In this document: in pieces, positions 1 through 64,000 of the stretch
Position numbering within the stretch: the stretch's first letter is position 1
Layout of the letters: every line of letters begins with the position of its first letter
IMG/VR virus record: IMGVR_UViG_3300020576_004352
Location: 23,857-87,856 of that record
Source of the DNA: a virus
Taxonomy: Duplodnaviria > Caudoviricetes
DNA length: 64,000 nt
Reading direction: 5' to 3' (one strand)
Made by a program: the position numbers and the translations under genes
Notes under the pieces: model-generated
The model's database searches: none
Seen by the model: the letters and a program-made list of their open reading frames with translations, nothing else
What the model was told of the DNA's origin: nothing

Positions 1-1
1 T

Positions 2-406
2 AGAAACTGGCTAAGAAAAAATACTGGTACACATGCCATAAATAAGCGACTGCCTAATGAAGTTATGCACCTGCCGAATGGCCAGATGCGTGTACTCTTT
101 GACGCGCTTATGGCGGGAGACGGAACCTATGATATTCGTCAAGGCCGTACCAGCATGTCTTACTCAACACAGTCAGAGGTACTGGCTGGGCAGGTGCAGG
201 AAATCGCGCTACGCTTGGGTTACACTGCTAAGATAATTGAAGGGACACGTTGCTTACGTGTTCAAATGAGTGAAGGCAGAGACCGTGTTCGCGTTCTTAA
301 GACAGATATAACGCGGGAACCTTACACGGGTAAGGTATGGTGTTTCCGGGTATCGACAGGATTATTTGTCACCCGCCGTAACGGGTATGTGGCTATCCAA
401 GGAAAC
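2..406 (+). other. C-terminal part of a LAGLIDADG-type intein in the portal gene
   Basis: LFDALMAGDG endonuclease-like block, then YTGKVWCFRVSTGLFVTRRNGYVAIQGN splice-end blocks; Asn codon 404-406, +1 Thr at 407-409. Confidence 0.85.
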
Positions 407-922
407 ACGGCGGAGGCGTCGCTCACTATGGCAGAGGCGCAGGTGTTCGGCCCGGAGCGTAATAAAATTGATGACCTGTTCAATCAGGTGGTTCTCTCGG
501 ACGTTGAAGGCCGGATGCCGATCTACTGGAAATTCCGGTCTAACCCGCCCCGCGTATCAAATCCCAAGGACGTGCTCGATGCCCTTAAAACGCTGGATGC
601 GCTGGGTGCCCTGACGCCCAATGTGGCGATTGGCATCGCTAACGAGATGTTTGATCTCAACATCGAGACGGTCAAAGAGGACTGGGGCGATTTCCCATTC
701 GAGATCGTGAAGATGCTGGCGCAGAAGGGGCAGCTCAAGGGGCTCGATAGCCTTATCGCAGCCTCCACAGACGCGCTGGACGCGCAGGGGGACACTGCTC
801 CTGCAGACACACAGGTTGACCCGGCCACGGGTGAGGAGATCAAAGGTCTTGTGAAGCAGGCATTGAACGGGCTGAAGGGGAAGAATAACAATGTGCGTAA
901 AGTGTCAAAAACTCGCAAGTGA
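2..922 (+). CDS. Portal protein, C-terminal part (5' truncated by window edge), containing the end of an intein
   Basis: Frame open from base 2. After the intein end (IQGN/T) the sequence reads TAEASLTMAEAQVFGPERNKIDDLFN, PBSX-type portal-like; lies directly before the head morphogenesis gene. Confidence 0.75.
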   Translation, partial: RNWLRKNTGTHAINKRLPNEVMHLPNGQMRVLFDALMAGDGTYDIRQGRTSMSYSTQSEVLAGQVQEIALRLGYTAKIIEGTRCLRVQMSEGRDRVRVLKTDITREPYTGKVWCFRVSTGLFVTRRNGYVAIQGNTAEASLTMAEAQVFGPERNKIDDLFNQVVLSDVEGRMPIYWKFRSNPPRVSNPKDVLDALKTLDALGALTPNVAIGIANEMFDLNIETVKEDWGDFPFEIVKMLAQKGQLKGLDSLIAASTDALDAQGDTAPADTQVDPATGEEIKGLVKQALNGLKGKNNNVRKVSKTRK

Positions 923-1853
923 CCTGCCGCAGCATGCTGATGCCCCGGATGCTTTTCAGCAGCTCATAGACAAAGGCAATCAGCTTCAGCAGCTATCTCC
1001 TGAGGCTCTCAGGAAGGCCGTGGCCAACGACCCGCAGGAAGAGAGTGGAGGCGAGGACTTTCTTCCCTACGAGCTGCTGCTGGCTGGGCTCTTGGGGCTG
1101 GCCTTCAAGAATGTGGGAGAAGAGGTCTTGCCGCAGATGTATGCGGAGCTTGATGCTCGTGGTATTCGCGGCCTTGGTAAGGCTATTGAAGAAGTCACTC
1201 CTGAATTCAGCAATGTGTTTACCCACGCGGATACTGAAGCCAAGGTCACCAGTGCGATTGAAGGTTCCATCGTTGCGGGATCAGCAATGGCAGGAGACGC
1301 AAAACTGGCAGGGGAGCTTTTCCGTGCCAAGGCCATTCTTGAGGACATGGTGCAGGCATCCAAGTATTACACCAACACCTACTTTAACCGGATGGTGGTG
1401 CCCCAGCTTCAATCCATTGTGCAGGAAGCACTCCTGACCGGCCAGTTGGATAGCACCACGTATCAGGCAATCCGCGAAGCAATGTCAAACCGCCTAAAGA
1501 GCGTGCCCTACTGGCGCGTAGTGGCCAACGCGGCAGCCAGCCGTGGATATCACTACGGAGCTATCCGGGCCGGGCAGGCACTGGGCAGGAGGGGTTATCA
1601 AATCTTGGCTGTGCTGGATAGCCGGACTTCCGATATATGCCTCTTTATGAACGGGAAGCAGTTCTGGGTGGCGGATGCTGCTATACAGGTCACTCGAGCT
1701 GCTGAGGCGGAAGGCGAAGACATAAAAAGTGTCGCACCGTGGCTGCCCATAGAGGACATTCAAGACTTAACAAATGATGAGCTGCGGCAGCGAGGATTTA
1801 TAATCCCTCCTCTGCATCCTAACTGCCGCTCGACTATCAAATTCATAGACTGA
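891..1853 (+). CDS. Head morphogenesis protein (Mu gpF / SPP1 gp7-like)
   Basis: AVLDSRTSDICLFMNGK and C-terminal PPLHPNCRSTI motifs; follows portal. Confidence 0.85.
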   Translation: MCVKCQKLASDLPQHADAPDAFQQLIDKGNQLQQLSPEALRKAVANDPQEESGGEDFLPYELLLAGLLGLAFKNVGEEVLPQMYAELDARGIRGLGKAIEEVTPEFSNVFTHADTEAKVTSAIEGSIVAGSAMAGDAKLAGELFRAKAILEDMVQASKYYTNTYFNRMVVPQLQSIVQEALLTGQLDSTTYQAIREAMSNRLKSVPYWRVVANAAASRGYHYGAIRAGQALGRRGYQILAVLDSRTSDICLFMNGKQFWVADAAIQVTRAAEAEGEDIKSVAPWLPIEDIQDLTNDELRQRGFIIPPLHPNCRSTIKFID

Positions 1854-1867
1854 CCGGGGACAGAAGA

Positions 1868-2260
1868 ATGGGCGTTAAGCTTAGGGAATATCGCAACGAT
1901 AACGGCTCCGAGGTTGGGTACAGCTTCAAGTGCCCCGGCTGTAAGCATACGCATGTAGTGCCCGTGGTGCGGCCTTATCCTGCCTCAGGCTGGCAGTTTA
2001 ATGGGAACATGGAAGCTCCTACTTTTAGCCCGAGCATTCTTGCCCGCAGCGGGCATTACTGCACAGGTAAGAAGGCAGAGGGCTGTTACAACTGCGCGGA
2101 GAACGCAGCACACCCGGAAGAGGCAGAAGGGTTTGACTGCATGATCTGTCATTCGTTTGTAACGGATGGGCGGATACAGTTCTTGAGCGACTGCACTCAC
2201 GCTCTTGCAGGACAGACAGTCGATCTGCTGGACATGGCCCCCGAGGCGTCGAATGAATAA
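1868..2260 (+). CDS. DUF6527-like Cys/His-rich protein
   Basis: FKCPGCKHTH, WQFNGNMEAPTFSPSIL and CHSFVTDGRIQFLSDCTHALAGQTV match my recollection of the DUF6527 signature. Confidence 0.7.
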   Translation: MGVKLREYRNDNGSEVGYSFKCPGCKHTHVVPVVRPYPASGWQFNGNMEAPTFSPSILARSGHYCTGKKAEGCYNCAENAAHPEEAEGFDCMICHSFVTDGRIQFLSDCTHALAGQTVDLLDMAPEASNE

Positions 2261-2301
2261 CTCTTGTTGTTTCTGTAAAACGAGTTTATTTTAGTAGAAA
2301 A

Positions 2302-2315
2302 TGAACCGGGGTTCA
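2302..2315. promoter_or_regulatory. Palindromic site TGAACCGGGGTTCA
   Basis: Upstream of the protease gene. Confidence 0.7.
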
Positions 2316-2323
2316 AACCGACC

Positions 2324-2926
2324 ATGAAGCGCATTCACAAAGAAGATCAAAATCAGCACTTTGTCCGCATCAAGAAACTTGATGACGAGAAGCGCATCTG
2401 CTTTGGGGAAGTCTATGCGCCTTATGTGCTGGACAGCCACGGTGATTTCATGGCCCCCGAAGACATTGAGGCAATGGCGCATCGCTTTATGCAGCTGAGC
2501 AATGTCAGTCGATCCATTGATACCAATCACAACAACCAGAGCAATGGCAGCTATCCAATCGAGAGCTTTGTTGCCCGTGAAGGTGACCCCGATTACACGC
2601 CCGGTGCGTGGGTGCTGGGTGTAAAGGTTCCCGATGATGCCGTGTGGCAGGCCATTAAAAGAGGCGATCTGAACGGCTATTCCTTTGAGGCTCTGGTTTA
2701 CAAGGTGGCCGTTATTGTCAGCGTGGACACGACGCCCGACTGCGTGGGCCAGACCGAGGATAACGAAGGACACAGCCACTTCTTTTATGTTAAGCTTGCG
2801 CTGGATGGGAAAGTTGAGGGCGGCATGACTTCGGAAGACGAAGGTCACTCCCATTTAATCAAGCGGGGCACGGCCACTGAGAAGAGCAATAATCACTCGC
2901 ACCGTATAATCATCACAGGAGAATAA
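2324..2926 (+). CDS. XkdF-like prohead serine protease
   Basis: ICFGEVYAP..DSHGD, IDTNHN, IESFVAR, GAWVLGVKV..DAVW..IK.GDLNGYSFE: PBSX XkdF pattern. Confidence 0.85.
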   Translation: MKRIHKEDQNQHFVRIKKLDDEKRICFGEVYAPYVLDSHGDFMAPEDIEAMAHRFMQLSNVSRSIDTNHNNQSNGSYPIESFVAREGDPDYTPGAWVLGVKVPDDAVWQAIKRGDLNGYSFEALVYKVAVIVSVDTTPDCVGQTEDNEGHSHFFYVKLALDGKVEGGMTSEDEGHSHLIKRGTATEKSNNHSHRIIITGE

Positions 2927-2927
2927 C

Positions 2928-4259
2928 ATGAAGCGTGTTGTCACTTCCGTTTCTCGTATCGCAAATCAACTCATCGACCCTACCCCTGAGTTCGTATCGC
3001 TGGTGGGACATGGCGCGAACCAGACACCCTTCAACGTGGTGAAAAGTGAAATTTGTGACTTCCGTAGTATTGACAACGACGGCAAACGAGGTCAGACAGA
3101 CCTTAAGAGCGTCGCCAAGGCGCGTGCATTAAACGAGGAAGATATGCCGTCACAGGCCGAAATCCATAAGGTTACACTCAGCAAATCTCGCTTTGCCAGT
3201 GATACGGACGCCAAGGCATATCTTGAAGTCAAGGGCTACACGGACTTTACTCTGGAAGCCTCGGACACTGAATTTACGGTTGCCGCCAAATCAGCAGACA
3301 GCTTTGCGGGCGAGATTAAGCCCATTGCTATTGAAGAGGGTGTAACCTTCTATGTTGGTCAACTTGCAGAAAGCGCAGAAGGACTTGAAATGAGCAAAAC
3401 CACAAAAGCCGCCAAAACCGAGGCCGTGTCTGTTTTCAAGTGCGGCGATCTGACTGCCGATGCGCTGGTAAAGAAGTACGACTACTGGGCTTCCAGTCTG
3501 TCGAGCGGAAAAACCATTCAGGAAGTCATGGCTGATGCAGCCGATGGCGGCTTCCCCGGTATGTACGAGCTGAATGATGCGTTCTGGTATGCGCTTTACA
3601 ACTGTGTGCGTGATGGCGACAAGGCAGGTATCACCACGCTTTGCGCTGAGTTCGGCCAGCTTATCGTGAAAGTCCTCGCGGCGTTTGAGAGCGCAGGCAC
3701 TAGCTCAACTGCCATGAAGGAGGCATTTATGACCAAGCCAAAGACTGAAGACACCAAGAAGTCTGATACTCCCGAAGCCGTAGTTCCTGCCGCTGAGGCG
3801 GCTGCTACCGATGTATCCCCCGCTGCTGCGGAAGGGGATGCTTCGGCTGCTGTAGAGGCTCCTGTTGAAGCCGCAGCCCCGGTAGAAGCTGGGCAGGCCG
3901 ACACCAAACAGAAGGGCGCTGATAAAGTTGCACCGCCCGTAACAGATATTGCTGCTCTGATCGCCAAGGCGGTCACTGACGCAGTTAGTCCCCTGAACGA
4001 CAGCATCAAGGCAGTTACTGCCCAAGTTGCCGAAATTCAGAAGGGCACAAGCGAAGGCTTGGCAGACCTCACTGCGAAGGTCAGCAAGGCCGGTGAGAGG
4101 GTAGCAGAGCTGGAAACGGCGCGGCAGACCCGTAAGAGCGCGGATGACGAAGGCGTCGTACCCGGAACTCAGGTGACTGAAAAGAAGAGCGAAGATCGCA
4201 TCCGCAAGGTCGACGATCACCTCTTCCAGATGTCGCTTGGTATGCGCGGCACGCTGTAG
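2928..4259 (+). CDS. Putative capsid scaffolding protein
   Basis: N-terminal FVSLVGHGANQTPF motif, Ala/Pro-rich linker, C-terminal coiled coil; between protease and capsid genes. Confidence 0.6.
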   Translation: MKRVVTSVSRIANQLIDPTPEFVSLVGHGANQTPFNVVKSEICDFRSIDNDGKRGQTDLKSVAKARALNEEDMPSQAEIHKVTLSKSRFASDTDAKAYLEVKGYTDFTLEASDTEFTVAAKSADSFAGEIKPIAIEEGVTFYVGQLAESAEGLEMSKTTKAAKTEAVSVFKCGDLTADALVKKYDYWASSLSSGKTIQEVMADAADGGFPGMYELNDAFWYALYNCVRDGDKAGITTLCAEFGQLIVKVLAAFESAGTSSTAMKEAFMTKPKTEDTKKSDTPEAVVPAAEAAATDVSPAAAEGDASAAVEAPVEAAAPVEAGQADTKQKGADKVAPPVTDIAALIAKAVTDAVSPLNDSIKAVTAQVAEIQKGTSEGLADLTAKVSKAGERVAELETARQTRKSADDEGVVPGTQVTEKKSEDRIRKVDDHLFQMSLGMRGTL

Positions 4260-4322
4260 TAGCGGCACTCAAAACACGGGGTATCCCGGAAACCAACCAA
4301 CTGTCCTTAAAGGGGTAATAAA

Positions 4323-5297
4323 ATGTCTAAGCAAGAACTCGGTCTTCCCGAAAACCTGAAGAAAGCTGATATGATCATCAGCGACCTGTCCAGTGGTGGC
4401 CTCCTGACTGTTGAGCAGTCGGACACCTTTATCCGTAACCTGATTGACCAGCCCACGCTGCTCCGCCAGATGCGTGTTCAGACGATGAACAGTCCCAGCA
4501 TGGAAATCAACAAGATGGGCTTCGGCAAGCGTATCCTTCGCTCTGCCACTGAAGCGACTGCTCTTGCGGATGCCGCTGTGGATGGCACCAGCTTTGATGC
4601 CTCGACCTCTGGTGAATACCGGGCCCGCGCTAAGCCGCAGACCTCGAAGGTCACGCTGACCACCAAGGAAGTTATCGCGGAAGTTCGCCTGTCCTACTCG
4701 ACGCTGGAAGACAGCATTGAGCGCGGTAACCTTGAGAACACCATCCTCGCCATGATCGCTGAGCGTGCTGCTCTCGATCTTGAAGAGCTGGTCATCAACG
4801 GTGATACCTCGCTCAACAACACTGATCCATATCTCGATCTGATGGACGGTGTGCTGAAGCTCTCGACTGCTCACGTGGTTGATGCGGACGGTGCGGCCCT
4901 TAACCCCACCCTGTTCAACACCACGTTGAAGGCTCTGCCGAACAAGTATCGCCGGAACCGCAATCTGATGCGCTTCTTCTCGACCCCGGATGCTGAGCAG
5001 GATTACCGTCTTGCTCTGGCCAGCCGTGGTACGGGTCTTGGTGACGCGATCCTGACCGGCAATACTCCGGTTCCCGTGTTCGGTGTTCCGCTGGTAGGTG
5101 TGGCTCTGATGCCCTCCACCTCCCTGCTCTTCACTGACCCGAAGAACCTGATTTTCGGCATCCAGCGCAATGTTCGCATTGAAAGCGAGCGCCTGATCTC
5201 CGAGCGTCAGGTCAAGATCGTCCTGACCGCCCGTATCGCTACCGCTATCGAAGAGACGGATGCGGTTGTGAAGGTCAGCAATATTGGCTCGCTGTAA
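4323..5297 (+). CDS. Major capsid protein (HK97 fold, XkdG-like)
   Basis: GGLLTVEQSDTFI, AALDLEELVINGD, LLFTDPKNLIFGIQRNVRIE; strong RBS and highly biased codon use. Confidence 0.9.
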   Translation: MSKQELGLPENLKKADMIISDLSSGGLLTVEQSDTFIRNLIDQPTLLRQMRVQTMNSPSMEINKMGFGKRILRSATEATALADAAVDGTSFDASTSGEYRARAKPQTSKVTLTTKEVIAEVRLSYSTLEDSIERGNLENTILAMIAERAALDLEELVINGDTSLNNTDPYLDLMDGVLKLSTAHVVDADGAALNPTLFNTTLKALPNKYRRNRNLMRFFSTPDAEQDYRLALASRGTGLGDAILTGNTPVPVFGVPLVGVALMPSTSLLFTDPKNLIFGIQRNVRIESERLISERQVKIVLTARIATAIEETDAVVKVSNIGSL

Positions 5298-5320
5298 TAG
5301 CGAATTGAGTTAGGGATAAA

Positions 5321-5343
5321 GCAGGGGGCCACAAACCCCCTGC
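5321..5343 (+). terminator. GC-rich hairpin after the capsid gene (terminator/processing site)
   Basis: GCAGGGGG-CCACAAA-CCCCCTGC, 8-bp stem; no clear U tract. Confidence 0.4.
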
Positions 5344-5383
5344 AATCCTGAAGTGAGTAACCAGCCATATAGGGAGAAAGAAC

Positions 5384-6118
5384 ATGGCACGTCGTATCTC
5401 GAAAATTAACCGTCACGATCTTACCTACGCCAACGCTACCAGTCACAGCCGCGTTATCGCTGATCTCGCGCTTTCGCTGGGCAAGGTGAAAGTTGAAGCG
5501 ATCACTGCGCTCACCAATAGCTCTGGCGGTAACGCTGCCTTGGCCGGTGGTGTGCAGGGTGTTGCGGCCTTCACCAACGTGGCCAACGCCGCTACCAATT
5601 TGGCGACAAAGGCCGCAGCTGACACTGCCATTGGCAAGATCAAAGACGCGATCACTGAGTTGGCTGCCAAAGCGAATGCGATGGCGACCGTGCTTTCTCT
5701 GCCGACCATCACTGATAGCTCAGGCGGTGCGGCAGCGGACGGTACCATTGCTGCGCTTGACCTTTCAGTAGCTGCGGCTACCACGGGTTCGCAGGCAACT
5801 GAAACCAATGCAATTCGTTTGGTGTTGAACGATGCGTTCTATGAGCTGGCAAGCCTTGTTAACAAGATTTGCTTGGCCACGGACGTTGACCCGCTCACGA
5901 TCACCAAGACGAATTTTGCACAGAACAGTGATGGTCTTGTTACCAAAAACTCGACCATTGCAGCCATTTCCACCAACACTGGCACTGCCGCCGACCCCGG
6001 CATTACCAAGGTTGCGATGGATGCCGCCCTTGTCGTATGGGGCGCTAACGTCGCTTATATTGCTACCAAGCTGAATACAATCCGCACGGTAGCACCTATT
6101 AAGACCGTTGTAGTCTAA
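5384..6118 (+). CDS. Ala/Thr-rich virion protein, probable head decoration or fibre
   Basis: Repeated [LI]T[ND]SSGG.AA motif; directly after major capsid gene. Confidence 0.5.
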   Translation: MARRISKINRHDLTYANATSHSRVIADLALSLGKVKVEAITALTNSSGGNAALAGGVQGVAAFTNVANAATNLATKAAADTAIGKIKDAITELAAKANAMATVLSLPTITDSSGGAAADGTIAALDLSVAAATTGSQATETNAIRLVLNDAFYELASLVNKICLATDVDPLTITKTNFAQNSDGLVTKNSTIAAISTNTGTAADPGITKVAMDAALVVWGANVAYIATKLNTIRTVAPIKTVVV

Positions 6119-6161
6119 TCGTGGACAATACGGCAGCACTTGATTAAACAGGAGCAGCAAA

Positions 6162-6575
6162 ATGTCAAAGATGTATGAAGCAACTCTGGTACGCGGTGAA
6201 ACCTACTATCTCGGCTCGAAGCGTTTTGAACGCGGCAAGCCGGTACTGGTAACTCTGGAAGAGAAGGCGAAGCTTAACCGCAACGCTATCGACCGTGTGA
6301 CCGTGCAGGAGAGTGGTGGCACCAGCGGAGAAGATCGTCAGAAGTTCGTCTTTAAGGAAGTGGCCGTAAAGGCCGCAGACAAGAGCGACAAGCTGGCAGA
6401 CCTTGATGCGATGCAAGGCGACGGCGGAGTGTCCTTTGATGAGGACACCGAGGGTAAAGAGGGAAGCGGCACTGGGGATGAAGAGGATCAGAATGATCCG
6501 CCCATTGCCGCTGCCAAGCCGGTAGCGAAAGCCACTGACAAGGCTCCTGCCCCGGCAAGAAGCCGTAGCCGGTAA
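6162..6575 (+). CDS. YqbF-like small head-associated protein with acidic tail
   Basis: N-terminal YEATLVRGETYYLGSKRFERGKPVLVT resembles the skin-element YqbF domain, in the same post-capsid position. Confidence 0.5.
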   Translation: MSKMYEATLVRGETYYLGSKRFERGKPVLVTLEEKAKLNRNAIDRVTVQESGGTSGEDRQKFVFKEVAVKAADKSDKLADLDAMQGDGGVSFDEDTEGKEGSGTGDEEDQNDPPIAAAKPVAKATDKAPAPARSRSR

Positions 6576-6584
6576 TAGGGGATC

Positions 6585-6608
6585 GGGGGCGTGAAGCCCC
6601 CTTTCTCT
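6585..6608 (+). terminator. Intrinsic terminator
   Basis: GGGGGC-GTGAA-GCCCCC followed by TTTCTCT. Confidence 0.6.
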
Positions 6609-6627
6609 ACTTTGAGAGGCTAGGCAA

Positions 6628-7341
6628 ATGACCATTTCAACTCTTGTGAGCCTTGATGATCTGAAAGCCTATATCAAGCTGGCCGACGACAGCCAAGAGT
6701 TTGACCGGCAGCTCGTGGAGCTAGGTGGCGCAGCCACGGCTCTGCTTGAGGTGTTCTGCCGGGCCACATTCGCCCGGAAAGCTTTTTCTGAAAAGTTCTC
6801 CACCATTCGCAGCACCGATTTTCAGTATGATTTAACCGGCAATACAGTGAGTGATTTTGGTCTGCTCGAGCAGAACCGCGTGCAGCGTTTCCCCTTGCGG
6901 GGCTATCCGGTTGACGCGAGCTTGGCCGTGACCGTGAAGTATGACCCGGATCGCGTGTTTGGCACGGACACTGTGAAAGCAGCCACTGGTTATTATCTGA
7001 ACCCAAATACCAATGCACTGTACCTGCTTGATGGCACGGCACAGACCACCTTTGGCCTTCAGGTTGATTACACGGCAGGATACGCAGTCGAGAATGCCAC
7101 GTATGGTGAGGGTGACCAAGAGGTGACCTACCAGTATATATCTGGTGCTCCGCCTACTCTGCGCATGGCCTGCATCCAGCAGGTTATCTACATGTTCAAT
7201 AAGGTGCAGGAGAGCAACGTGGGAGTGGTGGGCCGAGGCAGCGACAACAGCCCCGAGTACGCCTCAAATGCCCTTCTGCTGTGCCCCGAGGCGCAGGCAC
7301 TGGCTTCTTCCTTTAAGCGCGTACTGGTAGGACGGCGATGA
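6628..7341 (+). CDS. Head-tail adaptor (gp6/gp15-like)
   Basis: LVSLDDLKAYIK, VDYTAGY, P.TLRMACIQQV motifs. Confidence 0.75.
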   Translation: MTISTLVSLDDLKAYIKLADDSQEFDRQLVELGGAATALLEVFCRATFARKAFSEKFSTIRSTDFQYDLTGNTVSDFGLLEQNRVQRFPLRGYPVDASLAVTVKYDPDRVFGTDTVKAATGYYLNPNTNALYLLDGTAQTTFGLQVDYTAGYAVENATYGEGDQEVTYQYISGAPPTLRMACIQQVIYMFNKVQESNVGVVGRGSDNSPEYASNALLLCPEAQALASSFKRVLVGRR

Positions 7342-7976
7342 TCTCTGGCCAAATCGTATCAGCCTATGGAGGCAAGACCTACGGCAGCCCTGACGGGGCA
7401 TTGCAGGCGGTTATCCGTGGCCTCAAGACGTATGAGCAGCAGGTCATTCCCCGTGCCATGCGCAGGGCCATGCAGCGATACCTGAAGTATGTGGCTGACA
7501 CGATCATAAAGCGCAACAGTAAGCCGTGGCCGGGCGGGACAACGGCCAACAGTCTGTCAAAGCGTTCCGGGCAAGCCCTGCGCAGCATCTCGCAGAGCCT
7601 GAAGGTGGAAAGCACAGGCAGCGAAGTGCTGGGCTATATCGGCGGAATTTATTACCTGCAAACGCATGAAGATGGCGCGGTTATCCGGGCCCGCAGATCG
7701 AAATACCTCACCATTCCTTTGCCTGCGGCGCTGGATCAGCGGGGTGTTCCCAAGAAGCGCAGTGCTCGTGAGTGGACAAATACGTTCATCATCCGATCAA
7801 AGAACAACAACCTGCTGATCGTGCAGCGCACAGCCACGGGTATTCTGCCTCTTTATGTGCTTAAAAAGCAGGTTCGCATTCCTAAGCGGCTGGGTATGGG
7901 GGACGCACTTAATAAGTTCTTACCCACGCTGGGCAGTTACCTTCAAGACGAGTTGAAGGGAGAGTTCAATATATGA
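7338..7976 (+). CDS. Neck / tail completion protein
   Basis: RSGQALRSI, YLQTHEDGAVI, YLTIPLPAA, LYVLKKQVRIPKR; ATGA overlap with upstream gene. Confidence 0.65.
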   Translation: MISGQIVSAYGGKTYGSPDGALQAVIRGLKTYEQQVIPRAMRRAMQRYLKYVADTIIKRNSKPWPGGTTANSLSKRSGQALRSISQSLKVESTGSEVLGYIGGIYYLQTHEDGAVIRARRSKYLTIPLPAALDQRGVPKKRSAREWTNTFIIRSKNNNLLIVQRTATGILPLYVLKKQVRIPKRLGMGDALNKFLPTLGSYLQDELKGEFNI

Positions 7977-8452
7977 GCAATGAAGTCCCGGTGCGCGAGC
8001 GCGTGGTACAGCAGCTTGAACGGAAGCTCCAGAGCATGACGCTTGAGGGTAACAATGGGGTATCTTTCAAGCATGTAGTGCGCGGTGAGCTTAACCGGTC
8101 ACAGAAATTTCAGGGCAACTCCATCGCAATTCAGGATATGGAGGAGTTCTACACTTACCAGACCTGCTATCTGCAATGTAACCTCCGGGTGGGTCTTGAG
8201 TTCTGGTTTTCCACTGCCGTTAACTCGGTGCCGAGCGCGGAGCTGGGTAAAGTGCTGGCCGAGCTAAAACGTGTTCTTATGACAGACATAAACCTTATCG
8301 AGCAGACCACGGCACTTCAGCTCGCTGAAAATGTACGTATCCTCGAAGTGGATTATGACATTGAAGGCCCGTTTGACCGGGTAGTTTCAGGCTATCTTCA
8401 GCTTGAGGTCATATACCGCGAGAGCAAAGAAAACCCGTACCAATTGATGTGA
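7973..8452 (+). CDS. Putative tail terminator protein
   Basis: Size, position before tube gene, VRERVVQQL N-terminus. Confidence 0.55.
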   Translation: MSNEVPVRERVVQQLERKLQSMTLEGNNGVSFKHVVRGELNRSQKFQGNSIAIQDMEEFYTYQTCYLQCNLRVGLEFWFSTAVNSVPSAELGKVLAELKRVLMTDINLIEQTTALQLAENVRILEVDYDIEGPFDRVVSGYLQLEVIYRESKENPYQLM

Positions 8453-8462
8453 GGAGAAAACC

Positions 8463-8663
8463 ATGAGCAAGACTAAGTTAGAAGACATGATCCTTGGTGA
8501 CAATTCCCCTGTTGACGCAGCATCGCCAGAAAGCGATACTGTAGAAATAGCGGCGGCACCCGAACAGGAAGCAGGCCCGGTTGACGAGAAGGCCAAATTG
8601 AACCCAGGTTCAGGTGGCTGCTATCGTTTCGAGGATGGCCAGTATAAAAAGATTGAGGAGTAA
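8463..8663 (+). CDS. Small acidic hypothetical protein preceding the tail tube gene
   Basis: GAGGAG RBS; ends GGCYRFEDGQYKKIEE. Confidence 0.5.
   Translation: MSKTKLEDMILGDNSPVDAASPESDTVEIAAAPEQEAGPVDEKAKLNPGSGGCYRFEDGQYKKIEE
8599..8612. promoter_or_regulatory. Palindromic site TGAACCCAGGTTCA
   Basis: Intragenic copy. Confidence 0.6.
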
Positions 8664-8669
8664 CCCGCC

Positions 8670-9914
8670 ATGACTATGTTAGTTGATCGTGCCGTCCTTT
8701 TGGCAAAAATTGAGACCACCTTTCGCACGGATGCCAGCCCCTCCGCCAGCACCGACGCTTTGCTGATCGGTGCCCCGGAATTTAACCTCGACATTAACCA
8801 GCTCTCCCGCGACAATGTGCGAGGTGATCTCTCTCCCCTCGCCACCTCTGCCGGACGTAAGACCGCCAGTGTCACCTTCACCCACGAGGTGCGCGGCTCT
8901 GGCAATGCAGACGGCACAGTGCCTCCGCGTATTGGTGCCCTGCTCCGCGCCTGTGGCATGGCCCAGACGCAGGTGACCGGTGCAGCCGGGACTATCGGCA
9001 CTCCCGTGGCCGGTGGCTCCAACGTAGGCACTCTGTCTTTCGCCAAGACTACAGCATATACGGGTTACATGCAGCGCACAGTCACCCTGACCTGCACGAC
9101 TGCCGGTGCCTCTGGTACTGCAAAGGTCACGGTGTCGGCCCCTGCATTGGGCGAGTTGCCCGCCGTCAATACCACGCTGGTGACGGTGACCACAGGCACC
9201 GCGATCACTCTTACGGATGGCGCACAGATCACCCCCACCCTTTCTGGTTCGCTCACTCTGGGTGACACATGGACAGTGGTGCTTACCCCCGCAGGGTATG
9301 AATACAGCCCTGTGTCCTCTGCCTTCGAGAGCGTCACGCTCTACTTGTACCGCGATGGTTTACTGCATAAGCTGACCGGCTGCCGGGGCACTTTCAGTGC
9401 GCAGAACACTGGTGGCGAGTACGGCATGTTCAGCTTCACCTTCACGGGCGACTATAACGCGGTGACGGACACTTCGATGGTCAGCCCGACTTATGAGACG
9501 CAGAAGCCTGTGCAGGTCGAACTGGCGCAGCTCACAGTGGGTGCATATACCAACTTTGCGGCAGCCGAGTTCACATTCGACATGGCCAATGATGTGCAAA
9601 TCCGTGAGGACGTGAATGCGGCTGAAGCATATGCAGGTGCGATCATCGTGGGGCGTGCTCCGGTAATCACCTTCAATCCTGAAGTTGTGCTTGAGGCCAC
9701 TCATCCGGTTTGGGGTGATCTGTCTGCCGGTACAGAGAAGGCATTCTCTGCCAAGGTGGGCAAGGTGAAGGGTAACGTGGTGCAGTTCAAGGCACCCAAT
9801 GTGCAATTCACGGGCGTTCAGTATGGGGATCGTAACAGCATCCTCACCTACGACATTACCATGAACTGCGCCCGCACCACGGGCAATGACGAAATCGCTT
9901 TGGCTTTCCGGTAA
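8670..9914 (+). CDS. Major tail tube protein with an internal extra beta domain
   Basis: LLAKIETT, ALLRACGM, SVTLYLYRDGLLHKLTGCRGTF, YGDRNSILTY tube motifs. Confidence 0.8.
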   Translation: MTMLVDRAVLLAKIETTFRTDASPSASTDALLIGAPEFNLDINQLSRDNVRGDLSPLATSAGRKTASVTFTHEVRGSGNADGTVPPRIGALLRACGMAQTQVTGAAGTIGTPVAGGSNVGTLSFAKTTAYTGYMQRTVTLTCTTAGASGTAKVTVSAPALGELPAVNTTLVTVTTGTAITLTDGAQITPTLSGSLTLGDTWTVVLTPAGYEYSPVSSAFESVTLYLYRDGLLHKLTGCRGTFSAQNTGGEYGMFSFTFTGDYNAVTDTSMVSPTYETQKPVQVELAQLTVGAYTNFAAAEFTFDMANDVQIREDVNAAEAYAGAIIVGRAPVITFNPEVVLEATHPVWGDLSAGTEKAFSAKVGKVKGNVVQFKAPNVQFTGVQYGDRNSILTYDITMNCARTTGNDEIALAFR

Positions 9915-9925
9915 GGAGATGTGCT

Positions 9926-10120
9926 GTGGGAAAAGGAAAATCCCCTGATAGGGGGGGTATCCGCGTGAAGGTTTATTTAGTCCTGCGGCGCGAGAATACC
10001 GTTAAAGACACACAGGCGCATGAGCGCATTGTTGCCGCTGCCTTGACCCGTGCAAGTGCGGAGGTTATACAAGGGGATCATGTGGGCTCTTATATCCACA
10101 AACTGATCGCAACCAAGTAG
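9926..10120 (+). CDS. Small hypothetical protein (start uncertain)
   Basis: ORF between tube and chaperone genes; AGGAG upstream of GTG 9926. Confidence 0.35.
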   Translation: MGKGKSPDRGGIRVKVYLVLRRENTVKDTQAHERIVAAALTRASAEVIQGDHVGSYIHKLIATK

Positions 10121-10141
10121 CAGCCTAGGAGGGCAGCAACC

Positions 10142-10567
10142 ATGTTACAAGCAATCAATCTCGCCAAGACCATTGAGTATCAGAGCGACCGTGATCCAGC
10201 CAAGGGCACGGAAAACGCCACGGTCTTTGTGCTCGGCGCTTTGTCGTCTCGGGTAGCGTCTACCATCCGCGACAAGTCCACCCGCTTCAGCGGTGACTTG
10301 GGTAAGGTAGAAGGCATGACCACAGAGCTCCGCATGAACGAGACTGCCTTTGAGCTTGTCCGGTTTGGCCTTCGCGGCTTCCGCAATTATCAAGCAGCTG
10401 ATGGCACCTTGGTGGAGTTCAAGACCGAGGAAGTGCAGATCGGCACGACTATCATGAAGGTGGTCGCCAAGGAAATCATGGACGTGATTGATCTTGAAAC
10501 GATCCGTGAACTGGCCGAGGCCGTTGGCAAGGTCAGTGGCTTTGAGGAAGCCGACACAAAAAAATAA
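10142..10567 (+). CDS. Tail assembly chaperone (gpG equivalent)
   Basis: Position between tube and tape measure; ends in slippery ACA AAA AAA TAA. Confidence 0.75.
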   Translation: MLQAINLAKTIEYQSDRDPAKGTENATVFVLGALSSRVASTIRDKSTRFSGDLGKVEGMTTELRMNETAFELVRFGLRGFRNYQAADGTLVEFKTEEVQIGTTIMKVVAKEIMDVIDLETIRELAEAVGKVSGFEEADTKK

Positions 10568-10935
10568 GACAGGTAGTCCTTTCTCTCATACTTCTTCCGA
10601 AGTGGGATTGCGCTACCTGCACCGACAGTCACAAGATAGAGCGCGGCTGCACCACGGACGCGCTTATTCCTCAGGAGATAGATGGGCGGCAGCTGACGCG
10701 CTGCCCCCGTCGCCCTCTGATCGACGACCCTGCTTTATTTGACGAGGCTTTTGAAGTATACTCGTGGTATAAAAAGGGGCACCTGCCGGAGAGTGGTGGG
10801 TGGGAGGAGCAATCCGCAGCATTCGTGCAGCTTGTCAGGACTATGGATTTGGCGACAAACGACGCCAATAAACTAGCCGAAAAGCGCAGAGAGCAGATGG
10901 AGAAAACCAAGATCAATAAACCGAGGGTGCGGTAA
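10558..10935 (+). CDS. -1 frameshift extension of the tail chaperone (gpGT equivalent); absent from the ORF track
   Basis: A-AAA-AAA heptamer at 10558-10564; -1 frame reads KKIRQVVLSLILLPKWDCATC...RCPRRPL...INKPRVR, stop 10933-10935 overlaps tape-measure ATG; no early start codon of its own. Confidence 0.8.
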   Translation, partial: KKIRQVVLSLILLPKWDCATCTDSHKIERGCTTDALIPQEIDGRQLTRCPRRPLIDDPALFDEAFEVYSWYKKGHLPESGGWEEQSAAFVQLVRTMDLATNDANKLAEKRREQMEKTKINKPRVR

Positions 10936-13637
10936 TGGGCAATAGAGACCTTCAGTTCGTTCTTCGCTTCAAAAGTGAAGCAACAGGGGTTCTGACTGCC
11001 GCTCGGCAAGAGATGCAGAAGCTGGCGCAGCAGGCCGTTGCCGCTAGTGCAGCCCTTCAAAAGCTAAATGCCTCTGCCGGTACCTTCAAATCAAATATTG
11101 CGACTTCAGCCAATGCAGCCTCACAGGCAGCTATGGCACAGCAGAAGCTGGCAAATCAGTCGCAGCGCCTTGCTCTTGATACACAGAAGCTGGCACAGCA
11201 GCAGCAAGCCCTTGTTCTAAACGAGCAGCGCCTTGAGTTGCAGTCGCAGCGGCTTGCTCTAGCTGAAGAGCGTTTGACTAATCAGCGCACGCGCATGGTG
11301 CAGTCAAACCGCAATCTGGCCACGTCTTTCCTCGGCCTCGGCCGATCCATGTTCCCGGTACTGTCCACACTGAGCGCCGGTGTGGTGGTAGGCGGTATCA
11401 TTCAAATGTCAGACACATGGAAGCAGCTCACGGGCCGCTTGCAGATCGTATCAAGCAGCATGGCGGAAGTAACTCTACGCCAAAACCAGCTCTTTGAGAT
11501 TGCGCAGCGCACCGGGCAGCCTCTGGCCAATATCACTGACCTGTACACGCGCTTGAATAACTCCATTGATCCGGCTAAGCGTGCGCAGTATGACTTGCTT
11601 GGCGTAACTGAGACGGTAGCAAAGGCCTTGGCCATTACCGGTGAAGGCTCGGCGCAGGCCGCGAGTGCTATCCTTCAGTTCTCACAGGCCGTAGGCAGCG
11701 ACTTCAAAGCCTCTTCACAGGAAATCAACTCGCTGTTGGATAGCGCCCCGCGTTTGGCGCAGGCTATTCAGCGGTCAATAGGCGACGGCACAAAGAGCTT
11801 GAAGCAGCTTGCGGAGGCAGGCCAGCTTTCGCGCAAGAATGTGCTTGAAGCTCTTTCCTCTATCGGTTCACAGGGGCAGCAGATCGCCCGTGAATTTGAG
11901 AAAATTCCCATGACGGTGGGCCGCGCCTTCACTGAGCTGCGCAATAGCCTGATTAAGTTCATTGGCGAGAATGGCAAGGTGTTGGCAGTTACCAATGCCC
12001 TCGCTTCAGCCATTATCTTTTTGGCGGATAACTTGGATACGATCACGACTGCCATAGCGGCGGTGGCGGCGGTTATCACTGCCCGTCTGGTATCTGCCCT
12101 TGTAGCCAGTGCAGCGGGCTGGATTGCTAATACTGCACAGATTGTTCTTTATCAGATCGCTCTCGGACGCATGGCGGGCTACTCTACCGCAGCGGCCACG
12201 GGGCTTGTCGCTCTAGGGGGTGCCGCTACTATTCTTGGCCGAGCACTTGCTCTAGTCGGCGGGCCTATTGGCCTTGCCGCTTTGCTCGTGGTGGCCTCCT
12301 ATGGTGCTCACGCCAGCCAAGCAGCAGGGAGACAAGCAGCCCTTAACAAGATCGTTGGTGAGTATGCCAGCAAGGCACAGTCTATGACTAATGCCAGCGC
12401 CGCGCAGCGCCGGGCTTTCCTTGAGGATAGTCGCGCCAAGATCAATGCCATGATTGGTGAGGTTAATGCGCTGGCTGGGCTGATCCAAAGCTATGAAGCC
12501 CTTGGCGGTGTTGGAAAGTTTTTCAACAGCCTTGGCCAGCAACTAGGGTTAAGTCCTGACATTATCACAGCAAAAGAGCAGTATATCCAGCTCACGTCCG
12601 CGATTGAGAAGATGATGGCTGTGCGTGAGGGTATCAAGAATAGCTCAGGCGGTGATAACGGCGCTGCTGAGCTTAGCAAGAAGCAGGCGGATACGATCAA
12701 GCAGGTGATTGAGGGCTTGCAGGATGAAAGCATGGCTCTTGACCTGCAAATTAAATACTATGGCCAGAAAGAAGATGCCGTGCGCCGGGCACGCAAAGAG
12801 CAGGAGATTGCCACTGCCTTTATGCGCAATGGTGTTCAATGGACAGCCGCCCTTTCAAAAGAGATTGGTGGTTACCTTGATATGCTGGATTTGCAGCACG
12901 AGCGGTTTAAGAAGCTGGAGGATTTGGCCCATAACGATTTTTGGGCGGGCCTACAGAAAGCTGCAAAAGACATGCAGGAGAACATGAAGGGCGCTGGTGA
13001 CCTTGCTGCGGACGTGTTCAATAAAGGCACTGAGAGCATTTCAAGTGTACTGTCTGACTTTGTTAGCGGCAGCCTGAATAGCTTTGATGACCTTCGCAAA
13101 GGCATTGGTAGTATCTTGACTGATATTGCCGGGCAGATTGCTCAGTTTGTTATCCAGCAGCAGATCATAAAGCCGCTATTGAATAGTATCTTTGGGGCTT
13201 TTGGTGTTTCAACACCCGCGTCAACCGGAAGCGTGACAGTGGCCAATGCTCACGGCAATGCCTTTGCCAATGGCCGAGTGGCCATGTTCGCCAAGGGCGG
13301 TGTAGTTAATCAGGCGACCGCGTTCCCCATGCGTGGCGGTACCGGCGTGATGGGTGAGGCCGGGCCGGAGGCTGTGATGCCTCTGCGTCGTCTCTCCAAT
13401 GGTGACCTTGGGGTGCAGTCTGCCAGTGGCGGGGGCGGAAACACACAGCTCAATTACAGCCCGAACTTCAGCTTTCAGATCGACGGGGGCAACAGACAGG
13501 GTGGCACAGACCGAACCGCCTCTGATGCTCTGTATAAGCAGCTCGACAATGAAGTGCAGAAAACCGTACTCGCGGTGATCCAGCGTGAGCAGCGTCCCGG
13601 TGGTTCTCTGGCTGGTGGCAAAGGGAGGACTGTCTGA
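10935..13637 (+). CDS. Tail tape measure protein
   Basis: DTWKQLTGRL, AILQFSQA, EINSLLDSAPRL N-terminal domain; lambda-type C-terminal FAKGGVV...GEAGPEAVMPL. Confidence 0.92.
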   Translation: MGNRDLQFVLRFKSEATGVLTAARQEMQKLAQQAVAASAALQKLNASAGTFKSNIATSANAASQAAMAQQKLANQSQRLALDTQKLAQQQQALVLNEQRLELQSQRLALAEERLTNQRTRMVQSNRNLATSFLGLGRSMFPVLSTLSAGVVVGGIIQMSDTWKQLTGRLQIVSSSMAEVTLRQNQLFEIAQRTGQPLANITDLYTRLNNSIDPAKRAQYDLLGVTETVAKALAITGEGSAQAASAILQFSQAVGSDFKASSQEINSLLDSAPRLAQAIQRSIGDGTKSLKQLAEAGQLSRKNVLEALSSIGSQGQQIAREFEKIPMTVGRAFTELRNSLIKFIGENGKVLAVTNALASAIIFLADNLDTITTAIAAVAAVITARLVSALVASAAGWIANTAQIVLYQIALGRMAGYSTAAATGLVALGGAATILGRALALVGGPIGLAALLVVASYGAHASQAAGRQAALNKIVGEYASKAQSMTNASAAQRRAFLEDSRAKINAMIGEVNALAGLIQSYEALGGVGKFFNSLGQQLGLSPDIITAKEQYIQLTSAIEKMMAVREGIKNSSGGDNGAAELSKKQADTIKQVIEGLQDESMALDLQIKYYGQKEDAVRRARKEQEIATAFMRNGVQWTAALSKEIGGYLDMLDLQHERFKKLEDLAHNDFWAGLQKAAKDMQENMKGAGDLAADVFNKGTESISSVLSDFVSGSLNSFDDLRKGIGSILTDIAGQIAQFVIQQQIIKPLLNSIFGAFGVSTPASTGSVTVANAHGNAFANGRVAMFAKGGVVNQATAFPMRGGTGVMGEAGPEAVMPLRRLSNGDLGVQSASGGGGNTQLNYSPNFSFQIDGGNRQGGTDRTASDALYKQLDNEVQKTVLAVIQREQRPGGSLAGGKGRTV

Positions 13638-13981
13638 TGGATATTTTACCCGCGTACCCATCCCCCGATACGGGCATTGATCGCACCAGTAAGCCGAACA
13701 TCAAAGAGGTCAAGTACGGGGACGGCTATTCGCAGCGGCTGGCCATTGGTATCAATCAGGCTCCGGTAGCAATCAATCTGTCCTACAGCAATATCAGCAC
13801 CGCAGAAAAGTTGACGCTCGAGAACTTTATAAAAGCGCATTCATCCGGCCAAGCCATTCTCTGGGCAATGCCGGATGAGTACCTGCAACGGAAGTGGTTC
13901 ATAAGCGACTGGACGATAACGTATGTGAAGTACGGCATCTTCAGCGTTAAGATCGGCCTGCAAGAGGTATTTGACGTATGA
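13637..13981 (+). CDS. Distal tail protein (lambda gpM-like)
   Basis: VKYGDGYSQR..GIN motif. Confidence 0.85.
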   Translation: MDILPAYPSPDTGIDRTSKPNIKEVKYGDGYSQRLAIGINQAPVAINLSYSNISTAEKLTLENFIKAHSSGQAILWAMPDEYLQRKWFISDWTITYVKYGIFSVKIGLQEVFDV

Positions 13982-14778
13982 CACTAAACCCAAAGGTGAT
14001 GCAGGAGGCCCTCAAGTTCACGCCTGACAAGGTGGTGACCTTGTTTGACCTTGACCTTACTGAACTCGGAGGCCCTGTATTCCACTTCACCCCTAATATT
14101 TTGTCAGGCGGCGAGCCGGTTTTGAATGAAGACGGCAGCCCGGTTTTAGATGAGAACGGGCACGCGGTATCCACAGAGGGTGAGGGCGTTGAGTTTGTCA
14201 CTTGGCGCGGTAACCCGTATTTCCCTCTGCCGATAGAGGCCAGTGGATTTGAGATGAACAGCAGCGGGCAGCTCCCCCGGCCAAAGCTCACAGTGGCCAA
14301 TGTGCTGAACCTGATTAAGCCGGAGATGATCGCCTACAACAACTTCGTAGGGGCCACGGTCACCCGGTGGCGCACGTTTGCGAAACACCTCGACAGCGGA
14401 AGTGACCCGGACAGTGAGGTCTATTTTCCTCTCGACGTATACAAGGTTGACCGCAAGTCCGGCGAGAACAATGTAATGGTCGAGTTTGAGCTGGCCACGT
14501 CTCTTGACCAAGAGGGTATGCAGCTACCGCGACGCCAGATCATCCGCTCGGCCTGCACACACAGGTATCGGGTCTGGGATGAGGCCACGGGCACTTTTGA
14601 TTATAGCCGTGCCACCTGCCCCTATGTGGGCACCAATTATTTCAACACCAACGGGGAGCCGGTGGGTACACCACAAGAGGACATGCCGTCAAAGCAGGTC
14701 AACACCTGCTGCAAGTTACGCTTCCCCAATCAGGCGCTGCCCACTCGTGCCTTCCCCGGCGTAGGGAGGTTCAGATAA
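13978..14778 (+). CDS. Tail tip protein (lambda gpL-like, Cys cluster for Fe-S)
   Basis: LFDLDLTELGG..FHF, PIEASGFE, PRPKLTVAN, LPRRQI...C..RY...CPY...CC. Confidence 0.9.
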   Translation: MTLNPKVMQEALKFTPDKVVTLFDLDLTELGGPVFHFTPNILSGGEPVLNEDGSPVLDENGHAVSTEGEGVEFVTWRGNPYFPLPIEASGFEMNSSGQLPRPKLTVANVLNLIKPEMIAYNNFVGATVTRWRTFAKHLDSGSDPDSEVYFPLDVYKVDRKSGENNVMVEFELATSLDQEGMQLPRRQIIRSACTHRYRVWDEATGTFDYSRATCPYVGTNYFNTNGEPVGTPQEDMPSKQVNTCCKLRFPNQALPTRAFPGVGRFR

Positions 14779-15500
14779 TGATACCGGTTGAAGTTGCACA
14801 GGCTGCCGTACAGCACGCACTCGCAGAGTATCCGCGTGAGGCGTGTGGTCTTGTGCTGAATAACAACGAGTATGTGCCCATGAGAAACGTGCATGAGCAT
14901 CCGAAGAATAACTTTCGGATGGCTATGGACGCCTTCAAAACACACTATCTCACGGGCAATGTAACTGCACTGATCCACTCGCATACCGGGCCTGATAATC
15001 CGTACCCCTCACAACAGGATATGACCGCACAGCAGAGTATGGGACTGCCTTGGGGCATCATCCATATTAATGAGGTCAAGGACATTGATGGCCCGTTCTT
15101 CTTCGGGGACAGCCTGCCTATAGCGCCCTTCGTGGGTCGCAGTTTCCGCCCGAATGTGCATGACTGCTACACGCTGCTTCGGGATGTTTACCGCCAAGAG
15201 CTGGGGGTAGTTCTTCCCATAGCCCCTCGCGAAGCTGAGTGGTGGCGGAACAAACAGGACTTGCTGAGCCAGAACTTTGCCAAGGCAGGATTTGTGCGGG
15301 TCGACGCCAGCCAGATAATTAAAAACGATGTGATGCTGTGCCGGGTGAACTCGCCACGAGATAATCCTGTCGCAAATCATGTGGTCATTATCAGGGACAA
15401 TGGGTTGGTACTCCACCACCTATCAAACCGACTTTCCCGGCACGACCCTTATATACAATGGCGCAATACCGCGATAAGTTATATTCGGTATAAGGGGTGA
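14778..15500 (+). CDS. Tail assembly protein K (JAB/MPN + NlpC/P60)
   Basis: EYPREACG, IHSHT..NPYPSQQD JAB motif; DCYTLLRD and NHVVI...LHH NlpC motifs. Confidence 0.9.
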   Translation: MIPVEVAQAAVQHALAEYPREACGLVLNNNEYVPMRNVHEHPKNNFRMAMDAFKTHYLTGNVTALIHSHTGPDNPYPSQQDMTAQQSMGLPWGIIHINEVKDIDGPFFFGDSLPIAPFVGRSFRPNVHDCYTLLRDVYRQELGVVLPIAPREAEWWRNKQDLLSQNFAKAGFVRVDASQIIKNDVMLCRVNSPRDNPVANHVVIIRDNGLVLHHLSNRLSRHDPYIQWRNTAISYIRYKG

Positions 15501-15503
15501 ACC

Positions 15504-16154
15504 ATGCGGCAGCTTTTTTTATATGGCGAACTTGCTGAGCAGTACGGCCCGAGCTTCACTGTGCGGGCCAATACTGTTGTGGCCGCTGTGCGGCTCATGG
15601 AAGCGAATTTCAAGGGCAAGTTCATGCGGGGCATCATTGACGGCACCTATAGGGTTGTCGCCGGTAACTCCATTGATGACGAACACGCCATTCACTTTGA
15701 TAACGAGCTGGTGCGCAAAGGATTGAACCTCGGTTCAAAAGACCTCCACATCATTCCGGTTCCCGCAGGATCGGGGGGCAGCTTTCGTATTGTTCTCGGC
15801 ATAGCTCTGATAGCAGCAGCCTTCGCGTTTGCTCCGGCAGCGGTGATGAGTGCAGCAGGTACTGCCAGCACGACTGCCACCTTCGGGGTGGAATTAGGTA
15901 CGGGCTTTCTGTCTTTTCAGACGATGGCCATGTTCGGTGCGTCTCTTGCCCTTGGCGGCATCGCCTCACTGCTCACGCCTGTGGCCAAGGTGGGAGATTA
16001 CTCGAGCCGGGAGACTTCGGACGAGCGAGCCTCCTACCTGTTCAACGGCGCTGTAAACCGGGTTGAGCAGGGCGGGCCAGTGCCCCTTATCTACGGGCGG
16101 ATGCGGACAGGCAGCGTGGTTATATCTGGTGGTATCAAGAATGAGGATATTTAA
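15504..16154 (+). CDS. Tail assembly protein I (N-terminal ubiquitin-like fold)
   Basis: LYGELAEQYG, LHIIPVPAGSGG, SYLFNGAVN...QGGPVPLIYG. Confidence 0.88.
   Translation: MRQLFLYGELAEQYGPSFTVRANTVVAAVRLMEANFKGKFMRGIIDGTYRVVAGNSIDDEHAIHFDNELVRKGLNLGSKDLHIIPVPAGSGGSFRIVLGIALIAAAFAFAPAAVMSAAGTASTTATFGVELGTGFLSFQTMAMFGASLALGGIASLLTPVAKVGDYSSRETSDERASYLFNGAVNRVEQGGPVPLIYGRMRTGSVVISGGIKNEDI
15724..15737. promoter_or_regulatory. Palindromic site TGAACCTCGGTTCA
   Basis: Inside gene I. Confidence 0.6.
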
Positions 16155-16157
16155 GGA

Positions 16158-19100
16158 ATGGATGGATCGTCTAGCCCTATGATACCTCGCCCTCAAGGCT
16201 CCGGTGGTGGCTGCTTCCGGGCGGGCACTCGCGTATCCACACTGGATGGCAGCAAGCCTATCGAGAGCCTGAAGGTAGGCGATCAGGTCTATGCCTATGA
16301 CCAACAGGGGCGGATGCGTACAGGCGAGATTTCTGAAGTCCACCAGCACGAGAATGAAGCCCTGCTGCGCATGGAGTTCTGGGGCGGTGTAATTTTCGTT
16401 ACGCCTAATCACTGGATGCAAAATTCAGCGGGCAGCTTCACTGAGGCGGGCACGCTCACCACACATGATGCGCTGGTAGACATTAGAGGCCACCTGCGCC
16501 CGATCCACAGCATCACCCCTATTGAGCCCGAGACAGTCTATAACCTAACTGTCTTGCCGCACCACACGTTCATCGCGGACGGTATTCGCGTGCATAATGG
16601 AGGCGGCGGTAAAGGCGGGGGAAGCGCCCGCGCTGCGGTAGAGGCCCCGAATACATTACGCTCGAATGCCACGGCCCGTGTGCTTGATCTGATCGGTGAA
16701 GGCCCAATTGGTGGATTGGTGAATGGTGCGCAGTCAATTTTCTTTGACGATACACCTCTCGAAAATGCTGATGGCAGCTACAATTTTAAGGGAGTAGTTT
16801 GGGATATCCGCCACGGGTATCCTGACCAAGACCCCATGTCCGGCTTTGATGAGGTGGAGGCAGAGACTACCGTTGAAACTGCCGTGACCCGTCAGCTCGG
16901 CTCCATTGTGCGGCAGGTGAGCGAGGCGGACGCAGATGCCTGCCGTATCCGTATCCGTATCCCCTCGCTTACTTTGCAGGACACCACTACGGGCGACATG
17001 AAGCCCACGAGTGTGGAGATCAAGATCGAGGTGAAACCCTCCAATGGAGAGTACCGAGATGTGACCTTCGTCTATAACGAGGTGGAGCGCACAGGACAGA
17101 CTACCACAGTCAACAATGCAGTGGGCTTCCGGCTGGTGGTGAAAAAGCGTGTGCTGGTCAAACTTAACAGCCCTTCCTCTGTGACACTGGAGGCTCGCTA
17201 CCGGAAGTCGGGTGCCGCCAGCTGGATCAGTCTGGGTGCCCGCACAGTGAGCGCGATCATTGGCAGCGTGGCCGACATTGCCACGGCTGACGGGTATATT
17301 GATGGGCAGCCTGCCTATTATCACACCTTCACCACAACATACTCGTTGCTTGATCTGGGGGCCAACTCTTATGAGATCGGACTGGTGCAGGGAGACGAGA
17401 TCGTTTCGTTTGTCGCGTATACCCGTAGCAACTTGCTGGTTGAGGGCAAGAATACCGCACCCACTGAAAAGTCATACCGGTTTGACCTTCCCGGAACCGG
17501 CCCGTGGCTGGTACGGCTTAGCCGCATAACGCCTGACAGCGACAGTGCCACCTTACAAAACCAAACCGTATGGGTGTCCTACACCACTATCATTGCTGAC
17601 AAGTTCATCTACCCGGACAGCGCATATATTGGCCTATCTGTTAATGCCTCCCTGTTCGGCAACAGCATTCCCGCCCGCGCATATGACGTATATGGGCGTG
17701 AGGTTCTGGTGCCTCTGAATTATGATCCGTTGCTGCGCATCTATACCGGCTTCTGGGATGGCACGTTCAAGCAGGCGTGGACTGATAACCCAGCATGGTG
17801 CTTTCTCGATATGCTGACCAATGACCGGTTCGGGTTGGGTGATCGTATTGATCTTGATGCAGTCGACACCGCCAAGCTCTATGAGATATCGCAGTACTGT
17901 GATGAGCTGGTGCCGGACGGCTACGGCGGATTTGAACCCCGGTTCACCTTGAACTGTGTGATTAACACACAGGCGGATGCCTACCAAGTATTGAACAGCA
18001 TGGTGTCAAACTTCTGGGGCATGGTCTACCAGTCTGCTGGGGCAGTGGCCTTCGGCATTGACGCCCCTCGTGAGGCGGACGTGATCGTGGGCCGGGCCAA
18101 CGTGGTTGATGGTGAGTTCAATTACTCGAGCTCGGGTGACCGGGCACGGCACAACTCTGTGCTGGTGACATGGAATAACCCCAACGACGGTGACCGTACC
18201 GATATCGAAGTGGTTGAGGATAACGCGGACATTTCTGCCCGTGGTCTGCGCCAGACAGACGTTTACGCCTTCGGATGTAAATCCCGTGGGCAGGCAAGCC
18301 GGTACGGAAAGCGGCTCTTGTACACTGAGAAATATGAGCAGGAGACGGTCACTTATCGCTGCGGCCTTGATCATCTGAATGTGGTGCCGGGCATGGTGAT
18401 TGGTCTTGTCGATCCCAAGGTAGCGGGAGCCGAATTTGCAGGCCGCACACTAGTTGTCGGAGGCAGCCCTATCGCATCTGAAGATGGCGGTGATATTCTG
18501 CTGGAGAATGAAAACCCGCTTCTGATGAACGATCCCACAGTGGTGACACTTGATCGGCCTGTCACTCTGGCAACGGGGCATACCTATGAACTGAATGTGG
18601 TGGACGACACAGGTGCTCTCCAGACCCGTGCTATTACCACCACGTCCGGTCAGACAGTGTCCACCTTGCAGATCAACACAGCCTTCGACCCGCAGCCCAC
18701 AGAGGGCCGCATGTGGAGCATCAGTGGCACGGATGTTGAGCCGCGCCTGTTCCGCATTACGACCATCGTTGAGGTTGAGGGTTATATGTTTGAGGTGACC
18801 GGCGTAGAGTATAACCCGGCAAAGCATGATTATATTGATCGTGACTTCAAGCTGAGCCCGGTCAATTTCAGTCGCCTGTTCTCGGGTAAGGTGCTCCCTC
18901 CCGAGAACCTTGATATTGTAGAGACGTTATTCAAAACCAACGGCGTGCTGCGCACCCGCGTAAATGTGGGCTGGAGCACGCCAACTGATACCCGAGTGAC
19001 CATATTCCGGGTACAGTACGGCCTCAGTAATGGTGGGCTCTCGCGGGAGCTGCTGACACGAGATACCTCTGTTGAGCTGGACGATCTTGAGCCGGGAACC

Positions 19101-20654
19101 TATGACTTCTATGTGTCTTCAATCGCTGCTGCGGGCGAGAGCGAGGCGGTGAGCAGTGAAGCACATGTGATCCTTGGTAAGACTGCCCCGCCCGGTGATG
19201 TTGGCAATCTGCGTGCTGATCGTCGCGTGAATGGCGTCATGCTACAGTGGGATACAGTGCCCGATCTTGATCTGGTTGGTTATGAAGTCAGGCAGGGAAC
19301 CAACTGGGACACCTCCATATACGTGGGCGACGTGACCGGCACCACCATGTATATCGCGCTTGATAACAGCGCAGAGATCACTTTTCTTGTGCGGGCAAAA
19401 GACCAGCTCAACATCCTGTCACAGAACGTGAGCACGATAACCACCTCGGTTATATCTCCCACCTGCCCGCCTGTATTCACAGCCGTGGCGCAGGCTGACT
19501 ATGTGCTATTCCGGTGGACGCGCACAGACGGGCTGGATAACAAGTATGAAATTCGCCGGGGCACAAGCTGGTCGTCGTCGGAGCTTATCGCAGAGAGTTC
19601 GAGCGATGAACTGCTTGTGTTAGACCCTCAGCGGGATGCATCCTATTATTGGATACGTGCCAAATCAACGGCAGGGCTCTATAGCGGAGATGCCCGCGTG
19701 GCGATGGCGCAGCGTGCTTTGATCCAAGACCGCAATGTTATCCTTGAGTATGACAATCAGAATGATGGCGGGGCAGGCCTCTATCCCGGCTACACCTTTG
19801 ATATGGAACAAGGGCTTGACGATACCCTGCTGATCTCGAATGGGAGCACGGATCATATTCTGCTGGAGAATGGCACAGACGAGATCAGCCTTGAAAGTAC
19901 CGATCCGGTTTTGCTGGAGGGCACTCGTGCAGTTATGTATGGTGAGCATTACTTCACGGTTGATCTTGGTCAGACCCTGCGGGCTCGTAACTGGCTCGAG
20001 ACAACTCCTGTAAATGTCGTTGGGGGCGGGCTGACATGGGAGGAGTGGCTTGCGTCGTGGGAAGCCCCTGAAAGTCAGATTACGTGGCTGCCCTTGGGCG
20101 ACCTGTCAACAGTGCAGCTGCAAAAGGTGATCGCTTGGAAGAGGGCTCCTCTGACTGAGGAAGCATACGCTTTCACGATGAACAGCACGCTGGTTGATGT
20201 GCGAGGAGTTACCCCCGGAGAAAGTGTGAAAGTCACGTATGGCCCCGCCAAGTTTGAGCAGGGTCTGGTGATTAATGACCTGACGAAGGTGTCCTATACG
20301 GTAACTCTGGGCAGCTCTTTCAGTCTCATGTTTAAGTTTCGCCTCCGGGAAATATTGAACGGCAAGCGTATTTTTACAGTGCTCAAGAACAACACCAATG
20401 GTGAGCGACTGGAGATCGGATACGATGAGGCCTATGGATCACTTTACTATATGGATAACACAGGCAACACTCTGGACTTGCCTATTGCGGTACAGGACAA
20501 CGATGACTTTATCTTTATCGGTTTTGTGCAGGCGGACAGTTCGCGGATGCTTTACTATAAATCCGAAAAACTATATACAGAGGGTAGTGCCGCTGCCAGT
20601 CACGCCCCGATGGCACACACGTTTGACCGCCTATACCTCTATGACCGGGCATAA
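16158..20654 (+). CDS. Central tail fibre / tip attachment protein J with N-terminal Hint domain, FN3 repeats and C-terminal LamG-like domain
   Basis: VLDLIGEGPIGGL, WTDNPAWCFLD, YCDELVPDG...EPRF, GC.SRGQA.R; FN3-like repeats; Hint at residues 19-147. Confidence 0.92.
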   Translation: MDGSSSPMIPRPQGSGGGCFRAGTRVSTLDGSKPIESLKVGDQVYAYDQQGRMRTGEISEVHQHENEALLRMEFWGGVIFVTPNHWMQNSAGSFTEAGTLTTHDALVDIRGHLRPIHSITPIEPETVYNLTVLPHHTFIADGIRVHNGGGGKGGGSARAAVEAPNTLRSNATARVLDLIGEGPIGGLVNGAQSIFFDDTPLENADGSYNFKGVVWDIRHGYPDQDPMSGFDEVEAETTVETAVTRQLGSIVRQVSEADADACRIRIRIPSLTLQDTTTGDMKPTSVEIKIEVKPSNGEYRDVTFVYNEVERTGQTTTVNNAVGFRLVVKKRVLVKLNSPSSVTLEARYRKSGAASWISLGARTVSAIIGSVADIATADGYIDGQPAYYHTFTTTYSLLDLGANSYEIGLVQGDEIVSFVAYTRSNLLVEGKNTAPTEKSYRFDLPGTGPWLVRLSRITPDSDSATLQNQTVWVSYTTIIADKFIYPDSAYIGLSVNASLFGNSIPARAYDVYGREVLVPLNYDPLLRIYTGFWDGTFKQAWTDNPAWCFLDMLTNDRFGLGDRIDLDAVDTAKLYEISQYCDELVPDGYGGFEPRFTLNCVINTQADAYQVLNSMVSNFWGMVYQSAGAVAFGIDAPREADVIVGRANVVDGEFNYSSSGDRARHNSVLVTWNNPNDGDRTDIEVVEDNADISARGLRQTDVYAFGCKSRGQASRYGKRLLYTEKYEQETVTYRCGLDHLNVVPGMVIGLVDPKVAGAEFAGRTLVVGGSPIASEDGGDILLENENPLLMNDPTVVTLDRPVTLATGHTYELNVVDDTGALQTRAITTTSGQTVSTLQINTAFDPQPTEGRMWSISGTDVEPRLFRITTIVEVEGYMFEVTGVEYNPAKHDYIDRDFKLSPVNFSRLFSGKVLPPENLDIVETLFKTNGVLRTRVNVGWSTPTDTRVTIFRVQYGLSNGGLSRELLTRDTSVELDDLEPGTYDFYVSSIAAAGESEAVSSEAHVILGKTAPPGDVGNLRADRRVNGVMLQWDTVPDLDLVGYEVRQGTNWDTSIYVGDVTGTTMYIALDNSAEITFLVRAKDQLNILSQNVSTITTSVISPTCPPVFTAVAQADYVLFRWTRTDGLDNKYEIRRGTSWSSSELIAESSSDELLVLDPQRDASYYWIRAKSTAGLYSGDARVAMAQRALIQDRNVILEYDNQNDGGAGLYPGYTFDMEQGLDDTLLISNGSTDHILLENGTDEISLESTDPVLLEGTRAVMYGEHYFTVDLGQTLRARNWLETTPVNVVGGGLTWEEWLASWEAPESQITWLPLGDLSTVQLQKVIAWKRAPLTEEAYAFTMNSTLVDVRGVTPGESVKVTYGPAKFEQGLVINDLTKVSYTVTLGSSFSLMFKFRLREILNGKRIFTVLKNNTNGERLEIGYDEAYGSLYYMDNTGNTLDLPIAVQDNDDFIFIGFVQADSSRMLYYKSEKLYTEGSAAASHAPMAHTFDRLYLYDRA
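16212..16598 (+). other. 129-aa endonuclease-free Hint (intein-like) domain with +1 Gly
   Basis: CFRAGTRV start, VTPNH block B, VYNLTVLPHHTFIADGIRVHN end, followed by GGGGKGGG. Confidence 0.9.
17933..17946. promoter_or_regulatory. Palindromic site TGAACCCCGGTTCA
   Basis: Inside gene J. Confidence 0.6.
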
Positions 20655-20672
20655 CCAACTAGGGAGACTGTA

Positions 20673-21125
20673 ATGAAGCTCGAAAAGATGCACCTCAAAG
20701 GCGAGATGAAGGCCACTCTGCGGAAGCCTGATGGCCGTGTCCGTGATTTTCACGAGAAGAACCTTGTTGTCGATGGAGGCATTGATTTTCTGGCTGCCGC
20801 GCTGGCCAACAGTGCAAGCCGTCCGAACGTGCTTTCTCATATCGCGGTTGGTAACGGCGGCACCGCTGTGGATGCTGGGGACACTGCTCTTGATAATGAG
20901 TTGGCCCGGCAGGCTGCCACATATGGGCACAGTGTCGGGGACAGCAATTTCACGATGGCTGCTACCTTCGGAACGGGTGTCGGTACGGGTGATATCGTGG
21001 AGGCGGGTGTGTTGAATGCTGCCTCGAGCGGCACCCTCTTCAATCGCGTAACCTTCAGTGCCATTCCAAAAGAGGCCGCTGATACCCTTGAGATCACGTT
21101 TACGTTTACCTTCACACCTACTTGA
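20673..21125 (+). CDS. Virion structural protein (fibre-attachment type)
   Basis: NLVVDGG, HIAVGNG.T, EAGVLNA..GTLFNRVTF pattern common in fibre modules. Confidence 0.6.
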   Translation: MKLEKMHLKGEMKATLRKPDGRVRDFHEKNLVVDGGIDFLAAALANSASRPNVLSHIAVGNGGTAVDAGDTALDNELARQAATYGHSVGDSNFTMAATFGTGVGTGDIVEAGVLNAASSGTLFNRVTFSAIPKEAADTLEITFTFTFTPT

Positions 21126-21140
21126 TAGCGTGAAAGGCAG

Positions 21141-21836
21141 ATGGCTACTCATGTCAAGGATATCACTGAAGGTATCAGTGTAGCAGAGACCGATGCGCGA
21201 CCTGCGGATTACTCCCGCAGTGAGGCGGATGCAGTCGATGCGCAGGACGTGGCCACTCGTGCGGTCTTCAAGGTCTTGAGTGCTGAATTTACTCTTGCGG
21301 ATGATCTTCTCCGGGTTATTCATAAGAGCTTCATAGAGGGGATGGCAGTCAAGGATACGCGGCGCAGCCCGGCCAAGGGAACCTTGTTTGATCTCGTGTT
21401 GCGATCAGACGCTTTAAGCCTCGCTGACCTCAAGGTCGTGGCGGACAGCCCCCCGGTCGGATACACGCCTTTTCAGAATTTCTACCCCGGCGACTATGAG
21501 TACGAAGAGGCTATGGTTGGGGTGCGCGTGCGCACGGCAGACACCAGTAATCAGGTGGGTATCCTTGGGCTCACCCTGAACATTGATGTACCGGATGTGA
21601 ATGATCGAGGCAGCGCAGAGGTGCTGATAGGGGATATCGCTGGAAAGACTGTAACTTTTGCCAAGCAGTTCACCATTCCGCCCGAAGTCACTGTGGTATT
21701 TGCGGGCGGAGCCACGGCAGCTGTAGCCGAAATAACCGGAGTGACAACGGCTAATTTTACTTTTATACTTCGAGATGTAAGCAGCCCCGCGACGTTAGTG
21801 ACTGGTGAAGTCACATGGGCAGCACTCGGCAGGTAG
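21141..21836 (+). CDS. Tail-associated protein with C-terminal H-type-lectin-like domain
   Basis: VTFAKQFTIPPEVTV...GVTTANFTF...VTWAALG. Confidence 0.5.
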   Translation: MATHVKDITEGISVAETDARPADYSRSEADAVDAQDVATRAVFKVLSAEFTLADDLLRVIHKSFIEGMAVKDTRRSPAKGTLFDLVLRSDALSLADLKVVADSPPVGYTPFQNFYPGDYEYEEAMVGVRVRTADTSNQVGILGLTLNIDVPDVNDRGSAEVLIGDIAGKTVTFAKQFTIPPEVTVVFAGGATAAVAEITGVTTANFTFILRDVSSPATLVTGEVTWAALGR

Positions 21837-21854
21837 CAGGAAGGATGCTTACAA

Positions 21855-23222
21855 TTGCAGGACTACCCAGATATCGTAGCAACAGACAGCGTTGGGGGCA
21901 GCCGAGTAAATCTGCTCGCCCGCGATAACGCGCTTAAATCCTGTTTTGCAGGAACGGCTTACCCCACCTCTGGCCTCTTACAGGGCATGGTGTGCTATCG
22001 CAGTGACCTGAATAAATTATATGTCCTCGAACAGGTCAGCCCGGCCATATGGCGTGAGATCATTTTATCCTCTGCGATTGGTACGGCTGCTCCGAAGAAC
22101 ATAGGAACTTCGGGTGACACCATTCCAAAGAACGACACGGCCAATACGTTCTCAGAACGCCAGACCTTAGCGGGCGGAGGTGCCCTTGGCACCCAGAGTA
22201 TCACAGGCAGCTCTGGGTACTTCAAGATGGACACCGAGGTACGTCTGGACGCCAACAGCACAAAGAAGATCAACTTCCTGATTAACAGCACGAGTGCCAT
22301 GTCGGTGGAAAGTAATCGCGGCATAGTGGTGGGCTCGGCCACGGGGGGCAGCAAGGGCGCAGGCACTTTGAATGCTGTGGGTCTCTACAACGGGGGCAAT
22401 CAGATTAAGACAGCTGCCTATAAGGACGCTGGAACTTCCGGCGACACCGTCCCGACATGGAATGACCTCGGAGATGGTGCAGCTTATGATATCGCATCTC
22501 AGGCCGAGGCCGAGGCGGGGACTGTCACCAACAAGGCGATGACACCTCAACGTACTGCGCAGGCTATCGCGGCCCTTGCTACCGGTAACAGTGGCAGGTG
22601 GATTAAAACCACAGTGCTCACGAGTAGCGGAAATTTTGTAAAAGACGGAGCTGCCAACACTGTCCATGTTCGTCTGGTTGGTGGAGGTGGAGGTGGCGGG
22701 GCATCAGGGCAGACGGGCTCCAATTATTTAGCGGGTGGTGGTGGTGGCGCGGGGGGCTATTCTGAAAAGTATATCAGTGCGGCAGCCTTGTCGGGCAGTG
22801 AAACCGTCACGATTGGGGCAGGAGGAAGCGGAGGTGCTGGTGGATCAGGATCAGCAGGTGCAGCAGGTGGAACTACCTCATTTGGGGCCCACCTGAGTGC
22901 CACAGGAGGGGCCGGAGGCGCTAAGGGCACTGCAAATGGCACCGTGGGGGGGATTGGTGGGCTAGGGTCAGGCGGGCAAATCAATGTCAGAGGCGAGGCA
23001 GGTAAATCCGCGATTGAAGTCTCAACTCAATATGCCTTATCCGGGAATGGGGCCTCCACCAGATTTGGAGCAGGGGCTCTTGGAGTAGTAGACAGCTCTG
23101 TTGGTAATGCTGCTGCGGCCAATAGTGGTGCAGGCGGCTCAGGAGGCTCTTCAGGAACCACTTCTTCTTATAACGGAGGAGCAGGTGGCTCAGGTATTGT
23201 TATAGTGGAAGAATATGCATAA
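21855..23222 (+). CDS. Tail fibre protein with Gly-rich C-terminal domain (TTG start)
   Basis: ASQAEAEAGTVTNKAMTPQRTAQAI fibre motif, two [GK]TAA...GTSGDT.P repeats, GGGGGGG-rich C-terminus. Confidence 0.75.
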   Translation: MQDYPDIVATDSVGGSRVNLLARDNALKSCFAGTAYPTSGLLQGMVCYRSDLNKLYVLEQVSPAIWREIILSSAIGTAAPKNIGTSGDTIPKNDTANTFSERQTLAGGGALGTQSITGSSGYFKMDTEVRLDANSTKKINFLINSTSAMSVESNRGIVVGSATGGSKGAGTLNAVGLYNGGNQIKTAAYKDAGTSGDTVPTWNDLGDGAAYDIASQAEAEAGTVTNKAMTPQRTAQAIAALATGNSGRWIKTTVLTSSGNFVKDGAANTVHVRLVGGGGGGGASGQTGSNYLAGGGGGAGGYSEKYISAAALSGSETVTIGAGGSGGAGGSGSAGAAGGTTSFGAHLSATGGAGGAKGTANGTVGGIGGLGSGGQINVRGEAGKSAIEVSTQYALSGNGASTRFGAGALGVVDSSVGNAAAANSGAGGSGGSSGTTSSYNGGAGGSGIVIVEEYA

Positions 23223-23236
23223 CCGACAGGTGCTTA

Positions 23237-23491
23237 ATGGACATACTTATCAGTCTGGCTAAAGAACTTGGATCGGCTTTACTGGGGCAGGCCGGGATAG
23301 TTGCTTTTACTTTTTTCTGGTGGAATATTTACCTTGTAATAGATAATCGTTCTCTGCGAAAAGAGAACAGGGAGCTCAACAAAACCATTTTTAATCTTGG
23401 CACTGGCATGACTGCCGCGATGGTGGAAAATAACAGTGTCTTGGATAAAATTGGTGATTTTGTGGCAACACACACTGAGAGGAAGCCATGA
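23237..23491 (+). CDS. Putative holin (single TM plus coiled coil)
   Basis: Hydrophobic GIVAFTFFWWNIYLVI segment; upstream of endolysin. Confidence 0.5.
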   Translation: MDILISLAKELGSALLGQAGIVAFTFFWWNIYLVIDNRSLRKENRELNKTIFNLGTGMTAAMVENNSVLDKIGDFVATHTERKP

Positions 23492-23685
23492 ACGTATCTG
23501 AAAAACTACGGATCACAGTTCGCAAGCCCGGAGAAGACGGGCCGAAGTGTGTCTCGGATGCCGTGCCTATCATGGGCTCAGCAAAGATGGTAGAGGCACA
23601 GGTCACTGATCGGATAGAGGCTGCCATTCGTAAAGCCCGTCGTCTCACTGAAACGCTTGACCGCGTCATACCGCGAGGTGCCTGA
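23488..23685 (+). CDS. Small hypothetical protein in lysis cassette
   Basis: Translationally coupled at both ends. Confidence 0.5.
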   Translation: MNVSEKLRITVRKPGEDGPKCVSDAVPIMGSAKMVEAQVTDRIEAAIRKARRLTETLDRVIPRGA

Positions 23686-24131
23686 TGTTCACAAAACCAA
23701 AGCGCCCGGTCAGCCGGGTATTCATTCACTGCTCTGCCTCGGACGCGCTTGGCCCTGCATACAAAGGCGTGGAGCTGGTAAAGACCATAGACAGCTGGCA
23801 CAGGGCACGAGGCTTCAACGATATTGGGTATCACTATGTGATCGACAAGGCCGGTACTCTCATGATCGGGCGCGGTTTAGAGAGAGCCCCTGCTGCACAG
23901 GAAGGGCACAACTCCGGCACCATTGCTATCTGCGTGCATGGCCTTGATGTTTCGAGGTTTACGGTGGAGGCCCTTACAAGCCTTTTGTCCCTGTGCAAAG
24001 AAATCAATACCGCGTATAATGGCAGCATCACCTTTCACGGCCACAGAGAGGTTGCACCTAAGACGTGCCCCGTATTCCCGTATGACAAAGTTCTTGGGTT
24101 AGATAAGTTTGGTAGGATGCCTTTAAAATGA
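23685..24131 (+). CDS. Endolysin, N-acetylmuramoyl-L-alanine amidase (T7 lysozyme / Amidase_2 type)
   Basis: FIHCSA, WHRARGFNDIGYHYVID, GHNSGTIAIC, HGHREV.PKTCP. Confidence 0.93.
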   Translation: MFTKPKRPVSRVFIHCSASDALGPAYKGVELVKTIDSWHRARGFNDIGYHYVIDKAGTLMIGRGLERAPAAQEGHNSGTIAICVHGLDVSRFTVEALTSLLSLCKEINTAYNGSITFHGHREVAPKTCPVFPYDKVLGLDKFGRMPLK

Positions 24132-24285
24132 AGCGGTGTAGTGACTGTAGAACTGTAAAGCCTTTCTCTGAGTTTTATGCTCGAAATGACGCAGTATCAC
24201 CTACGTACCGGAGCCAGTGTAAGAAGTGTTGTTATACATATAGTTATAGATACAATAAGAATAATAAAGAAGAAAATAATGCTAG
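24128..24285 (+). pseudogene. 5' half of an interrupted HNH-like endonuclease gene
   Basis: KRCSDCRTVKPFSEFY...CKKC zinc finger; joins in frame to 28259-28577 when the insert is removed. Confidence 0.8.
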
Positions 24286-24704
24286 AGAACGATTGCTGCG
24301 GGCTTTCCGGTGGCTCTGACGATGACCAAAGTGGAAACCATCGCGTCGAGGTCGAAGGTGGCGGGGCGACATGGGATGAGAACAGCGTCGGCGCTCTGCA
24401 CGGCTAAGGCGGCTTCCCTGTTGGCATGGGGGGCGGTGTCAAGGATGAGCAGATCAATCCCGTTCTCGATGCCTAGCTTCTTGAGGTGTTCGAGCTTGTC
24501 GGCGGTCGCTTGGGTTGCGTCGAGTTTCGGGCTCAGCTCGTTGCCTTCCGCACGGCGAGCATTCCACTTGTAGGCGCTGGCCTGCTGGTCTAAATCGACG
24601 ATGGCAGGGTGCAAGCCTTGTTGTCGAGCATATGCGGCCAAGTGAACGGCGAGGGTTGTCTTGCCGCAACCGCCTTTCTGGCTGACTATCGCTAGGGTGC
24701 GCAT
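24282..24704 (-). pseudogene. parA: Plasmid-type ParA ATPase truncated at the insertion junction
   Basis: MRTLAIVSQKGGCGKTT, VDLDQQAS, LILDTAP, ADAVLIPCRP; stop TAG supplied by the junction after only 140 aa. Confidence 0.85.
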
Positions 24705-24727
24705 GGTTGTACCCTCTTGTTTGTGGT

Positions 24728-24751
24728 ATTGTGATATTGCGTGATTGCGAT
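24728..24751. repeat. Three tandem 8-bp repeats upstream of parA (operator/centromere-like)
   Basis: ATTGTGAT ATTGCGTG ATTGCGAT. Confidence 0.55.
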
Positions 24752-25114
24752 ATAACAATGCGGTTTGTAGCATAACAAGTGTATAGGCGTCAATGTCTCC
24801 CCGCGCACTTCTGGCCCCCGGTATGTGTGTACCGATGTCGCAAGCTGGCTGTTGCGTCAGGGAGCGCGTTACCGCATGGCCTAGACTTCACAGGCCCGGT
24901 GCGCGTCGCACATAGTGCCCGCCCCCCCGCTGGCGCTGGCGTGAGCTGGGATGCAGCACCAAGGCAACGAGATTGCTCAAGGTTGGCGTGTTGAATCGGA
25001 CTAGACTGCGGGAATTTTATCGTCTGTGCCTGTCGCCGGTCGCGCCGCTAGATGCCTAGCCGGGAAAAGGCGGGTGTGTTAGACAATGAATGGCTCTGAC
25101 GAAGGAACTTTTGA

Positions 25115-25930
25115 ATGACAAGAACAACGTGCTTCGACGTTTTTGAACAATGCGTGTTGGCCGTCCAGGCTGGCGAGTTGATTGAGTCCTTGAGCGTGAA
25201 AGACAAGGAATTCCATTTTCAGAACTGGTTTCAGGAGCGATTGCGAACGCTGGCGCTGCATTTCGAGGGTTCCGGTCGAAACACCTATCCTGACTTCTGC
25301 TTGGTTGAATTCACCGAAGGCTATGAGGTCAAGGGGCTTGCATGGCCTGGGCGCGAACGCGACTATGACTCCAACAGCCAAGTGCCAACCGGGTATCACA
25401 ATGGGCGACAAATCTATTATGCGTTTGGTCGCTACCCAGCCGACCTTAGGCCGTTTGCCGACCAAGGCAACGGGCGGCGGCAATATCCGGTGGTTGATCT
25501 GGTGGTATGTCACGGCGACTTTCTGAACGCGGATCACAACTATGTGCATAAAAACAAGAGCGTCAAGGGGTTTGGCACTTACGGCGACATTATGATCCGT
25601 GATCGGAAGATGTACGTTGCGCCAACACCATTTGCGCTTACCGAAGGCACGACCGGCCTGATGACTTTGATCCTGCCTGAACACATCGAAGCTGATGAGC
25701 GTTACCGGGAAGTTGGGCGGCTCACGCGGGTTGAGTCAGAAAGTTTGGTGGTGGGCTACACATTCGATTTGCGGACAAATGAACTCACGGCTGAACGCAT
25801 ATCCAACCCGCAGGCGGGCACAGAACACCACTTCGTCGCATACCGCCTAGCAGAGCAAGCGATGAGACCCGTTTCGATGGTAGCGCGGCTACCAATTCTC
25901 GAAGAGAGCAATGGAGCCGACGACGAATGA
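25115..25930 (+). CDS. Putative type II restriction endonuclease (PD-(D/E)xK)
   Basis: YPDF...GYEVK catalytic motif; ATGA-coupled to a methyltransferase gene. Confidence 0.65.
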   Translation: MTRTTCFDVFEQCVLAVQAGELIESLSVKDKEFHFQNWFQERLRTLALHFEGSGRNTYPDFCLVEFTEGYEVKGLAWPGRERDYDSNSQVPTGYHNGRQIYYAFGRYPADLRPFADQGNGRRQYPVVDLVVCHGDFLNADHNYVHKNKSVKGFGTYGDIMIRDRKMYVAPTPFALTEGTTGLMTLILPEHIEADERYREVGRLTRVESESLVVGYTFDLRTNELTAERISNPQAGTEHHFVAYRLAEQAMRPVSMVARLPILEESNGADDE

Positions 25931-28113
25931 AGTCTGTTGTCAAGACCGTCACGTTCGCAAGGCCCATAACAACGGACACATCGACCGCGCTGGAAGGCGA
26001 CTTCCCAATTGTGGAAGTGAGCCAGGTCGCAGAGCAAGAAAGCTGGCGCAAAGAAATTAATCGCCCGATTTACCACATACACAAGTGGTGGGCGACACGG
26101 CTCGGCTCGGTGTTCCGCGCCATCACGCTTGCCGCCTTGAGTCGCCCGGCGGCTAATATTTGGCAGGGGTTCTACGAGCAACATCGGTTAGCAGGGAAGG
26201 TGGTGCTTGACCCTTTTATGGGAAGCGGTACGACACTCGGCGAAGCGATCAAGCTAGGCGCTAAAGCCGTCGGGTGCGACATCAATCCAGTGAGCAGCTT
26301 CCTGGTGCGCCAAGCATTCACGCGTGTGCCTGAGGCCACGTTACGCGCCGCATTCGTGCGCCTCGAAAGGGAAGTTGCCCCCAAAATTCGCCACTACTAC
26401 CAAACCCGTGATCCACAGTCGGGGAATCACATTCCTGTTCTGTATTTCTTCTGGGTAAAAACCTTGACCACACCGGACGGTGAAACCGTGCCGCTGCTGT
26501 CGCGCTACGTTTTCGCGCAGGACGCTTACCCGAAAAAGAAGCCGAGGGCGCAAATCGTGTGTCCGAAGTGCTGGGGTCTTATTGAAGATCGGTACGATAC
26601 GACTGCGGTGACCTGCCCGCACTGTACCAACGCCTTTAATCCGCAGGAAGGCACGGCGGTTGGGCAGTATGTGACGACGAGGGCAGGAAATCGGTATCGC
26701 ATCAAGGAGCTTTTGCCCGCTGATGGAACGCCCCCGGCGCACCGCCTTTACGCCATGCTCGCGCTGCGGCCTGACGGCGAGAAGGTATATCTACCTGTGC
26801 GTGACGAAGATCGGGTTTTATTCGCGGAGGCCGAAGCGCGGCTTCAAACGGAAACCTTGCCACTGCCAAGATCGGCCGTCCGTCCCGGCCATAACACCGA
26901 CCAGGCACGAGGCTACAATTACACGCATTGGCGCGACTTTTTCAACGCCAGACAGTTGCTCTGCCTTGGCTTGCTGCTGAACGCCATTGTTGAGATAGAA
27001 GACGAAGCGGTTCAAGAACAAATGCTGTGCTTGTTTTCGAGTACGCTTGAATTCAACAACCTGTTTTGCAGCTACAAAGGCGAGGGGACAGGCGCAGTCC
27101 GACATATGTTCTCGCATCACATCTTGAAGCCGGAGCGCACACCGCTGGAAAATTCGGTGTGGGGAACAGACAAGAGTAGCGGGACATTCAGCACATTGTT
27201 CGAGTCACGCTTGATCCGGGCGAAACGCTACCTCGATGATCCTTTCGAGGTGGGGTTGGCACATGACCTTCTAGGTGCGCGTATCGGCGCACAAAAAGTC
27301 AGCGCCAGCGCACCGATTGACGTGCCGTGTTCCGGATCGTGGCAAGAGCTAACGACCAGTGCCAAGGGCGTGTTGATCCTGAACGGCGACAGTGCGCGAC
27401 TGCCTCTCCCGAATGGGACTGTGGACGCGGTCGTCACCGATCCGCCGTATTTCGACTTCGTGCATTACAGCGAGCTAAGCGATTTCTTCTTCGCGTGGCT
27501 CGCGCCGGTGCTGAAAGACCGCTACCCGTGGTTCAACAAGGCGGACTCGTCGGATGCCGGGGAAGTGCAGCAGAAAGACCCGCGAGCCTTCGCCCGCCAA
27601 CTTTCCTATGTGTTCGCTGAAAGCCGTCGTGTGCTGAAGGAGGAAGGTGTTCTCGCTTTCAGTTTCCATCACTCTAGGGCAGATGGATGGGCGGCAATTT
27701 ATGAGGCGGTGGCTAACGCTGGCCTGTTCGTCGTTGCGGCGCATCCGGTTCATGCCGAGCTACGCGCTGCCAGCCCAAAATCAGCGGCCAAAGACCCCAT
27801 TAGCTTAGACGCAATCCTCGTGTGTCGCAAACGGCCACGTGCAGCGAAACACGCATTCTCTGAAGATGATGTGATCCGGCACACCGGCGCACTGGTGCGT
27901 AAGCTCGAAGGAGGGGGAATGACCATATCATCCACTGACCGTTTCGTGATTGGCGCAGCGCAAATGCTTATCGTCGCTTCGGGCGACCTGCTGTCGTTCG
28001 AGGAAATCAGGGATCGGCTGGAAGCGTTGCGCCTGCGGCTGGGACGGAACGAGCAGACACCTGGCATAGATAGTTTCTGGCAACCAGTCGCTGACCGCGT
28101 TGCCGTGCAATAG
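25927..28113 (+). CDS. Amino (probably N6-adenine) DNA methyltransferase, DUF1156-like
   Basis: IHKWWATR, VLDPFMGSGT (motif I), CPKC/CPHC zinc ribbon, VVTDPPYFD (motif IV). Confidence 0.88.
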   Translation: MKSVVKTVTFARPITTDTSTALEGDFPIVEVSQVAEQESWRKEINRPIYHIHKWWATRLGSVFRAITLAALSRPAANIWQGFYEQHRLAGKVVLDPFMGSGTTLGEAIKLGAKAVGCDINPVSSFLVRQAFTRVPEATLRAAFVRLEREVAPKIRHYYQTRDPQSGNHIPVLYFFWVKTLTTPDGETVPLLSRYVFAQDAYPKKKPRAQIVCPKCWGLIEDRYDTTAVTCPHCTNAFNPQEGTAVGQYVTTRAGNRYRIKELLPADGTPPAHRLYAMLALRPDGEKVYLPVRDEDRVLFAEAEARLQTETLPLPRSAVRPGHNTDQARGYNYTHWRDFFNARQLLCLGLLLNAIVEIEDEAVQEQMLCLFSSTLEFNNLFCSYKGEGTGAVRHMFSHHILKPERTPLENSVWGTDKSSGTFSTLFESRLIRAKRYLDDPFEVGLAHDLLGARIGAQKVSASAPIDVPCSGSWQELTTSAKGVLILNGDSARLPLPNGTVDAVVTDPPYFDFVHYSELSDFFFAWLAPVLKDRYPWFNKADSSDAGEVQQKDPRAFARQLSYVFAESRRVLKEEGVLAFSFHHSRADGWAAIYEAVANAGLFVVAAHPVHAELRAASPKSAAKDPISLDAILVCRKRPRAAKHAFSEDDVIRHTGALVRKLEGGGMTISSTDRFVIGAAQMLIVASGDLLSFEEIRDRLEALRLRLGRNEQTPGIDSFWQPVADRVAVQ

Positions 28114-28254
28114 AGCGGTGGTCTGTTCAATCCGCTAAACCTACGACGCAGGCGCGGCATTGCAACCCGCTACGCCAAGAACTCCGCCTCTTTCCTCGCC
28201 GCCGTCCAGATCAGGTGTATGTTCCTTTGGGCAACCATCTCGTGACTACACTGT
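28114..28254 (+). mobile_element. 3' remnant of an IS5-family element (transposase C-terminus plus right end)
   Basis: RRGIATRYAKNSASFLAAVQIRCMFLWATIS*, stop 28243-28245, then CTACACTGT and the CTAG. Confidence 0.8.
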
Positions 28255-28258
28255 CTAG

Positions 28259-28577
28259 GGCAAAAGCATGGAGAGACGCTAATCCCATAAACACCATGTT
28301 AAAGACAGCAAGAAATAGGGCTATTAAACGCAGTCTGCTTTTTGGTATTACTATAGCTGATATACACATACCTAAGAAATGCCCGATACTTGGAATACCC
28401 TTGGTACGGTCTAGTGGGAAGGCCACTGATAACTCTCCTTCGCTTGATAGGATAGACAGCAATAAAGGATATTTACCTGACAATATTCAGGTGATTAGTA
28501 ATCGTGCAAATCTCCTGAAAAGTAACGCCACATTACAAGAGATAAAGGCGCTGTACACATGGATGAAGAAACGATAA
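28259..28577 (+). pseudogene. 3' half of the interrupted HNH-like endonuclease gene
   Basis: CPILGIPL...NSPSLDRIDSNKGYLPDNIQVISNRANLLK. Confidence 0.8.
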
Positions 28578-28613
28578 CATGGGACGTGTGTCCATCTAAG
28601 AAAGGAAACTAAC

Positions 28614-29216
28614 ATGAAGAAGCTCCTATCCGCATTCTTTGTCGCCCTTCTGATGTTCGGGGCTACCGCGCAGGCTGAAGAGACTTTTACCGTTGCGGCG
28701 GAAACCCCTGTGGCCACAGCAGATGCACCCGCAGTCACTGCTGGCGAGAGCGATATCGCAGTAGTGAACCCCGGTTCAAAACCGGACGTGGACACTGTGA
28801 CGGTGATCCACGGATCAAAACTGTTTGAGAGTTTGGGCGGTCTGCTCTATGCAGCTCTCGCCGGTATCGCGCTGTGGCTCTACAGCATGCTCTCGAAGAT
28901 CGCTATTTTCAACAAATTGGTGACCCGTGAACAGTATCAGAAGCTTGTTGATCCCCTGCTGGATGAGGCGGTAGCCTTTGGGGTGGGTCGCCTGAATAAG
29001 GCCGACTGGGCAGATATTGAAACCAAGAATGAAGCCCTCGGTACTGCGGTCAACTATGTGATCGATCACGGCCCTGACCTTCTCAAGAAGTTCGGCATTG
29101 GCCGTGAAGCCCTGATCCAGAAGCTCGAGGCAAAGCTGGTTGCGAATGGCTGGGATACCAAACCGGGCCAGTGGAATACGCCTACCTCCGAAACGGCACC
29201 CAAGACGAAGGTGTGA
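28614..29216 (+). CDS. Membrane protein with signal peptide, LL-H holin-like C-terminal domain
   Basis: MKKLLSAFFVALLMFGATAQA signal, TM LLYAALAGIALWLY, LDEAVAFG...AVNYV...LEAKL. Confidence 0.5.
   Translation: MKKLLSAFFVALLMFGATAQAEETFTVAAETPVATADAPAVTAGESDIAVVNPGSKPDVDTVTVIHGSKLFESLGGLLYAALAGIALWLYSMLSKIAIFNKLVTREQYQKLVDPLLDEAVAFGVGRLNKADWADIETKNEALGTAVNYVIDHGPDLLKKFGIGREALIQKLEAKLVANGWDTKPGQWNTPTSETAPKTKV
28765..28778. promoter_or_regulatory. Palindromic site TGAACCCCGGTTCA
   Basis: Inside the holin-like gene. Confidence 0.65.
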
Positions 29217-29217
29217 C

Positions 29218-29475
29218 ATGGTAAAGTGGCTGACGCTTCTCGCAGAATTCTTGGCGGCTCTCCTGAGTGCTTGGCTTGGTGAAAAGAGCCGAGACAACGC
29301 CAATAAGGAAGCGGGGGCGTCGGCTGCTCGTCAAGCAGGTGCCGAGGCCGCATTAGAGAGGGCAAAAAATGCACAAGATACTCGTGAAAATCTGTCTGGT
29401 CTTAGTGACGATGAGCTGCTTGCCCGGATGCGCAGTAATCGAGAGAGCAAGCGGAGAGGCACAGACGCAGGTTGA
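29218..29475 (+). CDS. Inner-membrane spanin (Rz-like)
   Basis: N-terminal TM WLTLLAEFLAALLSAWLG then Ala-rich coiled coil; ATG at 29218. Confidence 0.7.
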   Translation: MVKWLTLLAEFLAALLSAWLGEKSRDNANKEAGASAARQAGAEAALERAKNAQDTRENLSGLSDDELLARMRSNRESKRRGTDAG

Positions 29476-29707
29476 GATACACAAGCCGGATTTTCGAGAC
29501 GGGTGCGAGTGGTCGTCATTCATTGGGCTTTCTGATCCATCCTTGAATGCCTTAATCACGGCCAAGCGTGACCCGGAAACAACCTCCGCAGACGCACAGC
29601 TTATCCGAGATGATCTGGAGCGCGTGGCCGCGCAGGATAAAAACTGGCTGGACAACTGTGGCGAAACAACCGACAAAGATACTAAGGTAGAAGGAGCTGC
29701 ACCATGA
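29369..29707 (+). CDS. Outer-membrane spanin lipoprotein (Rz1-like), overlapping the i-spanin
   Basis: Lipobox LPGC after hydrophobic leader; overlaps upstream gene in another frame. Confidence 0.7.
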   Translation: MHKILVKICLVLVTMSCLPGCAVIERASGEAQTQVEIHKPDFRDGCEWSSFIGLSDPSLNALITAKRDPETTSADAQLIRDDLERVAAQDKNWLDNCGETTDKDTKVEGAAP

Positions 29708-30024
29708 GCATGAACGGCGTACCCACAATGAACGCGCAAGAGCTGGGCCTGCTGCCCATGCCTACCGAAATTGACTGGGTAATCAATGAAACAAAACTGC
29801 TTTCCCGGCCCGCTGGCAAAACTGTGCTGGTGCTTCAGGCGCTGGTAGGTGATTGGCAGATAAAGCCCGGAGATAGCGCAGCTTCATTCCCTACCGCTCC
29901 CGGCGCTACAACGTCAAATGGATCGGCTTATTGGCCTCTTAAAGAGGGCCGTGAGATTGCACTTGCTGGCCCTAACAAGATGACTGTCAAGGGCACGGGT
30001 ACACTGGTTTACTACTGGGCATAA
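29704..30024 (+). CDS. Hypothetical protein
   Basis: Coupled ORF, 106 aa. Confidence 0.5.
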   Translation: MSMNGVPTMNAQELGLLPMPTEIDWVINETKLLSRPAGKTVLVLQALVGDWQIKPGDSAASFPTAPGATTSNGSAYWPLKEGREIALAGPNKMTVKGTGTLVYYWA

Positions 30025-30026
30025 TC

Positions 30027-30200
30027 ATGCGGCATGGCTTCACTAACCCTCTGGCTTCAGCACTCGGAAAGAAGTTTCTGAGCGTAACGCCTCTCGCGGT
30101 CAGTGTGCGCAATGACTTGATTGATGCCGCAGACGGCATTTTGCTGGAGAACGGAAATCGTGTCCTGACTGAGGACGGCAAACCCATCGTGAAGGAGTAA
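30027..30200 (+). CDS. 57-aa protein ending in ILLENGNRVLTEDGKPIVKE; absent from the ORF track
   Basis: ATG 30027 to TAA 30200, fills the gap between neighbours; motif shared with gpL and gpJ. Confidence 0.7.
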   Translation: MRHGFTNPLASALGKKFLSVTPLAVSVRNDLIDAADGILLENGNRVLTEDGKPIVKE

Positions 30201-30203
30201 AAA

Positions 30204-31169
30204 ATGATCAAGCGTATGTTTACCAAGTTCGGCGTAGTTCCTACCCTTCTCGGCCTTGTGCTGTTTTCGGCGGTGGCCTATGCCGCTGGCACGAAAATCT
30301 CTGACCTTGTTAGCGGTTCTCCGCTTCAGGGCACTGATGCTTTCCCGATCCAGCGCGGCAGCTCAAACTACAAGGGCACCATTGCTAATATCAACACCTA
30401 TGTGCAGGCCAATCAGGACGCGGAGCTTCAGGCTATCGCGGGGCTAACCTCTGCCGCTGATCGTCTGGCGTACTACACAGGCAGCGGAACGGCCTCTTTG
30501 GCCACGTTCACCTCGTATGGCAGGTCACTGGTGGATGATGCCGATGCTGCGGCAGCCCGGCAGACCCTCGAGATGGTGCAGACGGTCTACCCACTGGCCA
30601 GTAGGTATTATTTGGCTGGCCCGCCTGCTGCCAGCACCACCAATACCAATCCAAATCTGCTCGTGACCAACACCATGTACGGCATCCTCGTGCCGCTACC
30701 CAAAGGCACGATCCAGTCACTCCACACCCGTACCGGCACATCCAACAACAGCGTCGGCGCAAAGATACGCATGTGCCTCTATAGCGTTAACTCTGACCTA
30801 TCCCCTAACGCACTATTGGCCTCAAGCAATGAGGTAAACATCCCGGACGCCATTGGCGCGGCCACGTTTGACGCGACCATCGCGATCCCGGTAGCAATCA
30901 ATGCCGGTGTCTACCTTATCGCGGTCTGGGGCACCGCCACCACCACGCAGATGACCCCCGCTGTCTACTCCACAGTGAGTCCTTGGGCGACGTGGTTAGG
31001 GGCTGCCACCAATACGGCGGCCCTCACCAATACGGTCACTACAGGCTACACCTCCACAGTGACTTATACCACGGCCTGCCCGGCGTCCTTTGGCACCACA
31101 ACTGCCATAACCTCGTCAAACACCAGCACCACTAACCAGATGCCTGTGGTGGGCTACCGTTTGCAGTAA
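30204..31169 (+). CDS. Fibre-like protein with Sec signal peptide and KISDL-type N-terminal domain
   Basis: MIKRMFTKFGVVPTLLGLVLFSAVAYA/A; TKISDL...GTDAFPIQRG; DAELQAIAGLTSAADRLAYYTGSGTASLA fibre repeat. Confidence 0.6.
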   Translation: MIKRMFTKFGVVPTLLGLVLFSAVAYAAGTKISDLVSGSPLQGTDAFPIQRGSSNYKGTIANINTYVQANQDAELQAIAGLTSAADRLAYYTGSGTASLATFTSYGRSLVDDADAAAARQTLEMVQTVYPLASRYYLAGPPAASTTNTNPNLLVTNTMYGILVPLPKGTIQSLHTRTGTSNNSVGAKIRMCLYSVNSDLSPNALLASSNEVNIPDAIGAATFDATIAIPVAINAGVYLIAVWGTATTTQMTPAVYSTVSPWATWLGAATNTAALTNTVTTGYTSTVTYTTACPASFGTTTAITSSNTSTTNQMPVVGYRLQ

Positions 31170-31220
31170 ATAGGGCCTCTTGGGGCACATTTGAGATATT
31201 AACCATTTAAGAGCCCCGGA

Positions 31221-31234
31221 TGAACCGGGGTTCA
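31221..31234. promoter_or_regulatory. Palindromic site TGAACCGGGGTTCA
   Basis: 19 bp upstream of P1. Confidence 0.75.
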
Positions 31235-31253
31235 CTTTTTTTTGTTTTTATCG

Positions 31254-31283
31254 CTTGACTAAGAAAGTGTAATGGTCTATATA
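31254..31283 (+). promoter_or_regulatory. Sigma70-type promoter P1
   Basis: CTTGAC-N17-CTATAT, exact rhizobial RpoD consensus. Confidence 0.8.
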
Positions 31284-31332
31284 TAAAAGCACAACGAGGG
31301 GCTGCTGCCCCGCCAACCTTAGGAGAAATAAG

Positions 31333-31731
31333 ATGATGAACGCAGGAACGGATACCGGGTCGCTTACGAACCACCTCATGAGCCGCCAAGTAATTGGTGA
31401 GCCCGCTCCACATATCGGCATGGGCTGCACCCTGCTGTCTTGGACAGACCGGTACGCGGGCACCATCGTCGAGATATTCAAGCAGGGCAAGACGCAGTAC
31501 ATTGTGGTGCAAGAAGACAAGGCGACCCGCACCGACAAGGGAGGCATGAGCGAGGCGCAGGAATACTCATACGAGCCGGATACCAAGGGCCCGAAATACA
31601 CCTTCCGCAAGGACGGTAAAGGCTTCTGGGCACAGGTCACGCTCAATAAGGAAACGGGCCTCTACAATATGTATCGCGGCTACGGGCTCAAGATAGGCCA
31701 CAGGAACGCATATCATGACTACAGCTTCTAA
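31333..31731 (+). CDS. Conserved phage early hypothetical protein
   Basis: P.IGMGCT...TDRYAGTIVE...QEDKA motif; promoter, hairpin and AGGAG RBS upstream. Confidence 0.65.
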   Translation: MMNAGTDTGSLTNHLMSRQVIGEPAPHIGMGCTLLSWTDRYAGTIVEIFKQGKTQYIVVQEDKATRTDKGGMSEAQEYSYEPDTKGPKYTFRKDGKGFWAQVTLNKETGLYNMYRGYGLKIGHRNAYHDYSF

Positions 31732-31735
31732 GGAG

Positions 31736-31782
31736 GGGCCCCGCAAGGGGCCTCTACTCTTGGCTCGCAGCCTTCGCTGCGG
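31736..31782 (+). terminator. Two tandem hairpins after the gene
   Basis: GGCCCC-GCAA-GGGGCC and CGCAGC-CTTC-GCTGCG. Confidence 0.4.
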
Positions 31783-31803
31783 GTCGAGGGGCTCACAAGT
31801 GAT

Positions 31804-32151
31804 TTGGTTGCCCGTGAAGCCGCCCGGATGGGTGCCAAGGAGCGCATGAGGGCGCAGGCGGAGGCTGCTAGTATACCGGTGGGGCGGCAGACTATTCAAG
31901 GCACTGTCAGAAGCCTTAGGGAAGGTTACTATCGTATACCGAGCGCGTGGAATAGGCAAGTCATGAAGATGACGTTGGTACGCGAGGACGGAGTGACCTA
32001 CTATGGCAGCGTGCCGAGGGCCCTGCATCCGAGGGTGGGGGACATAGTGGCACTGTGCGCCACGGTCACCTTTAAAAGACCGGGCTTCGCCTATTTTTCA
32101 AGGCCCACTAAACCCACGATTGTGCAGGAGGTTGAGCGGAATATAACTTGA
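31804..32151 (+). CDS. Hypothetical OB-fold-like protein (start uncertain)
   Basis: IQGTVRS...KMTLVREDG..YYGSVP...VGDIVALCATV. Confidence 0.45.
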   Translation: MVAREAARMGAKERMRAQAEAASIPVGRQTIQGTVRSLREGYYRIPSAWNRQVMKMTLVREDGVTYYGSVPRALHPRVGDIVALCATVTFKRPGFAYFSRPTKPTIVQEVERNIT

Positions 32152-32176
32152 CAAAAAAACTGTTATATAGTAGGGG
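32147..32176 (+). promoter_or_regulatory. Promoter P2
   Basis: CTTGACAAAAAAACTGTTA...TAGGGG. Confidence 0.6.
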
Positions 32177-32211
32177 TTACACCCTTGGCGAAACTTAACT
32201 GGAGACTGAAC

Positions 32212-33870
32212 ATGACCAATGCTGAGCTGACAAGCAAAGAAAAGTTTATTGAGGATATTTCCACACTGGTGAACGCCGCCATTGGCGTTATCATTGTGCG
32301 CACCCGTGAGCCTTATGAGGTTATGACGGTGCTGCGAGAATACTCCCTGAGCACCAAGTGGCAGTTCAATCGCTGGAGCATTACTTCAGGCTTCCTGAAG
32401 TTTCCGTTGACCGATGCGACTGCGGAGCCGGTTAAGGTTGATAATACACAGCCTCCCGGTGCCGCGATTAAATACGTTGGCGACAATCAGGACGGCAACA
32501 ACTCAAGACAGATTTACGCGATGATGTGGAGCCACTTTTATAGCAAGCGCGACAATCCCATGCCTGAGTTTATTCAGCACATGGCAGACTACACAAAGCT
32601 CTTTGCCAATAAGCCAAAGCGCCTGATTATGGTGGTGCCGCCAGAATACCAAGTGCCTCCCGAGCTGCAGGACAGCGTGGTCATTGTTGACACTGACCTG
32701 CCGACGCAGCCTGAGCTGCGGGAGCTGTACGACGATGTGATGGAGCAGATTAACACGATGGGGAAGAAGGCCCTCACCTACACAGAGGAAGAGGTTGACC
32801 GCATCACTGCCGCAGGCGCTGGCATGACGCTCACGGAGTTCGATAACACACTGAGCCGGGCCCTGCGCAAATTCCGCAAAGAGCTGCCAGATATCGCAGT
32901 TGATACCTTCGTGCGCGAAATCAGCAAAACGAAAGCGGAGATTGTAAAGCGCAGTGAGGTGCTCGAGCTTATGCCTCTCGGCAACATGGACGAGGTGGGT
33001 GGGCTTGAAAACCTGAAGGAGTGGATCAGCCTGAGACGGCACGCTTACGATAAGGAGGCCCGTGATTTTGGGGTAGATCGTCCGCGAGGCGTGGCACTGC
33101 TTGGAGCCCCCGGAACGGGTAAGAGCTTGTGCGCGAAGGCCATTGCTCACGAGCTTGGCCTCCCTCTCATCCGCTTTGATATCAGCCGTATCTTCGGCAG
33201 CCTTGTCGGACAGTCAGAAGGTCGGGTGCGGGAAGCCCTCAAGCTGTGCGATGCCCTTGCGCCCTGCACGGTTCTCCTAGACGAGATCGACAAAGCCTTC
33301 GACGTGAACAGCGGGGGCGGAGACAGTGGAGTGGGCAAGCGGGTGCTTGGCGCGGTGCTCACGCACATGCAGGAGAGCGACAAGGATATCTTCTGGGTGA
33401 TGACTGCAAACCGTGTCGGTGGCCTTCCGCCAGAGCTCCTGCGCAAGGGTCGGCTGGACGAGGTGTTCTCGGTAACCACTCCCTCCGAGAAGGAGCGTGA
33501 GGCTATCTTCAAAATCCATTTGAAGAAGCGCAAGCAGGCTCCCGACCTGAAGGGGCTGGATAAGGCTGTGGAGGCGTCTAACCGCTTTGTGGGTGCTGAG
33601 ATTGAGGCGGCAGTGGCCGAGGCGGTGCTGCATGCCTACTCGAAGAACAAGGCATTGACCGCCGAGATGCTGGTGGAGCAGTTCAGGGATACCAAACCTC
33701 TCTCCGAAGCACACAAAGAGCAGTTCAGAATGATGGAGGATTGGGCTGCCGATAACGCGAGAGCCTCCAGCAAAGAGACGAGGACGCGCACTCGTGAGCG
33801 TAACCGGGTCGCGGATACCAGCTCCCGCAGCAGTGCCAGCGCGGCGCTTACTGACGATCTGGACGGGTGA
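32212..33870 (+). CDS. Ycf46/SpoVK-like AAA+ ATPase
   Basis: VGGLENLKEW, GAPGTGKS (Walker A), LLDEIDK (Walker B), TAN, PPELLRKGRLDE; ATG 32212 has GGAGA RBS. Confidence 0.92.
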   Translation: MTNAELTSKEKFIEDISTLVNAAIGVIIVRTREPYEVMTVLREYSLSTKWQFNRWSITSGFLKFPLTDATAEPVKVDNTQPPGAAIKYVGDNQDGNNSRQIYAMMWSHFYSKRDNPMPEFIQHMADYTKLFANKPKRLIMVVPPEYQVPPELQDSVVIVDTDLPTQPELRELYDDVMEQINTMGKKALTYTEEEVDRITAAGAGMTLTEFDNTLSRALRKFRKELPDIAVDTFVREISKTKAEIVKRSEVLELMPLGNMDEVGGLENLKEWISLRRHAYDKEARDFGVDRPRGVALLGAPGTGKSLCAKAIAHELGLPLIRFDISRIFGSLVGQSEGRVREALKLCDALAPCTVLLDEIDKAFDVNSGGGDSGVGKRVLGAVLTHMQESDKDIFWVMTANRVGGLPPELLRKGRLDEVFSVTTPSEKEREAIFKIHLKKRKQAPDLKGLDKAVEASNRFVGAEIEAAVAEAVLHAYSKNKALTAEMLVEQFRDTKPLSEAHKEQFRMMEDWAADNARASSKETRTRTRERNRVADTSSRSSASAALTDDLDG

Positions 33871-33881
33871 ACCCCGGTTCA
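33868..33881. promoter_or_regulatory. Palindromic site TGAACCCCGGTTCA
   Basis: Its TGA is the AAA gene stop; upstream of P3. Confidence 0.75.
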
Positions 33882-33921
33882 CTGGTGGGGTGCCTCCGTT
33901 GCAAAAAATGTGACGGAGGCA

Positions 33922-33951
33922 CTTGACAAATAAACTGTTAGGGTATAGGGT
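33922..33951 (+). promoter_or_regulatory. Promoter P3
   Basis: CTTGACA-N17-TAGGGT. Confidence 0.7.
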
Positions 33952-33978
33952 ACAGGCGTTGGAATTTGGAGACGCATC

Positions 33979-34632
33979 ATGAGCATCATGTTAGAGGCAA
34001 TGTTTGGAGAAGAGACGTTTGACACTGGCCATGCCAAGGTGCAGCTCTTCGCCGTGCCCTCGGCCATTTATAACAAGTTTGACCGCGAATTTTTCATTGA
34101 CCAAGCGGCACGAGACAGCAAGACCAGCGTGCGTCGCATCAGCATGGAGGGGCCTTTCTCTTCCCGGTCAGACCAGTACGCCTTCCGGGACGACGTGGGG
34201 CGGTGGTGGCGGGCCGTGTATGAGCTGCCCGAGGGCATGATGATTAAAGTCTACGCCCACAAGACGCCTCCTTTCGGCGGACGGGTTATCAAGACCACGT
34301 TCATCATCCGCATGAGAGCCAATGCGGCCTACAGGCAGCTGGACATTGCCCTGACGAGGCACGAGAAGGCCCGTTTCACCTCGGCTGTCGTGAAGGGCCG
34401 CTTTGACGTTCTGCCGCTGGCTGAGGCCAAGCGCAGGGGCTACAAGCCTAACCCGGCCTTTGAGCAAATGTTTAATGAGGCCGAAATGAACAGAATTGTC
34501 TCCGTTTCAGAGATTGAGCCGGAGATTGAGGCCGAGGCCCGTGTACGGGAAAGAACCCTGAAGCGGTCAGACGGCGAGAAGCTAACTGTGCAGACCGTCA
34601 AGACGCGACGCATGATACAGTTGGATGATTAA
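33979..34632 (+). CDS. Hypothetical protein with RVRERT and C-terminal RRMIQLDD tags
   Basis: ORF after P3; GGAGA RBS. Confidence 0.6.
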   Translation: MSIMLEAMFGEETFDTGHAKVQLFAVPSAIYNKFDREFFIDQAARDSKTSVRRISMEGPFSSRSDQYAFRDDVGRWWRAVYELPEGMMIKVYAHKTPPFGGRVIKTTFIIRMRANAAYRQLDIALTRHEKARFTSAVVKGRFDVLPLAEAKRRGYKPNPAFEQMFNEAEMNRIVSVSEIEPEIEAEARVRERTLKRSDGEKLTVQTVKTRRMIQLDD

Positions 34633-34653
34633 CCAGAAGAGGAGAATGATAAT

Positions 34654-35109
34654 ATGTCACATACTACAACTATCCGGGCAGTGCCAATCCGCGACACCCG
34701 CGCCCTGAAGTCTGCCGTCGCAGACCTGCGGGCACAAGGCGTTAAATGCGAGCTGGTTGAAAACCAGAAGCCCCGCCTGTATTCCCAAGGGCAGGCAAAC
34801 GACCTCGGTAACTGCGAGTACGTCCTGCGCTTGCAAGAGAGCCGCTACGACGTTGGCTTCAAGAAGCAGGCAGACGGCTCCTACGCAGCGGTGACCGACC
34901 TGTGGGGCGGCGACGTGGGCAAGAACATCGGTGCCCGATGCCCGATGCCCACCACAGAAGAGGGCCGCGCACAGCACGGCATTGGCCGTCTGATGCAGGA
35001 GTACACCAAGCACGCCACACTGAATTACGCCAGTGACCACGGCATGATGGTGGAGAACACCACGATGGATGCGGCTGGCCAGCTGGTACTTACCCTCGGC
35101 GGTTTCTGA
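34654..35109 (+). CDS. DUF1257 (Ycf35)-like protein
   Basis: MSHTTTI...IRD...LKSA, YDVGFKKQADGSY, L.QEYTKHA. Confidence 0.75.
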   Translation: MSHTTTIRAVPIRDTRALKSAVADLRAQGVKCELVENQKPRLYSQGQANDLGNCEYVLRLQESRYDVGFKKQADGSYAAVTDLWGGDVGKNIGARCPMPTTEEGRAQHGIGRLMQEYTKHATLNYASDHGMMVENTTMDAAGQLVLTLGGF

Positions 35110-35130
35110 AAACAGAGAAGGAGAAAGCAC

Positions 35131-35334
35131 ATGGACAAGAAAGTAACCATCACGATTGATGCGCTGGGCAATCCCAAGGTTGAAGCGCACAATTTCCAAG
35201 GCCAGAGCTGCGCAGCTGCTACCGGTGGCCTTGAAAAGATGCTTTCAGGTGGTGGCGGGGTGACCACTGAGTACAAGCCTGAGTGGACACAAGAAGACAG
35301 CTCCACAAATCAGGAAGTGACACAGAGCTGGTAA
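35131..35334 (+). CDS. DUF2997-like protein
   Basis: KVTITIDALGNPKVEAHNFQGQSC...TEYKPEW. Confidence 0.75.
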   Translation: MDKKVTITIDALGNPKVEAHNFQGQSCAAATGGLEKMLSGGGGVTTEYKPEWTQEDSSTNQEVTQSW

Positions 35335-35341
35335 GGGTTAT

Positions 35342-35411
35342 GGGGAGGTAGTTAAACGGATATAACGTAGGCCGGAAAGCCTAGTTGCGGGTTCAAACCC
35401 CGCCCGCCCCA
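35342..35411 (+). ncRNA. 70-nt tRNA-like RNA with a 6-nt anticodon loop
   Basis: Cloverleaf: acceptor GGGGAGG/CCGCCCC (one mismatch), U8, D arm GTTA-AACGGATA-TAAC, stem TAGGC-CGGAAA-GCCTA, T arm GCGGG-TTCAAAC-CCCGC, discriminator A; no encoded CCA. Confidence 0.75.
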
Positions 35412-35440
35412 ACACCCAACGCATACAAGGGAGACTGGAC

Positions 35441-35797
35441 ATGGGTACTCAAGTTATAACGATTGGTACGGACGGCAGCCTGCAAGGCCTGATGCGCAAG
35501 AAGGGCGAGGGCGTTGACCTCCGGGAGTTTGGCCCAGCACATATCGAGCGCACTTCACTGATCCAGTTTGATGAGGGTAAGCAGAAGTTCTACGTGGAGT
35601 TTATTGCCGGGCCGCTGGCCGGGAAGCTGCTGACCTATCCATTATTTGCGGCCTGCACACGCCTCCCGGTACGGTTCAACAACAGCGACCACGTCATGCG
35701 ATTTGAAACCTATGAGGAGGCAGTAAAGTGTGAGATCATGGTGCTTGATGGTTATCGCGCCAGACCGCTCTGGGCATCGGCTGTGGAGGTTCTCTGA
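35441..35797 (+). CDS. Hypothetical protein, probable member of the AAA-DUF1257-DUF2997 module
   Basis: ITIGTDGSL, IERTSLIQFD, FETYEEAVKCE. Confidence 0.55.
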   Translation: MGTQVITIGTDGSLQGLMRKKGEGVDLREFGPAHIERTSLIQFDEGKQKFYVEFIAGPLAGKLLTYPLFAACTRLPVRFNNSDHVMRFETYEEAVKCEIMVLDGYRARPLWASAVEVL

Positions 35798-36172
35798 ATG
35801 TCTGCGACTGTTCTGAAGTTCAAGCCGCGTGAGGAAGCCCCGCTCAGCCCGGAGGTCATACAAAGCCGCATGGAACGCCTGCTTTACGGGCCGCTGCAAG
35901 CGAGGCTTCCCACATCAGCGTACCGGGTAATGTCCTATATCTTGGAGAATGGGGCCTTCATAGGTAACCCCCAGCCCCGGATGAAGTTCAAGGACATGGC
36001 AGCCGGGAAGAAGATCAAAGTCACACAGGTAATTTGGGCCATTGACCATCTGCATAAGGAGAGCCTGCTTGCGTTTACGGACGTAACGGAAGATCAATTC
36101 AGGGTTCAAACCTCTCTGGGTTTGATGCAGCGATATGTGGATCGCACCGCCAGACCGGGCCGCGTTGACTAA
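35798..36172 (+). CDS. Putative winged-helix DNA-binding protein
   Basis: LPTSAYRVMSYIL...DMAAGKKIKVTQVIWAIDHLHKESLL. Confidence 0.45.
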   Translation: MSATVLKFKPREEAPLSPEVIQSRMERLLYGPLQARLPTSAYRVMSYILENGAFIGNPQPRMKFKDMAAGKKIKVTQVIWAIDHLHKESLLAFTDVTEDQFRVQTSLGLMQRYVDRTARPGRVD

Positions 36173-36253
36173 TCCAGACAATCGACTATAAAGACGAAAC
36201 CGCCAAGCTGCTTTCGGAGGAGCTTGGCGGCTTCTAACCACTAACGCAAGGAC

Positions 36254-37561
36254 ATGCGAATGGCCAAAAGTTATCTACCCGAAAATAATAACGCTGTAAA
36301 GCACCTACCTATGCAACAGAAGATGGAGGCGCTTGAGATTTTATACCAGAAAATACATCCGCACCTGAGCCCTGCCGAGAGCATGGTTCTCAACTTCATT
36401 TATATGCGGACGTATAAGTGGGGCAAGGTCAGCGAACACATTAGTTTCAAGCACTTCCTAGAGGGCATATTCACCCATGAGGGAGAGTCGCTGCTAGCTG
36501 GGCTTAATATGTCCCGGAGAACACTGGGCACGTGCCTGAACTCCCTGAAGGACAAAGGGGTGATTTTCGCCACAGAGCACAAGAAAAATAACGGGCAGGA
36601 CGATATGTCCGAATACCGGATGAACATGGAGTGGACTTCTATGCTGAAAATGCCGAAAAGACTAAAAACTAGCGGAAATCCTGAGAAAAATGGGGGGTGC
36701 AAATCTTGCCAAGGGGGGGTGCAAAATTTGCCAGAGGGGGGTGCAAAATTTGCACCCCTTAAGTACATAAATAAAATACATAAAGATAAACAAGTAGAGC
36801 GACAGGCGGAGCCTGCGCATACCGAAGAGGATATTTTATCAGCGATAAGCACTGCCAAAGGCAGAGCGACGGCTTCCCGGTTAAAGAAGGTTGAGCGTGC
36901 CCGGAGTAATCCGCAGAGCGTGGCCAGCCTTTTCACGGTTTGGGAACACGCCTTGCGGACACACTTCCCGGATTACCCGGTGGTGCAGCCTTGGACACGC
37001 AAGCAGCTGGGCCAGATGGCGGACTTCCGCACCGCCTTCGGCAAGAGCAACACGGGGGCAAGCGTCGCGGCTTTTGTGGAGTTTTGTGTCCAGCATTGGC
37101 GGCGCATAGGCGTGCTGCAATTCGCAAATCTGAAAAATGGAAGTTTCCCACTTTACCCGGATATTGGTTTCCTGATGGGCATGAAGCGGGGCTTTCTCAC
37201 CAGCTTCGCGGATAATGATTTTGCAGGCCGCACCGCCAAGTTTACCGAGGCGGATCGCAAGACCGCCAAGCTGCTCCGGCAAGGGTACACGCAGGCCGAG
37301 GCCGAGCGGGCCGTGCAGCAGGATACGGGCAGCAGGCGGGCTCTTGACCAGCAGCTGGCAGAGAATGACCGCGCCCGGCTCGATAACATTGCCCTGAAGC
37401 GAAAGCTGGAGGATGCCAAGCGTGATAATCGCGACCTGCGGGAGCTGGCTGCGGTGGGGGCCAAGGAGCGGGTACTCGCCAAATTTGAGAAGGCAAAGAT
37501 GAAAATAAATATCCGGGACGGGGACGCAGAGCTTCAGCCTTTGCCCGGCTGGTGCGAATAA
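36254..37561 (+). CDS. Replication initiator protein (lambda O-like)
   Basis: N-terminal wHTH (LSPAESMVLNFIYMRTYKW...MSRRTLGTCLNSLKDKGVI); internal iterons; upstream of loader and helicase. Confidence 0.75.
   Translation: MRMAKSYLPENNNAVKHLPMQQKMEALEILYQKIHPHLSPAESMVLNFIYMRTYKWGKVSEHISFKHFLEGIFTHEGESLLAGLNMSRRTLGTCLNSLKDKGVIFATEHKKNNGQDDMSEYRMNMEWTSMLKMPKRLKTSGNPEKNGGCKSCQGGVQNLPEGGAKFAPLKYINKIHKDKQVERQAEPAHTEEDILSAISTAKGRATASRLKKVERARSNPQSVASLFTVWEHALRTHFPDYPVVQPWTRKQLGQMADFRTAFGKSNTGASVAAFVEFCVQHWRRIGVLQFANLKNGSFPLYPDIGFLMGMKRGFLTSFADNDFAGRTAKFTEADRKTAKLLRQGYTQAEAERAVQQDTGSRRALDQQLAENDRARLDNIALKRKLEDAKRDNRDLRELAAVGAKERVLAKFEKAKMKINIRDGDAELQPLPGWCE
36692..36790. repeat. Probable replication origin: three GGGGGGTGCAAA iterons plus A-rich tract
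   Basis: Third copy is the inverted repeat GGGGTGCAAA-A-TTTGCACCCC; followed by TTAAGTACATAAATAAAATACATAAAGATAAA. Confidence 0.75.
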
Positions 37562-38118
37562 TGACTGTCGAGCAGAAGAAGGACGAGATCGCCCGCAGCA
37601 TGGTGAGCGCAGGGATAGGGAACTTTTATCACGGGGTTACGTTAGCGTCCTTCGGCTCAGCAGGTGAGCAGGTGAAATCGCGCATGAATGAACCGGGGTT
37701 CAAATCAGCGGTACTATCAGGCAGCGGATTTAACATACTCAGTACCGATCTCAAGGAATGCACCTTCCCATTTGTGGTGGCGCGGGCCTTACGTCTCGCC
37801 CGCATTGATGCGCGAGCTGTCCGCCTGATGCCCCTGCTGCGGTTTATCGAGGCCGGGCATACGGAAGACTTTGACGATATCCGGTTTGCTGAGTTTAACC
37901 GTGCACAGGCGTTGGTCATTCCGGGATTTTTTGAGCAGCTTGATGAGAAACCTTTCACGCGCAGAGAGCTGTACCGAATTGAAAACTTCCTGACCGAGAT
38001 GATGGATAACGGGTTCTCGGTCAGCGTGCAGCACTACGGCAGCCTTGACAGACAGGACTGGTTTTCGCCCCGCCTTATTGCCCGGCTGCGAGAGTGTAAT
38101 ATGGAGGTCACGATATGA
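37561..38118 (+). CDS. DnaC/IstB-like helicase loader with degenerate P-loop
   Basis: TAATG coupling; position between initiator and DnaB; overall layout DnaC-like, no GxxGxGKT. Confidence 0.5.
   Translation: MTVEQKKDEIARSMVSAGIGNFYHGVTLASFGSAGEQVKSRMNEPGFKSAVLSGSGFNILSTDLKECTFPFVVARALRLARIDARAVRLMPLLRFIEAGHTEDFDDIRFAEFNRAQALVIPGFFEQLDEKPFTRRELYRIENFLTEMMDNGFSVSVQHYGSLDRQDWFSPRLIARLRECNMEVTI
37689..37702. promoter_or_regulatory. Palindromic site TGAACCGGGGTTCA
   Basis: Inside the loader gene. Confidence 0.65.
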
Positions 38119-39428
38119 GCCTAGGACTTAATGCCGTTCGGGCAATCGTCGATAATGGCTCCCTCGAGCTTTTCCGCACACTGAAGCCTGAATGGTTCGT
38201 GGACACGGAAGAGCCTATCTATGCGTTTGTGCAGGGCCACGTGCGCAGGTACGGCACTCTTCCGGGTATAGAGACGCTGCGGGAGAATGGGCACCGTCTC
38301 GCCGCTGTGCGCGAGCCAGCAGCCTATTACGTTGAGCGGCTGGCCCAGCGGGCTGTCTATGCTGCGGTGAGTGACCGCCATGCTGAATTCATTGAGGCTA
38401 TGAAGAGCCGTGACACCGAGCAGATTAAACAGCACCTTGCTGAAATGCTCGTGGCCACAAGGCAGGTGGATTACCGGCAGGACTACTCAACTCTCATGGA
38501 GCAGCTGCAAGGTGTCATAAGCGACTATCAGGAGGCGAAGCGATGCCCCGGCCTTCAAGGTGTCACGCTGGGAAACCCTGTGCTGGATGCGGTAACCAAC
38601 GGGGGGCAGGCAGGTGATCTGATCGTGATCGCTGGACGCCCCAATATCGGCAAGAGCTGGGCACTGCTATCAATGCTGCGCGGCGCTTGGAAGGCCGGGC
38701 ATAGTGCGGCAGTGGTATCGATGGAGATGCCTTCACGTCAGCTGTCCCGCCGTCTTCTGGGCATGGAGAGCGGCCTTAACCCCGATATGCTGCGGCGAGG
38801 TGAGCTGTCCTCAAATTATGGGGAGAGTGCCTTCTACCAGACGATTGAGCGGATCGGAAACCTGCCGCCTATAAGTTTCCTAGAGGGCAGTTTCAGAAAG
38901 ACTGTCGCGGATATTGATAACCTCGTGCAGCAGCGTGCCCCGGATATCTTACTGGTGGATGCCGCCTATCTTGTCTCGCCAACCAGTGCCCAGCGTAACG
39001 CTTCTGTTCGGGACTTAAAGAACACGGTACTTGAGGAGCTGAAGAGCTTGGCAATTGATCGTCGCATACCGGTGGTGCTGAGCTGGCAGTTGAACCGGGA
39101 GGCCAAGCGCAATGGGAAGAACGGACTTGACCTCAGCCATATCGCAGAGACTGATGGGCTGGGACAGATCGCGTCGGTAGTGATTGGGATGGTCAAGGGC
39201 AAGGTGCCACTTGAGGCCAGCACTCGTGAATATCAGATCATCAAAAACCGTGAAGGTCAGTTATTATCATATCATACCAACTTCTCTTTTAACCCCATGA
39301 ACTTTGACTATATCGAGGGTAGCGAGTTCGAGGACGGGGTTAGACCAGAGGGCTCTGGTGATACTGATGAGGGCGTGAGTGAGACAGATCGTAATATGGA
39401 TATGGAAAACAGCGGCTGGGAGATTTAG
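38115..39428 (+). CDS. dnaB: DnaB-like replicative helicase
   Basis: AGRPNIGKS, SMEM, LVDAAYL, LSWQLNRE, IIKNREG. Confidence 0.92.
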   Translation: MSLGLNAVRAIVDNGSLELFRTLKPEWFVDTEEPIYAFVQGHVRRYGTLPGIETLRENGHRLAAVREPAAYYVERLAQRAVYAAVSDRHAEFIEAMKSRDTEQIKQHLAEMLVATRQVDYRQDYSTLMEQLQGVISDYQEAKRCPGLQGVTLGNPVLDAVTNGGQAGDLIVIAGRPNIGKSWALLSMLRGAWKAGHSAAVVSMEMPSRQLSRRLLGMESGLNPDMLRRGELSSNYGESAFYQTIERIGNLPPISFLEGSFRKTVADIDNLVQQRAPDILLVDAAYLVSPTSAQRNASVRDLKNTVLEELKSLAIDRRIPVVLSWQLNREAKRNGKNGLDLSHIAETDGLGQIASVVIGMVKGKVPLEASTREYQIIKNREGQLLSYHTNFSFNPMNFDYIEGSEFEDGVRPEGSGDTDEGVSETDRNMDMENSGWEI

Positions 39429-39430
39429 AA

Positions 39431-42400
39431 ATGGCGCGTAAGCTAAGTGCTCCGGTAGAGGAAGATACGATTGCCCCGGTCAAACTGAAGAGGCTGCCCA
39501 CTCTCGGTGATATGGAGCGGGCGCGTATTGCTGTGGTGTGCGATGCGCCAAGCCAGAAGAGTTGGGATAAGTGTCTGCCGATCAGTGACGGTGCCTTGAA
39601 CCTCTTTGCCAGCACGGCTACTGAGTGTGACTTCAAGAAAGATGATTTTTTCTTTATTGCGCCGTGCCCTCCGATCCCTGAGGAGATTGAGAAAAACGAG
39701 CGCCGCATTGCGGCCCATGCGCTGCCTTACCAAGAGCAGGTCAAGTCCATTATTGAGGACATGCAGCCCGACCTGATTATTTTCATGGGCAAGTGGGGCG
39801 GGCGTGTTCTTACCGGGAAGTCAGTAAAGATTACGAAAGCCCGTGGCACCTTTATCAGCGTGAATGTGGCTGGTACTGATTATCCTGTGCTGCCCATGCT
39901 GTCGCCCGGCCATGTGTATCATCGCCCGGAGCTAAAAGATATTTTCGTTACTGATTTTATGATGGCCATGCGTTTGCGTGACCGCAAGTATAACCTTGCC
40001 GCTGTACAGGCTGACATAAGCGACACCAAGGACTACCGGTGGTGTACTGACCTTTCGGAGTTATTAGCTAACCCGCCTAAGATGATCTCAGTGGATACTG
40101 AAACCACTGGTCTTAAATGGTGGACGGCAGGCACCGATGACCCGGACGCTGTAAAGATTTTGACGGTGCAGATTGGCTTGGGTAAGGGCCGTGCGCTGGT
40201 AGTGCCCATGGACTGCGACTACTACCCTGAGCTTACTCCAAAGAAGCGGGCGAAGCTGTTAGGGCAGTTGCGCAAACTTCTCGAAAATCCAAAGATTAGA
40301 AAGGCTGGGCATAATTTCAAATACGATACCCACGTGCTTCGTGAGGATTTGAATATCTATATCGACTATGACTGCGACACACAGTTGCTGGCCTTTATCG
40401 TTGACGAAAACATGCAGGAAAAGAGCTTGGACGAATGTGTGCGCCGTTGGGTGCCTCGCCTTGCTGGATACAATGACGAGCTGAATAAGAAGCTGGATAA
40501 AGAGAACATGCGCTCCACCTCCCATGAGGACATGCTGGAGTATGGTGGTGGCGACGTTGACGCTACATTTGACTTGGCGCTGATCCTCACCAAGCTGGGC
40601 AAGAAGGATGCCCGGCAATGGAATTGCTACCAGCGGATTATTCTCCCTGCGATTAAGGCATTCTGCGATCCCGTGGAGCTATATGGTGTTCGCGTGAATA
40701 CCAAAGTTTTGACTGACCTTGAACGTGAGCTGGCCATAGCGGAGCGTGAGCAATACGACATTCTGATTGATCAGGTACCTGCCGCCATTAAGCGCAAGCA
40801 CGCTGACAAAGGCCTGAAGTTTAGCCGTGCCGCTTTTTTAGTGGACATTCTTTTCACCAAGCAGGGGCTTAACCTGAAGCCGCGTGTGTTCACAGCTAGC
40901 ACAGCGAAGCTGCCTGAGGATCAGCGCATACCCTCCGTATCCGCGAAGCAGCACCTGCCCTTCTTTATCGAGAACCCCTTTGTGGCGCAACTATCCGAAT
41001 ACGTGAAGCTGGAGAAGTTGCGCAGCACCTATGTGGGCGTGCCCTATGATGAGAAGAAGAAAGGCCCGACTGGTTTCTGGCAGTACATCCATAACAATGA
41101 AATCCACCCATCCTTTATCCTGCACCGTACTGTCACAGGACGTGCTGCTTGTTTAACAGGTGATACTTTAATATCTGTTTTGGATGAGCGCGGGCTTGTT
41201 CCGATGCGAGATATTAAAGAGGGTGATTGGGTTTGGTCATTTAATGACCAGCTTAAACCGCAAGCGGCAAAAGTAAGCTGGTCAGGCAAAACGAAGAAAA
41301 AAACGAAAATAGTTAGGGTAAGCTACTTAACGCAGGGAACGCGAGAAGTTAAAAGCATCCGTTGCACCCCCGATCATCTTTTTAGATTGCGGGATGGTTC
41401 TTATGTCCGCGCCGATCAGCTAAGCGCGGGCCACCGCCTTCTTTCCATAGAACGGCAAGAAAATGAACGTGGCTACCGCAGAGTACATTTTACCGGATGC
41501 GAAGGCCGTTCATGGCCAGAACACCGATTAGTATACCAGTCTATGCATAGCGAGCTTACAGAGCATGTCCACCATGTGGATGAATGTAAACTAAATAATT
41601 GCCCTGATAATCTCGAAGGGCTTACGAATGAAGAGCATGGAACCCGTCATCGCTGGACACCTAAACGTACTGCACAGATGAAGGCGTATCGTGCAAAACT
41701 TAAAAAAGAAAATCGCCTTCCTGCTATCAAAAGGCGCACAGGCAAAAACCATCCTATGTACTACGAGCTAGATGTAGAATGGGCTAAAAAGGTTCTTTGG
41801 GATAACGGTGGAAAGCCGAGTGTATTCAGAGACGTATATGACCTAGATTACACGGCGATAATGACCAAACTCAAAGCAGCCGGGGTTGACTGGCGTGCCA
41901 TAAGAAGCAGCTTTAATTCCCGTGGTGAGCGTATTGATGATGCCTTACTAGCCAAGGCGAAAAAAGCCAATACCCTTCATGAAGCTGCTAAAACCTTAGG
42001 TGTAAACTTTTATCGCGCTAAAGAGCTTTTAGCAGACGATCATAATCATGCGGTTGTAGGGGTTGAGTATTTAAACCAGCGCGAAGATGTGTACGACATA
42101 ACCGTTCCCGGCACTCATAATTTCATTGCGAATGGGGTGTGTGTTCATAACAGTGTAAATCCAAATGGCCAAAACTTCCCCAAGCGAGGCAAGCTGGCCA
42201 AGACCTACCGTAAAATCTTTGTGGCGCGTAAGGGTTACAAATTATTGGAATGTGACCTCTCGCAGGCGGAGATCAGAATTGCCGCATGGATGGCAAATGA
42301 AAAGAACATGATCCGTATCTACAAGGCCGGGGGCGACATTCACGCCGCCACTGCGGCTCACACAATGGGCCTCACGTTAGAGCAATTTAACGCGCTGGAT

Positions 42401-43030
42401 AAGGACACAAAGAAGGCAAAACGCCAGCAGGCTAAGGCTGTGGTTTTCGGTTATATCTACGGAATGTGGTGGAAGAAGTTTAAGATATATGCAAAGACAG
42501 ATTATAACTTAGATTTTACTGATGAACAAGCAGCCAAACTAAGAGAAGATTTTTTCAGTGCGTATCCCGGCCTTGTAGAATGGCATGAAGCCATGCGAGA
42601 TCAGGTGAACAAGTATGGGTATGTTCGGGCTTTACACGGGGCTAAGCGTAACCTGCCCTCAGTGTATTCCCCGGAAGACTATATCAAACAGGAAGCGCAG
42701 CGGCAGGCGATTAACTCCCCAGTGCAGCGGTTTGCCTCTGATCTTGGTTTGATGGCCATGGTACGCCTTACCCGCGATGCCGACCCGGAGGTTATCCGCC
42801 CGTTATTGTTCATTCACGATGCGCTTGTGGTTGAGGTGAAGGAAGAATTTGCTGAGCAGGCGCAGGGCTGGATTAAGTATTATTTTGAGAGCGCCCCTCT
42901 TGAAAAATGGTTTGATATTGTTCCACCTTTACCAATCGTGGCAGACGTTTCTACCGGCTACAATCTTGGTGAGATGGAAGAATGTGAAGGTGTCAAAGCG
43001 GTTAAGCCTCCCTTTGCAGGTGTTGATTAA
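39431..43030 (+). CDS. polA: Family A DNA polymerase with UDG-like N-terminus, 3'-5' exonuclease and intein
   Basis: SVDTETTG, GHNFKYD, YGGGDVD; TVTGRAA/intein/SVNPNGQNFP; DLSQAEIR, AKAVVFGYIYG, IHDAL. Confidence 0.95.
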   Translation: MARKLSAPVEEDTIAPVKLKRLPTLGDMERARIAVVCDAPSQKSWDKCLPISDGALNLFASTATECDFKKDDFFFIAPCPPIPEEIEKNERRIAAHALPYQEQVKSIIEDMQPDLIIFMGKWGGRVLTGKSVKITKARGTFISVNVAGTDYPVLPMLSPGHVYHRPELKDIFVTDFMMAMRLRDRKYNLAAVQADISDTKDYRWCTDLSELLANPPKMISVDTETTGLKWWTAGTDDPDAVKILTVQIGLGKGRALVVPMDCDYYPELTPKKRAKLLGQLRKLLENPKIRKAGHNFKYDTHVLREDLNIYIDYDCDTQLLAFIVDENMQEKSLDECVRRWVPRLAGYNDELNKKLDKENMRSTSHEDMLEYGGGDVDATFDLALILTKLGKKDARQWNCYQRIILPAIKAFCDPVELYGVRVNTKVLTDLERELAIAEREQYDILIDQVPAAIKRKHADKGLKFSRAAFLVDILFTKQGLNLKPRVFTASTAKLPEDQRIPSVSAKQHLPFFIENPFVAQLSEYVKLEKLRSTYVGVPYDEKKKGPTGFWQYIHNNEIHPSFILHRTVTGRAACLTGDTLISVLDERGLVPMRDIKEGDWVWSFNDQLKPQAAKVSWSGKTKKKTKIVRVSYLTQGTREVKSIRCTPDHLFRLRDGSYVRADQLSAGHRLLSIERQENERGYRRVHFTGCEGRSWPEHRLVYQSMHSELTEHVHHVDECKLNNCPDNLEGLTNEEHGTRHRWTPKRTAQMKAYRAKLKKENRLPAIKRRTGKNHPMYYELDVEWAKKVLWDNGGKPSVFRDVYDLDYTAIMTKLKAAGVDWRAIRSSFNSRGERIDDALLAKAKKANTLHEAAKTLGVNFYRAKELLADDHNHAVVGVEYLNQREDVYDITVPGTHNFIANGVCVHNSVNPNGQNFPKRGKLAKTYRKIFVARKGYKLLECDLSQAEIRIAAWMANEKNMIRIYKAGGDIHAATAAHTMGLTLEQFNALDKDTKKAKRQQAKAVVFGYIYGMWWKKFKIYAKTDYNLDFTDEQAAKLREDFFSAYPGLVEWHEAMRDQVNKYGYVRALHGAKRNLPSVYSPEDYIKQEAQRQAINSPVQRFASDLGLMAMVRLTRDADPEVIRPLLFIHDALVVEVKEEFAEQAQGWIKYYFESAPLEKWFDIVPPLPIVADVSTGYNLGEMEECEGVKAVKPPFAGVD
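41150..42151 (+). other. 334-aa intein with HNH endonuclease
   Basis: CLTGDT start, CTPDH block B, EHRLVY...HVHHVDECKLNNCPDNLE, VYDITVPGTHNFIANGVCVHN end, +1 Ser. Confidence 0.92.
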
Positions 43031-43037
43031 AAAAGCA

Positions 43038-43067
43038 CTTGACAAAAAAAATGTAATGGGTTAGGGT
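43038..43067 (+). promoter_or_regulatory. Promoter P4
   Basis: CTTGACA-N17-TAGGGT. Confidence 0.7.
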
Positions 43068-43104
43068 ATGCGTGTTGGTAAACCCTAACTTACTGGAGAC
43101 GACC

Positions 43105-43554
43105 ATGACCCGCATTACAAAGACCGCTGTTGCCCGTGAGCGCACCCGCACGATTGACCTGACTGTTGAGGTTACGCCGGAGGAAGAGCTGCGCAAGCTG
43201 ACGGTGGCTACCTACAAGACAAACAAAGAGGCCAATGCTGCGAAGAATACCTACGAGAAAACCCGCAGCTCCCTTTTGGCAGCTATGGGAAAGCACAGCC
43301 GCAAGCATTTTGTGACCGGCGCTGTTGACCTTGGCGGTGGCGCTGTAAGCAGCCTCAAGGCTGAGGTTAAAGCCCCTGAGGGTAATGACGTTGACGTTTC
43401 CAAGCTGCGCACACTGGTGACGGATGACGTGTTTATGAAAATCATTAAGGCTACCCAATCCAGTGTTGAAGCCCATGCGGGTAAGACGGTGCTGGCGCAG
43501 TGCCTTATCCCCACAAAGGGCGAACCCAATGTTAGCGTGAAGGTGCAGAAGTGA
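43105..43554 (+). CDS. Hypothetical basic protein with N-terminal RERTRTIDL
   Basis: ATG 43105 with GGAGA RBS. Confidence 0.6.
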   Translation: MTRITKTAVARERTRTIDLTVEVTPEEELRKLTVATYKTNKEANAAKNTYEKTRSSLLAAMGKHSRKHFVTGAVDLGGGAVSSLKAEVKAPEGNDVDVSKLRTLVTDDVFMKIIKATQSSVEAHAGKTVLAQCLIPTKGEPNVSVKVQK

Positions 43555-44042
43555 GCGAGGAGGCCGACATGAAAACCAATGTTGTTATGCCCGCCGCCTT
43601 TGCCGGCCGGGCAGATGCCGAGACGCTTTCCCGTCTTCGTGAGCACGGCGTGGTGACTGGAGTTCTCGTACTCGATGATAGCGAGCTTAAAGAGCCCGAC
43701 TATGGCGAGGACACTCTCGGCATCCTGACCGAAGACGAGGCCCAGATGTACGCTGCCTATTGGGAGGCACACAAGGCCCTGAGGGACATGCAGCGGAAGG
43801 TCGGGGCGGAACTGCTGCATAGGTTGGGGGATGCTGTGGCATCACAGAAGGAGAAGGAGGGGTTTGATAAAGAGCCTCCTCTCACTGAAGGCGAGGCGCA
43901 GGAATTTCACAGAGCCCTGCGCAAGGTTGATTACCTCAAGAACCTTTTCTTCTGGGTGATTGGTGAGAAATATAACACACACGATTTTACACTTGGCGTG
44001 CGTACCAAGCGTCGCATTATTAAGGGCCGCAGAAAATGGTGA
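43551..44042 (+). CDS. Hypothetical protein
   Basis: GTGA-coupled ORF; stop codon is the TGA of a palindromic site. Confidence 0.55.
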   Translation: MSEEADMKTNVVMPAAFAGRADAETLSRLREHGVVTGVLVLDDSELKEPDYGEDTLGILTEDEAQMYAAYWEAHKALRDMQRKVGAELLHRLGDAVASQKEKEGFDKEPPLTEGEAQEFHRALRKVDYLKNLFFWVIGEKYNTHDFTLGVRTKRRIIKGRRKW

Positions 44043-44053
44043 ACCCCGGTTCA
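44040..44053. promoter_or_regulatory. Palindromic site TGAACCCCGGTTCA
   Basis: Its TGA is a stop codon; upstream of primase. Confidence 0.75.
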
Positions 44054-44080
44054 AACCGGGTATGTGTGTGAGGTGTAACC

Positions 44081-45142
44081 ATGGATGAGCCGTCACTGCG
44101 ACATGTCTTGCGGCAGCTTGGCATAAAGGTTGCGAACAAATCAGGCAAATGGTTAGAGTTTTCTTGCCCCTTCGCGGAATTTACGCATGGATCAGGCAAG
44201 GATAATAGACCGTCTGCCGGTGCTGTCATTGACCTAAATAAGCCCTCTAACTACAAGTGCCACTCATGCAAGAAGCATGGCCGTATCTCCAGCCTTGTGC
44301 GGTCACTTGAATTTTACCGGGAAGAGACTTACCCCGGCCTTTCTCTTGAGGCCGACTTGGCAGACGCCAGCGTGGCTATTGGCGACTTTGAGCATACCGA
44401 GGAAGAGCCTGAGATGCTGCCCCCGCCCCTGAATGAGGCAGCCTACGGTAACTTATACGGGTCTGCCTACGATGACCCCGAGGCCCGCGCCTATCTCAAG
44501 GGGCGAGGCATATCGCGCATGACCGCCGAGTTTCTTGAGTTGGGGTTTGACCCCGGTGAAGAGCGCGTTATATTTCCTGTGCGCCACACTGACGGAAGGC
44601 TCTATGGGTTTACAGGGCGATCCATATTGACGCCTGACGAGTACCCGACGCATTACAATTATCCGAAGGTCAGGGACTTTCAAGACCTTCCAAAAAAGAT
44701 GCTGCTGCTGGGGGCGGACTTGGTGGAGGAGGACGGCCTCCCTATCTTCGTGGTCGAGGGCCTGTTTGGTTACGCGCACCTGATGGAAATTCGCGCTAAC
44801 GAGTATTGTCACCCTGTCGCGCTGCTGGGGTCGGAGCTGACCGAGTATAAAGCGGATATTTTGCGGGAGTGGAACCGAACAACCATCCTACTCCCGGACA
44901 ACGATGCAGCAGGGGATGCCTGCTTGTTCGGTCACTTTGATAAGAAGGCGCAGCGTCACGAGGGCGACGGGGCAATAGCGAAACTGGAAGGGCATATCCC
45001 GCTGCTGGTTCCCCGGTGGCCGAAGGGAAAAGACGACCCGGACATGTTAACCTTATCGGAGGTTGTGGATATGATAAATCATACTCCCCTGCACAATTTA
45101 CGCTTGACAAAAAATATGAAAAAGGATAAGAGGCATGACTGA
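44081..45142 (+). CDS. DNA primase (zinc-binding domain plus TOPRIM)
   Basis: CPF...H...D..PS...CHSC; FVVEGLFG; LLPDNDAAG; KDDPD. Confidence 0.88.
   Translation: MDEPSLRHVLRQLGIKVANKSGKWLEFSCPFAEFTHGSGKDNRPSAGAVIDLNKPSNYKCHSCKKHGRISSLVRSLEFYREETYPGLSLEADLADASVAIGDFEHTEEEPEMLPPPLNEAAYGNLYGSAYDDPEARAYLKGRGISRMTAEFLELGFDPGEERVIFPVRHTDGRLYGFTGRSILTPDEYPTHYNYPKVRDFQDLPKKMLLLGADLVEEDGLPIFVVEGLFGYAHLMEIRANEYCHPVALLGSELTEYKADILREWNRTTILLPDNDAAGDACLFGHFDKKAQRHEGDGAIAKLEGHIPLLVPRWPKGKDDPDMLTLSEVVDMINHTPLHNLRLTKNMKKDKRHD
45103..45132 (+). promoter_or_regulatory. Possible weak promoter P5
   Basis: CTTGACAAAAAAT with poor -10 (TAAGAG). Confidence 0.35.
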
Positions 45143-45479
45143 AGATCAGGGTATCTTCATTGAGCAATGTATGGCCTGCTTTAAGGCGGGACGGGGTATA
45201 ACACTGCGGCTGGCTCGAAGAGCGAAACGGCTGTTTATAATACCAGAATGCCTAGCCTCCGATGGGGGACGTGGACTGATACTGATATACGAAGGTGGTG
45301 GATCGTACATCCACGATGGAGATAAACCCCTATCACAGTGGAAGCTGGTTAGCGCCAGCTTCCCGCTCATGGTGGCAGAGAAGGTTGCTCCACTGGTGAA
45401 TGAGCTGGTGGAGCGGATACGGGCAGAGGGCCCTACGCAAGCGGTGGCAGTACCGCAATTGACAAAGAGGAGTGGTTAA
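45135..45479 (+). CDS. Hypothetical protein
   Basis: Coupled ORF, 114 aa. Confidence 0.5.
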   Translation: MTEDQGIFIEQCMACFKAGRGITLRLARRAKRLFIIPECLASDGGRGLILIYEGGGSYIHDGDKPLSQWKLVSASFPLMVAEKVAPLVNELVERIRAEGPTQAVAVPQLTKRSG

Positions 45480-45481
45480 AT

Positions 45482-46765
45482 ATGACACGTATGACTTCCG
45501 GCACTCGAAGCCGTAATGAAGATGAGGTTGAGGAAAAGCCCGATGTTTCGGCAGGTTACCGAGGCCGGGCAGCACTTGACCGTTATGCGGATGAAGAGCG
45601 CAAAGCCAAAGAGCGGCGCAATACTCCGTTGATGCCTTTCCGTTTCCGTGCGGAGTATGGGCCGGACGCCCAGCCATGCCCGATCATAATTCTCGATAAG
45701 AAGATCGATGATATTTTTTTCCTGTACGAGCACTCTGTGCAGGACGATCAGGGCCGCTGGGGTAAAACCGAAGTATGCATCAAAGAACATGATGTGGGCT
45801 GCCCCCTCTGCCAGCTCGAGGGTGGGAAGAACTCGAAGGTTGGCAGGTCGACGTATGTCATGCTGCTGACCATTCTTGACCTCCGCCCTTACAAGAACAA
45901 AGACGGTAAGAAAATCCCGTACAGTAAGCGCATCTTTGCTGTCAAGGGCAGTCAGATTGGCGACTGGATGAAGATTTTTGACCGGGCCGAGCAGAAGTTC
46001 GGCACCCTGCGTGGTCTTTATCTTGAGGTCATGCGTAATGACAAACAGGACGCCAGCACAGGTAAGCCTCAGCTTCTGGACAACGATATGCTGTTTGACC
46101 ATATCAAGGAAAAAGAGCTGCTTGCGGACTATGGCCACGATGCTGTGGTTGGCGACAATAACAAGGTCATCAAGAAAGCGGACGAGGATGTCACCCCGTT
46201 TAGCTTTGATGCCTTGTTCAAGCGTCCCTCCTATGATGAGCTGGCCCGGCGTTACGGCGTTAAATCGAACCGTGCCGGATCAGCATCTGATGTGAATGAC
46301 GCGGAGTGGGAACGCCCGTCTCGCCGTCGTGCTGTCGCGGAGGAAGCCGAGGAGGACGCACCACGTCCGAGCCGCTCCCGCCGTGTGACGCAGGCTGATA
46401 TTCCCGAAGCTGAAGAGCATGAGGAGGATAACGCCCCGCCCCCGCCTCGCCGTACCCGGCAGGAGCCTGCCGAGGCTGAGGAGGAGGCCCCGGCCCGGAG
46501 CACTCGGTCGCGTGCAGTAGTGGCCGAGAAGGATGAACCGGCATCTCGTACCCGCCGTCGTGTGGCTGAGCCAGAGCCGGAGGAAGTGGAAGAGGAGGTG
46601 GAGCCAGCTCCCCGCCGTACTCGCACCGCAGCCCCCGCAGCAGCCCCGGCCCGCAAGCGCCAGCCGGAGCCTGAGGAGGCCGAAGAAGAAGCGCCACGTC
46701 GTGTGTCGGCTCGGAGCCGTAGCCGGGTGGCGTCAACGGATACTGATGAGAATGACGTGTTCTAA
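45482..46765 (+). CDS. Putative gp32-like single-stranded DNA-binding protein with long disordered Arg/Glu tail
   Basis: H...C...CPLC zinc site, aromatic-rich core, acidic-aromatic C-terminus DENDVF. Confidence 0.6.
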   Translation: MTRMTSGTRSRNEDEVEEKPDVSAGYRGRAALDRYADEERKAKERRNTPLMPFRFRAEYGPDAQPCPIIILDKKIDDIFFLYEHSVQDDQGRWGKTEVCIKEHDVGCPLCQLEGGKNSKVGRSTYVMLLTILDLRPYKNKDGKKIPYSKRIFAVKGSQIGDWMKIFDRAEQKFGTLRGLYLEVMRNDKQDASTGKPQLLDNDMLFDHIKEKELLADYGHDAVVGDNNKVIKKADEDVTPFSFDALFKRPSYDELARRYGVKSNRAGSASDVNDAEWERPSRRRAVAEEAEEDAPRPSRSRRVTQADIPEAEEHEEDNAPPPPRRTRQEPAEAEEEAPARSTRSRAVVAEKDEPASRTRRRVAEPEPEEVEEEVEPAPRRTRTAAPAAAPARKRQPEPEEAEEEAPRRVSARSRSRVASTDTDENDVF

Positions 46766-46778
46766 TCGGTGAGGTGGC

Positions 46779-46810
46779 AGCCCTGCTGTGGGAGTTTCTC
46801 ATGGCGGGGC
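46779..46810 (+). terminator. Long hairpin after the SSB gene
   Basis: GCCCTGCTGTGGGAG-TTT-CTCATGGCGGGGC with G-U pairs. Confidence 0.35.
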
Positions 46811-46855
46811 AGTCACTGTCCTTTATCAAATAGAGTAGTGTGACAAGGAATTAGT

Positions 46856-48280
46856 ATGGCGCGTAAGTGTATTTTATCCAGCATGTACTATGTTCCCGTG
46901 GAGGTCATTCCCGACCTTGCCGCGCTGAAAAAGCGTCTGACCATTAATCCCATTTGGTTTAATCGTAACGAGGCTCGCCCTCGACCCATATTGCAGTACG
47001 TTTTAACAGACGATGATTATGTGGGTGTCCCGGTGTGGTTTGGGCTCGAGAATTATCACCATCTCCCTCTCATCATTCGTACCTCTAAGGGAGGTGAGTT
47101 GCACGCTCCGAAGCGTCCTGACCCGAACCACGAGAAGGTGCATAACAAGGCTGCGCAGGCCAAATTCTTTGCGGATACGATCAAGCATTTTGAGACGTTT
47201 CCTGCCGGGCTTGCAGTAGCGGGTACAGGTACGGGCAAGACGATCTGTGCTCTGAACCTAGCGGCAGAGCGTGGCCGCAGCACACTGGTTATTACTGATC
47301 GGGAGTTTCTTGGTTTTGAGCAGTGGATACCCGAGGCAAAAGAGAAGCTGGGTCTTGTGGACGCACAGATTGGTATTGTGCAGGGAAATATCTGCCAGTA
47401 TGATCGAGAGTTTGTGGTGGGCATGGCCGCCAGCATCATTAAGAACATATATCCCGATGAGTTTTACTCTGCTTTTGGTACTCTGATACTGGACGAGCTG
47501 CACAAGTTTGCGGCTCCGGGTATGTCAACTATTCTATCCATGTTTTCGGCGGAGGTTAAGCTGGGCCAGACTGCCACGCCAAAGCGCAGTGATGGCACGC
47601 AGCAAATATTTCTTGATTACTTTGGCCCCTGCCAGATCAAGGCCGAGGGCAGTGCGCTGCACTGTCAGGTCAAGGTGGTAGATTATGAGGACGAGGACGG
47701 AAGGCCCATGCCCGGCTCCCACGGTGCTCGTATGCAGCGGCTGGCTCGTGACGATAATCGTAGCAGGGTGTTGGTCAAAGAGATCATGGAAATGTATAAC
47801 GAGGGTCGACAAATTCTGGTTATAGGCGATGACATTAAGCACTTGCAGAGGCTCGAGCAGATGTGCTGGGCAAAGGGTGTTCCGAAAGACCGCACTGGTC
47901 AGTTCTCCCGCGAGCGGTATATCATGACCAACGAGCCGGGCGAGCATCACGGGCAGAAGGTTGTTATCAAGCGGCAGAAAAAAGCGCGTGTTACAAACGA
48001 TTATCTGAACTGGTGTAAGCACCATGCCCGTTTGATCTTCAGCACCTACGGGATGATGAAGGAGGGGGTCGATATCCCCCGTCTCGATGGCGGCATTGAC
48101 GTGACCCCTCGCCGTGAAGCTGTGCAGGTGATTGGCCGTATCCGCAGGCCATTACCGGGAAAGAGAGTACCTAAGTGGGTGACAGTGCGGGACACCGCAC
48201 ATAAGAGCTTGATGGGGTATTTCGAGGAGCGGATGCGCGACTATAAAAGTTCAAACGTGGAGGTAATAGACAATGACTAA
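46856..48280 (+). CDS. Superfamily 2 helicase (UvsW/XPB-like)
   Basis: AGTGTGKT, ILDELH, GQTATPKRSDG, EGVDIPRLD, QVIGRIRR. Confidence 0.88.
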   Translation: MARKCILSSMYYVPVEVIPDLAALKKRLTINPIWFNRNEARPRPILQYVLTDDDYVGVPVWFGLENYHHLPLIIRTSKGGELHAPKRPDPNHEKVHNKAAQAKFFADTIKHFETFPAGLAVAGTGTGKTICALNLAAERGRSTLVITDREFLGFEQWIPEAKEKLGLVDAQIGIVQGNICQYDREFVVGMAASIIKNIYPDEFYSAFGTLILDELHKFAAPGMSTILSMFSAEVKLGQTATPKRSDGTQQIFLDYFGPCQIKAEGSALHCQVKVVDYEDEDGRPMPGSHGARMQRLARDDNRSRVLVKEIMEMYNEGRQILVIGDDIKHLQRLEQMCWAKGVPKDRTGQFSRERYIMTNEPGEHHGQKVVIKRQKKARVTNDYLNWCKHHARLIFSTYGMMKEGVDIPRLDGGIDVTPRREAVQVIGRIRRPLPGKRVPKWVTVRDTAHKSLMGYFEERMRDYKSSNVEVIDND

Positions 48281-48827
48281 GCCAGTTAAGAAAAAAGAAA
48301 AGGCGAAGGTGCTGCAAGCTGACAAGGATAGACCTTGGTATAGGGGATACCTTAAGCGGCTCAACACAGCCCGCCGTACCGAGTACCGGGCCAATTCTAA
48401 GGTACGGGAGACCAAGATTGAGAAGTCGCGGCAGGCTTACCGGGACAAGGTCGGGCTGGTGCTCACGGACTGCCGTGAAAACCTTGGCCGGTTGGCAGAG
48501 ATCGGCACGGTCAGACTGGTGCACGGTCGCGGAGCTCGGGCACTACTTACCTTCACTCTGCCCGAGCTGGCCGAGGCGCTGATGGTGTCTCCCCTGTCGA
48601 TCTACCGGTGGAAGAAATCAGGGATATTCCCTGCACCATATTTCAGGATGCACTACGCCCCCAGAACGTGCGTTTACGTCGAGAAAGAGGTGCGTCTCTA
48701 CCTGAAGATTTTGGGCCCGCACCAGACCAAGGTTGCGCAGTATGGTTCGCGGCACACAGACGTGCAGCTGGCCTTATTTGCTGCCGCTGAAAAGGCGAGG
48801 TTAGCCATGAAGGGAGAAAAAGGATGA
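48273..48827 (+). CDS. MerR/excisionase-type HTH protein
   Basis: FTLPELAEALMVSPLSIYRWKKSGIFPAP. Confidence 0.6.
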   Translation: MTKPVKKKEKAKVLQADKDRPWYRGYLKRLNTARRTEYRANSKVRETKIEKSRQAYRDKVGLVLTDCRENLGRLAEIGTVRLVHGRGARALLTFTLPELAEALMVSPLSIYRWKKSGIFPAPYFRMHYAPRTCVYVEKEVRLYLKILGPHQTKVAQYGSRHTDVQLALFAAAEKARLAMKGEKG

Positions 48828-49165
48828 TTACAAAACCCAAGGCAGCCGTGAGAGATCGGCATCGTCATGAGGGCACAGAAGCGCAGCATACCGTTCGCCG
48901 CGTATCCGGCAGAGATCAGGTCGAGCGTGACGACGTGCGCAAGATACCGATTGACCATGTGCAGGAGCTCGCGCATGTGGCCAAGGTGCGGGTCGAGGGC
49001 AGCGTCACCAAGAACCTCGGTGACTTTAACAGTGTGCGTATCGGCGTGGCGGTTGAGTGGCCCTGCGCACCTACCGAGAAGGCGGTAGCGGACACCTATA
49101 AGTTCCTGAGCGACAAGGTGGACACCATGATTAGTGAGGAGTTACGGATCGCTGTTGGTGAGTGA
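48824..49165 (+). CDS. Conserved phage hypothetical protein
   Basis: VTKNLGDFNSVRIGV motif. Confidence 0.55.
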   Translation: MITKPKAAVRDRHRHEGTEAQHTVRRVSGRDQVERDDVRKIPIDHVQELAHVAKVRVEGSVTKNLGDFNSVRIGVAVEWPCAPTEKAVADTYKFLSDKVDTMISEELRIAVGE

Positions 49166-49172
49166 TATTTTT

Positions 49173-49186
49173 TGAACCCCGGTTCA
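49173..49186. promoter_or_regulatory. Palindromic site TGAACCCCGGTTCA
   Basis: Just upstream of the recA RBS. Confidence 0.75.
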
Positions 49187-49198
49187 CTGGAGACAAAT

Positions 49199-50371
49199 AT
49201 GGTCAAAGAAGTAGCCCCGCGCACTCGTGAGCGCACCCGGTCTAATCCCGGTGGTGAGGGTAGCGAAATCGGTAAAATGATGGACGATGTTAAAAAGCGC
49301 ATGGGCGAGGGGGTGGTCAGTCTCGGTATGGCAGATGTTGCCACCACCTTTATCGAGACGGGGGTTTTCCTGCTTGATATGGGATTGCTGGGCGGGGTGG
49401 CAGAGAGCCGCATTACGCAAATCTACGGGCACAGTGCAGCAGGGAAGACGACCATATCTTCACGTCTGGTGGCGGCAGCCCAGAGAAAGCATCCCGACAA
49501 GGTGGCCGTGCTGCTCGATGTGGAGGGCACATTTGACCGGCAATGGGGCGAGCGTGCCGGTATCGACAGTGATCGCCTTGTGTACGTGCAGCCAGAGACA
49601 GGCGAGCAGGCTGTGGATATTCTTGAGGCGTCTATCCGATCAGTGGAGAGCTGCATCATTGTTCTGGACAGCCTTCCCGCACTGGTGCCTCAGACCATTA
49701 TTGAGCGTAGCGCAGAGGATAAGACAATGGCGGCACGGGCTGCTTTGATCGGAGTGGCCTGCTCGAAGATGCTTGCCTCTCTGGCGGCAGAGCGCAAACG
49801 CAAGCACTACCCCGCAATCATCATGACCAACCAGTGGCGCAGCAAGGTCGGCTTTGTCATGGGTAACCCGAATATCCTACCGGGCGGGCAGCAGCCTCGA
49901 TATGCCAGCAGTGCCATGATCGAGATCAAGAAACGCAAAGAGGAGATGGGTAAAGACCGGTACGATAACGACGTGTCCCTGTATAACGAGCACGCTTTTG
50001 ATATCGACAAGAGCAAGGCCGGGGCCAGTGTAAGGCAGGGCGAGTTCCGGCTTGTCACAGCAGACGAGTACGAGTGCCTTGACGCTCCCGGTCTGCGCCT
50101 GCCTGCGGGGTCTGTTGACGACTACAAAGTGGTGGCGACCTACGCAAAGCGTATGGGTTTTATCACAGGTGGAGGGGCCAGCTGGACTATTGATGGGATT
50201 GACCGCAAGTTTAATAAGGTCGAGACGATTGTGCGGTTCTTGGCGGAGAGCCCGGAAGAATTCATTCTTCTGAAACGCAAGATGATCGCACTGAGGAGAT
50301 CGGATATTGGATTGCCTCCCATCCCCCGTGACGGGTATTTGCTTGGTTATGTACCCAAGGGGAGGAAGTGA
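49199..50371 (+). CDS. recA: RecA/UvsX-like recombinase
   Basis: IYGHSAAGKT, LDVEGTFD, QPETGEQA, VLDSLPAL, TNQWRSKVG...GNP; ATG 49199 with GGAGA RBS. Confidence 0.92.
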   Translation: MVKEVAPRTRERTRSNPGGEGSEIGKMMDDVKKRMGEGVVSLGMADVATTFIETGVFLLDMGLLGGVAESRITQIYGHSAAGKTTISSRLVAAAQRKHPDKVAVLLDVEGTFDRQWGERAGIDSDRLVYVQPETGEQAVDILEASIRSVESCIIVLDSLPALVPQTIIERSAEDKTMAARAALIGVACSKMLASLAAERKRKHYPAIIMTNQWRSKVGFVMGNPNILPGGQQPRYASSAMIEIKKRKEEMGKDRYDNDVSLYNEHAFDIDKSKAGASVRQGEFRLVTADEYECLDAPGLRLPAGSVDDYKVVATYAKRMGFITGGGASWTIDGIDRKFNKVETIVRFLAESPEEFILLKRKMIALRRSDIGLPPIPRDGYLLGYVPKGRK

Positions 50372-50736
50372 TGCTGGCCGTCCCTAAGAGCCTTGCGGGC
50401 GTCAAGAAGGCCGCGCATGTGCGCAGCAGTAAGCAGGAGACTGAGTTGGCTTCCCGGCTGGGAGGGAAGCGCGTTAAAGGATCGGGGTGCGGATTTGATA
50501 AAGGAGATGTGCGCATTAGAGGCTTGGCACTTATTGAGGCAAAGACTACCGAGAGAAAGTCGTACACGCTCACCCGTGAGGTGGCGCGGAAGATCGAAGA
50601 TGCCGCCACGAGTGGAGGAGAGGTGCCCATGATCGCTATCGAGTTCATTGATAGTAAAGGTAAACCGGAACACAGACTAGTCGTGATGCCAATGTGGGCA
50701 TTAGAAATGCTGCTGGGCACAAATGTTACTTCGTAA
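50371..50736 (+). CDS. Hjc-like PD-(D/E)xK nuclease
   Basis: QETELA..LGG..V.GSG...KGDV...LIEAKTT. Confidence 0.7.
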   Translation: MLAVPKSLAGVKKAAHVRSSKQETELASRLGGKRVKGSGCGFDKGDVRIRGLALIEAKTTERKSYTLTREVARKIEDAATSGGEVPMIAIEFIDSKGKPEHRLVVMPMWALEMLLGTNVTS

Positions 50737-51682
50737 TTTATCGCACACGGCCCGCACACGGGTCGACAGGGCAAACCTGGAAGCGCAGGAAGCTCCGCGT
50801 CAACGGCCCGCTCCTGATGTGCTGGCACCTGTGGGGCAGGATGCCTTTGATCCCACCACCTTGGAGGAGCTCCCTCCTAACCTCATAAGCCGAGTGGTAG
50901 GTACGCAGGACAGCCTGCCGGAGCGCACTCGGCATAATGTTGGGTACATGCACCTATCAGCTCTGCTTAAGGAGGTGTGCCCTCGGCAGATGCGCTTGAG
51001 CGACCTCAACGCTGATCGTGCCGTGTATCAGGACGCTACAGGTGGACACCGCGTCATGTGGAAACTTGGCCGGGCAGTTGAAGCGCATGTTCGTGAAAGT
51101 TTTATCAAGGGCGTGCAGGGCAAGGGGGTTTATGGGGCATGGTCATGCCAATGCGGCCGAACCCGTGAAGAGGGGTTGTTCTCTTCGGAATGGCCTCGCT
51201 GCCCTCGCTGCGGAGAGCCTCCTATGAAGTACAGCGAGCTGACCATCTTTGACCACGAGGCTGGGATAAGTGGCAGCCCTGACTTCCCTCTGGTGATTAA
51301 TCGCTTGCTGCATGTGGGGGAGATCAAATCCATGAACGGGGATGAATTTGACGGGCTGACCGCACCGCTCCCGGATCACATATTTCAGGCCGCAGGGTAT
51401 CGCAGGTTATTCGCGTTGAATGGGAGGCCCGTAGCCGACAAGGTGATCATTCATTACACCACCAAGAAGTTCAAGTTTGGCTCACCCTATAAAGAGTTTC
51501 ATGTGAACGTCAACACGACAGAGATCAACAGAGTACTTGATGGAGTGTGGGCACGAGCTCTCGAGATCAAGCAGCATCGGCTTAATAATACCCTGCCGCC
51601 CCGTGTGATGTGCCAGACCACCAATGCTACTAAGGCGCGGAAGTGTCCGCATGTAACAGACTGTTTTTCTAGGAGCTGTTGA
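50723..51682 (+). CDS. Cas4-like PD-(D/E)xK exonuclease
   Basis: HLSALL..VCPRQ, SGSPDF, GEIKS, HIFQ...Y, C-terminal C..C..CP..C cluster. Confidence 0.7.
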   Translation: MLLRNLSHTARTRVDRANLEAQEAPRQRPAPDVLAPVGQDAFDPTTLEELPPNLISRVVGTQDSLPERTRHNVGYMHLSALLKEVCPRQMRLSDLNADRAVYQDATGGHRVMWKLGRAVEAHVRESFIKGVQGKGVYGAWSCQCGRTREEGLFSSEWPRCPRCGEPPMKYSELTIFDHEAGISGSPDFPLVINRLLHVGEIKSMNGDEFDGLTAPLPDHIFQAAGYRRLFALNGRPVADKVIIHYTTKKFKFGSPYKEFHVNVNTTEINRVLDGVWARALEIKQHRLNNTLPPRVMCQTTNATKARKCPHVTDCFSRSC

Positions 51683-52263
51683 TGAGCAAAGTATTCATTG
51701 GCATTGATGCCAGCCTATCTCGCACAGGGTTATCCTTTACTGATGGTCTTGGTCACTTTGTAAAGAGCATGACAGTATCTGCGCCAAAGGACATGCGCGG
51801 CATGCCACGGCTCGATAACCTTCTGGCTCAGCTGACCAAGATAATGGACGAGTGCCCCAATCTTGCAGGGGCGGCCATAGAGGGTTATGCCTTCGGCGTG
51901 CGTGGGGGAAGGCTTGCCGATCTGGCGGAGTGGGGCGGGCTTATCCGCATACTGCTTTATAGGCTGCGCATCCCCACTATTGTAGTACCACCAATGACCC
52001 TGAAGAAATTCCTGCACGATGGGAAGTTGGAGAAAAATCAGGTGTTGTTGCAGGTCTATAAACAATACGGACACTCTTTTGACACAGACGATGAGGCGGA
52101 TGCTTTTGTGTTGTCCGAAATGGCCCGTAGCTGGGTGCTTAGCTCTGATGATTTGCCCACCCGTAAAAAAGAGGCCTTGCAAAAAAGTTCTGTGTTGGTA
52201 TCTAAAAAACCTGTGAGAGAGCGTGAGCGCAACACAAAAAGTTTGAACCCCGGTTCAAACTAG
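51682..52263 (+). CDS. ruvC: RuvC-like Holliday junction resolvase
   Basis: IGIDASLSRTG, AIEGY, PMTLKKF, DDEADA. Confidence 0.85.
   Translation: MSKVFIGIDASLSRTGLSFTDGLGHFVKSMTVSAPKDMRGMPRLDNLLAQLTKIMDECPNLAGAAIEGYAFGVRGGRLADLAEWGGLIRILLYRLRIPTIVVPPMTLKKFLHDGKLEKNQVLLQVYKQYGHSFDTDDEADAFVLSEMARSWVLSSDDLPTRKKEALQKSSVLVSKKPVRERERNTKSLNPGSN
52244..52257. promoter_or_regulatory. Palindromic site TGAACCCCGGTTCA
   Basis: 8 bp upstream of P6. Confidence 0.75.
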
Positions 52264-52265
52264 CA

Positions 52266-52295
52266 CTTGACAAAAAAACTGTTATGCACTATGTT
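52266..52295 (+). promoter_or_regulatory. Promoter P6
   Basis: CTTGACA-N17-TATGTT. Confidence 0.75.
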
Positions 52296-52338
52296 GTGCG
52301 TATCAAATGTTGATTTTAACTGGAGAGAGGAACCTAAA

Positions 52339-53559
52339 ATGACGAAGAACACGGTAGCAATCAAGAAGGGCGACCGGCTTACGTTTAAGGGGTACACCGA
52401 CCTTGGAGACGGCATGGAGCCGCTCTTCGAGGAAGGCGACACCCTTATCGCTGCCGAGGTCACCAAGGACAAGAATGGTGATGTGAAGGTTAAGGCCTAT
52501 AAGGAAGGCGGCGATAAGGATGAGATTGATACTCTCTTCTACCCTGATGAGGTGGATTTGGCCTCTGACGACGCTGACGAAGAGGCCGAGGAAACCGATG
52601 AGGTTGAGGCTGACGAGGAAGAGGCCGATGAGGCTGAAGCCGATGAAGCGGAGGAAGAGGTTGAGGAGGTAAAGCCTGTCAAGACCAAGGCCAAAGCGGT
52701 AGCCAAGACCAAGGAAGAGGCTCCGGCGAAAGCCAAGGCCAAGCCTGCCCCGGCACCTGCTCGCACACAGGAAGAGGCTGAACAGCAGCCCATCCACCAC
52801 ACCAAGACCGTGGCCAAACTGCTCAAGAAGGCAGACAGCGGAGACGGCATTCTCGAGGCAGCCAAGGCCCTGCGTGTGCAGGGTGAGCAGACCAAGTTCA
52901 ATCTTGGTGGCGTGTTGGCTGAAATCCAGAGCAAGAAGTCCTACGTTGCTGCTGGATACACGGGCGAGAGTGGCTGGCAGGATTATCTGCGCGACGAGCT
53001 CAATGTAGAGTATCGCAGTGCGATGTACTACATCGAGATTTACAAGACGTGCAGCGAGCTCGGGATTGATGAAGAGCGCATTGCGCATATCGGGTGGACG
53101 AAGCTGCGCAGTGTGGTGAAGGTCGCCCGTAAAATCACGGATAAGCAGCTCGACAAGTTGCTTGAGCGTGCCGGTAAGCTGACCCGTGATGAGCTCGATG
53201 CCTATATCGACAAGAATTTTGTCGGTAGCGGGGCTTCCCCGGAGCGCATCGCCAAGGTCACCTACAAGTTCACGGCGATGGGTGATGAGGCAGAGTACAT
53301 CAACAACTCCATCGCCCGTGCGCAGGAGCTCGTTGAAGGTGGCGACGTTAACTCGGCCATGAAGCACATTATTCGCGAGTGGGCTATGCTTGCGGACGGT
53401 GTCGAGATGAAGCTCGAGGACGGCCTGAAGGCCCTTGAAACCCGGTTCGGTGTCAAGCTGGTGGTGGCTGGAGAGCCCGAAGTCGAGGCAGAGGAAGAGG
53501 TCGAGGAGACTGAAGAGGCTCCTGCCAAGGCCAAAAAGGCTGCCGCGAAGCGCAAGTAA
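52339..53559 (+). CDS. Putative abundant DNA-binding protein: SH3-like N-terminus, acidic/Lys linker, DUF3102/ParB-HTH-like domain
   Basis: GGVLAEIQ...WQDYL..ELNVEYRSAMYYIEIY...IGWTKLR; histone-like AKKAAAKRK tail. Confidence 0.55.
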   Translation: MTKNTVAIKKGDRLTFKGYTDLGDGMEPLFEEGDTLIAAEVTKDKNGDVKVKAYKEGGDKDEIDTLFYPDEVDLASDDADEEAEETDEVEADEEEADEAEADEAEEEVEEVKPVKTKAKAVAKTKEEAPAKAKAKPAPAPARTQEEAEQQPIHHTKTVAKLLKKADSGDGILEAAKALRVQGEQTKFNLGGVLAEIQSKKSYVAAGYTGESGWQDYLRDELNVEYRSAMYYIEIYKTCSELGIDEERIAHIGWTKLRSVVKVARKITDKQLDKLLERAGKLTRDELDAYIDKNFVGSGASPERIAKVTYKFTAMGDEAEYINNSIARAQELVEGGDVNSAMKHIIREWAMLADGVEMKLEDGLKALETRFGVKLVVAGEPEVEAEEEVEETEEAPAKAKKAAAKRK

Positions 53560-53579
53560 CGAGGCGTGATTTGAAAAGC

Positions 53580-53620
53580 AAGGGCAGTAGGCTATAGTAA
53601 ACCTACTGCCCTTTTTTCTT
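53580..53620 (+). terminator. Intrinsic terminator
   Basis: AAGGGCAGTAGG-N10-CCTACTGCCCTT then TTTTCTT. Confidence 0.8.
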
Positions 53621-53631
53621 GAGAGTGTCTT

Positions 53632-54075
53632 ATGACTGCCCAGTTAAAAAATATCCTGCTGAAACTCACGCTCTTAGTCGGACTTGGCTTTGGCAGAGTT
53701 GAGCAGTATGCGAGGACGGAGGTAAGGCGGTTACTGATCCACAGGATCGTATTTCCGCTATGCCCAGAGCCTCCTCAAGAGCCAGCAGATGATGCTGGCC
53801 CCGCTTGGAGTGACCGCGTCGTACTGCATCGTTTCCGCCCGGTCACACGCTCTTGGGAGCCTATAACCTTGGCAGAACGAAACAGGCTCCGGGTTAACGA
53901 CCTTGTGCGGTTACCCCTGCACGGGTTTATCGCGGCCACAAAAGAGCAAATATTCCACACAGACGAGGATAATTTTATCTTCTGGCGCGTAGCGGATATG
54001 CGTGATGTTGATGGGGATGGTATCCCCCAGCTAATAGTTAAACCGATACAATGGATTAGCAGACGATCTCACTGA
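53632..54075 (+). CDS. Hypothetical protein
   Basis: 147-aa ORF with DVDGDG motif. Confidence 0.45.
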   Translation: MTAQLKNILLKLTLLVGLGFGRVEQYARTEVRRLLIHRIVFPLCPEPPQEPADDAGPAWSDRVVLHRFRPVTRSWEPITLAERNRLRVNDLVRLPLHGFIAATKEQIFHTDEDNFIFWRVADMRDVDGDGIPQLIVKPIQWISRRSH

Positions 54076-54093
54076 CTAACGGGAGTATGTCCT

Positions 54094-54528
54094 ATGGCAA
54101 GGGTTAGAGAACGGTCACGTCCTGCCGCTGTTGTCGCTGTGCTGCCTAAAGAAAACAAGGCAGGATACCGCAGATATATTGAACTGACTTACCGCATCAT
54201 CGAATGTAAAATCATGTACTACTACCCTGACCTGATTAAGGAAGGGTATCACCCCGGCCTTGAGATTTCAGACGATGACTATGATGCTATGGAGATCGAA
54301 TACCTGAAACTCTGCAAAGAGTTAGGCCAAAAGAACACCTTGGTTCACAAAAGGTATCCGGGCTTGGAAGTTGACGGGCCGGGGATGTTCGAGGTGGATT
54401 TCACCCGTCCCATTGTTCACCTAGTCATGCGTAAATTCGGTGTTACGAATTGGCAGCAGAAGTGCGGTATGGCTAACAATGAGGCTCCCGATAAGAAATA
54501 TTTTGCTCACCTGCAAGAAAGCACTTGA
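54094..54528 (+). CDS. Stand-alone NAD-dependent ligase domain Ia-like protein
   Basis: MYYYPD...ISDDDYDAMEIEYLKL; no KxDG adenylation motif. Confidence 0.65.
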   Translation: MARVRERSRPAAVVAVLPKENKAGYRRYIELTYRIIECKIMYYYPDLIKEGYHPGLEISDDDYDAMEIEYLKLCKELGQKNTLVHKRYPGLEVDGPGMFEVDFTRPIVHLVMRKFGVTNWQQKCGMANNEAPDKKYFAHLQEST

Positions 54529-54553
54529 CCAAAAAACTGTTATGGACTATATA
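54524..54553 (+). promoter_or_regulatory. Promoter P7
   Basis: CTTGAC-N17-CTATAT. Confidence 0.8.
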
Positions 54554-54601
54554 TTCAGGTGTTGGAGGGGCACTGGTGCCCGACATAGCTGGAGAGCCAA
54601 A

Positions 54602-55033
54602 ATGACCTACTTAGTTAAAGTTGATAATGAGCGCAGCAGTGCATGGGTGTCGGTTGTAGAGGTTGCCAAGTACGTGCGCAGCCTGCTGAAGCGGAGCTTC
54701 CCGGCTGTGAAATTCTCAGTGACCAGCGACAAATATGCAGGCGGCTCAAGTATCCGCGTGTGTTTTGACGTGCCGGAAGGCTTTGATAAGAAGGCAGTCA
54801 GTGAGGCTATCGGCCACCTGCATGGCCACGGCTTTGATGGGTCTATTGATATGGGGTATTACCGCGAACATTACCTGCTGCCTGACGGCACGATTGTTTA
54901 TGCAGGCACGGGCGGAACCACTGGCAGCGGCGGATACGTTGAGCCGGTCAAGGTGGAGCAGCCAGAAGGCGCTATCAAGGTGAGCCTGAGCAATAGCTTC
55001 ATTTTCTGCACAGCCAATGGTCGCACCATCTAA
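54602..55033 (+). CDS. LPD29-like protein (large polyvalent protein domain)
   Basis: EVAKYVRSLLKRSFPAVKFSV...SSIRV...GFDGSIDM; ATG 54602. Confidence 0.65.
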   Translation: MTYLVKVDNERSSAWVSVVEVAKYVRSLLKRSFPAVKFSVTSDKYAGGSSIRVCFDVPEGFDKKAVSEAIGHLHGHGFDGSIDMGYYREHYLLPDGTIVYAGTGGTTGSGGYVEPVKVEQPEGAIKVSLSNSFIFCTANGRTI

Positions 55034-55048
55034 GGGAGGGCTGACAAG

Positions 55049-55525
55049 ATGCCCGCAATTTTGAACCCCGGTTCACTGGCGTGTCCTATTGACGCAAACA
55101 CCCGTGCCAGATTTGCAGGAGTTGAGAAGTTTGCCCGTATAGTTGGCTATCAGGCAAGACTGGTACTCAGCCCGGACAGGAATAATCCTGACAGAGAGCA
55201 GGTACGAGTTATTTGTGTGCCAGAGCATGGCCCATATGTGGAGTTCGACGATGTGGAGCAGGCTCGCCGGACCTTTGAGCGCATGGCTTGTATTCGCCTG
55301 TGTGGTGGTGACGCAGACGATATGCTTGGCGCATACCCAGAGCCGGGAGGCAGAGCAGTTGCCGCAGCCGAGGTGCTGGTGCAGCAGTGGAGGGACAGTT
55401 TTCCCGCCCTGACGAGCTTCTCTGAGGAGGTACGAGAAATAGTCAAAGAGATGCAGAGGAACGACAAAGTTCCTGAGGAGAACAGGCACCTCCCGCGTAG
55501 AATTATAAACCTTCAGGACGATTGA
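55049..55525 (+). CDS. Hypothetical protein, C-terminal RRIINLQDD
   Basis: GGGAGG RBS. Confidence 0.55.
   Translation: MPAILNPGSLACPIDANTRARFAGVEKFARIVGYQARLVLSPDRNNPDREQVRVICVPEHGPYVEFDDVEQARRTFERMACIRLCGGDADDMLGAYPEPGGRAVAAAEVLVQQWRDSFPALTSFSEEVREIVKEMQRNDKVPEENRHLPRRIINLQDD
55062..55075. promoter_or_regulatory. Palindromic site TGAACCCCGGTTCA
   Basis: At a gene start. Confidence 0.7.
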
Positions 55526-55527
55526 CT

Positions 55528-55935
55528 ATGGCAATCACAAGACACATCCATAGAGACCCGGCAAAGGCACGCGAGGCCGAGCGGCTGCGCGGACAATTCC
55601 AGCGGGTGCTGCGCCTGATAAAGTTTAGCCCGGTATCGCAGAACGGCTACCAAGGCGTAAGCGGGCGGGTGGCGACGTGGGATAGCTGGCTGCTGTCATA
55701 CCTCCTGCATCGCCTGAAGTTCTTGTCCAATAACCCATTTGTGGTGAATTGGCTCATGGAGTGGTCAGGTAGCCGGGCGGGATGGAGCACTCTGCATGGT
55801 AAGTTTGCTGACCCGCAGTCGCGCAGAAAGAGGATGAGAGATGATTTCTTCAGTCGCAGAGCAGGAGCCACAGACTTGAGAAGGCTGTCCGATATCTCGA
55901 CCGGGGCCCGTAGATGCATTAACTTGGAGGACTGA
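55528..55935 (+). CDS. Hypothetical protein, C-terminal RRCINLED
   Basis: Coupled ORF. Confidence 0.55.
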   Translation: MAITRHIHRDPAKAREAERLRGQFQRVLRLIKFSPVSQNGYQGVSGRVATWDSWLLSYLLHRLKFLSNNPFVVNWLMEWSGSRAGWSTLHGKFADPQSRRKRMRDDFFSRRAGATDLRRLSDISTGARRCINLED

Positions 55936-56247
55936 ATGTTTGGATTTAAAGTGAAGGCAAAGGTTGCCCCGGCACCCGCTTCTGAAACGTCCATGCCCTT
56001 TCCCGGTGATCGGGAGTTGATCTCTGTGGTGTACTGCACCTTCGGGCCCATAAAGGTCTATATGCCTACGATGCAGGATATGGAAGGGCTTGATGCCAGT
56101 CACCCCAATTTCTACAAGGTGGTGGCATCAAAGGCGACTAACATGAGTTATGCCGAATTTCAGAATATGAGCTTTATCGACGGCAGTGTCATCGTGCATA
56201 CGATTGCAGATGCCTTTGATAGGCTACACCCTTTCGCGGTAAGGTGA
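55936..56247 (+). CDS. Hypothetical protein
   Basis: GGAGG RBS within the upstream gene end. Confidence 0.5.
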   Translation: MFGFKVKAKVAPAPASETSMPFPGDRELISVVYCTFGPIKVYMPTMQDMEGLDASHPNFYKVVASKATNMSYAEFQNMSFIDGSVIVHTIADAFDRLHPFAVR

Positions 56248-56250
56248 ATT

Positions 56251-56859
56251 ATGATGAAGTTCGCAGCGCAGCAGTTCATTGCCGCATACCAGAATGTGGA
56301 GATAGAGCCTGAGAAGTATGTGCCTCCCTGCATAGCGGACGTGCGCAACTTCCTGCGTCATTTTGGGGACGTGGCCTTACTCGACCTCGAGTTCAGATAC
56401 GGACTGGCACTCGCGGGCGGGGCTCTGCCCACTGTTTCTGTGGTGATGGGTATGGGCACAGGGCTTAGTCCCTTCCAAAGGCTGCTGTGGGAGGCGTATG
56501 GGCTCTCCTTCGGTGTAATAGTGGGGCCTCAAACAGAGAGTATTCGCTGGGAGAGCCTAGAGGGCGAACACAGTATGCGTGGGTCTGACCTGACAAATAT
56601 TGCGATGGGTGGCCCGTTTCCTGTGTTCATAAACCAGATGAATAACCCCTCGCGTCGCACCCTTGATTATCAGTTAGACATAACGATGGCACATTATCTG
56701 GTGGAGGATAATACCGCTCTGCGTCAGATGATAAAGGCGAGAAAGCCCGACATGTTTTTGAAGTACTGCGGCTATCTGAACGGGGTGCAGGTAGACCAAA
56801 CACTGGTCGATGTTACACCTCCGCGCACTTTCAGGCGGCTGATTAACTTGGAGGACTAG
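56251..56859 (+). CDS. Hypothetical protein, C-terminal RRLINLED
   Basis: 202-aa ORF in tandem operon. Confidence 0.55.
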   Translation: MMKFAAQQFIAAYQNVEIEPEKYVPPCIADVRNFLRHFGDVALLDLEFRYGLALAGGALPTVSVVMGMGTGLSPFQRLLWEAYGLSFGVIVGPQTESIRWESLEGEHSMRGSDLTNIAMGGPFPVFINQMNNPSRRTLDYQLDITMAHYLVEDNTALRQMIKARKPDMFLKYCGYLNGVQVDQTLVDVTPPRTFRRLINLED

Positions 56860-56862
56860 CAG

Positions 56863-57312
56863 GTGGCCACGCACTATAAACTAGCGGAGGATGGGGCCAC
56901 GCCAGTGCCATGCAGTCTTGATGAGTGGGGCAGCATGGTGAAGGATGATCGGCGCAGATTTGTGGCCCGTGATACGTTCTCAAGACCAAGAGATATCAGC
57001 ACAGATATTATAGAGGTATCAACGGTCTTTGTGGGTATGGATATGAGCCTAGGGTATAACCCCGCTCCGGTACTGTGGGAGACGATGTTATTTGGAGACA
57101 TTGACATAGGAGAGGGTGGCAACTCGTGGCGGCATACCTCCCTACAAAATGCGCTGCTGGTGCATGCGGAAATAGTGGGGAGGGTTAGGGGCCTTCTGTT
57201 TGATCTGGCCGATCTGGAGCCACAGCAGCCTCTACAGGAGAGTGTCCCGGCTCCCGTGCCAGATACGTTACCTTGCTCTGGAAAACGCAGGATCAACTTG
57301 GATGAGGATTGA
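56863..57312 (+). CDS. Conserved phage hypothetical protein, C-terminal KRRINLDED
   Basis: VSTVFVGMD..LG..P.LWETMLFG motif. Confidence 0.6.
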   Translation: MATHYKLAEDGATPVPCSLDEWGSMVKDDRRRFVARDTFSRPRDISTDIIEVSTVFVGMDMSLGYNPAPVLWETMLFGDIDIGEGGNSWRHTSLQNALLVHAEIVGRVRGLLFDLADLEPQQPLQESVPAPVPDTLPCSGKRRINLDED

Positions 57313-57365
57313 CCTTAAGGATGTATAGTGTACCATATCAGACAAGGCGTCTTATCGGAGCACCC

Positions 57366-57764
57366 ATGAAAACCATAGCGTTTATGCTGATCCTGTTCGG
57401 GCTCTCTGCATGTACTGGATTTCCCGAGAGCGCAGCTAACTCCCAGCCCGGCTGGAGCTGCACCCCTGACGGGGCTTGCTGGCCCTCTGATTTTCCTCTG
57501 ACAAAACAATACAGGTATAAGTGGGTAGCTGACACTGATGCGGTGGCGGAGATTTGCCTGAAGACAAACAGTCCTCACCCCTACGCATGTATCCTCATGA
57601 AGGACACACCTCATCCGGTGATTGTTGTGCCGGAGCGGTTTACTCCTGCCCAGCAGGCATGTGGGTGGAATGTAGCAGATACGGTAAGGCACGAAGAAGG
57701 GCACGGTGAAGGCGTTACCGTGCATCACAAGATCAGGGCGGAGGCGTGTAATGCAGGGAGTTGA
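57366..57764 (+). CDS. Lipoprotein with HExxH motif
   Basis: MKTIAFMLILFGLSA/C lipobox; TVRHEEGHGE; several Cys. Confidence 0.65.
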   Translation: MKTIAFMLILFGLSACTGFPESAANSQPGWSCTPDGACWPSDFPLTKQYRYKWVADTDAVAEICLKTNSPHPYACILMKDTPHPVIVVPERFTPAQQACGWNVADTVRHEEGHGEGVTVHHKIRAEACNAGS

Positions 57765-58152
57765 GGGCGGTTGGACAAAGGATGAGGCCACAAAATTGCG
57801 CCAGCTCTGGGAGGGCGGCAAGACAGCCAACGAGATAGCGATAGCACTGGCCACAGGAAAGAGCCGGAATGCCGTGATCGGCAAGCTCTACCGGATGAAG
57901 TTGACCGGGAGCAATGCATCGCCCGCCCGTAAACAGAGAAAGAAGATGAAGAAGCTTCAGCCCTTCGGGGTGGAGTTGATCCGGTCTTTCGACTGCTGTC
58001 AGTGGATAGACGGGGATGGGCGCAGTCGCGTATTCTGCGACGATGCTGCGGTTAAGGGCAAGCCATACTGCGCGGCCCACAACAGCCGGGCCTACGTTAA
58101 GCTTGACCCGAAGAAAGACCCGACTAACCCACGGAGGAAGTTACCAGAATGA
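57751..58152 (+). CDS. gcrA: GcrA-like cell-cycle transcription regulator
   Basis: WTKDEATKLRQLWEGGKTANEIA...SRNAVIGKLYRMKL; C-terminal CQWIDGD...FC...KGKPYCAAHNSRAY. Confidence 0.88.
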   Translation: MQGVEGGWTKDEATKLRQLWEGGKTANEIAIALATGKSRNAVIGKLYRMKLTGSNASPARKQRKKMKKLQPFGVELIRSFDCCQWIDGDGRSRVFCDDAAVKGKPYCAAHNSRAYVKLDPKKDPTNPRRKLPE

Positions 58153-58388
58153 ATTTGATTGACGAGGTCGTGGAGTGCATCCGGTCAGCTGCTTATATAG
58201 AGGGTATCATACGACCTGATGCCCGGCTCTCTGACCTCCCTAACGTGGACAGCCTCACGTTATTTGAGATTAAGTTGCGTCTAGAGGAGCAGCTGAACGT
58301 CGAGCTAGACGACGCGGATATGGAGAATGGCACCACGGCCCGCGAGCTGGCCAGAATAATTCAGCAAAAGAGGCAAAATATCGCTTGA
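58149..58388 (+). CDS. Acyl carrier protein homologue
   Basis: 79 aa, acidic, L.DL..VDSL..FEI...LEEQLNVELDD...TT.RELA; DSL phosphopantetheine site. Confidence 0.8.
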   Translation: MNLIDEVVECIRSAAYIEGIIRPDARLSDLPNVDSLTLFEIKLRLEEQLNVELDDADMENGTTARELARIIQQKRQNIA

Positions 58389-58413
58389 CTAAGAAACTGT
58401 TACATTATATATT
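58384..58413 (+). promoter_or_regulatory. Promoter P8
   Basis: CTTGACT-N17-TATATT. Confidence 0.8.
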
Positions 58414-58466
58414 CACACCACTAACCAAGGGGCTGCTGCCCCGCCACCTTAGAGGGAGAAACGACT

Positions 58467-58856
58467 ATGGCTACAGAACTCAAATTCACAGGTATTGCTG
58501 GCGTCGGTGACATTATCCGGGGCCATGACTTCATGCCCCGCCACGGCGTAGGCCCCTGCTACATTGAGGGCAAGGTGCTGGACGATATGGATACCCGAAT
58601 GGGTTGCCTCGCCTATAAAATCGAAGTCACCAAGCGCGTGTGGGACGGCAAGGATATCGAGCCGGACGCCACCATTATGTATGTGCCGCATGAGGTGAGC
58701 CCTTTAGAGTGGGATGAGCGGGTCGAGCTTGTCCAAGTTGCTCCGGCTACCCGGATGGTCAATGGGGCTCTGCAAGAGGCGCTTACAGTGGTGGCCGATA
58801 TGACCCCGGAACGCAAGACCATCGACCTTACTGACCTCAAGAAGTGGGAGAATTGA
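58467..58856 (+). CDS. Early hypothetical protein
   Basis: After P8 and leader hairpin; GAGGGAG RBS. Confidence 0.6.
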   Translation: MATELKFTGIAGVGDIIRGHDFMPRHGVGPCYIEGKVLDDMDTRMGCLAYKIEVTKRVWDGKDIEPDATIMYVPHEVSPLEWDERVELVQVAPATRMVNGALQEALTVVADMTPERKTIDLTDLKKWEN

Positions 58857-58857
58857 T

Positions 58858-59007
58858 ATGCTGAGACTGGCAGTATTCCCGGCACTGGCTGCCGTTGGAG
58901 TTTTACACGGGGACGAGCAGGCGCGAAAGGAGGCGTGGGTTGTCCTCGGGCTCATCTCCTTTTTTGAAGTGGTGACGCTGTACGCGAAGGCGTGGGGGTA
59001 CTTATGA
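58858..59007 (+). CDS. 49-aa putative membrane protein; absent from the ORF track
   Basis: MLRLAVFPALAAVGVL...AWVVLGLISFFEVVTLY; ATGA overlap with next gene. Confidence 0.45.
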   Translation: MLRLAVFPALAAVGVLHGDEQARKEAWVVLGLISFFEVVTLYAKAWGYL

Positions 59008-59264
59008 TGGATGGGATGCCAGCGTTTGATTGGGCGGACGATAAACAGGCCGAGACGGTGCGGGCCTGCCGCCGATATCTGGGGATGAGCTACTCAGAGT
59101 TTGCCCGTGCCCTTGGCCTTGCCGGAGACGGTGCCCGCCATGTGCGGCGCTGGGAAGGCGGTGAGCGCGTGGTCAAGCCTGGTAACCAGCTGAAGATTGA
59201 AGAGATGGTCAAGGATGCCTGCCTTGAAGGTGCCCAGTCCGATTACCCTCGGCAGTATGAATGA
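59004..59264 (+). CDS. XRE-family HTH protein
   Basis: VRACRRYLGMSYSEFARALGL...HVRRWEGGER. Confidence 0.7.
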   Translation: MMDGMPAFDWADDKQAETVRACRRYLGMSYSEFARALGLAGDGARHVRRWEGGERVVKPGNQLKIEEMVKDACLEGAQSDYPRQYE

Positions 59265-59275
59265 ACCCCGGTTCA
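59262..59275. promoter_or_regulatory. Palindromic site TGAACCCCGGTTCA
   Basis: Its TGA is the XRE gene stop. Confidence 0.7.
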
Positions 59276-59294
59276 AACCAAACAGGAGCTGATT

Positions 59295-59693
59295 ATGGAT
59301 GTTAAGATACCCGAGATGGTTGGTGTGGTGGAAGGCCCTAAAGACAAGCCCGGCGGGGACTTCTGGTGCGTGGTTGCCTATATGGACTACACCAATATCC
59401 CCGACTACGGAATGCCTGCGTATACCAATTGCTGCGCTATCATGTTGCAGAGTGACCAGTGTGCCATGGTGGACTTGCTGCCCGAGCTGGATTTCAGTGA
59501 GTGTGGCGGGGATATGAGCTGGGCAAAGGGACGACCCTCCGGCCTGTATCGCTTACAGCTGTCTTCCCGTTCTCTGGCTAACCACGAAGGGGTAGTAGAC
59601 GATGTGGAGATTTGGGCCAGCCGTGTGGACTGCCTTTGCAGCACGGGGCTGCCGCTGGCCAAGATCGATCTTGAAACCGGTTTCATTCAGTAG
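59295..59693 (+). CDS. Hypothetical protein
   Basis: AGGAG RBS, 132 aa. Confidence 0.5.
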   Translation: MDVKIPEMVGVVEGPKDKPGGDFWCVVAYMDYTNIPDYGMPAYTNCCAIMLQSDQCAMVDLLPELDFSECGGDMSWAKGRPSGLYRLQLSSRSLANHEGVVDDVEIWASRVDCLCSTGLPLAKIDLETGFIQ

Positions 59694-59705
59694 GGGAGTG
59701 AACCT

Positions 59706-59987
59706 ATGCTATCCGAGAAAGAAGAAGCTTCCCGGAATAAAGCGCGGGCTCGCGCTAAAAAATGGCGTGAGGCAAACCCCGAGAAGGCTCGTAAGTCAGT
59801 CAAGGCAGCCACTAAAAAGTGGTGCAAAGCAAACCCGGAAAAAGCCAAGGCAAAGATACAGAAGTGGAGGCAGGCAAACCGGGAGAGGGTACTGAGCTAT
59901 CAACGCAAGTGGCGAGAGGCTAACCCGGACAAGCTCAAAGAGTACCGATACAGAACAAAACTCAAGCGGTGTGGGGTGACGACATGA
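59706..59987 (+). CDS. Basic helical-repeat protein (4 x KWREANPEK-like), possible endonuclease remnant
   Basis: 15-aa periodic repeats; ends RTKLKRCGVTT. Confidence 0.55.
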   Translation: MLSEKEEASRNKARARAKKWREANPEKARKSVKAATKKWCKANPEKAKAKIQKWRQANRERVLSYQRKWREANPDKLKEYRYRTKLKRCGVTT

Positions 59988-60925
59988 GTACCGAAATCAA
60001 AGCAGTGGATGCCAGTTTTATCACAAGGGCCAATGCACTCCTTGAGGAGTACGAGAGTTTCAAGAGGGAGATGCGAGTTGCTGATCGCCGCATGCAGCAG
60101 CACAGGGATCGTGCCCGCAAGGCTAAGGAGAGCCGTCCACACGATGAGCCTATTTATATGCGCATCCTTATGATGTACGAGGGAGCAAAGCGCATGATGT
60201 GCAATCGTGTGCGGCTGCTGGTCAGCATGGGAGTGGCTGTGCCGGGCTTCCCAGAGGGCGTGACCAGTCTGCCTGATACCATTATGACCGAGGGCCCGTT
60301 TGATATCACCCCCTCTGGTGATGCTGCGGAGGAGAAGCGTAGCGAGAGCAAGAGGGCGAAGCGTCGGGTACTAAACCTGTCTGAGGAGGGGGAAGGCCTG
60401 ACACCTCAGGAGGTGACTTCCTTAGACGAGATGCTGGACGATGATGTTTCCCCTGCCAATCCAGCCCGTGCGCCAAAGATGCTTGATCCAGAGGCGTTTG
60501 ATATAGGGAACTTCCTGCAAAGTCGCATCATACCATCAAGACCTCCGAACATCACACTCCCGCAGTCTGCCTCGATTGATACCCCCCTCGATAGGCAGGT
60601 CATACGCAGTCTTGCGGATGTTGTGGCCGGTCTTGATTTTTCGAGTGCTGAAGACGGCATGTCAAGATACATGGCGATGGCTATGCCCCTCAGGAACAGG
60701 GCTGAGCCGGTGGTGACTGATCCTCCTGAGATGGGAGGCATCCGTATTGTTACCGTTCCGGGTATGCCAGATGGGGATGTTGAGGTTGTTTCTTCTGCCA
60801 TAGGACGCATGGCCAGTGAAAACCCAATGGCCTCCAATACACCTAAAAAGGCACAAATAAAAAATAGTGTTGAAATGCGGAATGATGAGGAAGAGGACGA
60901 CCCTGCCCCTTATGTGTCTGAATAG
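59984..60925 (+). CDS. Hypothetical protein (coiled-coil N-terminus, disordered C-terminus)
   Basis: ATGA-coupled ORF. Confidence 0.55.
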   Translation: MSTEIKAVDASFITRANALLEEYESFKREMRVADRRMQQHRDRARKAKESRPHDEPIYMRILMMYEGAKRMMCNRVRLLVSMGVAVPGFPEGVTSLPDTIMTEGPFDITPSGDAAEEKRSESKRAKRRVLNLSEEGEGLTPQEVTSLDEMLDDDVSPANPARAPKMLDPEAFDIGNFLQSRIIPSRPPNITLPQSASIDTPLDRQVIRSLADVVAGLDFSSAEDGMSRYMAMAMPLRNRAEPVVTDPPEMGGIRIVTVPGMPDGDVEVVSSAIGRMASENPMASNTPKKAQIKNSVEMRNDEEEDDPAPYVSE

Positions 60926-60997
60926 ATCGTTTGCGGGGCTGTGCAGTGTTGCGGAGTGTGTAAATCAATGTGGTGAAACCTGTGAAGGAGTAAAAAA

Positions 60998-61498
60998 ATG
61001 GCCCGTAGAACCAAAAATTTGGGGAGCTTGAACCTGTATCTAACCCATGTGGATACAGTAGCCAGAAAGGCAGCAGCGGTTCTCCTAGAGAAGATACATG
61101 TGATGAGGGAAAAAGCTATCAAAGAGGCTATGGAGAGACGCTTCCTTTGGTTTAAACCCAAGACACGGGAAGAAGCAATAAAACACGTTGATAGAAGCCC
61201 TACTCCACATGATTGCTATATTCCTGATTGGACGGTGCAGGAAATTTGGCTGGAGGATTGTTATACCCTATTGAGCACTGCACTGAATTTGCGGGAGCTG
61301 GGATACGCCCGGATGAGCATAAGTCTCGAGGCATTTAATAACCTGCTCAATCTGGCACACCAGTATGACATTCAATACCGTGGAGAGCACCGGGAGAACA
61401 TGATGCGGAGAGTATCATTCATGTCCATGAGTGAGATACAGGTGAAACCGAAGGCCAAGAAGCCCAAGGCTGAGGGGGAGACGACAACACTTGAGTAA
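60998..61498 (+). CDS. Hypothetical protein
   Basis: AAGGAG RBS, 166 aa. Confidence 0.55.
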   Translation: MARRTKNLGSLNLYLTHVDTVARKAAAVLLEKIHVMREKAIKEAMERRFLWFKPKTREEAIKHVDRSPTPHDCYIPDWTVQEIWLEDCYTLLSTALNLRELGYARMSISLEAFNNLLNLAHQYDIQYRGEHRENMMRRVSFMSMSEIQVKPKAKKPKAEGETTTLE

Positions 61499-61520
61499 GA
61501 AAATGTAATCGCTTTTATCT

Positions 61521-61620
61521 GTCCCTACCTCGTTTGCTTCCAAGTTGCTCCGGTAGGGGCTCCTCGTTACCCTTCTCGACCCTTCTCGTTTGCCTCGGTA
61601 GGGGCTTCCAAGTTGCCTGT
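61521..61620. repeat. Non-coding mosaic of four short duplicated motifs
   Basis: CTCGTTTGC, CTTCCAAGTTGC, CGGTAGGGGCT and ACCCTTCTCG each occur twice. Confidence 0.7.
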
Positions 61621-61674
61621 ACGGTGCCAGCTGCACAGGAAAAATGTTTAACTTCGACCCGGAGGAAAGAAACT

Positions 61675-61911
61675 ATGTTGTTGACTATTTATGTGGTGGG
61701 ACTGCTTGCGACGGCCCTTATGTGCGGCATCCAGCGGAGCATAGCCGAGGAGCCCATGAAGCGGTGGGAGGCGTGGTTTGCTGCGCTGGTGTGGCCGCTG
61801 TGGTTTGTGGTGGCAGGTGTCACGGCGGTTCTGCTGGGCGCGTCTGTGCTGGCACTGATCGCGGTGCGTTGGGCTATCCGGGCGGTGAAGCATGTAGGAG
61901 GTCTGACATGA
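61675..61911 (+). CDS. Small membrane protein
   Basis: GGAGG RBS; two hydrophobic segments. Confidence 0.55.
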   Translation: MLLTIYVVGLLATALMCGIQRSIAEEPMKRWEAWFAALVWPLWFVVAGVTAVLLGASVLALIAVRWAIRAVKHVGGLT

Positions 61912-62279
61912 CCACACAGGTGCGGGCGATTGTGCTCAGCAAGAACTTCTTTTATCTGTCCGGGGCGAAGCTGGCCGGGGTTATGATCCTGCTGATCGTA
62001 ACGGGAGGCGCTGCGCTGGGTGTATCAGAGATGTGGCATGACTGGCGGAGGGTGTTCCTTTACACAAACCTTATATGCATCGCGACGACGCTGACCAGTA
62101 TTGTGGAGTGGTCGCTGCGGATGTTTCGTCTCTGGGAGTTCTGGCGAGAAGCCACGCGAAGAGCACAACGGCGTCAATTTGTGCAAACACTGCTTGAGTA
62201 CCTTAAAGAGGGGAGAATGGATGAGAATGGAGACTGTAACTGTGCAAACTACCGTGCCAGACGTGGCGAGCGTGATTGA
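61908..62279 (+). CDS. Membrane protein (2 TM)
   Basis: ATGA overlap; hydrophobic helices. Confidence 0.5.
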   Translation: MTTQVRAIVLSKNFFYLSGAKLAGVMILLIVTGGAALGVSEMWHDWRRVFLYTNLICIATTLTSIVEWSLRMFRLWEFWREATRRAQRRQFVQTLLEYLKEGRMDENGDCNCANYRARRGERD

Positions 62280-62406
62280 GGTTGGATCGGAGGCAGGGGA
62301 TACCCTGATCTCTGTGGTGGGCGTACCGTGGGGCTATATTAACCCAGCGGCCCCGGTACTGACCGAAGAGGAGCTCAGTACCTCCTATATAGAGGGAGAG
62401 TGTTAA
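62221..62406 (+). CDS. Small hypothetical protein (start uncertain)
   Basis: Fills gap to next promoter; overlaps upstream gene. Confidence 0.35.
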   Translation: MRMETVTVQTTVPDVASVIEVGSEAGDTLISVVGVPWGYINPAAPVLTEEELSTSYIEGEC

Positions 62407-62437
62407 TTTTAACCAAGAGCCGGGGCGCAATCTTTTT

Positions 62438-62451
62438 TGAACCCCGGTTCA
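62438..62451. promoter_or_regulatory. Palindromic site TGAACCCCGGTTCA
   Basis: 18 bp upstream of P9. Confidence 0.75.
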
Positions 62452-62469
62452 CTTTTTTTGTTTTTATCG

Positions 62470-62499
62470 CTTGACTAAGAAAGTGTAAGGGTATATATT
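62470..62499 (+). promoter_or_regulatory. Promoter P9
   Basis: CTTGACT-N17-TATATT; upstream block nearly identical to P1. Confidence 0.8.
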
Positions 62500-62553
62500 A
62501 GGCCTACCAAAACGAAACAGGGGCTTCTGCCCCGCCTAACCAAGGAGACTAAA

Positions 62554-62787
62554 ATGACCAAGAACGAAGCCAAATTACTCGGAGCCTACCCCCGCACGAT
62601 GCTCGAGGCGTTGCCGACCCCCAAACTCCTCAAGCTCTACCGGTCAGAGATGACGGAGGCCGAGAACGCAGTGAATGACGCGGAGCGGGAACGGCGGGAA
62701 ATTCTTGTTGAGGTACAACAGGAAGCGGAGCTCGAGGTCTTGGACTTCGACGCAGACGAAGCATATCTTTACGAAATGGAGCTTTGA
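62554..62787 (+). CDS. Small acidic early protein
   Basis: AAGGAG RBS after P9 and leader hairpin. Confidence 0.6.
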   Translation: MTKNEAKLLGAYPRTMLEALPTPKLLKLYRSEMTEAENAVNDAERERREILVEVQQEAELEVLDFDADEAYLYEMEL

Positions 62788-62789
62788 AA

Positions 62790-62894
62790 ATGGCAACAGA
62801 ACACACTCCTACCCCTTGGCAGCTCCGCGACGAGCCCATCCTTTTTCGCGGCACTGACCCCCGCAAAGTTCTCATAGACTATTTGGAGGCCTAA
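62790..62894 (+). CDS. 34-aa ORF sharing its first 15 aa with 63193-63495
   Basis: MATEHTPTPWQLRDEPILFRGTDPRKVLIDYLEA. Confidence 0.4.
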   Translation: MATEHTPTPWQLRDEPILFRGTDPRKVLIDYLEA

Positions 62895-62896
62895 AA

Positions 62897-63028
62897 ATGT
62901 ACAGCTTGCAATGCGGCCAAACAGGAAGTCTTCTTCGGCGTTTCATGAGCCGGGGTGTTGCGGAGTATTGGTGCCGGAGATTTAACGCACCGCTCCTCGG
63001 CACCGTCTGGCATGTGGTGGAGGTTTAA
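62897..63028 (+). CDS. 43-aa hypothetical protein
   Basis: GGAGG RBS; MYSLQCGQTG...WHVVEV. Confidence 0.45.
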   Translation: MYSLQCGQTGSLLRRFMSRGVAEYWCRRFNAPLLGTVWHVVEV

Positions 63029-63190
63029 ATGAAGAAACTATACCGGTCAGAGATGACGGAGGCCGAGAACGCAGTGAATGACGCGGAGCGGGAACGGCGG
63101 GAAATTCTTGTTGAGGTACAACAGGAAGCGGAGCTCGAGGTCTTGGACTTCGACGCAGACGAAGCATATCTTTACGAAATGGAGCTTTGA
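63029..63190 (+). CDS. 53-aa N-terminally shortened copy of 62554-62787
   Basis: GGAGG RBS; MKKLYRSEMTEAENAVND...YLYEMEL. Confidence 0.45.
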   Translation: MKKLYRSEMTEAENAVNDAERERREILVEVQQEAELEVLDFDADEAYLYEMEL

Positions 63191-63192
63191 AA

Positions 63193-63495
63193 ATGGCAAC
63201 AGAACACACTCCTACCCCTTGGCAGCTCCGCGACGAGTTTGAGTACGGCCCTGCTCTGATAGTAGCCAACGTGGACTACAGCGCAGACGGCACGGGCATC
63301 GACTGCACAACGGTTGTCGCGGATATGGGTGGCACTCAGGCAGACGCGGCCAACGCGGAATTTATAGTTCTCGCTGTGAATGCTCACTACGCGATGGTTG
63401 AGGCTCTCAAGGGTGTCATTCGTGTGGCCGACCGTGCTACTGTTGAGTTTGACGCGGCCAAAGCGGCCCTCAAACTAGCCGGGTGGAAGGGCTGA
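63193..63495 (+). CDS. Conserved phage hypothetical protein (HTP.PW...ANA family)
   Basis: HTPTPW, ADAANAEFIVLAVN...MVEALK. Confidence 0.6.
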   Translation: MATEHTPTPWQLRDEFEYGPALIVANVDYSADGTGIDCTTVVADMGGTQADAANAEFIVLAVNAHYAMVEALKGVIRVADRATVEFDAAKAALKLAGWKG

Positions 63496-63497
63496 CT

Positions 63498-63686
63498 ATG
63501 CAAATCCTATCGGGCTTTCTCTCTGTGGTGGTGGGTGTAGTTTTCATCTACTTTGGTGCCTTCCAAATCATAGTCAACATGGTGCCTCATGACGTAGGTA
63601 TGAAATTCGCAGAGCAGCATGGGGCATGGATGCGGGAGCACGTGTTTCACCTGCCTCCTATTGAGGAGAAGCCACATGACAAGTGA
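63498..63686 (+). CDS. Small membrane protein
   Basis: Hydrophobic ILSGFLSVVVGVVFIYFGAFQII. Confidence 0.45.
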   Translation: MQILSGFLSVVVGVVFIYFGAFQIIVNMVPHDVGMKFAEQHGAWMREHVFHLPPIEEKPHDK

Positions 63687-64000
63687 CCCGGTGCAGGTAG
63701 CGAGGAGTGCTGAGGATCAGATCAGCCAGAAATTCAGAGAGGCTTCTGCCCTTTTTATTGAGGGCATGGTGCAGTATCTTTCACAGAAGCCGTCAAAGCC
63801 TATTGGGCAGATGTTCAGCAATGTGGTGGATGCGGTGGCCGCTGACATTGTAAAGAAGGCTGCGCCAAAGTATTGCACTAAGTGCAAGGGTAGTGGCAAG
63901 GTGTTCGCCCGGCACACCTGTCCGCAGTGCAAGGGCTGTGGCATGTGGGAGTATCCTAAACCCGTCTGCAGCTTCTGTGGCCTCACTCACCCTGTGCAGA
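63676..64000 (+). CDS. Protein with DnaJ-type zinc finger, 3' truncated by window edge; absent from the ORF track
   Basis: CTKCKGSG, CPQCKGCG, CSFCG; frame open to the end. Confidence 0.65.
   Translation, partial: MTSDPVQVARSAEDQISQKFREASALFIEGMVQYLSQKPSKPIGQMFSNVVDAVAADIVKKAAPKYCTKCKGSGKVFARHTCPQCKGCGMWEYPKPVCSFCGLTHPVQ

Follow-up and report, generated by a model that had tools for sequence, protein, structure and literature searches.

Dispersed palindromes in a tailed-phage genome and a candidate ParB/KorB-like protein that may read them

A palindrome dispersed along the phage contig

The window analysed here is a 64-kb stretch, bases 23857–87856 of an 87,856-bp IMG/VR phage contig. It holds 14 exact copies of the palindrome TGAACC-NN-GGTTCA, compared with 0 in 100 dinucleotide-preserving shuffles; an exact scan recovered every copy reported in an earlier note on this DNA (Table 1). 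That note had also counted 12 copies with a CC or GG centre, as we do (CC, n = 9; GG, n = 3), and the two others have CA (n = 1) and TC (n = 1). The variant palindrome that it described at 59672, TGAAACCGGTTTCA, is present as a single copy. The scan of the full genome that it proposed gave 22 copies in the whole 87.9-kb contig, 14 of them in the window; 19 are exactly TGAACCCCGGTTCA and 3 have one mismatch in the centre. Conservation of the palindrome is all-or-none, with one site at two mismatches beyond the 22 copies and then background. The flanks are unrelated apart from a TT/AA preference, and inspection of the surrounding sequence showed neither target duplications nor a conserved unit extending past the 14-mer.

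Table 1. Palindrome copies in the window and genes of candidate binding proteins
Feature	Position	Strand	Context
Palindrome, GG centre	2302–2315		Intergenic, 8 nt 5' of prohead protease/scaffold-like gene
Palindrome, CA centre	8599–8612		Within 66-aa ORF, read L-N-P-G-S
Palindrome, TC centre	15724–15737		Within 216-aa tail gene
Palindrome	17933–17946		Deep in 1498-aa tail-fibre gene, frame 2, E-P-R-F
Palindrome	28765–28778		Within 200-aa gene
Palindrome	31221–31234		3' of late region, in terminator-like hairpin and T-run; centre 27.5 bp 5' of −35 box of conserved predicted promoter
Palindrome	33868–33881		TGA is stop of AAA-ATPase gene; centre 48.5 bp 5' of conserved predicted promoter
Palindrome, GG centre	37689–37702		Within 188-aa gene following RepO-like gene
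Palindrome	44040–44053		TGA is stop of ORF 43551–44042; primase gene 27 nt on
MerR/HTH_17-like gene	48273–48827		184 aa; between SF2 helicase and RecA/UvsX genes
Palindrome	49173–49186		Intergenic, adjoins ribosome site of RecA/UvsX gene (5' side)
Palindrome	52244–52257		In final 7 codons of RuvC-like gene; centre 16.5 bp 5' of −35 box of predicted promoter of candidate reader gene
Candidate reader gene	52339–53559	+	406 aa; fold, covariation, site 5' of gene in 27/50 loci
Palindrome	55062–55075		In initial codons of 158-aa ORF
Palindrome	59262–59275		TGA is stop of 90-aa weak-HTH gene; next gene 19 nt on
Palindrome	62438–62451		In terminator-like hairpin and T-run; centre 26.5 bp 5' of conserved predicted promoter

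The copies lie approximately 4 kb apart and are more evenly spaced than random placement would give (coefficient of variation of 0.53 in this phage, 0.37 in Aeromonas phage HJ05 and 0.47 in Stenotrophomonas phage DLP5; P ≤ 0.002). The sites are concentrated at gene boundaries, with a preference for short intergenic gaps (12 of the 22 sites compared with 10.5% expected, P = 4 × 10−7). The ten sites inside genes use two reading frames, and four copies in the window (15724, 17933, 28765 and 37689) lie deep in coding sequence, as the earlier note had pointed out. Its observation that three copies supply stop codons likewise stands, as the TGA of 33868, 44040 and 59262 ends the upstream ORF. Among the intergenic copies neither orientation prevails (6 CC versus 5 GG). 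The earlier note had also placed some copies beside promoters; those at 31221, 33868, 52244 and 62438 precede, by 16–49 bp, the −35 boxes of predicted promoters that form a conserved family. In all, six sites lie 5' of the −35 box of such sigma-70-type promoters on one helical phase (R = 0.93, P ~0.001).

Related phages and a candidate reader

A motif scan of relatives showed that each has a palindrome of its own, again built as 6+2+6. The half-site is TGCAAC in HJ05 and Rhizobium phage L338C and TGCAAT in DLP5, and TGAAAT, TGCAGG and others occur in further relatives. Some of these palindromes occupy orthologous gene boundaries with different sequences: DLP5 carries its own 5' of the orthologue of the prohead protease/scaffold-like gene, HJ05 has its own 37 bp 3' of the AAA-ATPase orthologue, and the position of site 52244 is filled by different palindromes in HJ05 (71652) and DLP5 (47683). 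In the closest relative (L046, 65–70% nucleotide identity), the arms are kept at 12/12 positions, including synonymous ones, at two orthologous sites (8599 and 15724), and the flanks have diverged to ~60% identity. The earlier note had reasoned that relatives keeping the amino acids and losing the palindrome would count against protein binding; we saw the opposite, and the comparison argues for selection on the arms.

The best candidate for a protein that reads the palindrome, and the first that the earlier note had listed, is the 406-aa product of the gene at 52339. Its N terminus folds as an SH3/Tudor/KOW-like barrel, and an acidic and Ala-Lys-rich linker separates the barrel from a ParB/KorB-type helix-turn-helix (HTH) DNA-binding domain (residues about 163–297; pLDDT of 93.5 for the domain model). 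The top structural matches in VIA were ParB-parS 6s6h (Z = 7.5, 99 aligned) and KorB 8qa8 (Z = 7.4), next KorB 1r71 (Z = 6.8, 95/114 aligned), and then Spo0J, VirB, P1 ParB and SopB. Foldseek with the same domain returned ParB and Noc at probabilities of 0.85–0.97, and Atlas models gave a TM score of 0.62 to ParB_N+HTH_ParB proteins. The Z scores are middling (≤7.5), a level that helical domains can reach by chance, and we therefore treat the resemblance to ParB as a fold-level match only. Sequence profiles placed the protein in no ParB family: Pfam gave no family at E ≤ 0.01, including no ParB_N CTPase/clamp domain, and a search of its profile against PDB sequences returned nothing relevant. 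The single match in PHROGs is phrog_17202, of unknown function. The sole ParB_N match in the contig is a ParB_N-methylase fusion outside the window.

The sequence of the motif co-varies with this protein. Across 64 loci, all 9 with C at half-site position −3 have Arg257 and none of the 55 others does; this column makes zero errors, and the runner-up among ~230 columns of the candidate reader makes 5. Seven control families from the same loci (~1,650 columns) reached 3–6 errors at best, and none matches Arg257. The −3 base and Arg257 changed seven times on the tree, with all seven independent pairs in the same direction; restricted to well-supported branches, four independent pairs remain and the sign test is underpowered (p = 0.125). 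These figures use a half-site register that was picked after the data were seen and five motif assignments set by hand (loci L187, L189, L190, L200 and L242). At −2, C occurs with Arg or Lys at position 283 in 7 of 7 loci compared with 0 of 49 others; this association is not unique, since there are also columns in the MerR-like and helicase families with as few as 1 error. The −3 and −2 positions are those that set TGAACC apart from TGCAAT and TGCAAC of the relatives. Because motif changes track Arg257 of the ParB/KorB-like protein, that protein is the probable reader.

The position of the reader gene points the same way: a phage's own palindrome lies 60–145 bp upstream in 27 of 50 loci compared with ~17% expected (P = 3 × 10−9), which hints at autoregulation. 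Homologues of the candidate reader in cultured relatives include DLP5 gp066 and HJ05 gp88. The reader family is large (about 7,900 clusters at 50% identity), and at seven loci a homologue is present and a dispersed palindrome was not detected in the ~20 kb examined per locus.

Proposed role and alternative explanations

On balance, we consider it probable that a two-fold symmetric protein encoded by the phage docks at the palindrome, with the 406-aa protein as reader of a genome-wide system. The earlier note had favoured a genome-wide protein-binding system rather than a simple operator, and the palindromes of relatives, conserved arms, even spacing and covariation all support this inference. 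Among its sub-options, sites like parS or the KorB operator fit best; directional stoperators fit less well because the intergenic sites are without orientation. The ParB/KorB-type HTH protein, which has no CTPase clamp domain, would read the palindrome, as the covariation suggests, and may dimerize through its SH3-like barrel. In the helix that follows the HTH (motif GWTKxR), Arg257 probably recognizes the G of a C:G pair located 2.5 bp from the dyad, and Arg283 probably recognizes the next pair. More speculatively, the bound reader may behave like KorB on plasmid RK2 and regulate transcription units globally or insulate them, because six sites lie on one helical face 5' of −35 boxes, including that of the reader's own promoter, and others lie at operon ends; this regulatory reading is based on positions relative to predicted promoters. 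A further role in marking or organizing the phage chromosome is possible.

We tentatively extend this to a large phage family in which a CTPase-less ParB-type domain with an SH3-like barrel may read, in each phage, a private 12–16-bp palindrome every 3–4 kb, with specificity retuned by changes in one residue, as proposed for Arg257 and G at −3; we consider this generalization somewhat less likely than not. If true, tailed phages would possess an undescribed and widespread means of marking, insulating or silencing their own chromosome, and private palindromes would let a phage tell its own chromosome from those of relatives.

The sites could instead dock another protein, either the MerR/excisionase-like HTH protein encoded at 48273 or one encoded outside the compared regions, which we regard as unlikely. 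MerR-type dimers bind dyads of this size. A conserved module shared by this phage, HJ05, DLP5 and numerous IMG/VR relatives has the MerR-like gene among its core genes, and MerR-like columns reach 1 error for the −2 base. However, no column of this family tracks the −3 base (at best 3 errors in 49 loci), the putative recognition helix looks much the same whichever motif type is present and the gene is also found in loci without palindromes.

It is improbable that the sites are parS-like centromeres that segregate a plasmid prophage rather than control transcription. N15 and P1 are precedents for phage partition sites, and the fold of the reader is of ParB type. DLP5, a temperate relative, is maintained as a phagemid (PMC5834331, PMC7326821). 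Against partition, the 22–31 sites are evenly dispersed rather than few and clustered, six of them are phased with predicted promoters, the reader has neither a CTPase nor a ParA-interacting N-terminal domain and the contig's single ParB_N domain is part of a DNA methylase fusion. No ParA was found among about 50 proteins scanned, which are part of the ORFs of a contig that is 81% complete.

An RNA or single-strand element, in which a hairpin at gene junctions serves mRNA processing, stability, termination or translational control, is very improbable. Many sites do lie at stop codons or directly 5' of ribosome-binding sites, two are within terminator-like hairpins followed by T-runs and several HJ05 sites come after intrinsic terminators. 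The hairpin itself (5 bp with a 4-nt loop) reaches only −2.5 kcal/mol and is often absent from the minimum-energy fold, and a T-run follows only 2 of the 22 copies, so that we rejected an intrinsic terminator or structured RNA element. Ten sites are inside genes, both orientations are found, what is conserved within each genome is sequence identity and not pairing alone, and variant sites in HJ05 are mismatched in the would-be stem.

Selfish or by-product repeats (miniature mobile elements, homing or nicking targets, or words related to restriction-modification) are equally implausible: the window does contain a captured restriction-modification pair and HNH and LAGLIDADG genes, and enzyme recognition sites are also typically conserved all-or-none, but the 14-mer has none of the conserved flanks, target duplications or longer units of a mobile element, its even spacing and orthologous positions with changed sequence in deeply diverged phages argue for selection, and a by-product would not be expected to co-vary with a DNA-binding protein. 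A nicking or methylation target may still form an added layer on the sites.

Comparison with known systems

In the chromosomal ParB family, ParB and Noc bind 14–16-bp palindromes (parS and NBS), and Noc sites are many and dispersed, with a few residues switching specificity. The proposed phage system would share this pattern, and the DNA-binding fold of the reader matches theirs (6s6h, 6y93 and 7ng0). Unlike ParB and Noc, the reader has long acidic and Ala-Lys-rich linkers and no CTP-binding domain, membrane-targeting or ParA-interacting peptide, and the phage sites are not clustered near an origin. Of the features that define the ParB superfamily, the 406-aa protein has the HTH fold and lacks the ParB_N domain and sequence-profile membership; where ParABS systems have few clustered centromere sites, 22 sites are evenly dispersed here.

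The KorB-OB system of IncP-1 plasmids RK2/RP4, in which KorB is a global repressor of the ParB superfamily, is similar in placing near-identical palindromes over the whole replicon and in the DNA-binding fold, with 1r71 and 8qa8 among the best structural matches. The distance from an OB operator to the target promoter downstream of it is 4–10 bp in some cases and from 45 to more than 1,000 bp in others (PMC11790492). KorB is reported to have an SH3-like dimerization domain and to take its specificity from contacts outside the HTH (Delbruck 2002 and Khare 2004, as cited in PMC5577506); likewise, the reader has an SH3-like domain and its two co-varying residues are in helices after the HTH. The reader differs in having no CTPase/clamp N-terminal domain, in its N-terminal rather than C-terminal SH3-like barrel and in having no sequence-level membership, and neither KorA nor IncC was seen as a partner. 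The phage sites (6+2+6, 14 bp) number 22–31, are evenly spaced and are about half in genes, and they belong to a tailed phage instead of a plasmid.

In Cluster A mycobacteriophage stoperators, one phage protein, the L5 gp71 repressor, silences the genome (summarized in PMC4351075). They resemble the present sites as dozens of near-identical short sequences, mostly in short intergenic gaps, among early and late genes. Stoperators are asymmetric and oriented with transcription, whereas the phage sites are palindromic with only the 2-bp centre asymmetric; we rejected membership of this class on that ground and on the balanced orientation of intergenic copies. The candidate reader also has a ParB-type fold, not that of an L5-type repressor.

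A descriptive parallel in sites is the 17-bp dyad TGTTCGG-N3-CCGAACA of Cluster O mycobacteriophages, for which Cresawn et al. 2015 (PMC4351075) describe over 30 dispersed copies. Both have tens of copies spread genome-wide, a share of them inside genes, with invariant arms, a variable centre and no clear meaning of orientation, which makes them a descriptive class rather than a homologous family; many Cluster O repeats are intergenic and about a third are in coding regions, and their function and reader are not established in PMC4351075. The two differ in sequence, arm length and host phylum. That study gives no reader candidate or covariation, whereas here each relative carries a private version of the palindrome and a base of the motif co-varies with a residue of the candidate reader.

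A dispersed palindrome and its placement

A motif scan returned the 14 copies of TGAACC-NN-GGTTCA that an earlier note had reported in the window, at the same coordinates; 100 dinucleotide-preserving shuffles contained 0 copies. The whole 87,856-bp IMG/VR contig (estimated completeness, 81%), in which the window spans 23857–87856, holds 22 copies, of which 19 are exactly TGAACCCCGGTTCA or its complement, and 3 deviate in the 2-bp centre alone. Apart from these there is one variant with two mismatches, and variants with three mismatches occur at background level; the palindrome is therefore all-or-none, which ordinary degenerate operators are not. In the flanks of the copies we found a TT...AA preference only, and no repeat unit of greater length. 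The same note had also placed a variant at 59672, which is present as one copy: a lone perfect palindrome, TGAAACCGGTTTCA, with arms that are the variant half-site of Aeromonas phage HJ05. We conclude that the palindrome is a real feature that is under selection.

The sites have a mean gap of 4.0 kb (CV of 0.53), and the minimum gap of 1,635 bp was equalled in 0 of 20,000 random placements. Almost every gene is on the + strand. Twelve of the 22 sites are not wholly intragenic, compared with 10.5% expected (P = 4 × 10−7). Three copies had been noted to supply stop codons, and in each of these the TGA is the stop of the upstream gene; several copies lie a few bases 5′ of a ribosome-binding site. 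Within genes (n = 10 sites), both reading frames available to the TGA-initial word are used (L/V-N-P/L-G-S in seven and E-P-R/G-F in three), and it is therefore the DNA, not the peptide, that is conserved. The centre is CC:GG at 13:6 across all copies and 6:5 in intergenic copies, with no convincing link to transcription direction in this phage. In HJ05, the variant half-site TGAAAC occupies only the 5′ half on the coding strand, with no mirrored copies, and the CA:TG ratio of the centre in Stenotrophomonas phage DLP5 is 19:7; orientation bias of this kind is absent from the intergenic sites here.

Fourteen predicted sigma-70-like promoters have a near-perfect TTGACA box and a common spacer (TTGACA-AAAAAACTGTTA...TA), with AAAAAACTGTTA conserved 5′ of the −10 box, which suggests a second factor or recent duplication. 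Six of the 14 have an upstream palindrome, with distances from its centre to the start of the −35 box of 16.5, 26.5, 27.5, 28.5, 37.5 and 48.5 bp; relative to these predicted promoters, the six palindromes share one helix face (R = 0.93, 10.5-bp period, P about 0.001). At two terminator–promoter junctions, an upstream arm, CCCCGG or CCGGGG, base-pairs with one half of the palindrome and has changed to suit the direction of the palindrome centre; a terminator-like hairpin 5′ of the T-run is thereby kept.

Features of the contig and corresponding positions in related phages
Feature	Position	Coordinates	Remarks
TGAACC-NN-GGTTCA copies	2302, 8599, 15724, 17933, 28765, 31221, 33868, 37689, 44040, 49173, 52244, 55062, 59262, 62438	window	
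Sites with TGA as stop of upstream gene	33868, 44040, 59262	window	
Sites few bases 5′ of ribosome-binding site	2302, 44040, 49173, 59262	window	
Variant palindrome TGAAACCGGTTTCA	59672–59685	window	
Predicted promoter family	31255, 32148, 33923, 43039, 45104, 52267, 54525, 58385, 61491, 62471	window	4 more upstream of window
Terminator–promoter junctions	31207–31245, 62405–62465	window	
MerR-like protein	48273–48827	window	
406-aa protein	52339–53559 (+)	window	candidate reader
Site at 3′ end of RuvC-like gene, just 5′ of 406-aa gene	52244; 71652; 47683	window; HJ05; DLP5	orthologous position, differing sequences
TGAAAC half-sites	5372, 17198, 48502, 58816, 62294, 67009, 77748, others	HJ05	
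Iterons	36689–36754	window	three tandem, 22 bp (AATGGGGGGTGCAAATCTTGCC-like), within RepO-like gene (36254–37561); probably a lambda-type replication origin
203-bp direct repeat	62632–62834, 63035–63237	window	99% identity, 403 bp apart, near right end of contig
GcrA-like protein	57706–58152	window	Pfam E = 2.6 × 10−14
Acyl-carrier-like protein (PP-binding)	58149–58388	window	follows GcrA-like protein
ParB_N–N6/N4 DNA methylase fusion	10559–11878	contig	outside window
939-aa portal protein	21959–24778	contig	window up to 922; LAGLIDADG-type insertion that looks like an intein

Palindromes of related phages

No near relative among cultured phages was found by nucleotide search. The nearest by protein similarity is HJ05, with about 30 common genes at 25–55% identity. 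The TGAACC motif is absent from HJ05, which has 16 copies of TGCAAC-NN-GTTGCA and about 9 palindromes with a TGAAAC left half, evenly spaced; DLP5 has 27 copies of TGCAAT-NN-ATTGCA. Several IMG/VR contigs have TGCAAC too, as does Rhizobium phage L338C, and further relatives have TGCAAG, TGCAGC, TGCAGG, TGCAGA, TGAAAT, TCCAAT, TGCACT, GCACAC/GTGTGC or CGACCC/GGGTCG. TGAACC itself is common to this phage and two relatives (L046 and L199). Palindromes of differing sequence occupy orthologous positions not only 5′ of the 406-aa gene but also 3′ of an AAA-ATPase gene (this phage and HJ05) and 5′ of a protease gene (this phage and DLP5). A literature search found no published description of these palindromes in HJ05, DLP5, DLP3 or L338C.

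Scanning IMG/VR for the exact motif gave mostly chance single matches, and the only related contig was 3300014205_000771 (L046). This was the closest relative compared (P0003–P0006, at 73–89% identity, are closer) and is collinear with 26.4–40.7 kb of the contig at 65–70% nucleotide identity. Its three sites include orthologues of those at 8599 and 15724; the third has no counterpart. The earlier note held that its reading, a genome-wide protein-binding system, would be refuted by relatives keeping the amino acids and losing the palindrome; the opposite is seen in L046, in which both orthologous sites have arms identical at 12/12 positions, including synonymous codon positions, and differ in centres and flanks. 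None of the 48 loci found through DNA polymerase has a dispersed palindrome, and the polymerase is therefore not clade-defining.

A candidate reader and its covariation with the palindrome

A conserved replication and recombination module encodes, in order, DnaB, DNA polymerase, primase, a 427-aa protein, an SF2 helicase, a MerR/HTH_17-like protein, a 113-aa protein and RecA/UvsX, then two resolvases with a Cas4-like exonuclease gene between them and, finally, a 406-aa protein (phrog_17202). In an AlphaFold2 model, the 406-aa protein has an N-terminal SH3/Tudor/KOW-like barrel, a disordered middle that is acidic and Ala-Lys-rich, and a helical domain at residues of about 163–297 (pLDDT of 93.5 when folded alone). 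The best VIA matches of the helical domain are the DNA-binding domains of ParB with parS (6s6h, Z = 7.5) and KorB (8qa8, 7.4; 1r71, 6.8), followed by Spo0J, VirB, P1 ParB and SopB. Foldseek matched the protein to ParB and Noc (probability of 0.85–0.97), and its structure neighbours in the Atlas include canonical ParB, Plasmid_parti_N and DUF3102 proteins. As the Z scores are moderate, no ParB-family sequence profile matches and a CTPase domain is absent, the protein is ParB-like in fold only. Its family comprises 7,917 clusters at E ≤ 0.001 and 1,543 at E ≤ 1 × 10−30.

We compared base and residue in the 64 loci that have a homologue of the 406-aa protein and a confidently assigned palindrome, with half-site positions numbered towards the dyad as T-7 G-6 x-5 A-4 x-3 x-2 x-1. 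At −3, nine loci carry C (this phage, L199/L269, L210, L206, L189, L190, L241 and L242) and the remaining 55 carry A or G. Two positions beyond an invariant GWTK, the protein has Arg (residue 257 here) in the same 9 of 9 loci and in 0 of the 55 others, with the register and five motif assignments (L187, L189, L190, L200 and L242) fixed by hand after the data were seen. This is the sole zero-error column of about 230, and the runner-up has 5 errors. On the tree, base and residue change seven times each and 7 of 7 independent pairs are concordant; on well-supported branches only, 4 of 4 pairs are concordant (p = 0.125, significance being unreachable with 4). A control scan of seven core families in the same loci (MerR-like, RecA, 113-aa, exonuclease, helicase, resolvase and 427-aa; about 1,650 columns) reached 3–6 errors at best for the −3 base, and shared ancestry alone is therefore insufficient to produce such a column. 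Recognition of the G in a C:G pair by Arg would make chemical sense.

Where the base at −2 is C, and nowhere else, residue 283 is Arg (six loci) or Lys (one); it is mostly Val, Thr or Ala with T and mostly Tyr with purines. This association is weaker evidence, because control families also reach 1 error. Residues 257 and 283 both lie in helices that follow the HTH. The specificity residues of KorB are Thr211 and Arg240. Going by the title of one KorB paper (Khare et al. 2004, cited in PMC5577506), specific contacts in KorB are likewise outside the HTH.

The fold and the covariation make the 406-aa protein a candidate reader of the palindromes. In 27 of 50 loci, spanning seven motif types, the palindrome of the phage itself lies 5′ of this protein's gene, mostly 60–145 bp upstream (about 17% expected, P = 3 × 10−9 with relatedness ignored), which suggests that the candidate reader is autoregulated. 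The MerR-like protein of the same module may be the reader instead, but none of its alignment columns covaries with the −3 base. ParB_N proteins encoded upstream of terminase were rejected as readers, being heterogeneous (1–3 paralogues or methylase fusions) and, in this phage, present only as a domain fused to methylase. Screening the gene families around RecA for presence or absence found none that separates palindrome loci from palindrome-free loci. Seven loci, L205 (IMGVR_UViG_3300025875_000005) among them, encode homologues of the ParB-fold and MerR-like proteins and have no detectable dispersed palindrome within about 20 kb; what recurs in L205 instead is an extended ribosome site, CCAAGGAGTGG.

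Possible role and known systems

Judging from the positions of the sites, the bound reader would act in a KorB-like way, controlling transcription units globally or insulating them, and might also mark the chromosome. A role in partition is conceivable in view of DLP5, which is kept as a temperate phagemid (PMC5834331; PMC7326821), but it fits poorly with 22–31 evenly spread sites, a candidate reader that is missing the clamp domain and no ParA among the genes scanned. Two other readings were rejected: a MerR-type promoter, with the palindrome over the −35 box and a long spacer, lacks a consistent −10 box, and as an RNA hairpin the motif folds at only −2.5 kcal/mol, often outside the local minimum-energy fold.

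The phenomenon spans a broad group of 80–110-kb siphoviruses of Proteobacteria, the cultured HJ05, DLP5 and L338C among them, and it comes with a concrete candidate reader and a one-residue, one-base recognition rule that is directly testable. If the candidate holds, it would represent a new ParB-superfamily architecture without a clamp domain, a handle on how large phages organize or insulate long one-strand gene arrays, and a natural set of orthogonal protein–site pairs.

The palindromes are probably a variant of the ParB/KorB–operator kind, with a candidate reader and recognition rule. They differ from stoperators, which are asymmetric and oriented. The closest published phage phenomenon is the 17-bp repeats of Cluster O mycobacteriophages, which are dispersed invariant palindromes without an assigned reader or function (PMC4351075), and the closest mechanistic parallel is KorB–OB on RK2 (PMC11790492).

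Follow-up and report, generated by a model that had tools for sequence, protein, structure and literature searches.

A type-A bacterial intein-like domain, predicted to excise itself, in the glycine-rich N-terminus of a lambda-J-like phage tail-tip protein

What does a Hint domain do eighteen residues from the N-terminus of a central tail fibre, in a virion protein of a phage, with glycine at the +1 position that follows it? The window analysed here, a stretch of 64,000 nucleotides, belongs to an 87.9-kb uncultured-virus record and carries a lambda-type tail-tip gene module in M-L-K-I-J order (Table 1), in which the first gene is gpM-like (Phage_min_tail) and the gpL gene matches Phage_tail_L. 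The gpK translation shows the JAMM-type H-S-H...S..D motif, and gpI is made of a ubiquitin-like N-domain ending IIPVPAGSGG, hydrophobic helices and a TAPI-C domain, a domain reading taken from Iyer et al. 2006 (PMC1779556). The last gene is a member of the lambda J/TipJ family, with FNIII-A_GpJ and Phage-tail_3 hub domains in a product encoded 3' of the M-L-K-I genes, and its conserved motif PNTLRS comes after the glycine/lysine tract on the C-terminal side of the Hint. An earlier note on this DNA had described, at 16212-16625, an endonuclease-free Hint of 129 aa with a non-nucleophilic +1 glycine, and this description is borne out by the translation, by Pfam and by the fold model presented below. 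The coordinates of that range are also right, but the Hint proper ends at 16598, and the remainder is the nine-residue glycine/lysine tract. No further Hint was found in the same phage record.

Table 1. Features of the tail-tip module and of the J gene (positions are those of the window).
Feature	Position	Strand	Basis
Lambda-type tail-tip gene module (M-L-K-I-J)	13637-20654		
gpK-like tail assembly protein, JAB/MPN metallopeptidase + NlpC/P60	14778..15500	+	Pfam Prok-JAB 5e-12, NLPC_P60 7e-6
gpI/TAPI-like tail assembly protein	15504..16154	+	phrog_32 tail assembly protein 2e-44
J ORF, 1498 aa, stop-free	16158-20654	+	translation
J leader (N-extein), 18 aa, ends ...IPRPQGSGGG	16158..16211	+	translation
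Hint domain, 129 aa, type-A BIL / PT-HINT	16212..16598	+	Pfam, PDB sequence search, alignment, AlphaFold2, Foldseek
Cys19	16212-16214		
TPNH (82-85)	16401-16412		
His146-Asn147	16593-16598		
Gly148	16599-16601		
C-flank Gly/Lys tract GGGGKGGGS, +1 = Gly148	16599..16625	+	alignment; counterpart of lambda J start MGKGSSKG
Lambda-J-like central tail fibre / tip attachment body	16626..20654	+	FNIII-A_GpJ 4.7e-31, Phage-tail_3 5e-15, fn3, lambda_TipJ 1.5e-124

The PT-HINT family (PF07591) was matched at 33.0 bits by the whole of J and at 38.0 bits by its N-terminal 181 aa (E 8e-8 to 2e-9), against a Pfam gathering cut-off of 27.7 bits, and Hint_2, Hint and Intein_splicing gave weaker Pfam matches. 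When PDB sequences were searched with phmmer, the top match was 2lwy, a bacterial intein-like (BIL) domain (E 1.7e-9). An AlphaFold2 model built from a 54-sequence alignment reached a pLDDT of 93-98 over residues 20-148, with residues 154-187 disordered, and showed the horseshoe-like all-beta HINT fold. The top Foldseek match of this model was again 2lwy (E 2e-12, TM 0.87, rmsd 1.5 A), followed by BIL2 of the Tetrahymena BUBL1 locus (6y75, 6tmm) and then by mini-inteins and the Hedgehog Hint; there were 66 PDB matches at E <= 0.001, and the top-ranked ones listed were all BIL, intein or Hedgehog Hint structures. The domain begins with a cysteine, has a block B Thr..His pair and ends in His-Asn followed by a residue other than Cys, Ser or Thr, which is the type-A BIL arrangement. 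Because the Hint has 129 aa with no inserted domain in either the sequence or the model, it carries no endonuclease. By sequence and predicted fold, the J Hint is thus an intact type-A BIL (PT-HINT) domain.

The closest structure, 2lwy (C. thermocellum BIL4), shares with the J Hint the N-terminal Cys, the block B TxxH and the C-terminal His-Asn. As in type-A BIL domains generally, the +1 Cys/Ser/Thr and the endonuclease are absent, and block F (VY[ND]L) has Asn in place of the usual intein Asp. The J Hint differs from type-A BIL domains in its host, which is a phage virion protein and not a secreted bacterial protein or toxin; in its location 18 residues from the N-terminus, so that the N-extein is merely a short leader; in its invariant flanks (-1 Gly; +1/+2 Gly-Gly); and in having precise empty-site alleles, like inteins. 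Class 1 mini-inteins (Ssp DnaB, Npu DnaB, gp41-1) resemble it in the HINT fold (Foldseek E 1e-9 to 1e-10), in Cys1, TxxH and HN, in precise insertion, for which intein-free alleles are available (P0254 vs P0004/P0006, and other Hint-less J proteins), and in presence or absence among related genes. In contrast to these inteins, the J Hint has Gly148 where a canonical class 1 intein is followed by Cys, Ser or Thr, and this lack of a +1 nucleophile makes transesterification impossible; it also sits in a disordered glycine tract rather than in a conserved active site, and has no homing endonuclease. The ciliate BUBL loci, in which ubiquitin-like domains are flanked by BIL domains, are similar in that their BIL2 is the second-best structural match, in that the gpI of related phages has a Hint of the same clade as the J Hint directly after the ubiquitin-like domain, and in that the J leader looks like the glycine tail of such a domain; they differ in that only the 18-aa leader, and no ubiquitin-like domain, lies ahead of this Hint, and the sequence identity is just 22-23%. 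The Hog domain of Hedgehog, which has a sterol-recognition region behind its Hint and no cleavage at a C-terminal Asn, does not describe this protein, in which the Hint ends in His-Asn and the J body follows.

With J residues 1-230 as query, over a thousand J-type proteins were retrieved, and a Hint was present in nearly all of the best 120; two of the relatives, P0003 and P0029, derive from NCBI records. Ten residues were invariant in the 54 aligned homologues: G18, C19, F20, T82, H85, W86, H146, N147, G148, and G149. Among 124 Hint units of J homologues, whose leaders are 8-27 aa long, the -1 residue was always Gly (124/124), the +1 residue was Gly in 118/124, always as Gly-Gly, and block B read TPNH in 96/124. 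The earlier note had proposed a survey of the +1 residue in homologues, in case Ser or Cys at +1 should mark this copy as a recent mutation; no such case occurs, and the invariance of G148-G149 together with the Gly-Gly of 118 units argues that the +1 Gly is ancestral. Between pairs of Hint-bearing J proteins, the identity of the Hint follows that of the body (Spearman 0.75), and in each band of identity the Hint has diverged less than the J hub (e.g., 51% for the Hint at a body identity of 35-45%). These patterns indicate that the Hint is an old resident under purifying selection. A recent horizontal arrival in this genome was considered and rejected, since the GC content of the Hint equals that of its flanks and its identity to the nearest relatives does not exceed that of the body.

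Hint-less J proteins of cultured phages and metagenomes begin with Met, a few residues, a hydrophobic-x-Gly pattern and a glycine run with one lysine, and the J leader studied here resembles these N-termini as well as the glycine tail of the gpI ubiquitin-like domain. The Hint-less protein P0254, which is 74% identical in the body to the Hint-bearing P0004, reads ...GSGG-AKKSSGSS, compared with ...GSGGGGG[Hint]GGGGKKSSGSS in P0004; this comparison points to a precise insertion into a native glycine tract, and splicing would yield a protein that resembles an ordinary J. The distribution of the Hint is patchy. A FastTree tree of 214 J bodies, 110 of them with a Hint, calls for at least 12 presence/absence changes, in a sample biased by the fact that Hint-bearing proteins were collected by Hint similarity. 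In a likelihood tree of 40 rows, P0254 falls inside a clade of seven Hint-bearing proteins (SH-aLRT 98), and the well-supported branches alone force at least four changes. Of the best 80 loci in a collection of viral contigs, about 11 have a Hint, about 7 of these in J. Two tandem Hints are found in four J proteins, and the copies are mutual closest relatives where tested. In 96 of the 110 Hint-bearing J proteins, a second copy of the leader motif lies in the linker between the Hint and the native Gly/Lys tract, as if a leader-plus-Hint unit had been duplicated and had left a scar.

No Hint-bearing J was seen among the cultured phages of a 50,697-record collection, in which the other Hint matches lie in helicase-annotated or hypothetical genes. 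The sole cultured-phage record covering 82% of the query in a tblastn search, Escherichia phage PHB10, was a spurious match: its J starts MAIATAIKGRKGG, without a Hint, and what matched upstream is a meaningless out-of-frame stretch over gene I.

Hints of the same clade also reside in gpI/TAPI rather than in J (loci L021, L026, L030, and L037; proteins P0361-P0387), where they directly follow the ubiquitin-like domain, the arrangement of BUBL-type proteins. The insertion point is a glycine linker just after the ubiquitin-like N-domain and ahead of the hydrophobic helices and the TAPI-C domain, and the flanks are as in J, with a glycine run before the Cys, and HN followed by GGGGK. Both before and after the Hint, these proteins match phrog_32; they form about 28 clusters, and sisters of 291-299 aa have the exact site in its empty form. 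AlphaFold2 gave, for one of them, an N-terminal alpha/beta domain, a disordered glycine linker and a confidently predicted Hint. A tree of 84 Hints unites the phage copies, whether from J, gpI or other tail proteins, in a single supported clade and keeps them apart from the Hints that stand in tandem in secreted Tim44-like proteins of bacteria; copies from gpI occur at two places, once among those of J. Hundreds of related phages carry the cassette at a site of the same kind.

From these sequences, we consider it probable that the BIL/PT-HINT domain in the glycine-rich N-terminus of J removes itself after translation, and that it is a long-resident mobile glycine-tract cassette rather than a J-specific regulator. 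The cassette would have settled at the J N-terminus here, in the gpI linker after the ubiquitin-like domain and at fibre C-termini elsewhere, and it would persist because a precursor would be unfit unless the Hint excised. The steps of excision proposed here follow from the conserved residues and from knowledge of BIL domains. Cys19, aided by Thr82 and His85, would convert the Gly18-Cys19 peptide bond into a thioester by an N-S acyl shift; Asn147, aided by His146, would then cyclise and break the Asn147-Gly148 bond; and the thioester would finally be hydrolysed or be attacked by the freed alpha-amine of Gly148. Since a +1 Gly rules out transesterification, only water or an amine, most simply the alpha-amine of Gly148, is left to resolve the thioester, and self-cleavage or amine-mediated ligation would be a reasonable chemistry for this Hint. 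Upon hydrolysis, the leader would be lost and J would start with GGGGK, about three glycines longer than the lambda J; upon attack by the amine, splicing would occur without a side-chain nucleophile, and the N-terminus of a Hint-less J would be regenerated. BIL domains without a +1 nucleophile were reported to yield mainly N- and C-cleaved products and some splicing (PMC7664689; PMC7765530), and from this published pattern cleavage would be expected to dominate, with some ligation. A single mutation makes BIL domains efficient splicers, according to the laboratory behind 2lwy (PMC7664689; also PMC7765530).

Cleavage and ligation look alike in silico, and each has observations on its side. Two points speak for ligation: the catalytic residues on the N-terminal side never vary, even though J would be freed by C-cleavage on its own, and no pair is less hindered than a glycine thioester with a glycine amine. 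Cleavage is favoured by the lambda-like product, by the second copy of the native motif that most homologues have behind the Hint, by the gpI site, for which a cut is predicted in any case, and by the caps at C-termini, whose C-exteins are tiny. If C-cleavage sufficed, the invariance of Cys19, Thr82 and His85 would need either a coupling of the steps or a real need for ligation. The lambda J begins MGKGSSKG (NC_001416), and since the cleaved J would, by alignment, be about three glycines longer than this, cleavage alone would also give a normal-looking N-terminus. Residues 1-807 of the lambda J are ordered in the tip, from residue 1 on (PMC12617516), so that three 14-kDa domains probably could not stay there. 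The earlier note had also considered that J might become joined covalently to another protein; the chemistry makes this unlikely, since what the thioester holds is the 18-aa leader alone and not J.

The same note had preferred a domesticated auto-processing switch over a selfish intein. Such a switch would use timed self-cleavage to control the availability of the J N-terminus for tip assembly, or to create a needed free oligo-glycine N-terminus, and we regard it as unlikely, although it would account for the strongly conserved catalytic residues and flanks, for a Hint that has diverged less than the J hub and mostly in step with J, for the missing endonuclease and for the size of the family, with a Hint in 110 of the gathered J homologues of the 214-protein tree. 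What weighs against it is that close relatives without the Hint show a precise empty site, that most J proteins in the viral-contig collection have no Hint (a J Hint is present in about 7 of the 80 kept loci), and that lambda obtains the same kind of N-terminus without one; the tandem copies and the occupancy of other proteins fit a passenger better. Judging from the empty-site alleles, the patchy distribution, the tandem copies and the several host proteins, the Hint looks more like a mobile or passenger glycine-tract cassette than a purpose-built J switch, and the preference for the switch is not supported in view of the empty sites, the at least 12 changes in the 214-protein tree, the tandems and the other host proteins. 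The absence of an endonuclease from the Hint speaks against a mobile cassette, and the co-divergence with J (Spearman 0.75) fits a useful, vertically inherited domain as well.

The position of the Hint in gpI relates it to a ubiquitin-like system of the tail tip. The JAB domain of gpK was predicted to cut gpI at the last glycine of the ubiquitin-like domain (Iyer et al., PMC1779556), the Gly-Gly of the lambda gpI lies around residues 100-101, gpI becomes visible in one tip structure just at about residue 101 (PMC11101478), and virions contain no gpK (PMC10721106). The gpI Hint occupies exactly the predicted JAB cut site. A substitution, in which the JAB domain would be lost from gpK where a Hint is present, was considered and set aside, as the JAB is kept in every Hint-bearing locus examined; the gpK of L021 and L037, the two gpI-Hint loci checked, retains both JAB and NlpC/P60. 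Here, the leader of J (...IPRPQGSGGG) and the tail of gpI (...IPVPAGSGG) look alike, and across the loci read the J N-termini and the gpI tails have a common hydrophobic-x-Gly-[Ser/Ala]-[Lys/Gly]-Gly-Gly pattern. A hand count, uncorrected for relatedness, suggests that the J N-termini and gpI tails may co-vary in the lysine that follows. The likeness of gpI tail and J leader was not put down to recent gene conversion, since just 17 of 30 bases are identical.

A conjugation like that of BUBL is a second alternative. The BIL2 domain was reported to form an isopeptide with a lysine epsilon-amine, conjugating a ubiquitin-like domain without ATP (PMC8616854). In the phage, the Hint would provide E1-free thioester activation at the ubiquitin-type glycine tails of the tail tip, the thioester would be attacked by the epsilon-amine of a nearby lysine (GGGGK) to give an isopeptide branch, and the gpK JAB could act as the deconjugase that removes it; the part transferred would be the J leader here and the whole gpI ubiquitin-like domain in other phages, in an E1-free cycle during tail-tip assembly. 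If true, this would be a minimal phage-encoded ubiquitin-like conjugation cycle, the prokaryotic-virus counterpart of the ciliate BUBL, and it might have a bearing on the Bil systems of hosts, by which the central tail fibre is conjugated with a ubiquitin-like protein (bioRxiv 10.1101/2023.09.04.556158). An anti-defence reading would turn on where the fibre is modified, a site that the preprint does not give. The rank of BIL2 (6y75, 6tmm) as second-best structural match, the Hint directly after the gpI ubiquitin-like domain in the four loci named above, the JAB kept in the two loci checked, the likeness of the J leader to the gpI tail, and a lysine at most five residues past the junction in this J and in gpI are all consistent with it. 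We nevertheless judge both this conjugation and the role that it assigns to the gpK JAB to be quite unlikely, because a lysine lies within eight residues of the junction in just 21 of the 110 J Hints, so that it is no universal feature, because Hint-less gpI and J share the same Gly/Lys tracts, which means that the lysine is not Hint-specific, and because leader and tail are alike as proteins but share just 17 of 30 bases.

Some Hint domains elsewhere are degenerate, and the activity of the J Hint is a prediction, both of which would suit a Hint that no longer processes and stays in the virion as an extra N-terminal domain of J. This is very improbable, given that all catalytic residues are invariant in 54 diverged homologues while the surrounding surface varies, and that in lambda the J chain is ordered within the tip right from its first residue, with little room (PMC12617516).

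Full-text literature searches turned up no paper on Hint domains in J, in gpI or in the tail tips of phages, and their occurrence there is apparently undescribed so far. What is known is the type-A BIL domain; what is unexpected is its placement at the ubiquitin-type glycine tails of the tail-tip module. The purpose of bacterial intein-like domains has been a question since 2003, and the phage Hint family is a clean natural test system for it, being one clade with invariant glycine flanks at three tail-tip positions, each with Hint-free sister alleles as controls. It could reveal whether nucleophile-free splicing via a glycine amine occurs in nature, whether a Hint can replace the proteolytic maturation of virion proteins, and whether E1-less thioester activation of a ubiquitin-like domain can occur outside ciliates. 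A mini-Hint that ligates glycine to glycine would also be a useful part for protein engineering.

For the remaining proteins that carry Hints of the phage clade, neither Pfam nor PHROGs yielded a function. In near relatives (P0193, P0205, and P0212), the Hint is a C-terminal cap with a short GGKGK tail. These glycine-Hint-lysine caps are like the J Hint in clade and in flanks (a glycine run, the Hint, and GG..K), but in the caps the fibre is the N-extein and the C-extein is tiny, whereas in the J studied here the N-extein is tiny and the whole of J is the C-extein.

Hints of the same clade as that in J, the lambda-J-like central tail fibre, also occur in the tail assembly protein gpI/TAPI of other phages, represented here by loci from a viral-contig collection (L-numbers) and homologous proteins gathered by search (P-numbers). 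In these proteins the Hint is inserted precisely at the boundary between the ubiquitin-like domain and TAPI-C, and the empty site is seen in sister alleles without the Hint (P0388-P0392). The ubiquitin-like domain and Hint of gpI/TAPI are a phage Ubl-BIL (bacterial intein-like) unit, an arrangement that resembles the ciliate BUBL loci, in which ubiquitin-like domains are flanked by BIL domains.

Hint-bearing gpI/TAPI and a Gly-rich protein downstream of J
Feature	Location	Match
Hint-bearing gpI/TAPI	L021:2138-3460	
Hint-bearing gpI/TAPI	L037:2147-3451	
Hint-bearing gpI/TAPI	loci L026, L030; proteins P0361-P0387	
455-aa protein with Gly_rich_2 domain, downstream of J	window 21855-23222	PF21722, 1e-9

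We compared the J N-termini with the Gly tail that ends the ubiquitin-like domain of gpI over 15751-16211 of the window and in loci L003-L009 and L017-L086. A hydrophobic-x-Gly-[Ser/Ala]-[Lys/Gly]-Gly-Gly pattern is common to both in many phages, and by a rough hand count the two seem to co-vary in the presence or absence of Lys, which would fit a single recogniser, e.g., the JAB domain of the tail assembly protein gpK. J also lies in the same reading frame as gpI, with just TAA and a single Gly codon between the two (window 16152-16160). This same-frame spacing varies among relatives, being found in L008 but not in L007 or L009, and I-J fusion proteins occur naturally (P0259 and P0291).

In L009, a fibre-like gene (8858-10020) two genes downstream of the Hint-bearing J continues into a second Hint, which starts after a Cys/Asn/Thr-rich stretch at the locus end; therefore, two tail proteins of one phage can bear Hints. 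P0193, P0205, P0212, P0184, and P0172 end C-terminally in a Hint of the clade seen in J and a GGKGK-type tail of ~13 aa, and the -1 residue is Ser, not Gly.

A free-standing GIY-YIG endonuclease gene (L008:7229-7876) was observed three genes downstream of the Hint-bearing J of that locus. The two ORFs between J and the Gly_rich_2 protein of the window had no match in Pfam.

The Hints of certain secreted bacterial proteins form a sister group of the phage Hints. Tandem Hints, 2-7 each, occur in such proteins (P0123-P0127, P0133, P0134, P0153, and others), joined by HN-K-G-G-G-C linkers, with a signal peptide immediately before and Gly/Ser/His-rich tails after; some also carry a Tim44-like domain.

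What the first reader, a model, noticed from the sequence alone, without database searches (positions are those of the whole stretch)
24128..28577. HNH-like gene split by a 3969-bp capture with a CTAG duplication but only one IS end
Seen: removing 24286-28258 fuses two ORFs into one 158-aa endonuclease reading NNARAKAW. The right end is an IS5 transposase tail; the left end cuts through the middle of a plasmid parA gene and matches the right end only weakly (TAGAGAACG versus TAGACAGTG). No full transposase is present. Inference: one-ended or cryptic-end IS5 transposition moved plasmid DNA into a dispensable phage gene, or a non-autonomous cargo element.
Basis: seen in the sequence. Interest (0 to 1): 0.8.

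Follow-up and report, generated by a model that had tools for sequence, protein, structure and literature searches.

The report
Plasmid restriction-modification cassette transposed into phage
A phage endonuclease gene is split by about 4 kb copied from a plasmid: half a partition gene, an intact restriction-modification pair and the last 105 bases of a jumping gene. This shows a defence system moving from plasmid to phage with only one real transposon end.

Summary
Removing 24286-28258 restores a 158-aa endonuclease VII/HNH-like gene that aligns end to end with intact homologues.

- **Donor.** It is a metagenomic trfA/parA plasmid family. Contig L024 has intact parA (220 aa) and is 99.9% identical to the insert from 24285. 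L025 and L030 are 100% identical over 24950-28159.
- **Right end.** It is a genuine IRR of an IS5-family, IS427-group element. The 105-bp remnant (28151-28255) is about 91% identical to complete 856-865-bp relatives. Those relatives duplicate TA, so the mobilised unit is 24285-28255 with a TA duplication inside CTAG, not a 4-bp CTAG duplication.
- **Left end.** It is no more IR-like than random plasmid positions.
- **Transposase.** None is present in the 87.9-kb contig.
- **Assembly.** A Logan run (SRR32380203) assembled separately gives the same junctions, so a chimera is very unlikely.
- **Restriction-ligation.** Excluded, because the donor has no CTAG at the parA breakpoint.

Best explanation (about 0.55): a transposase joined the IRR and a non-IR end in parA to the phage target. 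A 9-bp repeat deletion (GGCGCGGCA) truncated the IS before or after that.

Main rival (about 0.25): the IS inserted first and its left part was then replaced by plasmid DNA.

The same stretch was noted elsewhere in this scan.

The parts
24128..24284 (+). 5' part of the split phage endonuclease VII/HNH-like gene. It ends in the left copy of the TA duplication (24283-24284) within CTAG 24282-24285.
   Evidence: The fused ORF aligns 1-157 with intact homologues.
24285..24705 (-). Truncated plasmid parA: codons 1-140 of 220, with the start at 24705. The non-IR left end of the mobilised segment is at 24285 (GAGAACG...).
   Evidence: Pfam CbiA/AAA_31. Donor L024 has the intact 220-aa ParA and reads ...GCGTT|GAGAACG at the break. 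The left end is not IR-like.
24706..25114 (.). Divergent intergenic region. 24706-24822 is plasmid backbone shared by the plasmid family. 24823-25050 is of unknown origin. The conserved R-M unit begins at 25051.
25115..25930 (+). Putative restriction endonuclease (271 aa) with an invariant P59-D60...E71-x-K73 motif. It is intact and identical to the plasmid copy.
   Evidence: It lies directly upstream of the MTase in 77 of 80 metagenome loci. Invariant PD...ExK. Identical protein on plasmid contigs. No Pfam, NCBIfam, PADLOC or PDB match.
25927..28113 (+). DNA methyltransferase (728 aa, N6_N4_Mtase), full length. Its last ~20 codons (28053-28113) are not conserved in related cassettes.
28114..28150 (.). 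37-bp flank of unknown origin between the MTase stop and the IS remnant. It is shared 100% with plasmid contigs L025 and L030.
28151..28255 (+). 105-bp 3' remnant of an IS5-family/IS427-group IS: the last ~35 codons of orfB plus a complete IRR (...ATCTCGTGACTACACTGTC). Its first 9 nt, GGCGCGGCA, are also present at the R-M/SNase junction of the plasmid.
   Evidence: 96/106 identity to L047 over 28150-28255 against 12/49 upstream of that. 9-mer.
28256..28577 (+). Right copy of the TA duplication (28256-28257), followed by the 3' part of the split endonuclease gene.

Best explanation
A 3971-bp piece of a trfA/parA plasmid was inserted into a CTAG site of a phage endonuclease gene by the transposase of an IS5-family, IS427-group insertion sequence. 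One end of the moved segment was the IS's genuine right inverted repeat. The other was an ordinary, non-IR position inside parA that shares only the terminal GA with the IS ends. This is a one-ended or surrogate-end event, and it produced the family's usual TA duplication.

The IS is now only a 105-bp stump. A deletion between two copies of GGCGCGGCA removed the rest. One copy lies at the R-M/SNase junction of the plasmid and the other inside orfB. There are two possible orders:
- deletion after insertion, in which case the transposase was supplied in cis by a then-complete IS;
- deletion before insertion, in which case the transposase came in trans from another copy in the cell.

The result is a phage with an intact, promoter-bearing restriction-modification pair. 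The insert is fixed in place because it has no transposase and no second end.

Shown: the donor, the junctions, the authenticity of the IRR and target, the lack of IR similarity at the left end, and the intactness of R and M.

Inferred: catalysis by the transposase at the left end, the order of events, and expression or benefit of the R-M pair.
For: - **Donor with intact parA.** L024 is 99.9% identical from 24285 onward. L025 and L030 are 100% identical over 24950-28159.
- **Right boundary.** In four distant and seven close relatives, conservation stops exactly at ...ACACTG(Y)C followed by TA(G/A).
- **Complete relatives.** They are 856-865 bp, have two overlapping ORFs and are flanked by TA/TA. 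L044 flanks read TTTA...TAAA, which excludes a 4-bp duplication. This matches the IS427 group as tabulated in PMC3281130 (832-865 bp, DR 2 bp, frameshifted ORFs).
- **Target restored.** Removing the unit and one TA restores an ORF collinear with intact homologues.
- **No CTAG in the donor.** The donor reads GCGTTGAGAACG at the breakpoint, so the flanking TA comes from the target.
- **Reproducible junctions.** They are identical in a Logan contig from run SRR32380203 (L029, 13.3 kb, 100%).
- **The 9-mer.** GGCGCGGCA occurs at IS position 752/758 in relatives and at the plasmid's R-M/SNase junction.
- **Precedent.** One-ended IS1 insertion moved an R-M plasmid with a target duplication (PMC3031569). 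Single-IS transposable modules are known for the IS1380 family (PMC3281130).
Against: - No plasmid contig with the R-M | IS tail | IRR arrangement, and none with a full IS downstream, was found. The only plasmid contigs that reach this point (L025, L030) continue into the SNase gene.
- One-ended transposition has, to my knowledge, not been described for IS427-group elements.
- The left end has no detectable transposase-binding sequence.
- A TA duplication carries little information on its own. The G at 24285 and the C at 28255 could each belong to the insert or to the target.
- No phage with the empty site was found.
Confidence: 0.55

Rival explanations
1. IS first, then replacement. A complete IS427-group element inserted normally into the CTAG of the phage gene and made the TA duplication. 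Later the transposase cut its left end. The break was repaired by capturing a fragment of the L025-type plasmid. That fragment was joined at the flank by 1-2 nt (G/GA) and to the resected IS by the 9-nt microhomology GGCGCGGCA. About 750 bp of the IS were lost.
For: - The plasmid contigs closest to the insert (L025, L030, 0 differences in 3210 bp) carry R-M joined directly to the SNase 3' end. Their sequence diverges from the phage exactly after GGCGCGGCA.
- Identity to IS relatives drops sharply from 91% to background at 28150/28151.
- Both junctions have microhomology: GA at the left and 9 nt at the right.
- No unobserved plasmid intermediate is needed.
Against: - It needs two illegitimate joints in one repair. 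The flank side must have zero resection while the IS side loses ~750 bp.
- It needs transposase cleavage at one end only.
- The G at 28151 matches the IS, not SNase, which slightly favours an older flank|IS junction.
- 24 other 9-mers are shared by chance between the IS and the segment, so the microhomology is weak evidence for any particular route.
- No phage copy with a full IS was seen.
Confidence: 0.25
2. Composite transposon, later eroded. Two IS copies flanked a plasmid segment and moved it by their outer ends. The left IS plus part of parA was then lost, and the right IS was internally deleted.
For: R-M systems flanked by IS copies are known (discussed in PMC3031569). The TA duplication and the authentic IRR fit any transposase-made insertion.
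Against: Not one base of a left IS remains, yet the left TA is intact. A deletion that starts exactly at the outer IS terminus and runs inward is not a known IS-mediated outcome. It also requires two further independent deletions.
Confidence: 0.07
3. Assembly chimera, or restriction-ligation at CTAG sites. The insert would be an artefact, or a fragment cut at CTAG and ligated into a cut CTAG in the phage.
For: CTAG flanks both sides. The record is a metagenome assembly.
Against: - The insertion is precise and restores an ORF.
- The same junctions appear in the JGI contig and in a Logan contig of another run.
- The donor has no CTAG at the parA breakpoint, and one there would be an in-frame stop in parA.
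- Ten internal CTAG sites remain uncut in the insert.
Confidence: 0.02

Closest known systems
IS-linked one-ended movement of a restriction-modification plasmid (IS1; Takahashi et al. 2011, PMC3031569)
   Same: An R-M unit on plasmid DNA is carried into a new site bounded by one genuine IS end and a plasmid end that need not resemble an IR. A normal target duplication results.
   Different: That was IS1 (9-bp duplication) in a laboratory E. coli chromosome, with the whole IS retained. Here it is an IS427-group element (TA), the target is a phage genome, only part of the plasmid moved, and the IS is reduced to 105 bp.
Transposable modules (TMos) and ISEcp1-type mobilisation by a single IS1380-family element (PMC3281130 and references therein)
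   Same: One IS copy supplies one true end, and a surrogate end in flanking DNA defines a cargo segment of arbitrary length.
   Different: It is a different IS family. In those systems the IS stays intact, so the unit can move again, and the surrogate ends usually show some IR likeness. Here there is no IR likeness and no transposase.
IS5 family, IS427 group insertion sequences (e.g. IS1248, ISPaes1; PMC3281130)
   Same: The remnant's orfB C-terminus, the IRR (GACAGTGTAGTCACGAG...) and the TA duplication at YTAR match complete 856-865-bp two-ORF relatives.
   Different: Only the last 105 bp are present. There is no IRL, no orfA and no catalytic domain.
Type II restriction-modification pairs on alphaproteobacterial plasmids (Acidiphilium multivorum pACMV2, Tabrizicola piscis plasmid)
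   Same: The same two-gene module, with 69-72% nucleotide identity and 67-73% MTase amino-acid identity. R overlaps M.
   Different: Those R genes are annotated only as hypothetical proteins. No specificity or activity is known for any member. Here the module sits in a phage.

Membership tests
IS5 family / IS427 group insertion sequence | Terminal inverted repeats of about 13-21 bp at both ends, termini G...C | tested here: not met
   The IRR is present and matches relatives (GACAGTGTAGTCACGAGAT). The left end scores 6/19, no better than 45% of random donor positions.
IS5 family / IS427 group insertion sequence | 2-bp (TA) target duplication at a YTAR target | tested here: met
   TA at 24283-84 and 28256-57 within CTAG. 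Relatives L044, L047 and the Bandiella IS are flanked by TA. DR = 2 bp for the group in PMC3281130.
IS5 family / IS427 group insertion sequence | DDE transposase encoded by two overlapping ORFs (DUF4096 orfA + DDE orfB); element about 830-870 bp | tested here: not met
   Only the last ~35 codons of orfB remain. PF13586 and PF13340 are not found anywhere in the contig. The remnant is 105 bp.
Composite transposon | Two IS copies bracketing the cargo | tested here: not met
   There is no IS sequence at the left end. The plasmid parA sequence abuts the TA directly.
MITE / mobile insertion cassette (non-autonomous element) | Two matching IRs without a transposase, present in several copies | tested here: not met
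   One IR only. Single copy in the contig. No other copy in viral contigs. The 32-nt flank pattern, which lies within the insert, was absent from metagenome contigs.
One-ended / surrogate-end transposition product (TMo, ISEcp1-like, IS1 type II product) | One genuine IS end, one arbitrary donor end, and a normal target duplication | tested here: met
One-ended / surrogate-end transposition product (TMo, ISEcp1-like, IS1 type II product) | Intact IS with transposase forming part of the unit | tested here: not met
   The IS is reduced to 105 bp. A later 9-bp repeat deletion is inferred, not shown.
Type II restriction-modification system | DNA methyltransferase with AdoMet (FxGxG) and catalytic (DPPY) motifs | tested here: met
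   PF01555 at 56 bits against a cut-off of 26.7. DPFMGSG and TDPPYF are invariant in the alignment.
Type II restriction-modification system | Cognate endonuclease | tested here: inconclusive
   The gene is linked in 77/80 loci and has an invariant PD...ExK motif. There is no family, PDB sequence or fold match, and the model pLDDT is 65.7. Activity is not testable here.
ParA partition ATPase | Full-length Walker-type ATPase of about 200-220 aa | tested here: not met
   The window copy has 140 of 220 codons. The donor copy matches NF041546 over 4-202 at 162 bits, below the 180-bit cut-off, and matches Pfam CbiA/AAA_31 above their cut-offs.

The most novel reading that the evidence does not exclude
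IS427-group (IS5-family) transposases can carry out one-ended transposition. A single inverted repeat would be enough to move arbitrary neighbouring DNA with a normal TA duplication. This would be a natural route by which defence cassettes from plasmid cargo slots are loaded into phage genomes and then locked in place by decay of the IS.
Probability: 0.45. Interest if true: 0.65.

Novelty: new variant of a known kind. Interest (0 to 1): 0.5.

Why it matters
Transfer of defence genes between plasmids and phages is usually inferred from distant homology. Here donor and recipient are both in hand at 99.9-100% identity with base-precise junctions, so the mechanism can be read directly.

The case suggests that a small, very common IS type (IS427 group) can mobilise flanking DNA with a single end. 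If so, solo IS ends next to cargo genes are potential launch pads, and annotation pipelines that look for two IRs would miss such events.

The phage now carries the same R-M pair as a widespread plasmid family. By inference, this would let it pre-methylate its DNA against hosts carrying that plasmid, and restrict competitors.

The R gene also marks a large endonuclease family with no characterised member (more than 560 metagenomic relatives).

Tried and rejected
- **Restriction-ligation at CTAG or XbaI-like ends.** Rejected. The donor has GTTGAGAACG, not CTAG, at the break, and ten internal CTAG sites remain.
- **Cryptic IR at the left end.** Rejected by a background test. A TGACGAT motif 33 nt inside the end was judged to be chance.
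- **IS remnant starting right after the MTase stop (28114).** This was my first reading, from weak similarity to distant IS copies. Closer relatives show identity collapsing upstream of 28151.
- **Empty allele or related phages.** None found by exact neighbour proteins or by IMG/VR relatives of the HNH, amidase and 200-aa proteins.
- **Near-identical DNA in the phage and plasmid collections.** None.
- **Flank and junction patterns.** No match in metagenome or viral contigs.
- **MTase relatives in metagenomes.** At most 76% identical, and none carries the flank or the IS tail.
- **Genome scan for the IRR.** It found only more distant Desulfovibrio-type relatives, so it gives no host clue.
- **Fold of the R protein.** pLDDT 65.7, with no Foldseek match and no PDB sequence match.
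- **Integrase or resolvase search.** Negative in the contig, so lysogeny is undetermined.
Full report
**Setting.** The window is bases 23857-87856 of an 87.9-kb linear IMG/VR viral contig, estimated 81% complete. The region around the finding encodes tail proteins, an Amidase_2 endolysin (23685-24131) and small lysis-module genes.

**Observation.** CTAG occurs at 24282-24285 and at 28255-28258.
- Joining 24128-24285 to 28259-28577 gives a 158-aa ORF (...NNARAKAW...).
- This ORF aligns over residues 1-157 with intact 157-177-aa proteins found with the C-terminal half alone, for example P0012 at 46% identity, E 1e-45.
- The family is PHROG 3322 'endonuclease' and PHROG 1035 'endonuclease VII', with weaker HNH hits.

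The two halves are therefore one gene in relatives, and the split is real.

**Content of the insert.**
- On the minus strand are the first 140 codons of a ParA ATPase (Pfam CbiA/AAA_31).
- A 410-bp divergent intergenic region follows.
- Next is a 271-aa ORF that overlaps (ATGA) a 728-aa N6_N4 DNA methyltransferase.
- After the methyltransferase come a 37-bp flank and the tail of an IS5-family transposase.
- The methyltransferase is full length, 73% and 67% identical to those of Acidiphilium pACMV2 and a Tabrizicola plasmid. In both of those the same upstream 'hypothetical protein' is present.
- In 80 metagenome loci holding a relative of the methyltransferase, 77 have the 271-aa gene directly upstream.
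- An alignment of 16 members shows invariant P59-D60...E71-x-K73.

I read this as a type II R-M pair whose endonuclease belongs to a PD-(D/E)xK family with no characterised member. No Pfam, NCBIfam, PADLOC or PDB sequence match and no fold match was obtained.

**Donor.** Exact-protein look-ups found the same R and M proteins on short metagenomic contigs.
- L024 (3.8 kb) carries trfA, an 88-aa gene and an intact 220-aa parA, divergent from R-M. It is 99.9% identical to the window from 24285 to 26682.
- At the breakpoint L024 reads ...GCTGCGTT|GAGAACGATT....
- L025 and L030, from two other runs, are 100% identical to the window from 24950 (L030 from 25664) to 28159.
- The identical ParA is listed in 51 blocks of the collection. 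The backbone is parA, the 88-aa gene, trfA, resolvase and kfrA.
- Upstream of parA these plasmids carry different cargo: a SacI-like endonuclease with a D12 methylase, a methylase with a ResIII helicase, and others.
- This plasmid family is not in PLSDB. The best TrfA match is 62%.

The direction of transfer is clear. parA is whole in the plasmids and cut in the phage, while the endonuclease gene is whole in relatives and cut in the phage.

**The IS end.** The tail matches IS5-family transposase C-termini.
- Across four distant relatives, conservation stops exactly at ...TGAC(G/T)ACA...TC followed by TAG. The Bandiella copy has matching IRs at both ends.
- One IS that recurs in six different contexts (L046-L051) and the related L044 are about 91% identical to window 28150-28255 (96/106). 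Upstream of 28150 identity is at background (12/49).
- These relatives are 856-865 bp with a DUF4096 orfA overlapping a DDE orfB.
- Their IRL reads GACGCTGTAGTCACGAGAT and their IRR reads ATCTCGTGACTACACTG(C/T)C.
- L044 is flanked by TTTA...TAAA. This fits a TA duplication with G...C termini and excludes a 4-bp duplication.
- This matches the IS427 group as tabulated in PMC3281130: 832-865 bp, DR 2 bp, two ORFs with a frameshift.

The moved unit is therefore 24285-28255, flanked by TA within CTAG, and the right junction is an authentic transposase-type junction.

**The left end.** GAGAACGATTGC... shares only GA (and 6/19 positions overall) with the IRs. 45% of all positions in the donor sequence, and 75% of those starting with GA, score at least as well. 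There is no cryptic IR. No transposase domain is present anywhere in the contig.

**Artefact and restriction models.**
- The same phage with identical junctions is present in a 45.9-kb Logan contig of run SRR32380203, 100% identical over 13.3 kb. I cannot tell whether that run comes from the same sample as the JGI assembly. At the least it is a separate assembly.
- A cut-and-ligate origin at CTAG is excluded. The donor has no CTAG at the break, and one there would be an in-frame stop in parA. Ten internal CTAG sites also remain in the insert.
- CTAG is strongly depleted in the phage (42 in 60 kb against about 229 expected) but not in the insert. This fits a recent foreign origin.

**How the IS became a stump.**
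- L025 and L030 diverge from the window right after GGCGCGGCA (28151-28159). They continue into the 3' end of an SNase gene of the plasmid backbone, which is intact in L034 and L035.
- Both contigs end 22 nt later, so their last 30 nt are shared with the L034/L035 backbone. This is where a de Bruijn graph path (assuming k = 31) would merge with other plasmid variants.
- The same 9-mer lies at IS position 752/758 in relatives, spanning the codons W-R-G-I.
- One arrangement therefore derives from the other through this short repeat.
  - Either a plasmid once carried R-M | IS tail, and L025 arose by an 8-bp repeat deletion.
  - Or the L025 type is older, and the IS was joined or truncated at the 9-mer.
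- The G at 28151 matches the IS rather than SNase, which is slight support for the first order.
- 24 other 9-mers are shared by chance between the IS and the segment, so the microhomology does not discriminate strongly.
- The next closest cassette copy (L141, 88.7%) loses homology at 25051 and 28052. The origins of 24823-25050 and 28053-28150 are therefore unknown.

**Mechanism.** The combination points to transposase chemistry at both junctions: the IS family's preferred target, its TA duplication, an intact IRR at one boundary and an arbitrary donor position at the other.
- The simplest history is a one-ended or surrogate-end insertion plus a 9-bp repeat deletion, in either order (confidence about 0.55).
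- A laboratory precedent exists for IS1 carrying an R-M plasmid with one IS end and a normal duplication (PMC3031569).
- Single-IS transposable modules are known for the IS1380 family (PMC3281130).
- To my knowledge nothing comparable has been described for the IS427 group.
- The main rival (about 0.25) is normal IS insertion followed by replacement of its left 750 bp with plasmid DNA through break repair (GA at the left, 9 nt at the right). It needs no unseen plasmid intermediate. However, it requires a two-joint repair with one joint exactly at the IS terminus.
- A decayed composite transposon (about 0.07) and an artefact (about 0.02) are unlikely.

**Consequences (inferred).** R and M are intact, identical to the plasmid copies, and in the same orientation as the surrounding phage genes. 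They come with their own upstream region. The insert lacks a transposase and a second end, so it is immobile. No integrase or resolvase was found, so whether the phage is temperate is open.

**Verdict.** This is a new variant of a known kind, namely IS-linked one-ended movement of an R-M system. It is notable for the plasmid-to-phage direction, the IS family involved and the near-identical donor in hand.

Noticed in passing
L031-L040 (plasmid loci), L024: The donor plasmid family (identical 220-aa ParA listed in 51 collection blocks; trfA, kfrA, resolvase backbone) has a cargo slot between parA and an SNase gene. In different contigs this slot holds different R-M systems. SMODS+SLATT (CBASS-like) genes lie elsewhere on some members. 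The right edge of the slot cuts into SNase at different points (L025 at about aa 127, L031 at aa 140).
   Followed up: partly
window 25115-25930: The 271-aa protein upstream of the methyltransferase has more than 560 metagenomic relatives of its partner gene and is linked to it in 77/80 loci. It has an invariant PD...ExK motif but no Pfam, NCBIfam, PADLOC, PDB or fold match. It is a restriction endonuclease family with no characterised member.
   Followed up: partly
window, whole (outside 24286-28258): CTAG is about five-fold under-represented in the phage DNA (42 sites in 60 kb against about 229 expected from base composition). The 4-kb insert has 10 internal sites.
   Followed up: partly
window 24712: The phage copy has C where all 12 plasmid contigs compared have G, inside the parA Shine-Dalgarno (GAGGCT to GAGGGT on the coding strand). 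This is either a post-transfer change or an unsampled donor variant.
   Followed up: partly
window 28151-28159; L025, L030, L034, L047: The 9-mer GGCGCGGCA is shared by the IS (orfB codons W-R-G-I), the plasmid's R-M/SNase junction and (8 nt of it) the intact SNase gene. It marks the point where the phage and plasmid versions diverge.
   Followed up: yes
window 35341-35413: ARAGORN reports a tRNA-like gene with an undetermined anticodon.
   Followed up: no
L141 (Logan SRR12900986): An 88.7%-identical copy of the R-M pair sits in an unrelated context, next to a 674-aa gene on the opposite strand. The conserved R-M unit (25051-28052 in window coordinates) is therefore itself modular.
   Followed up: partly
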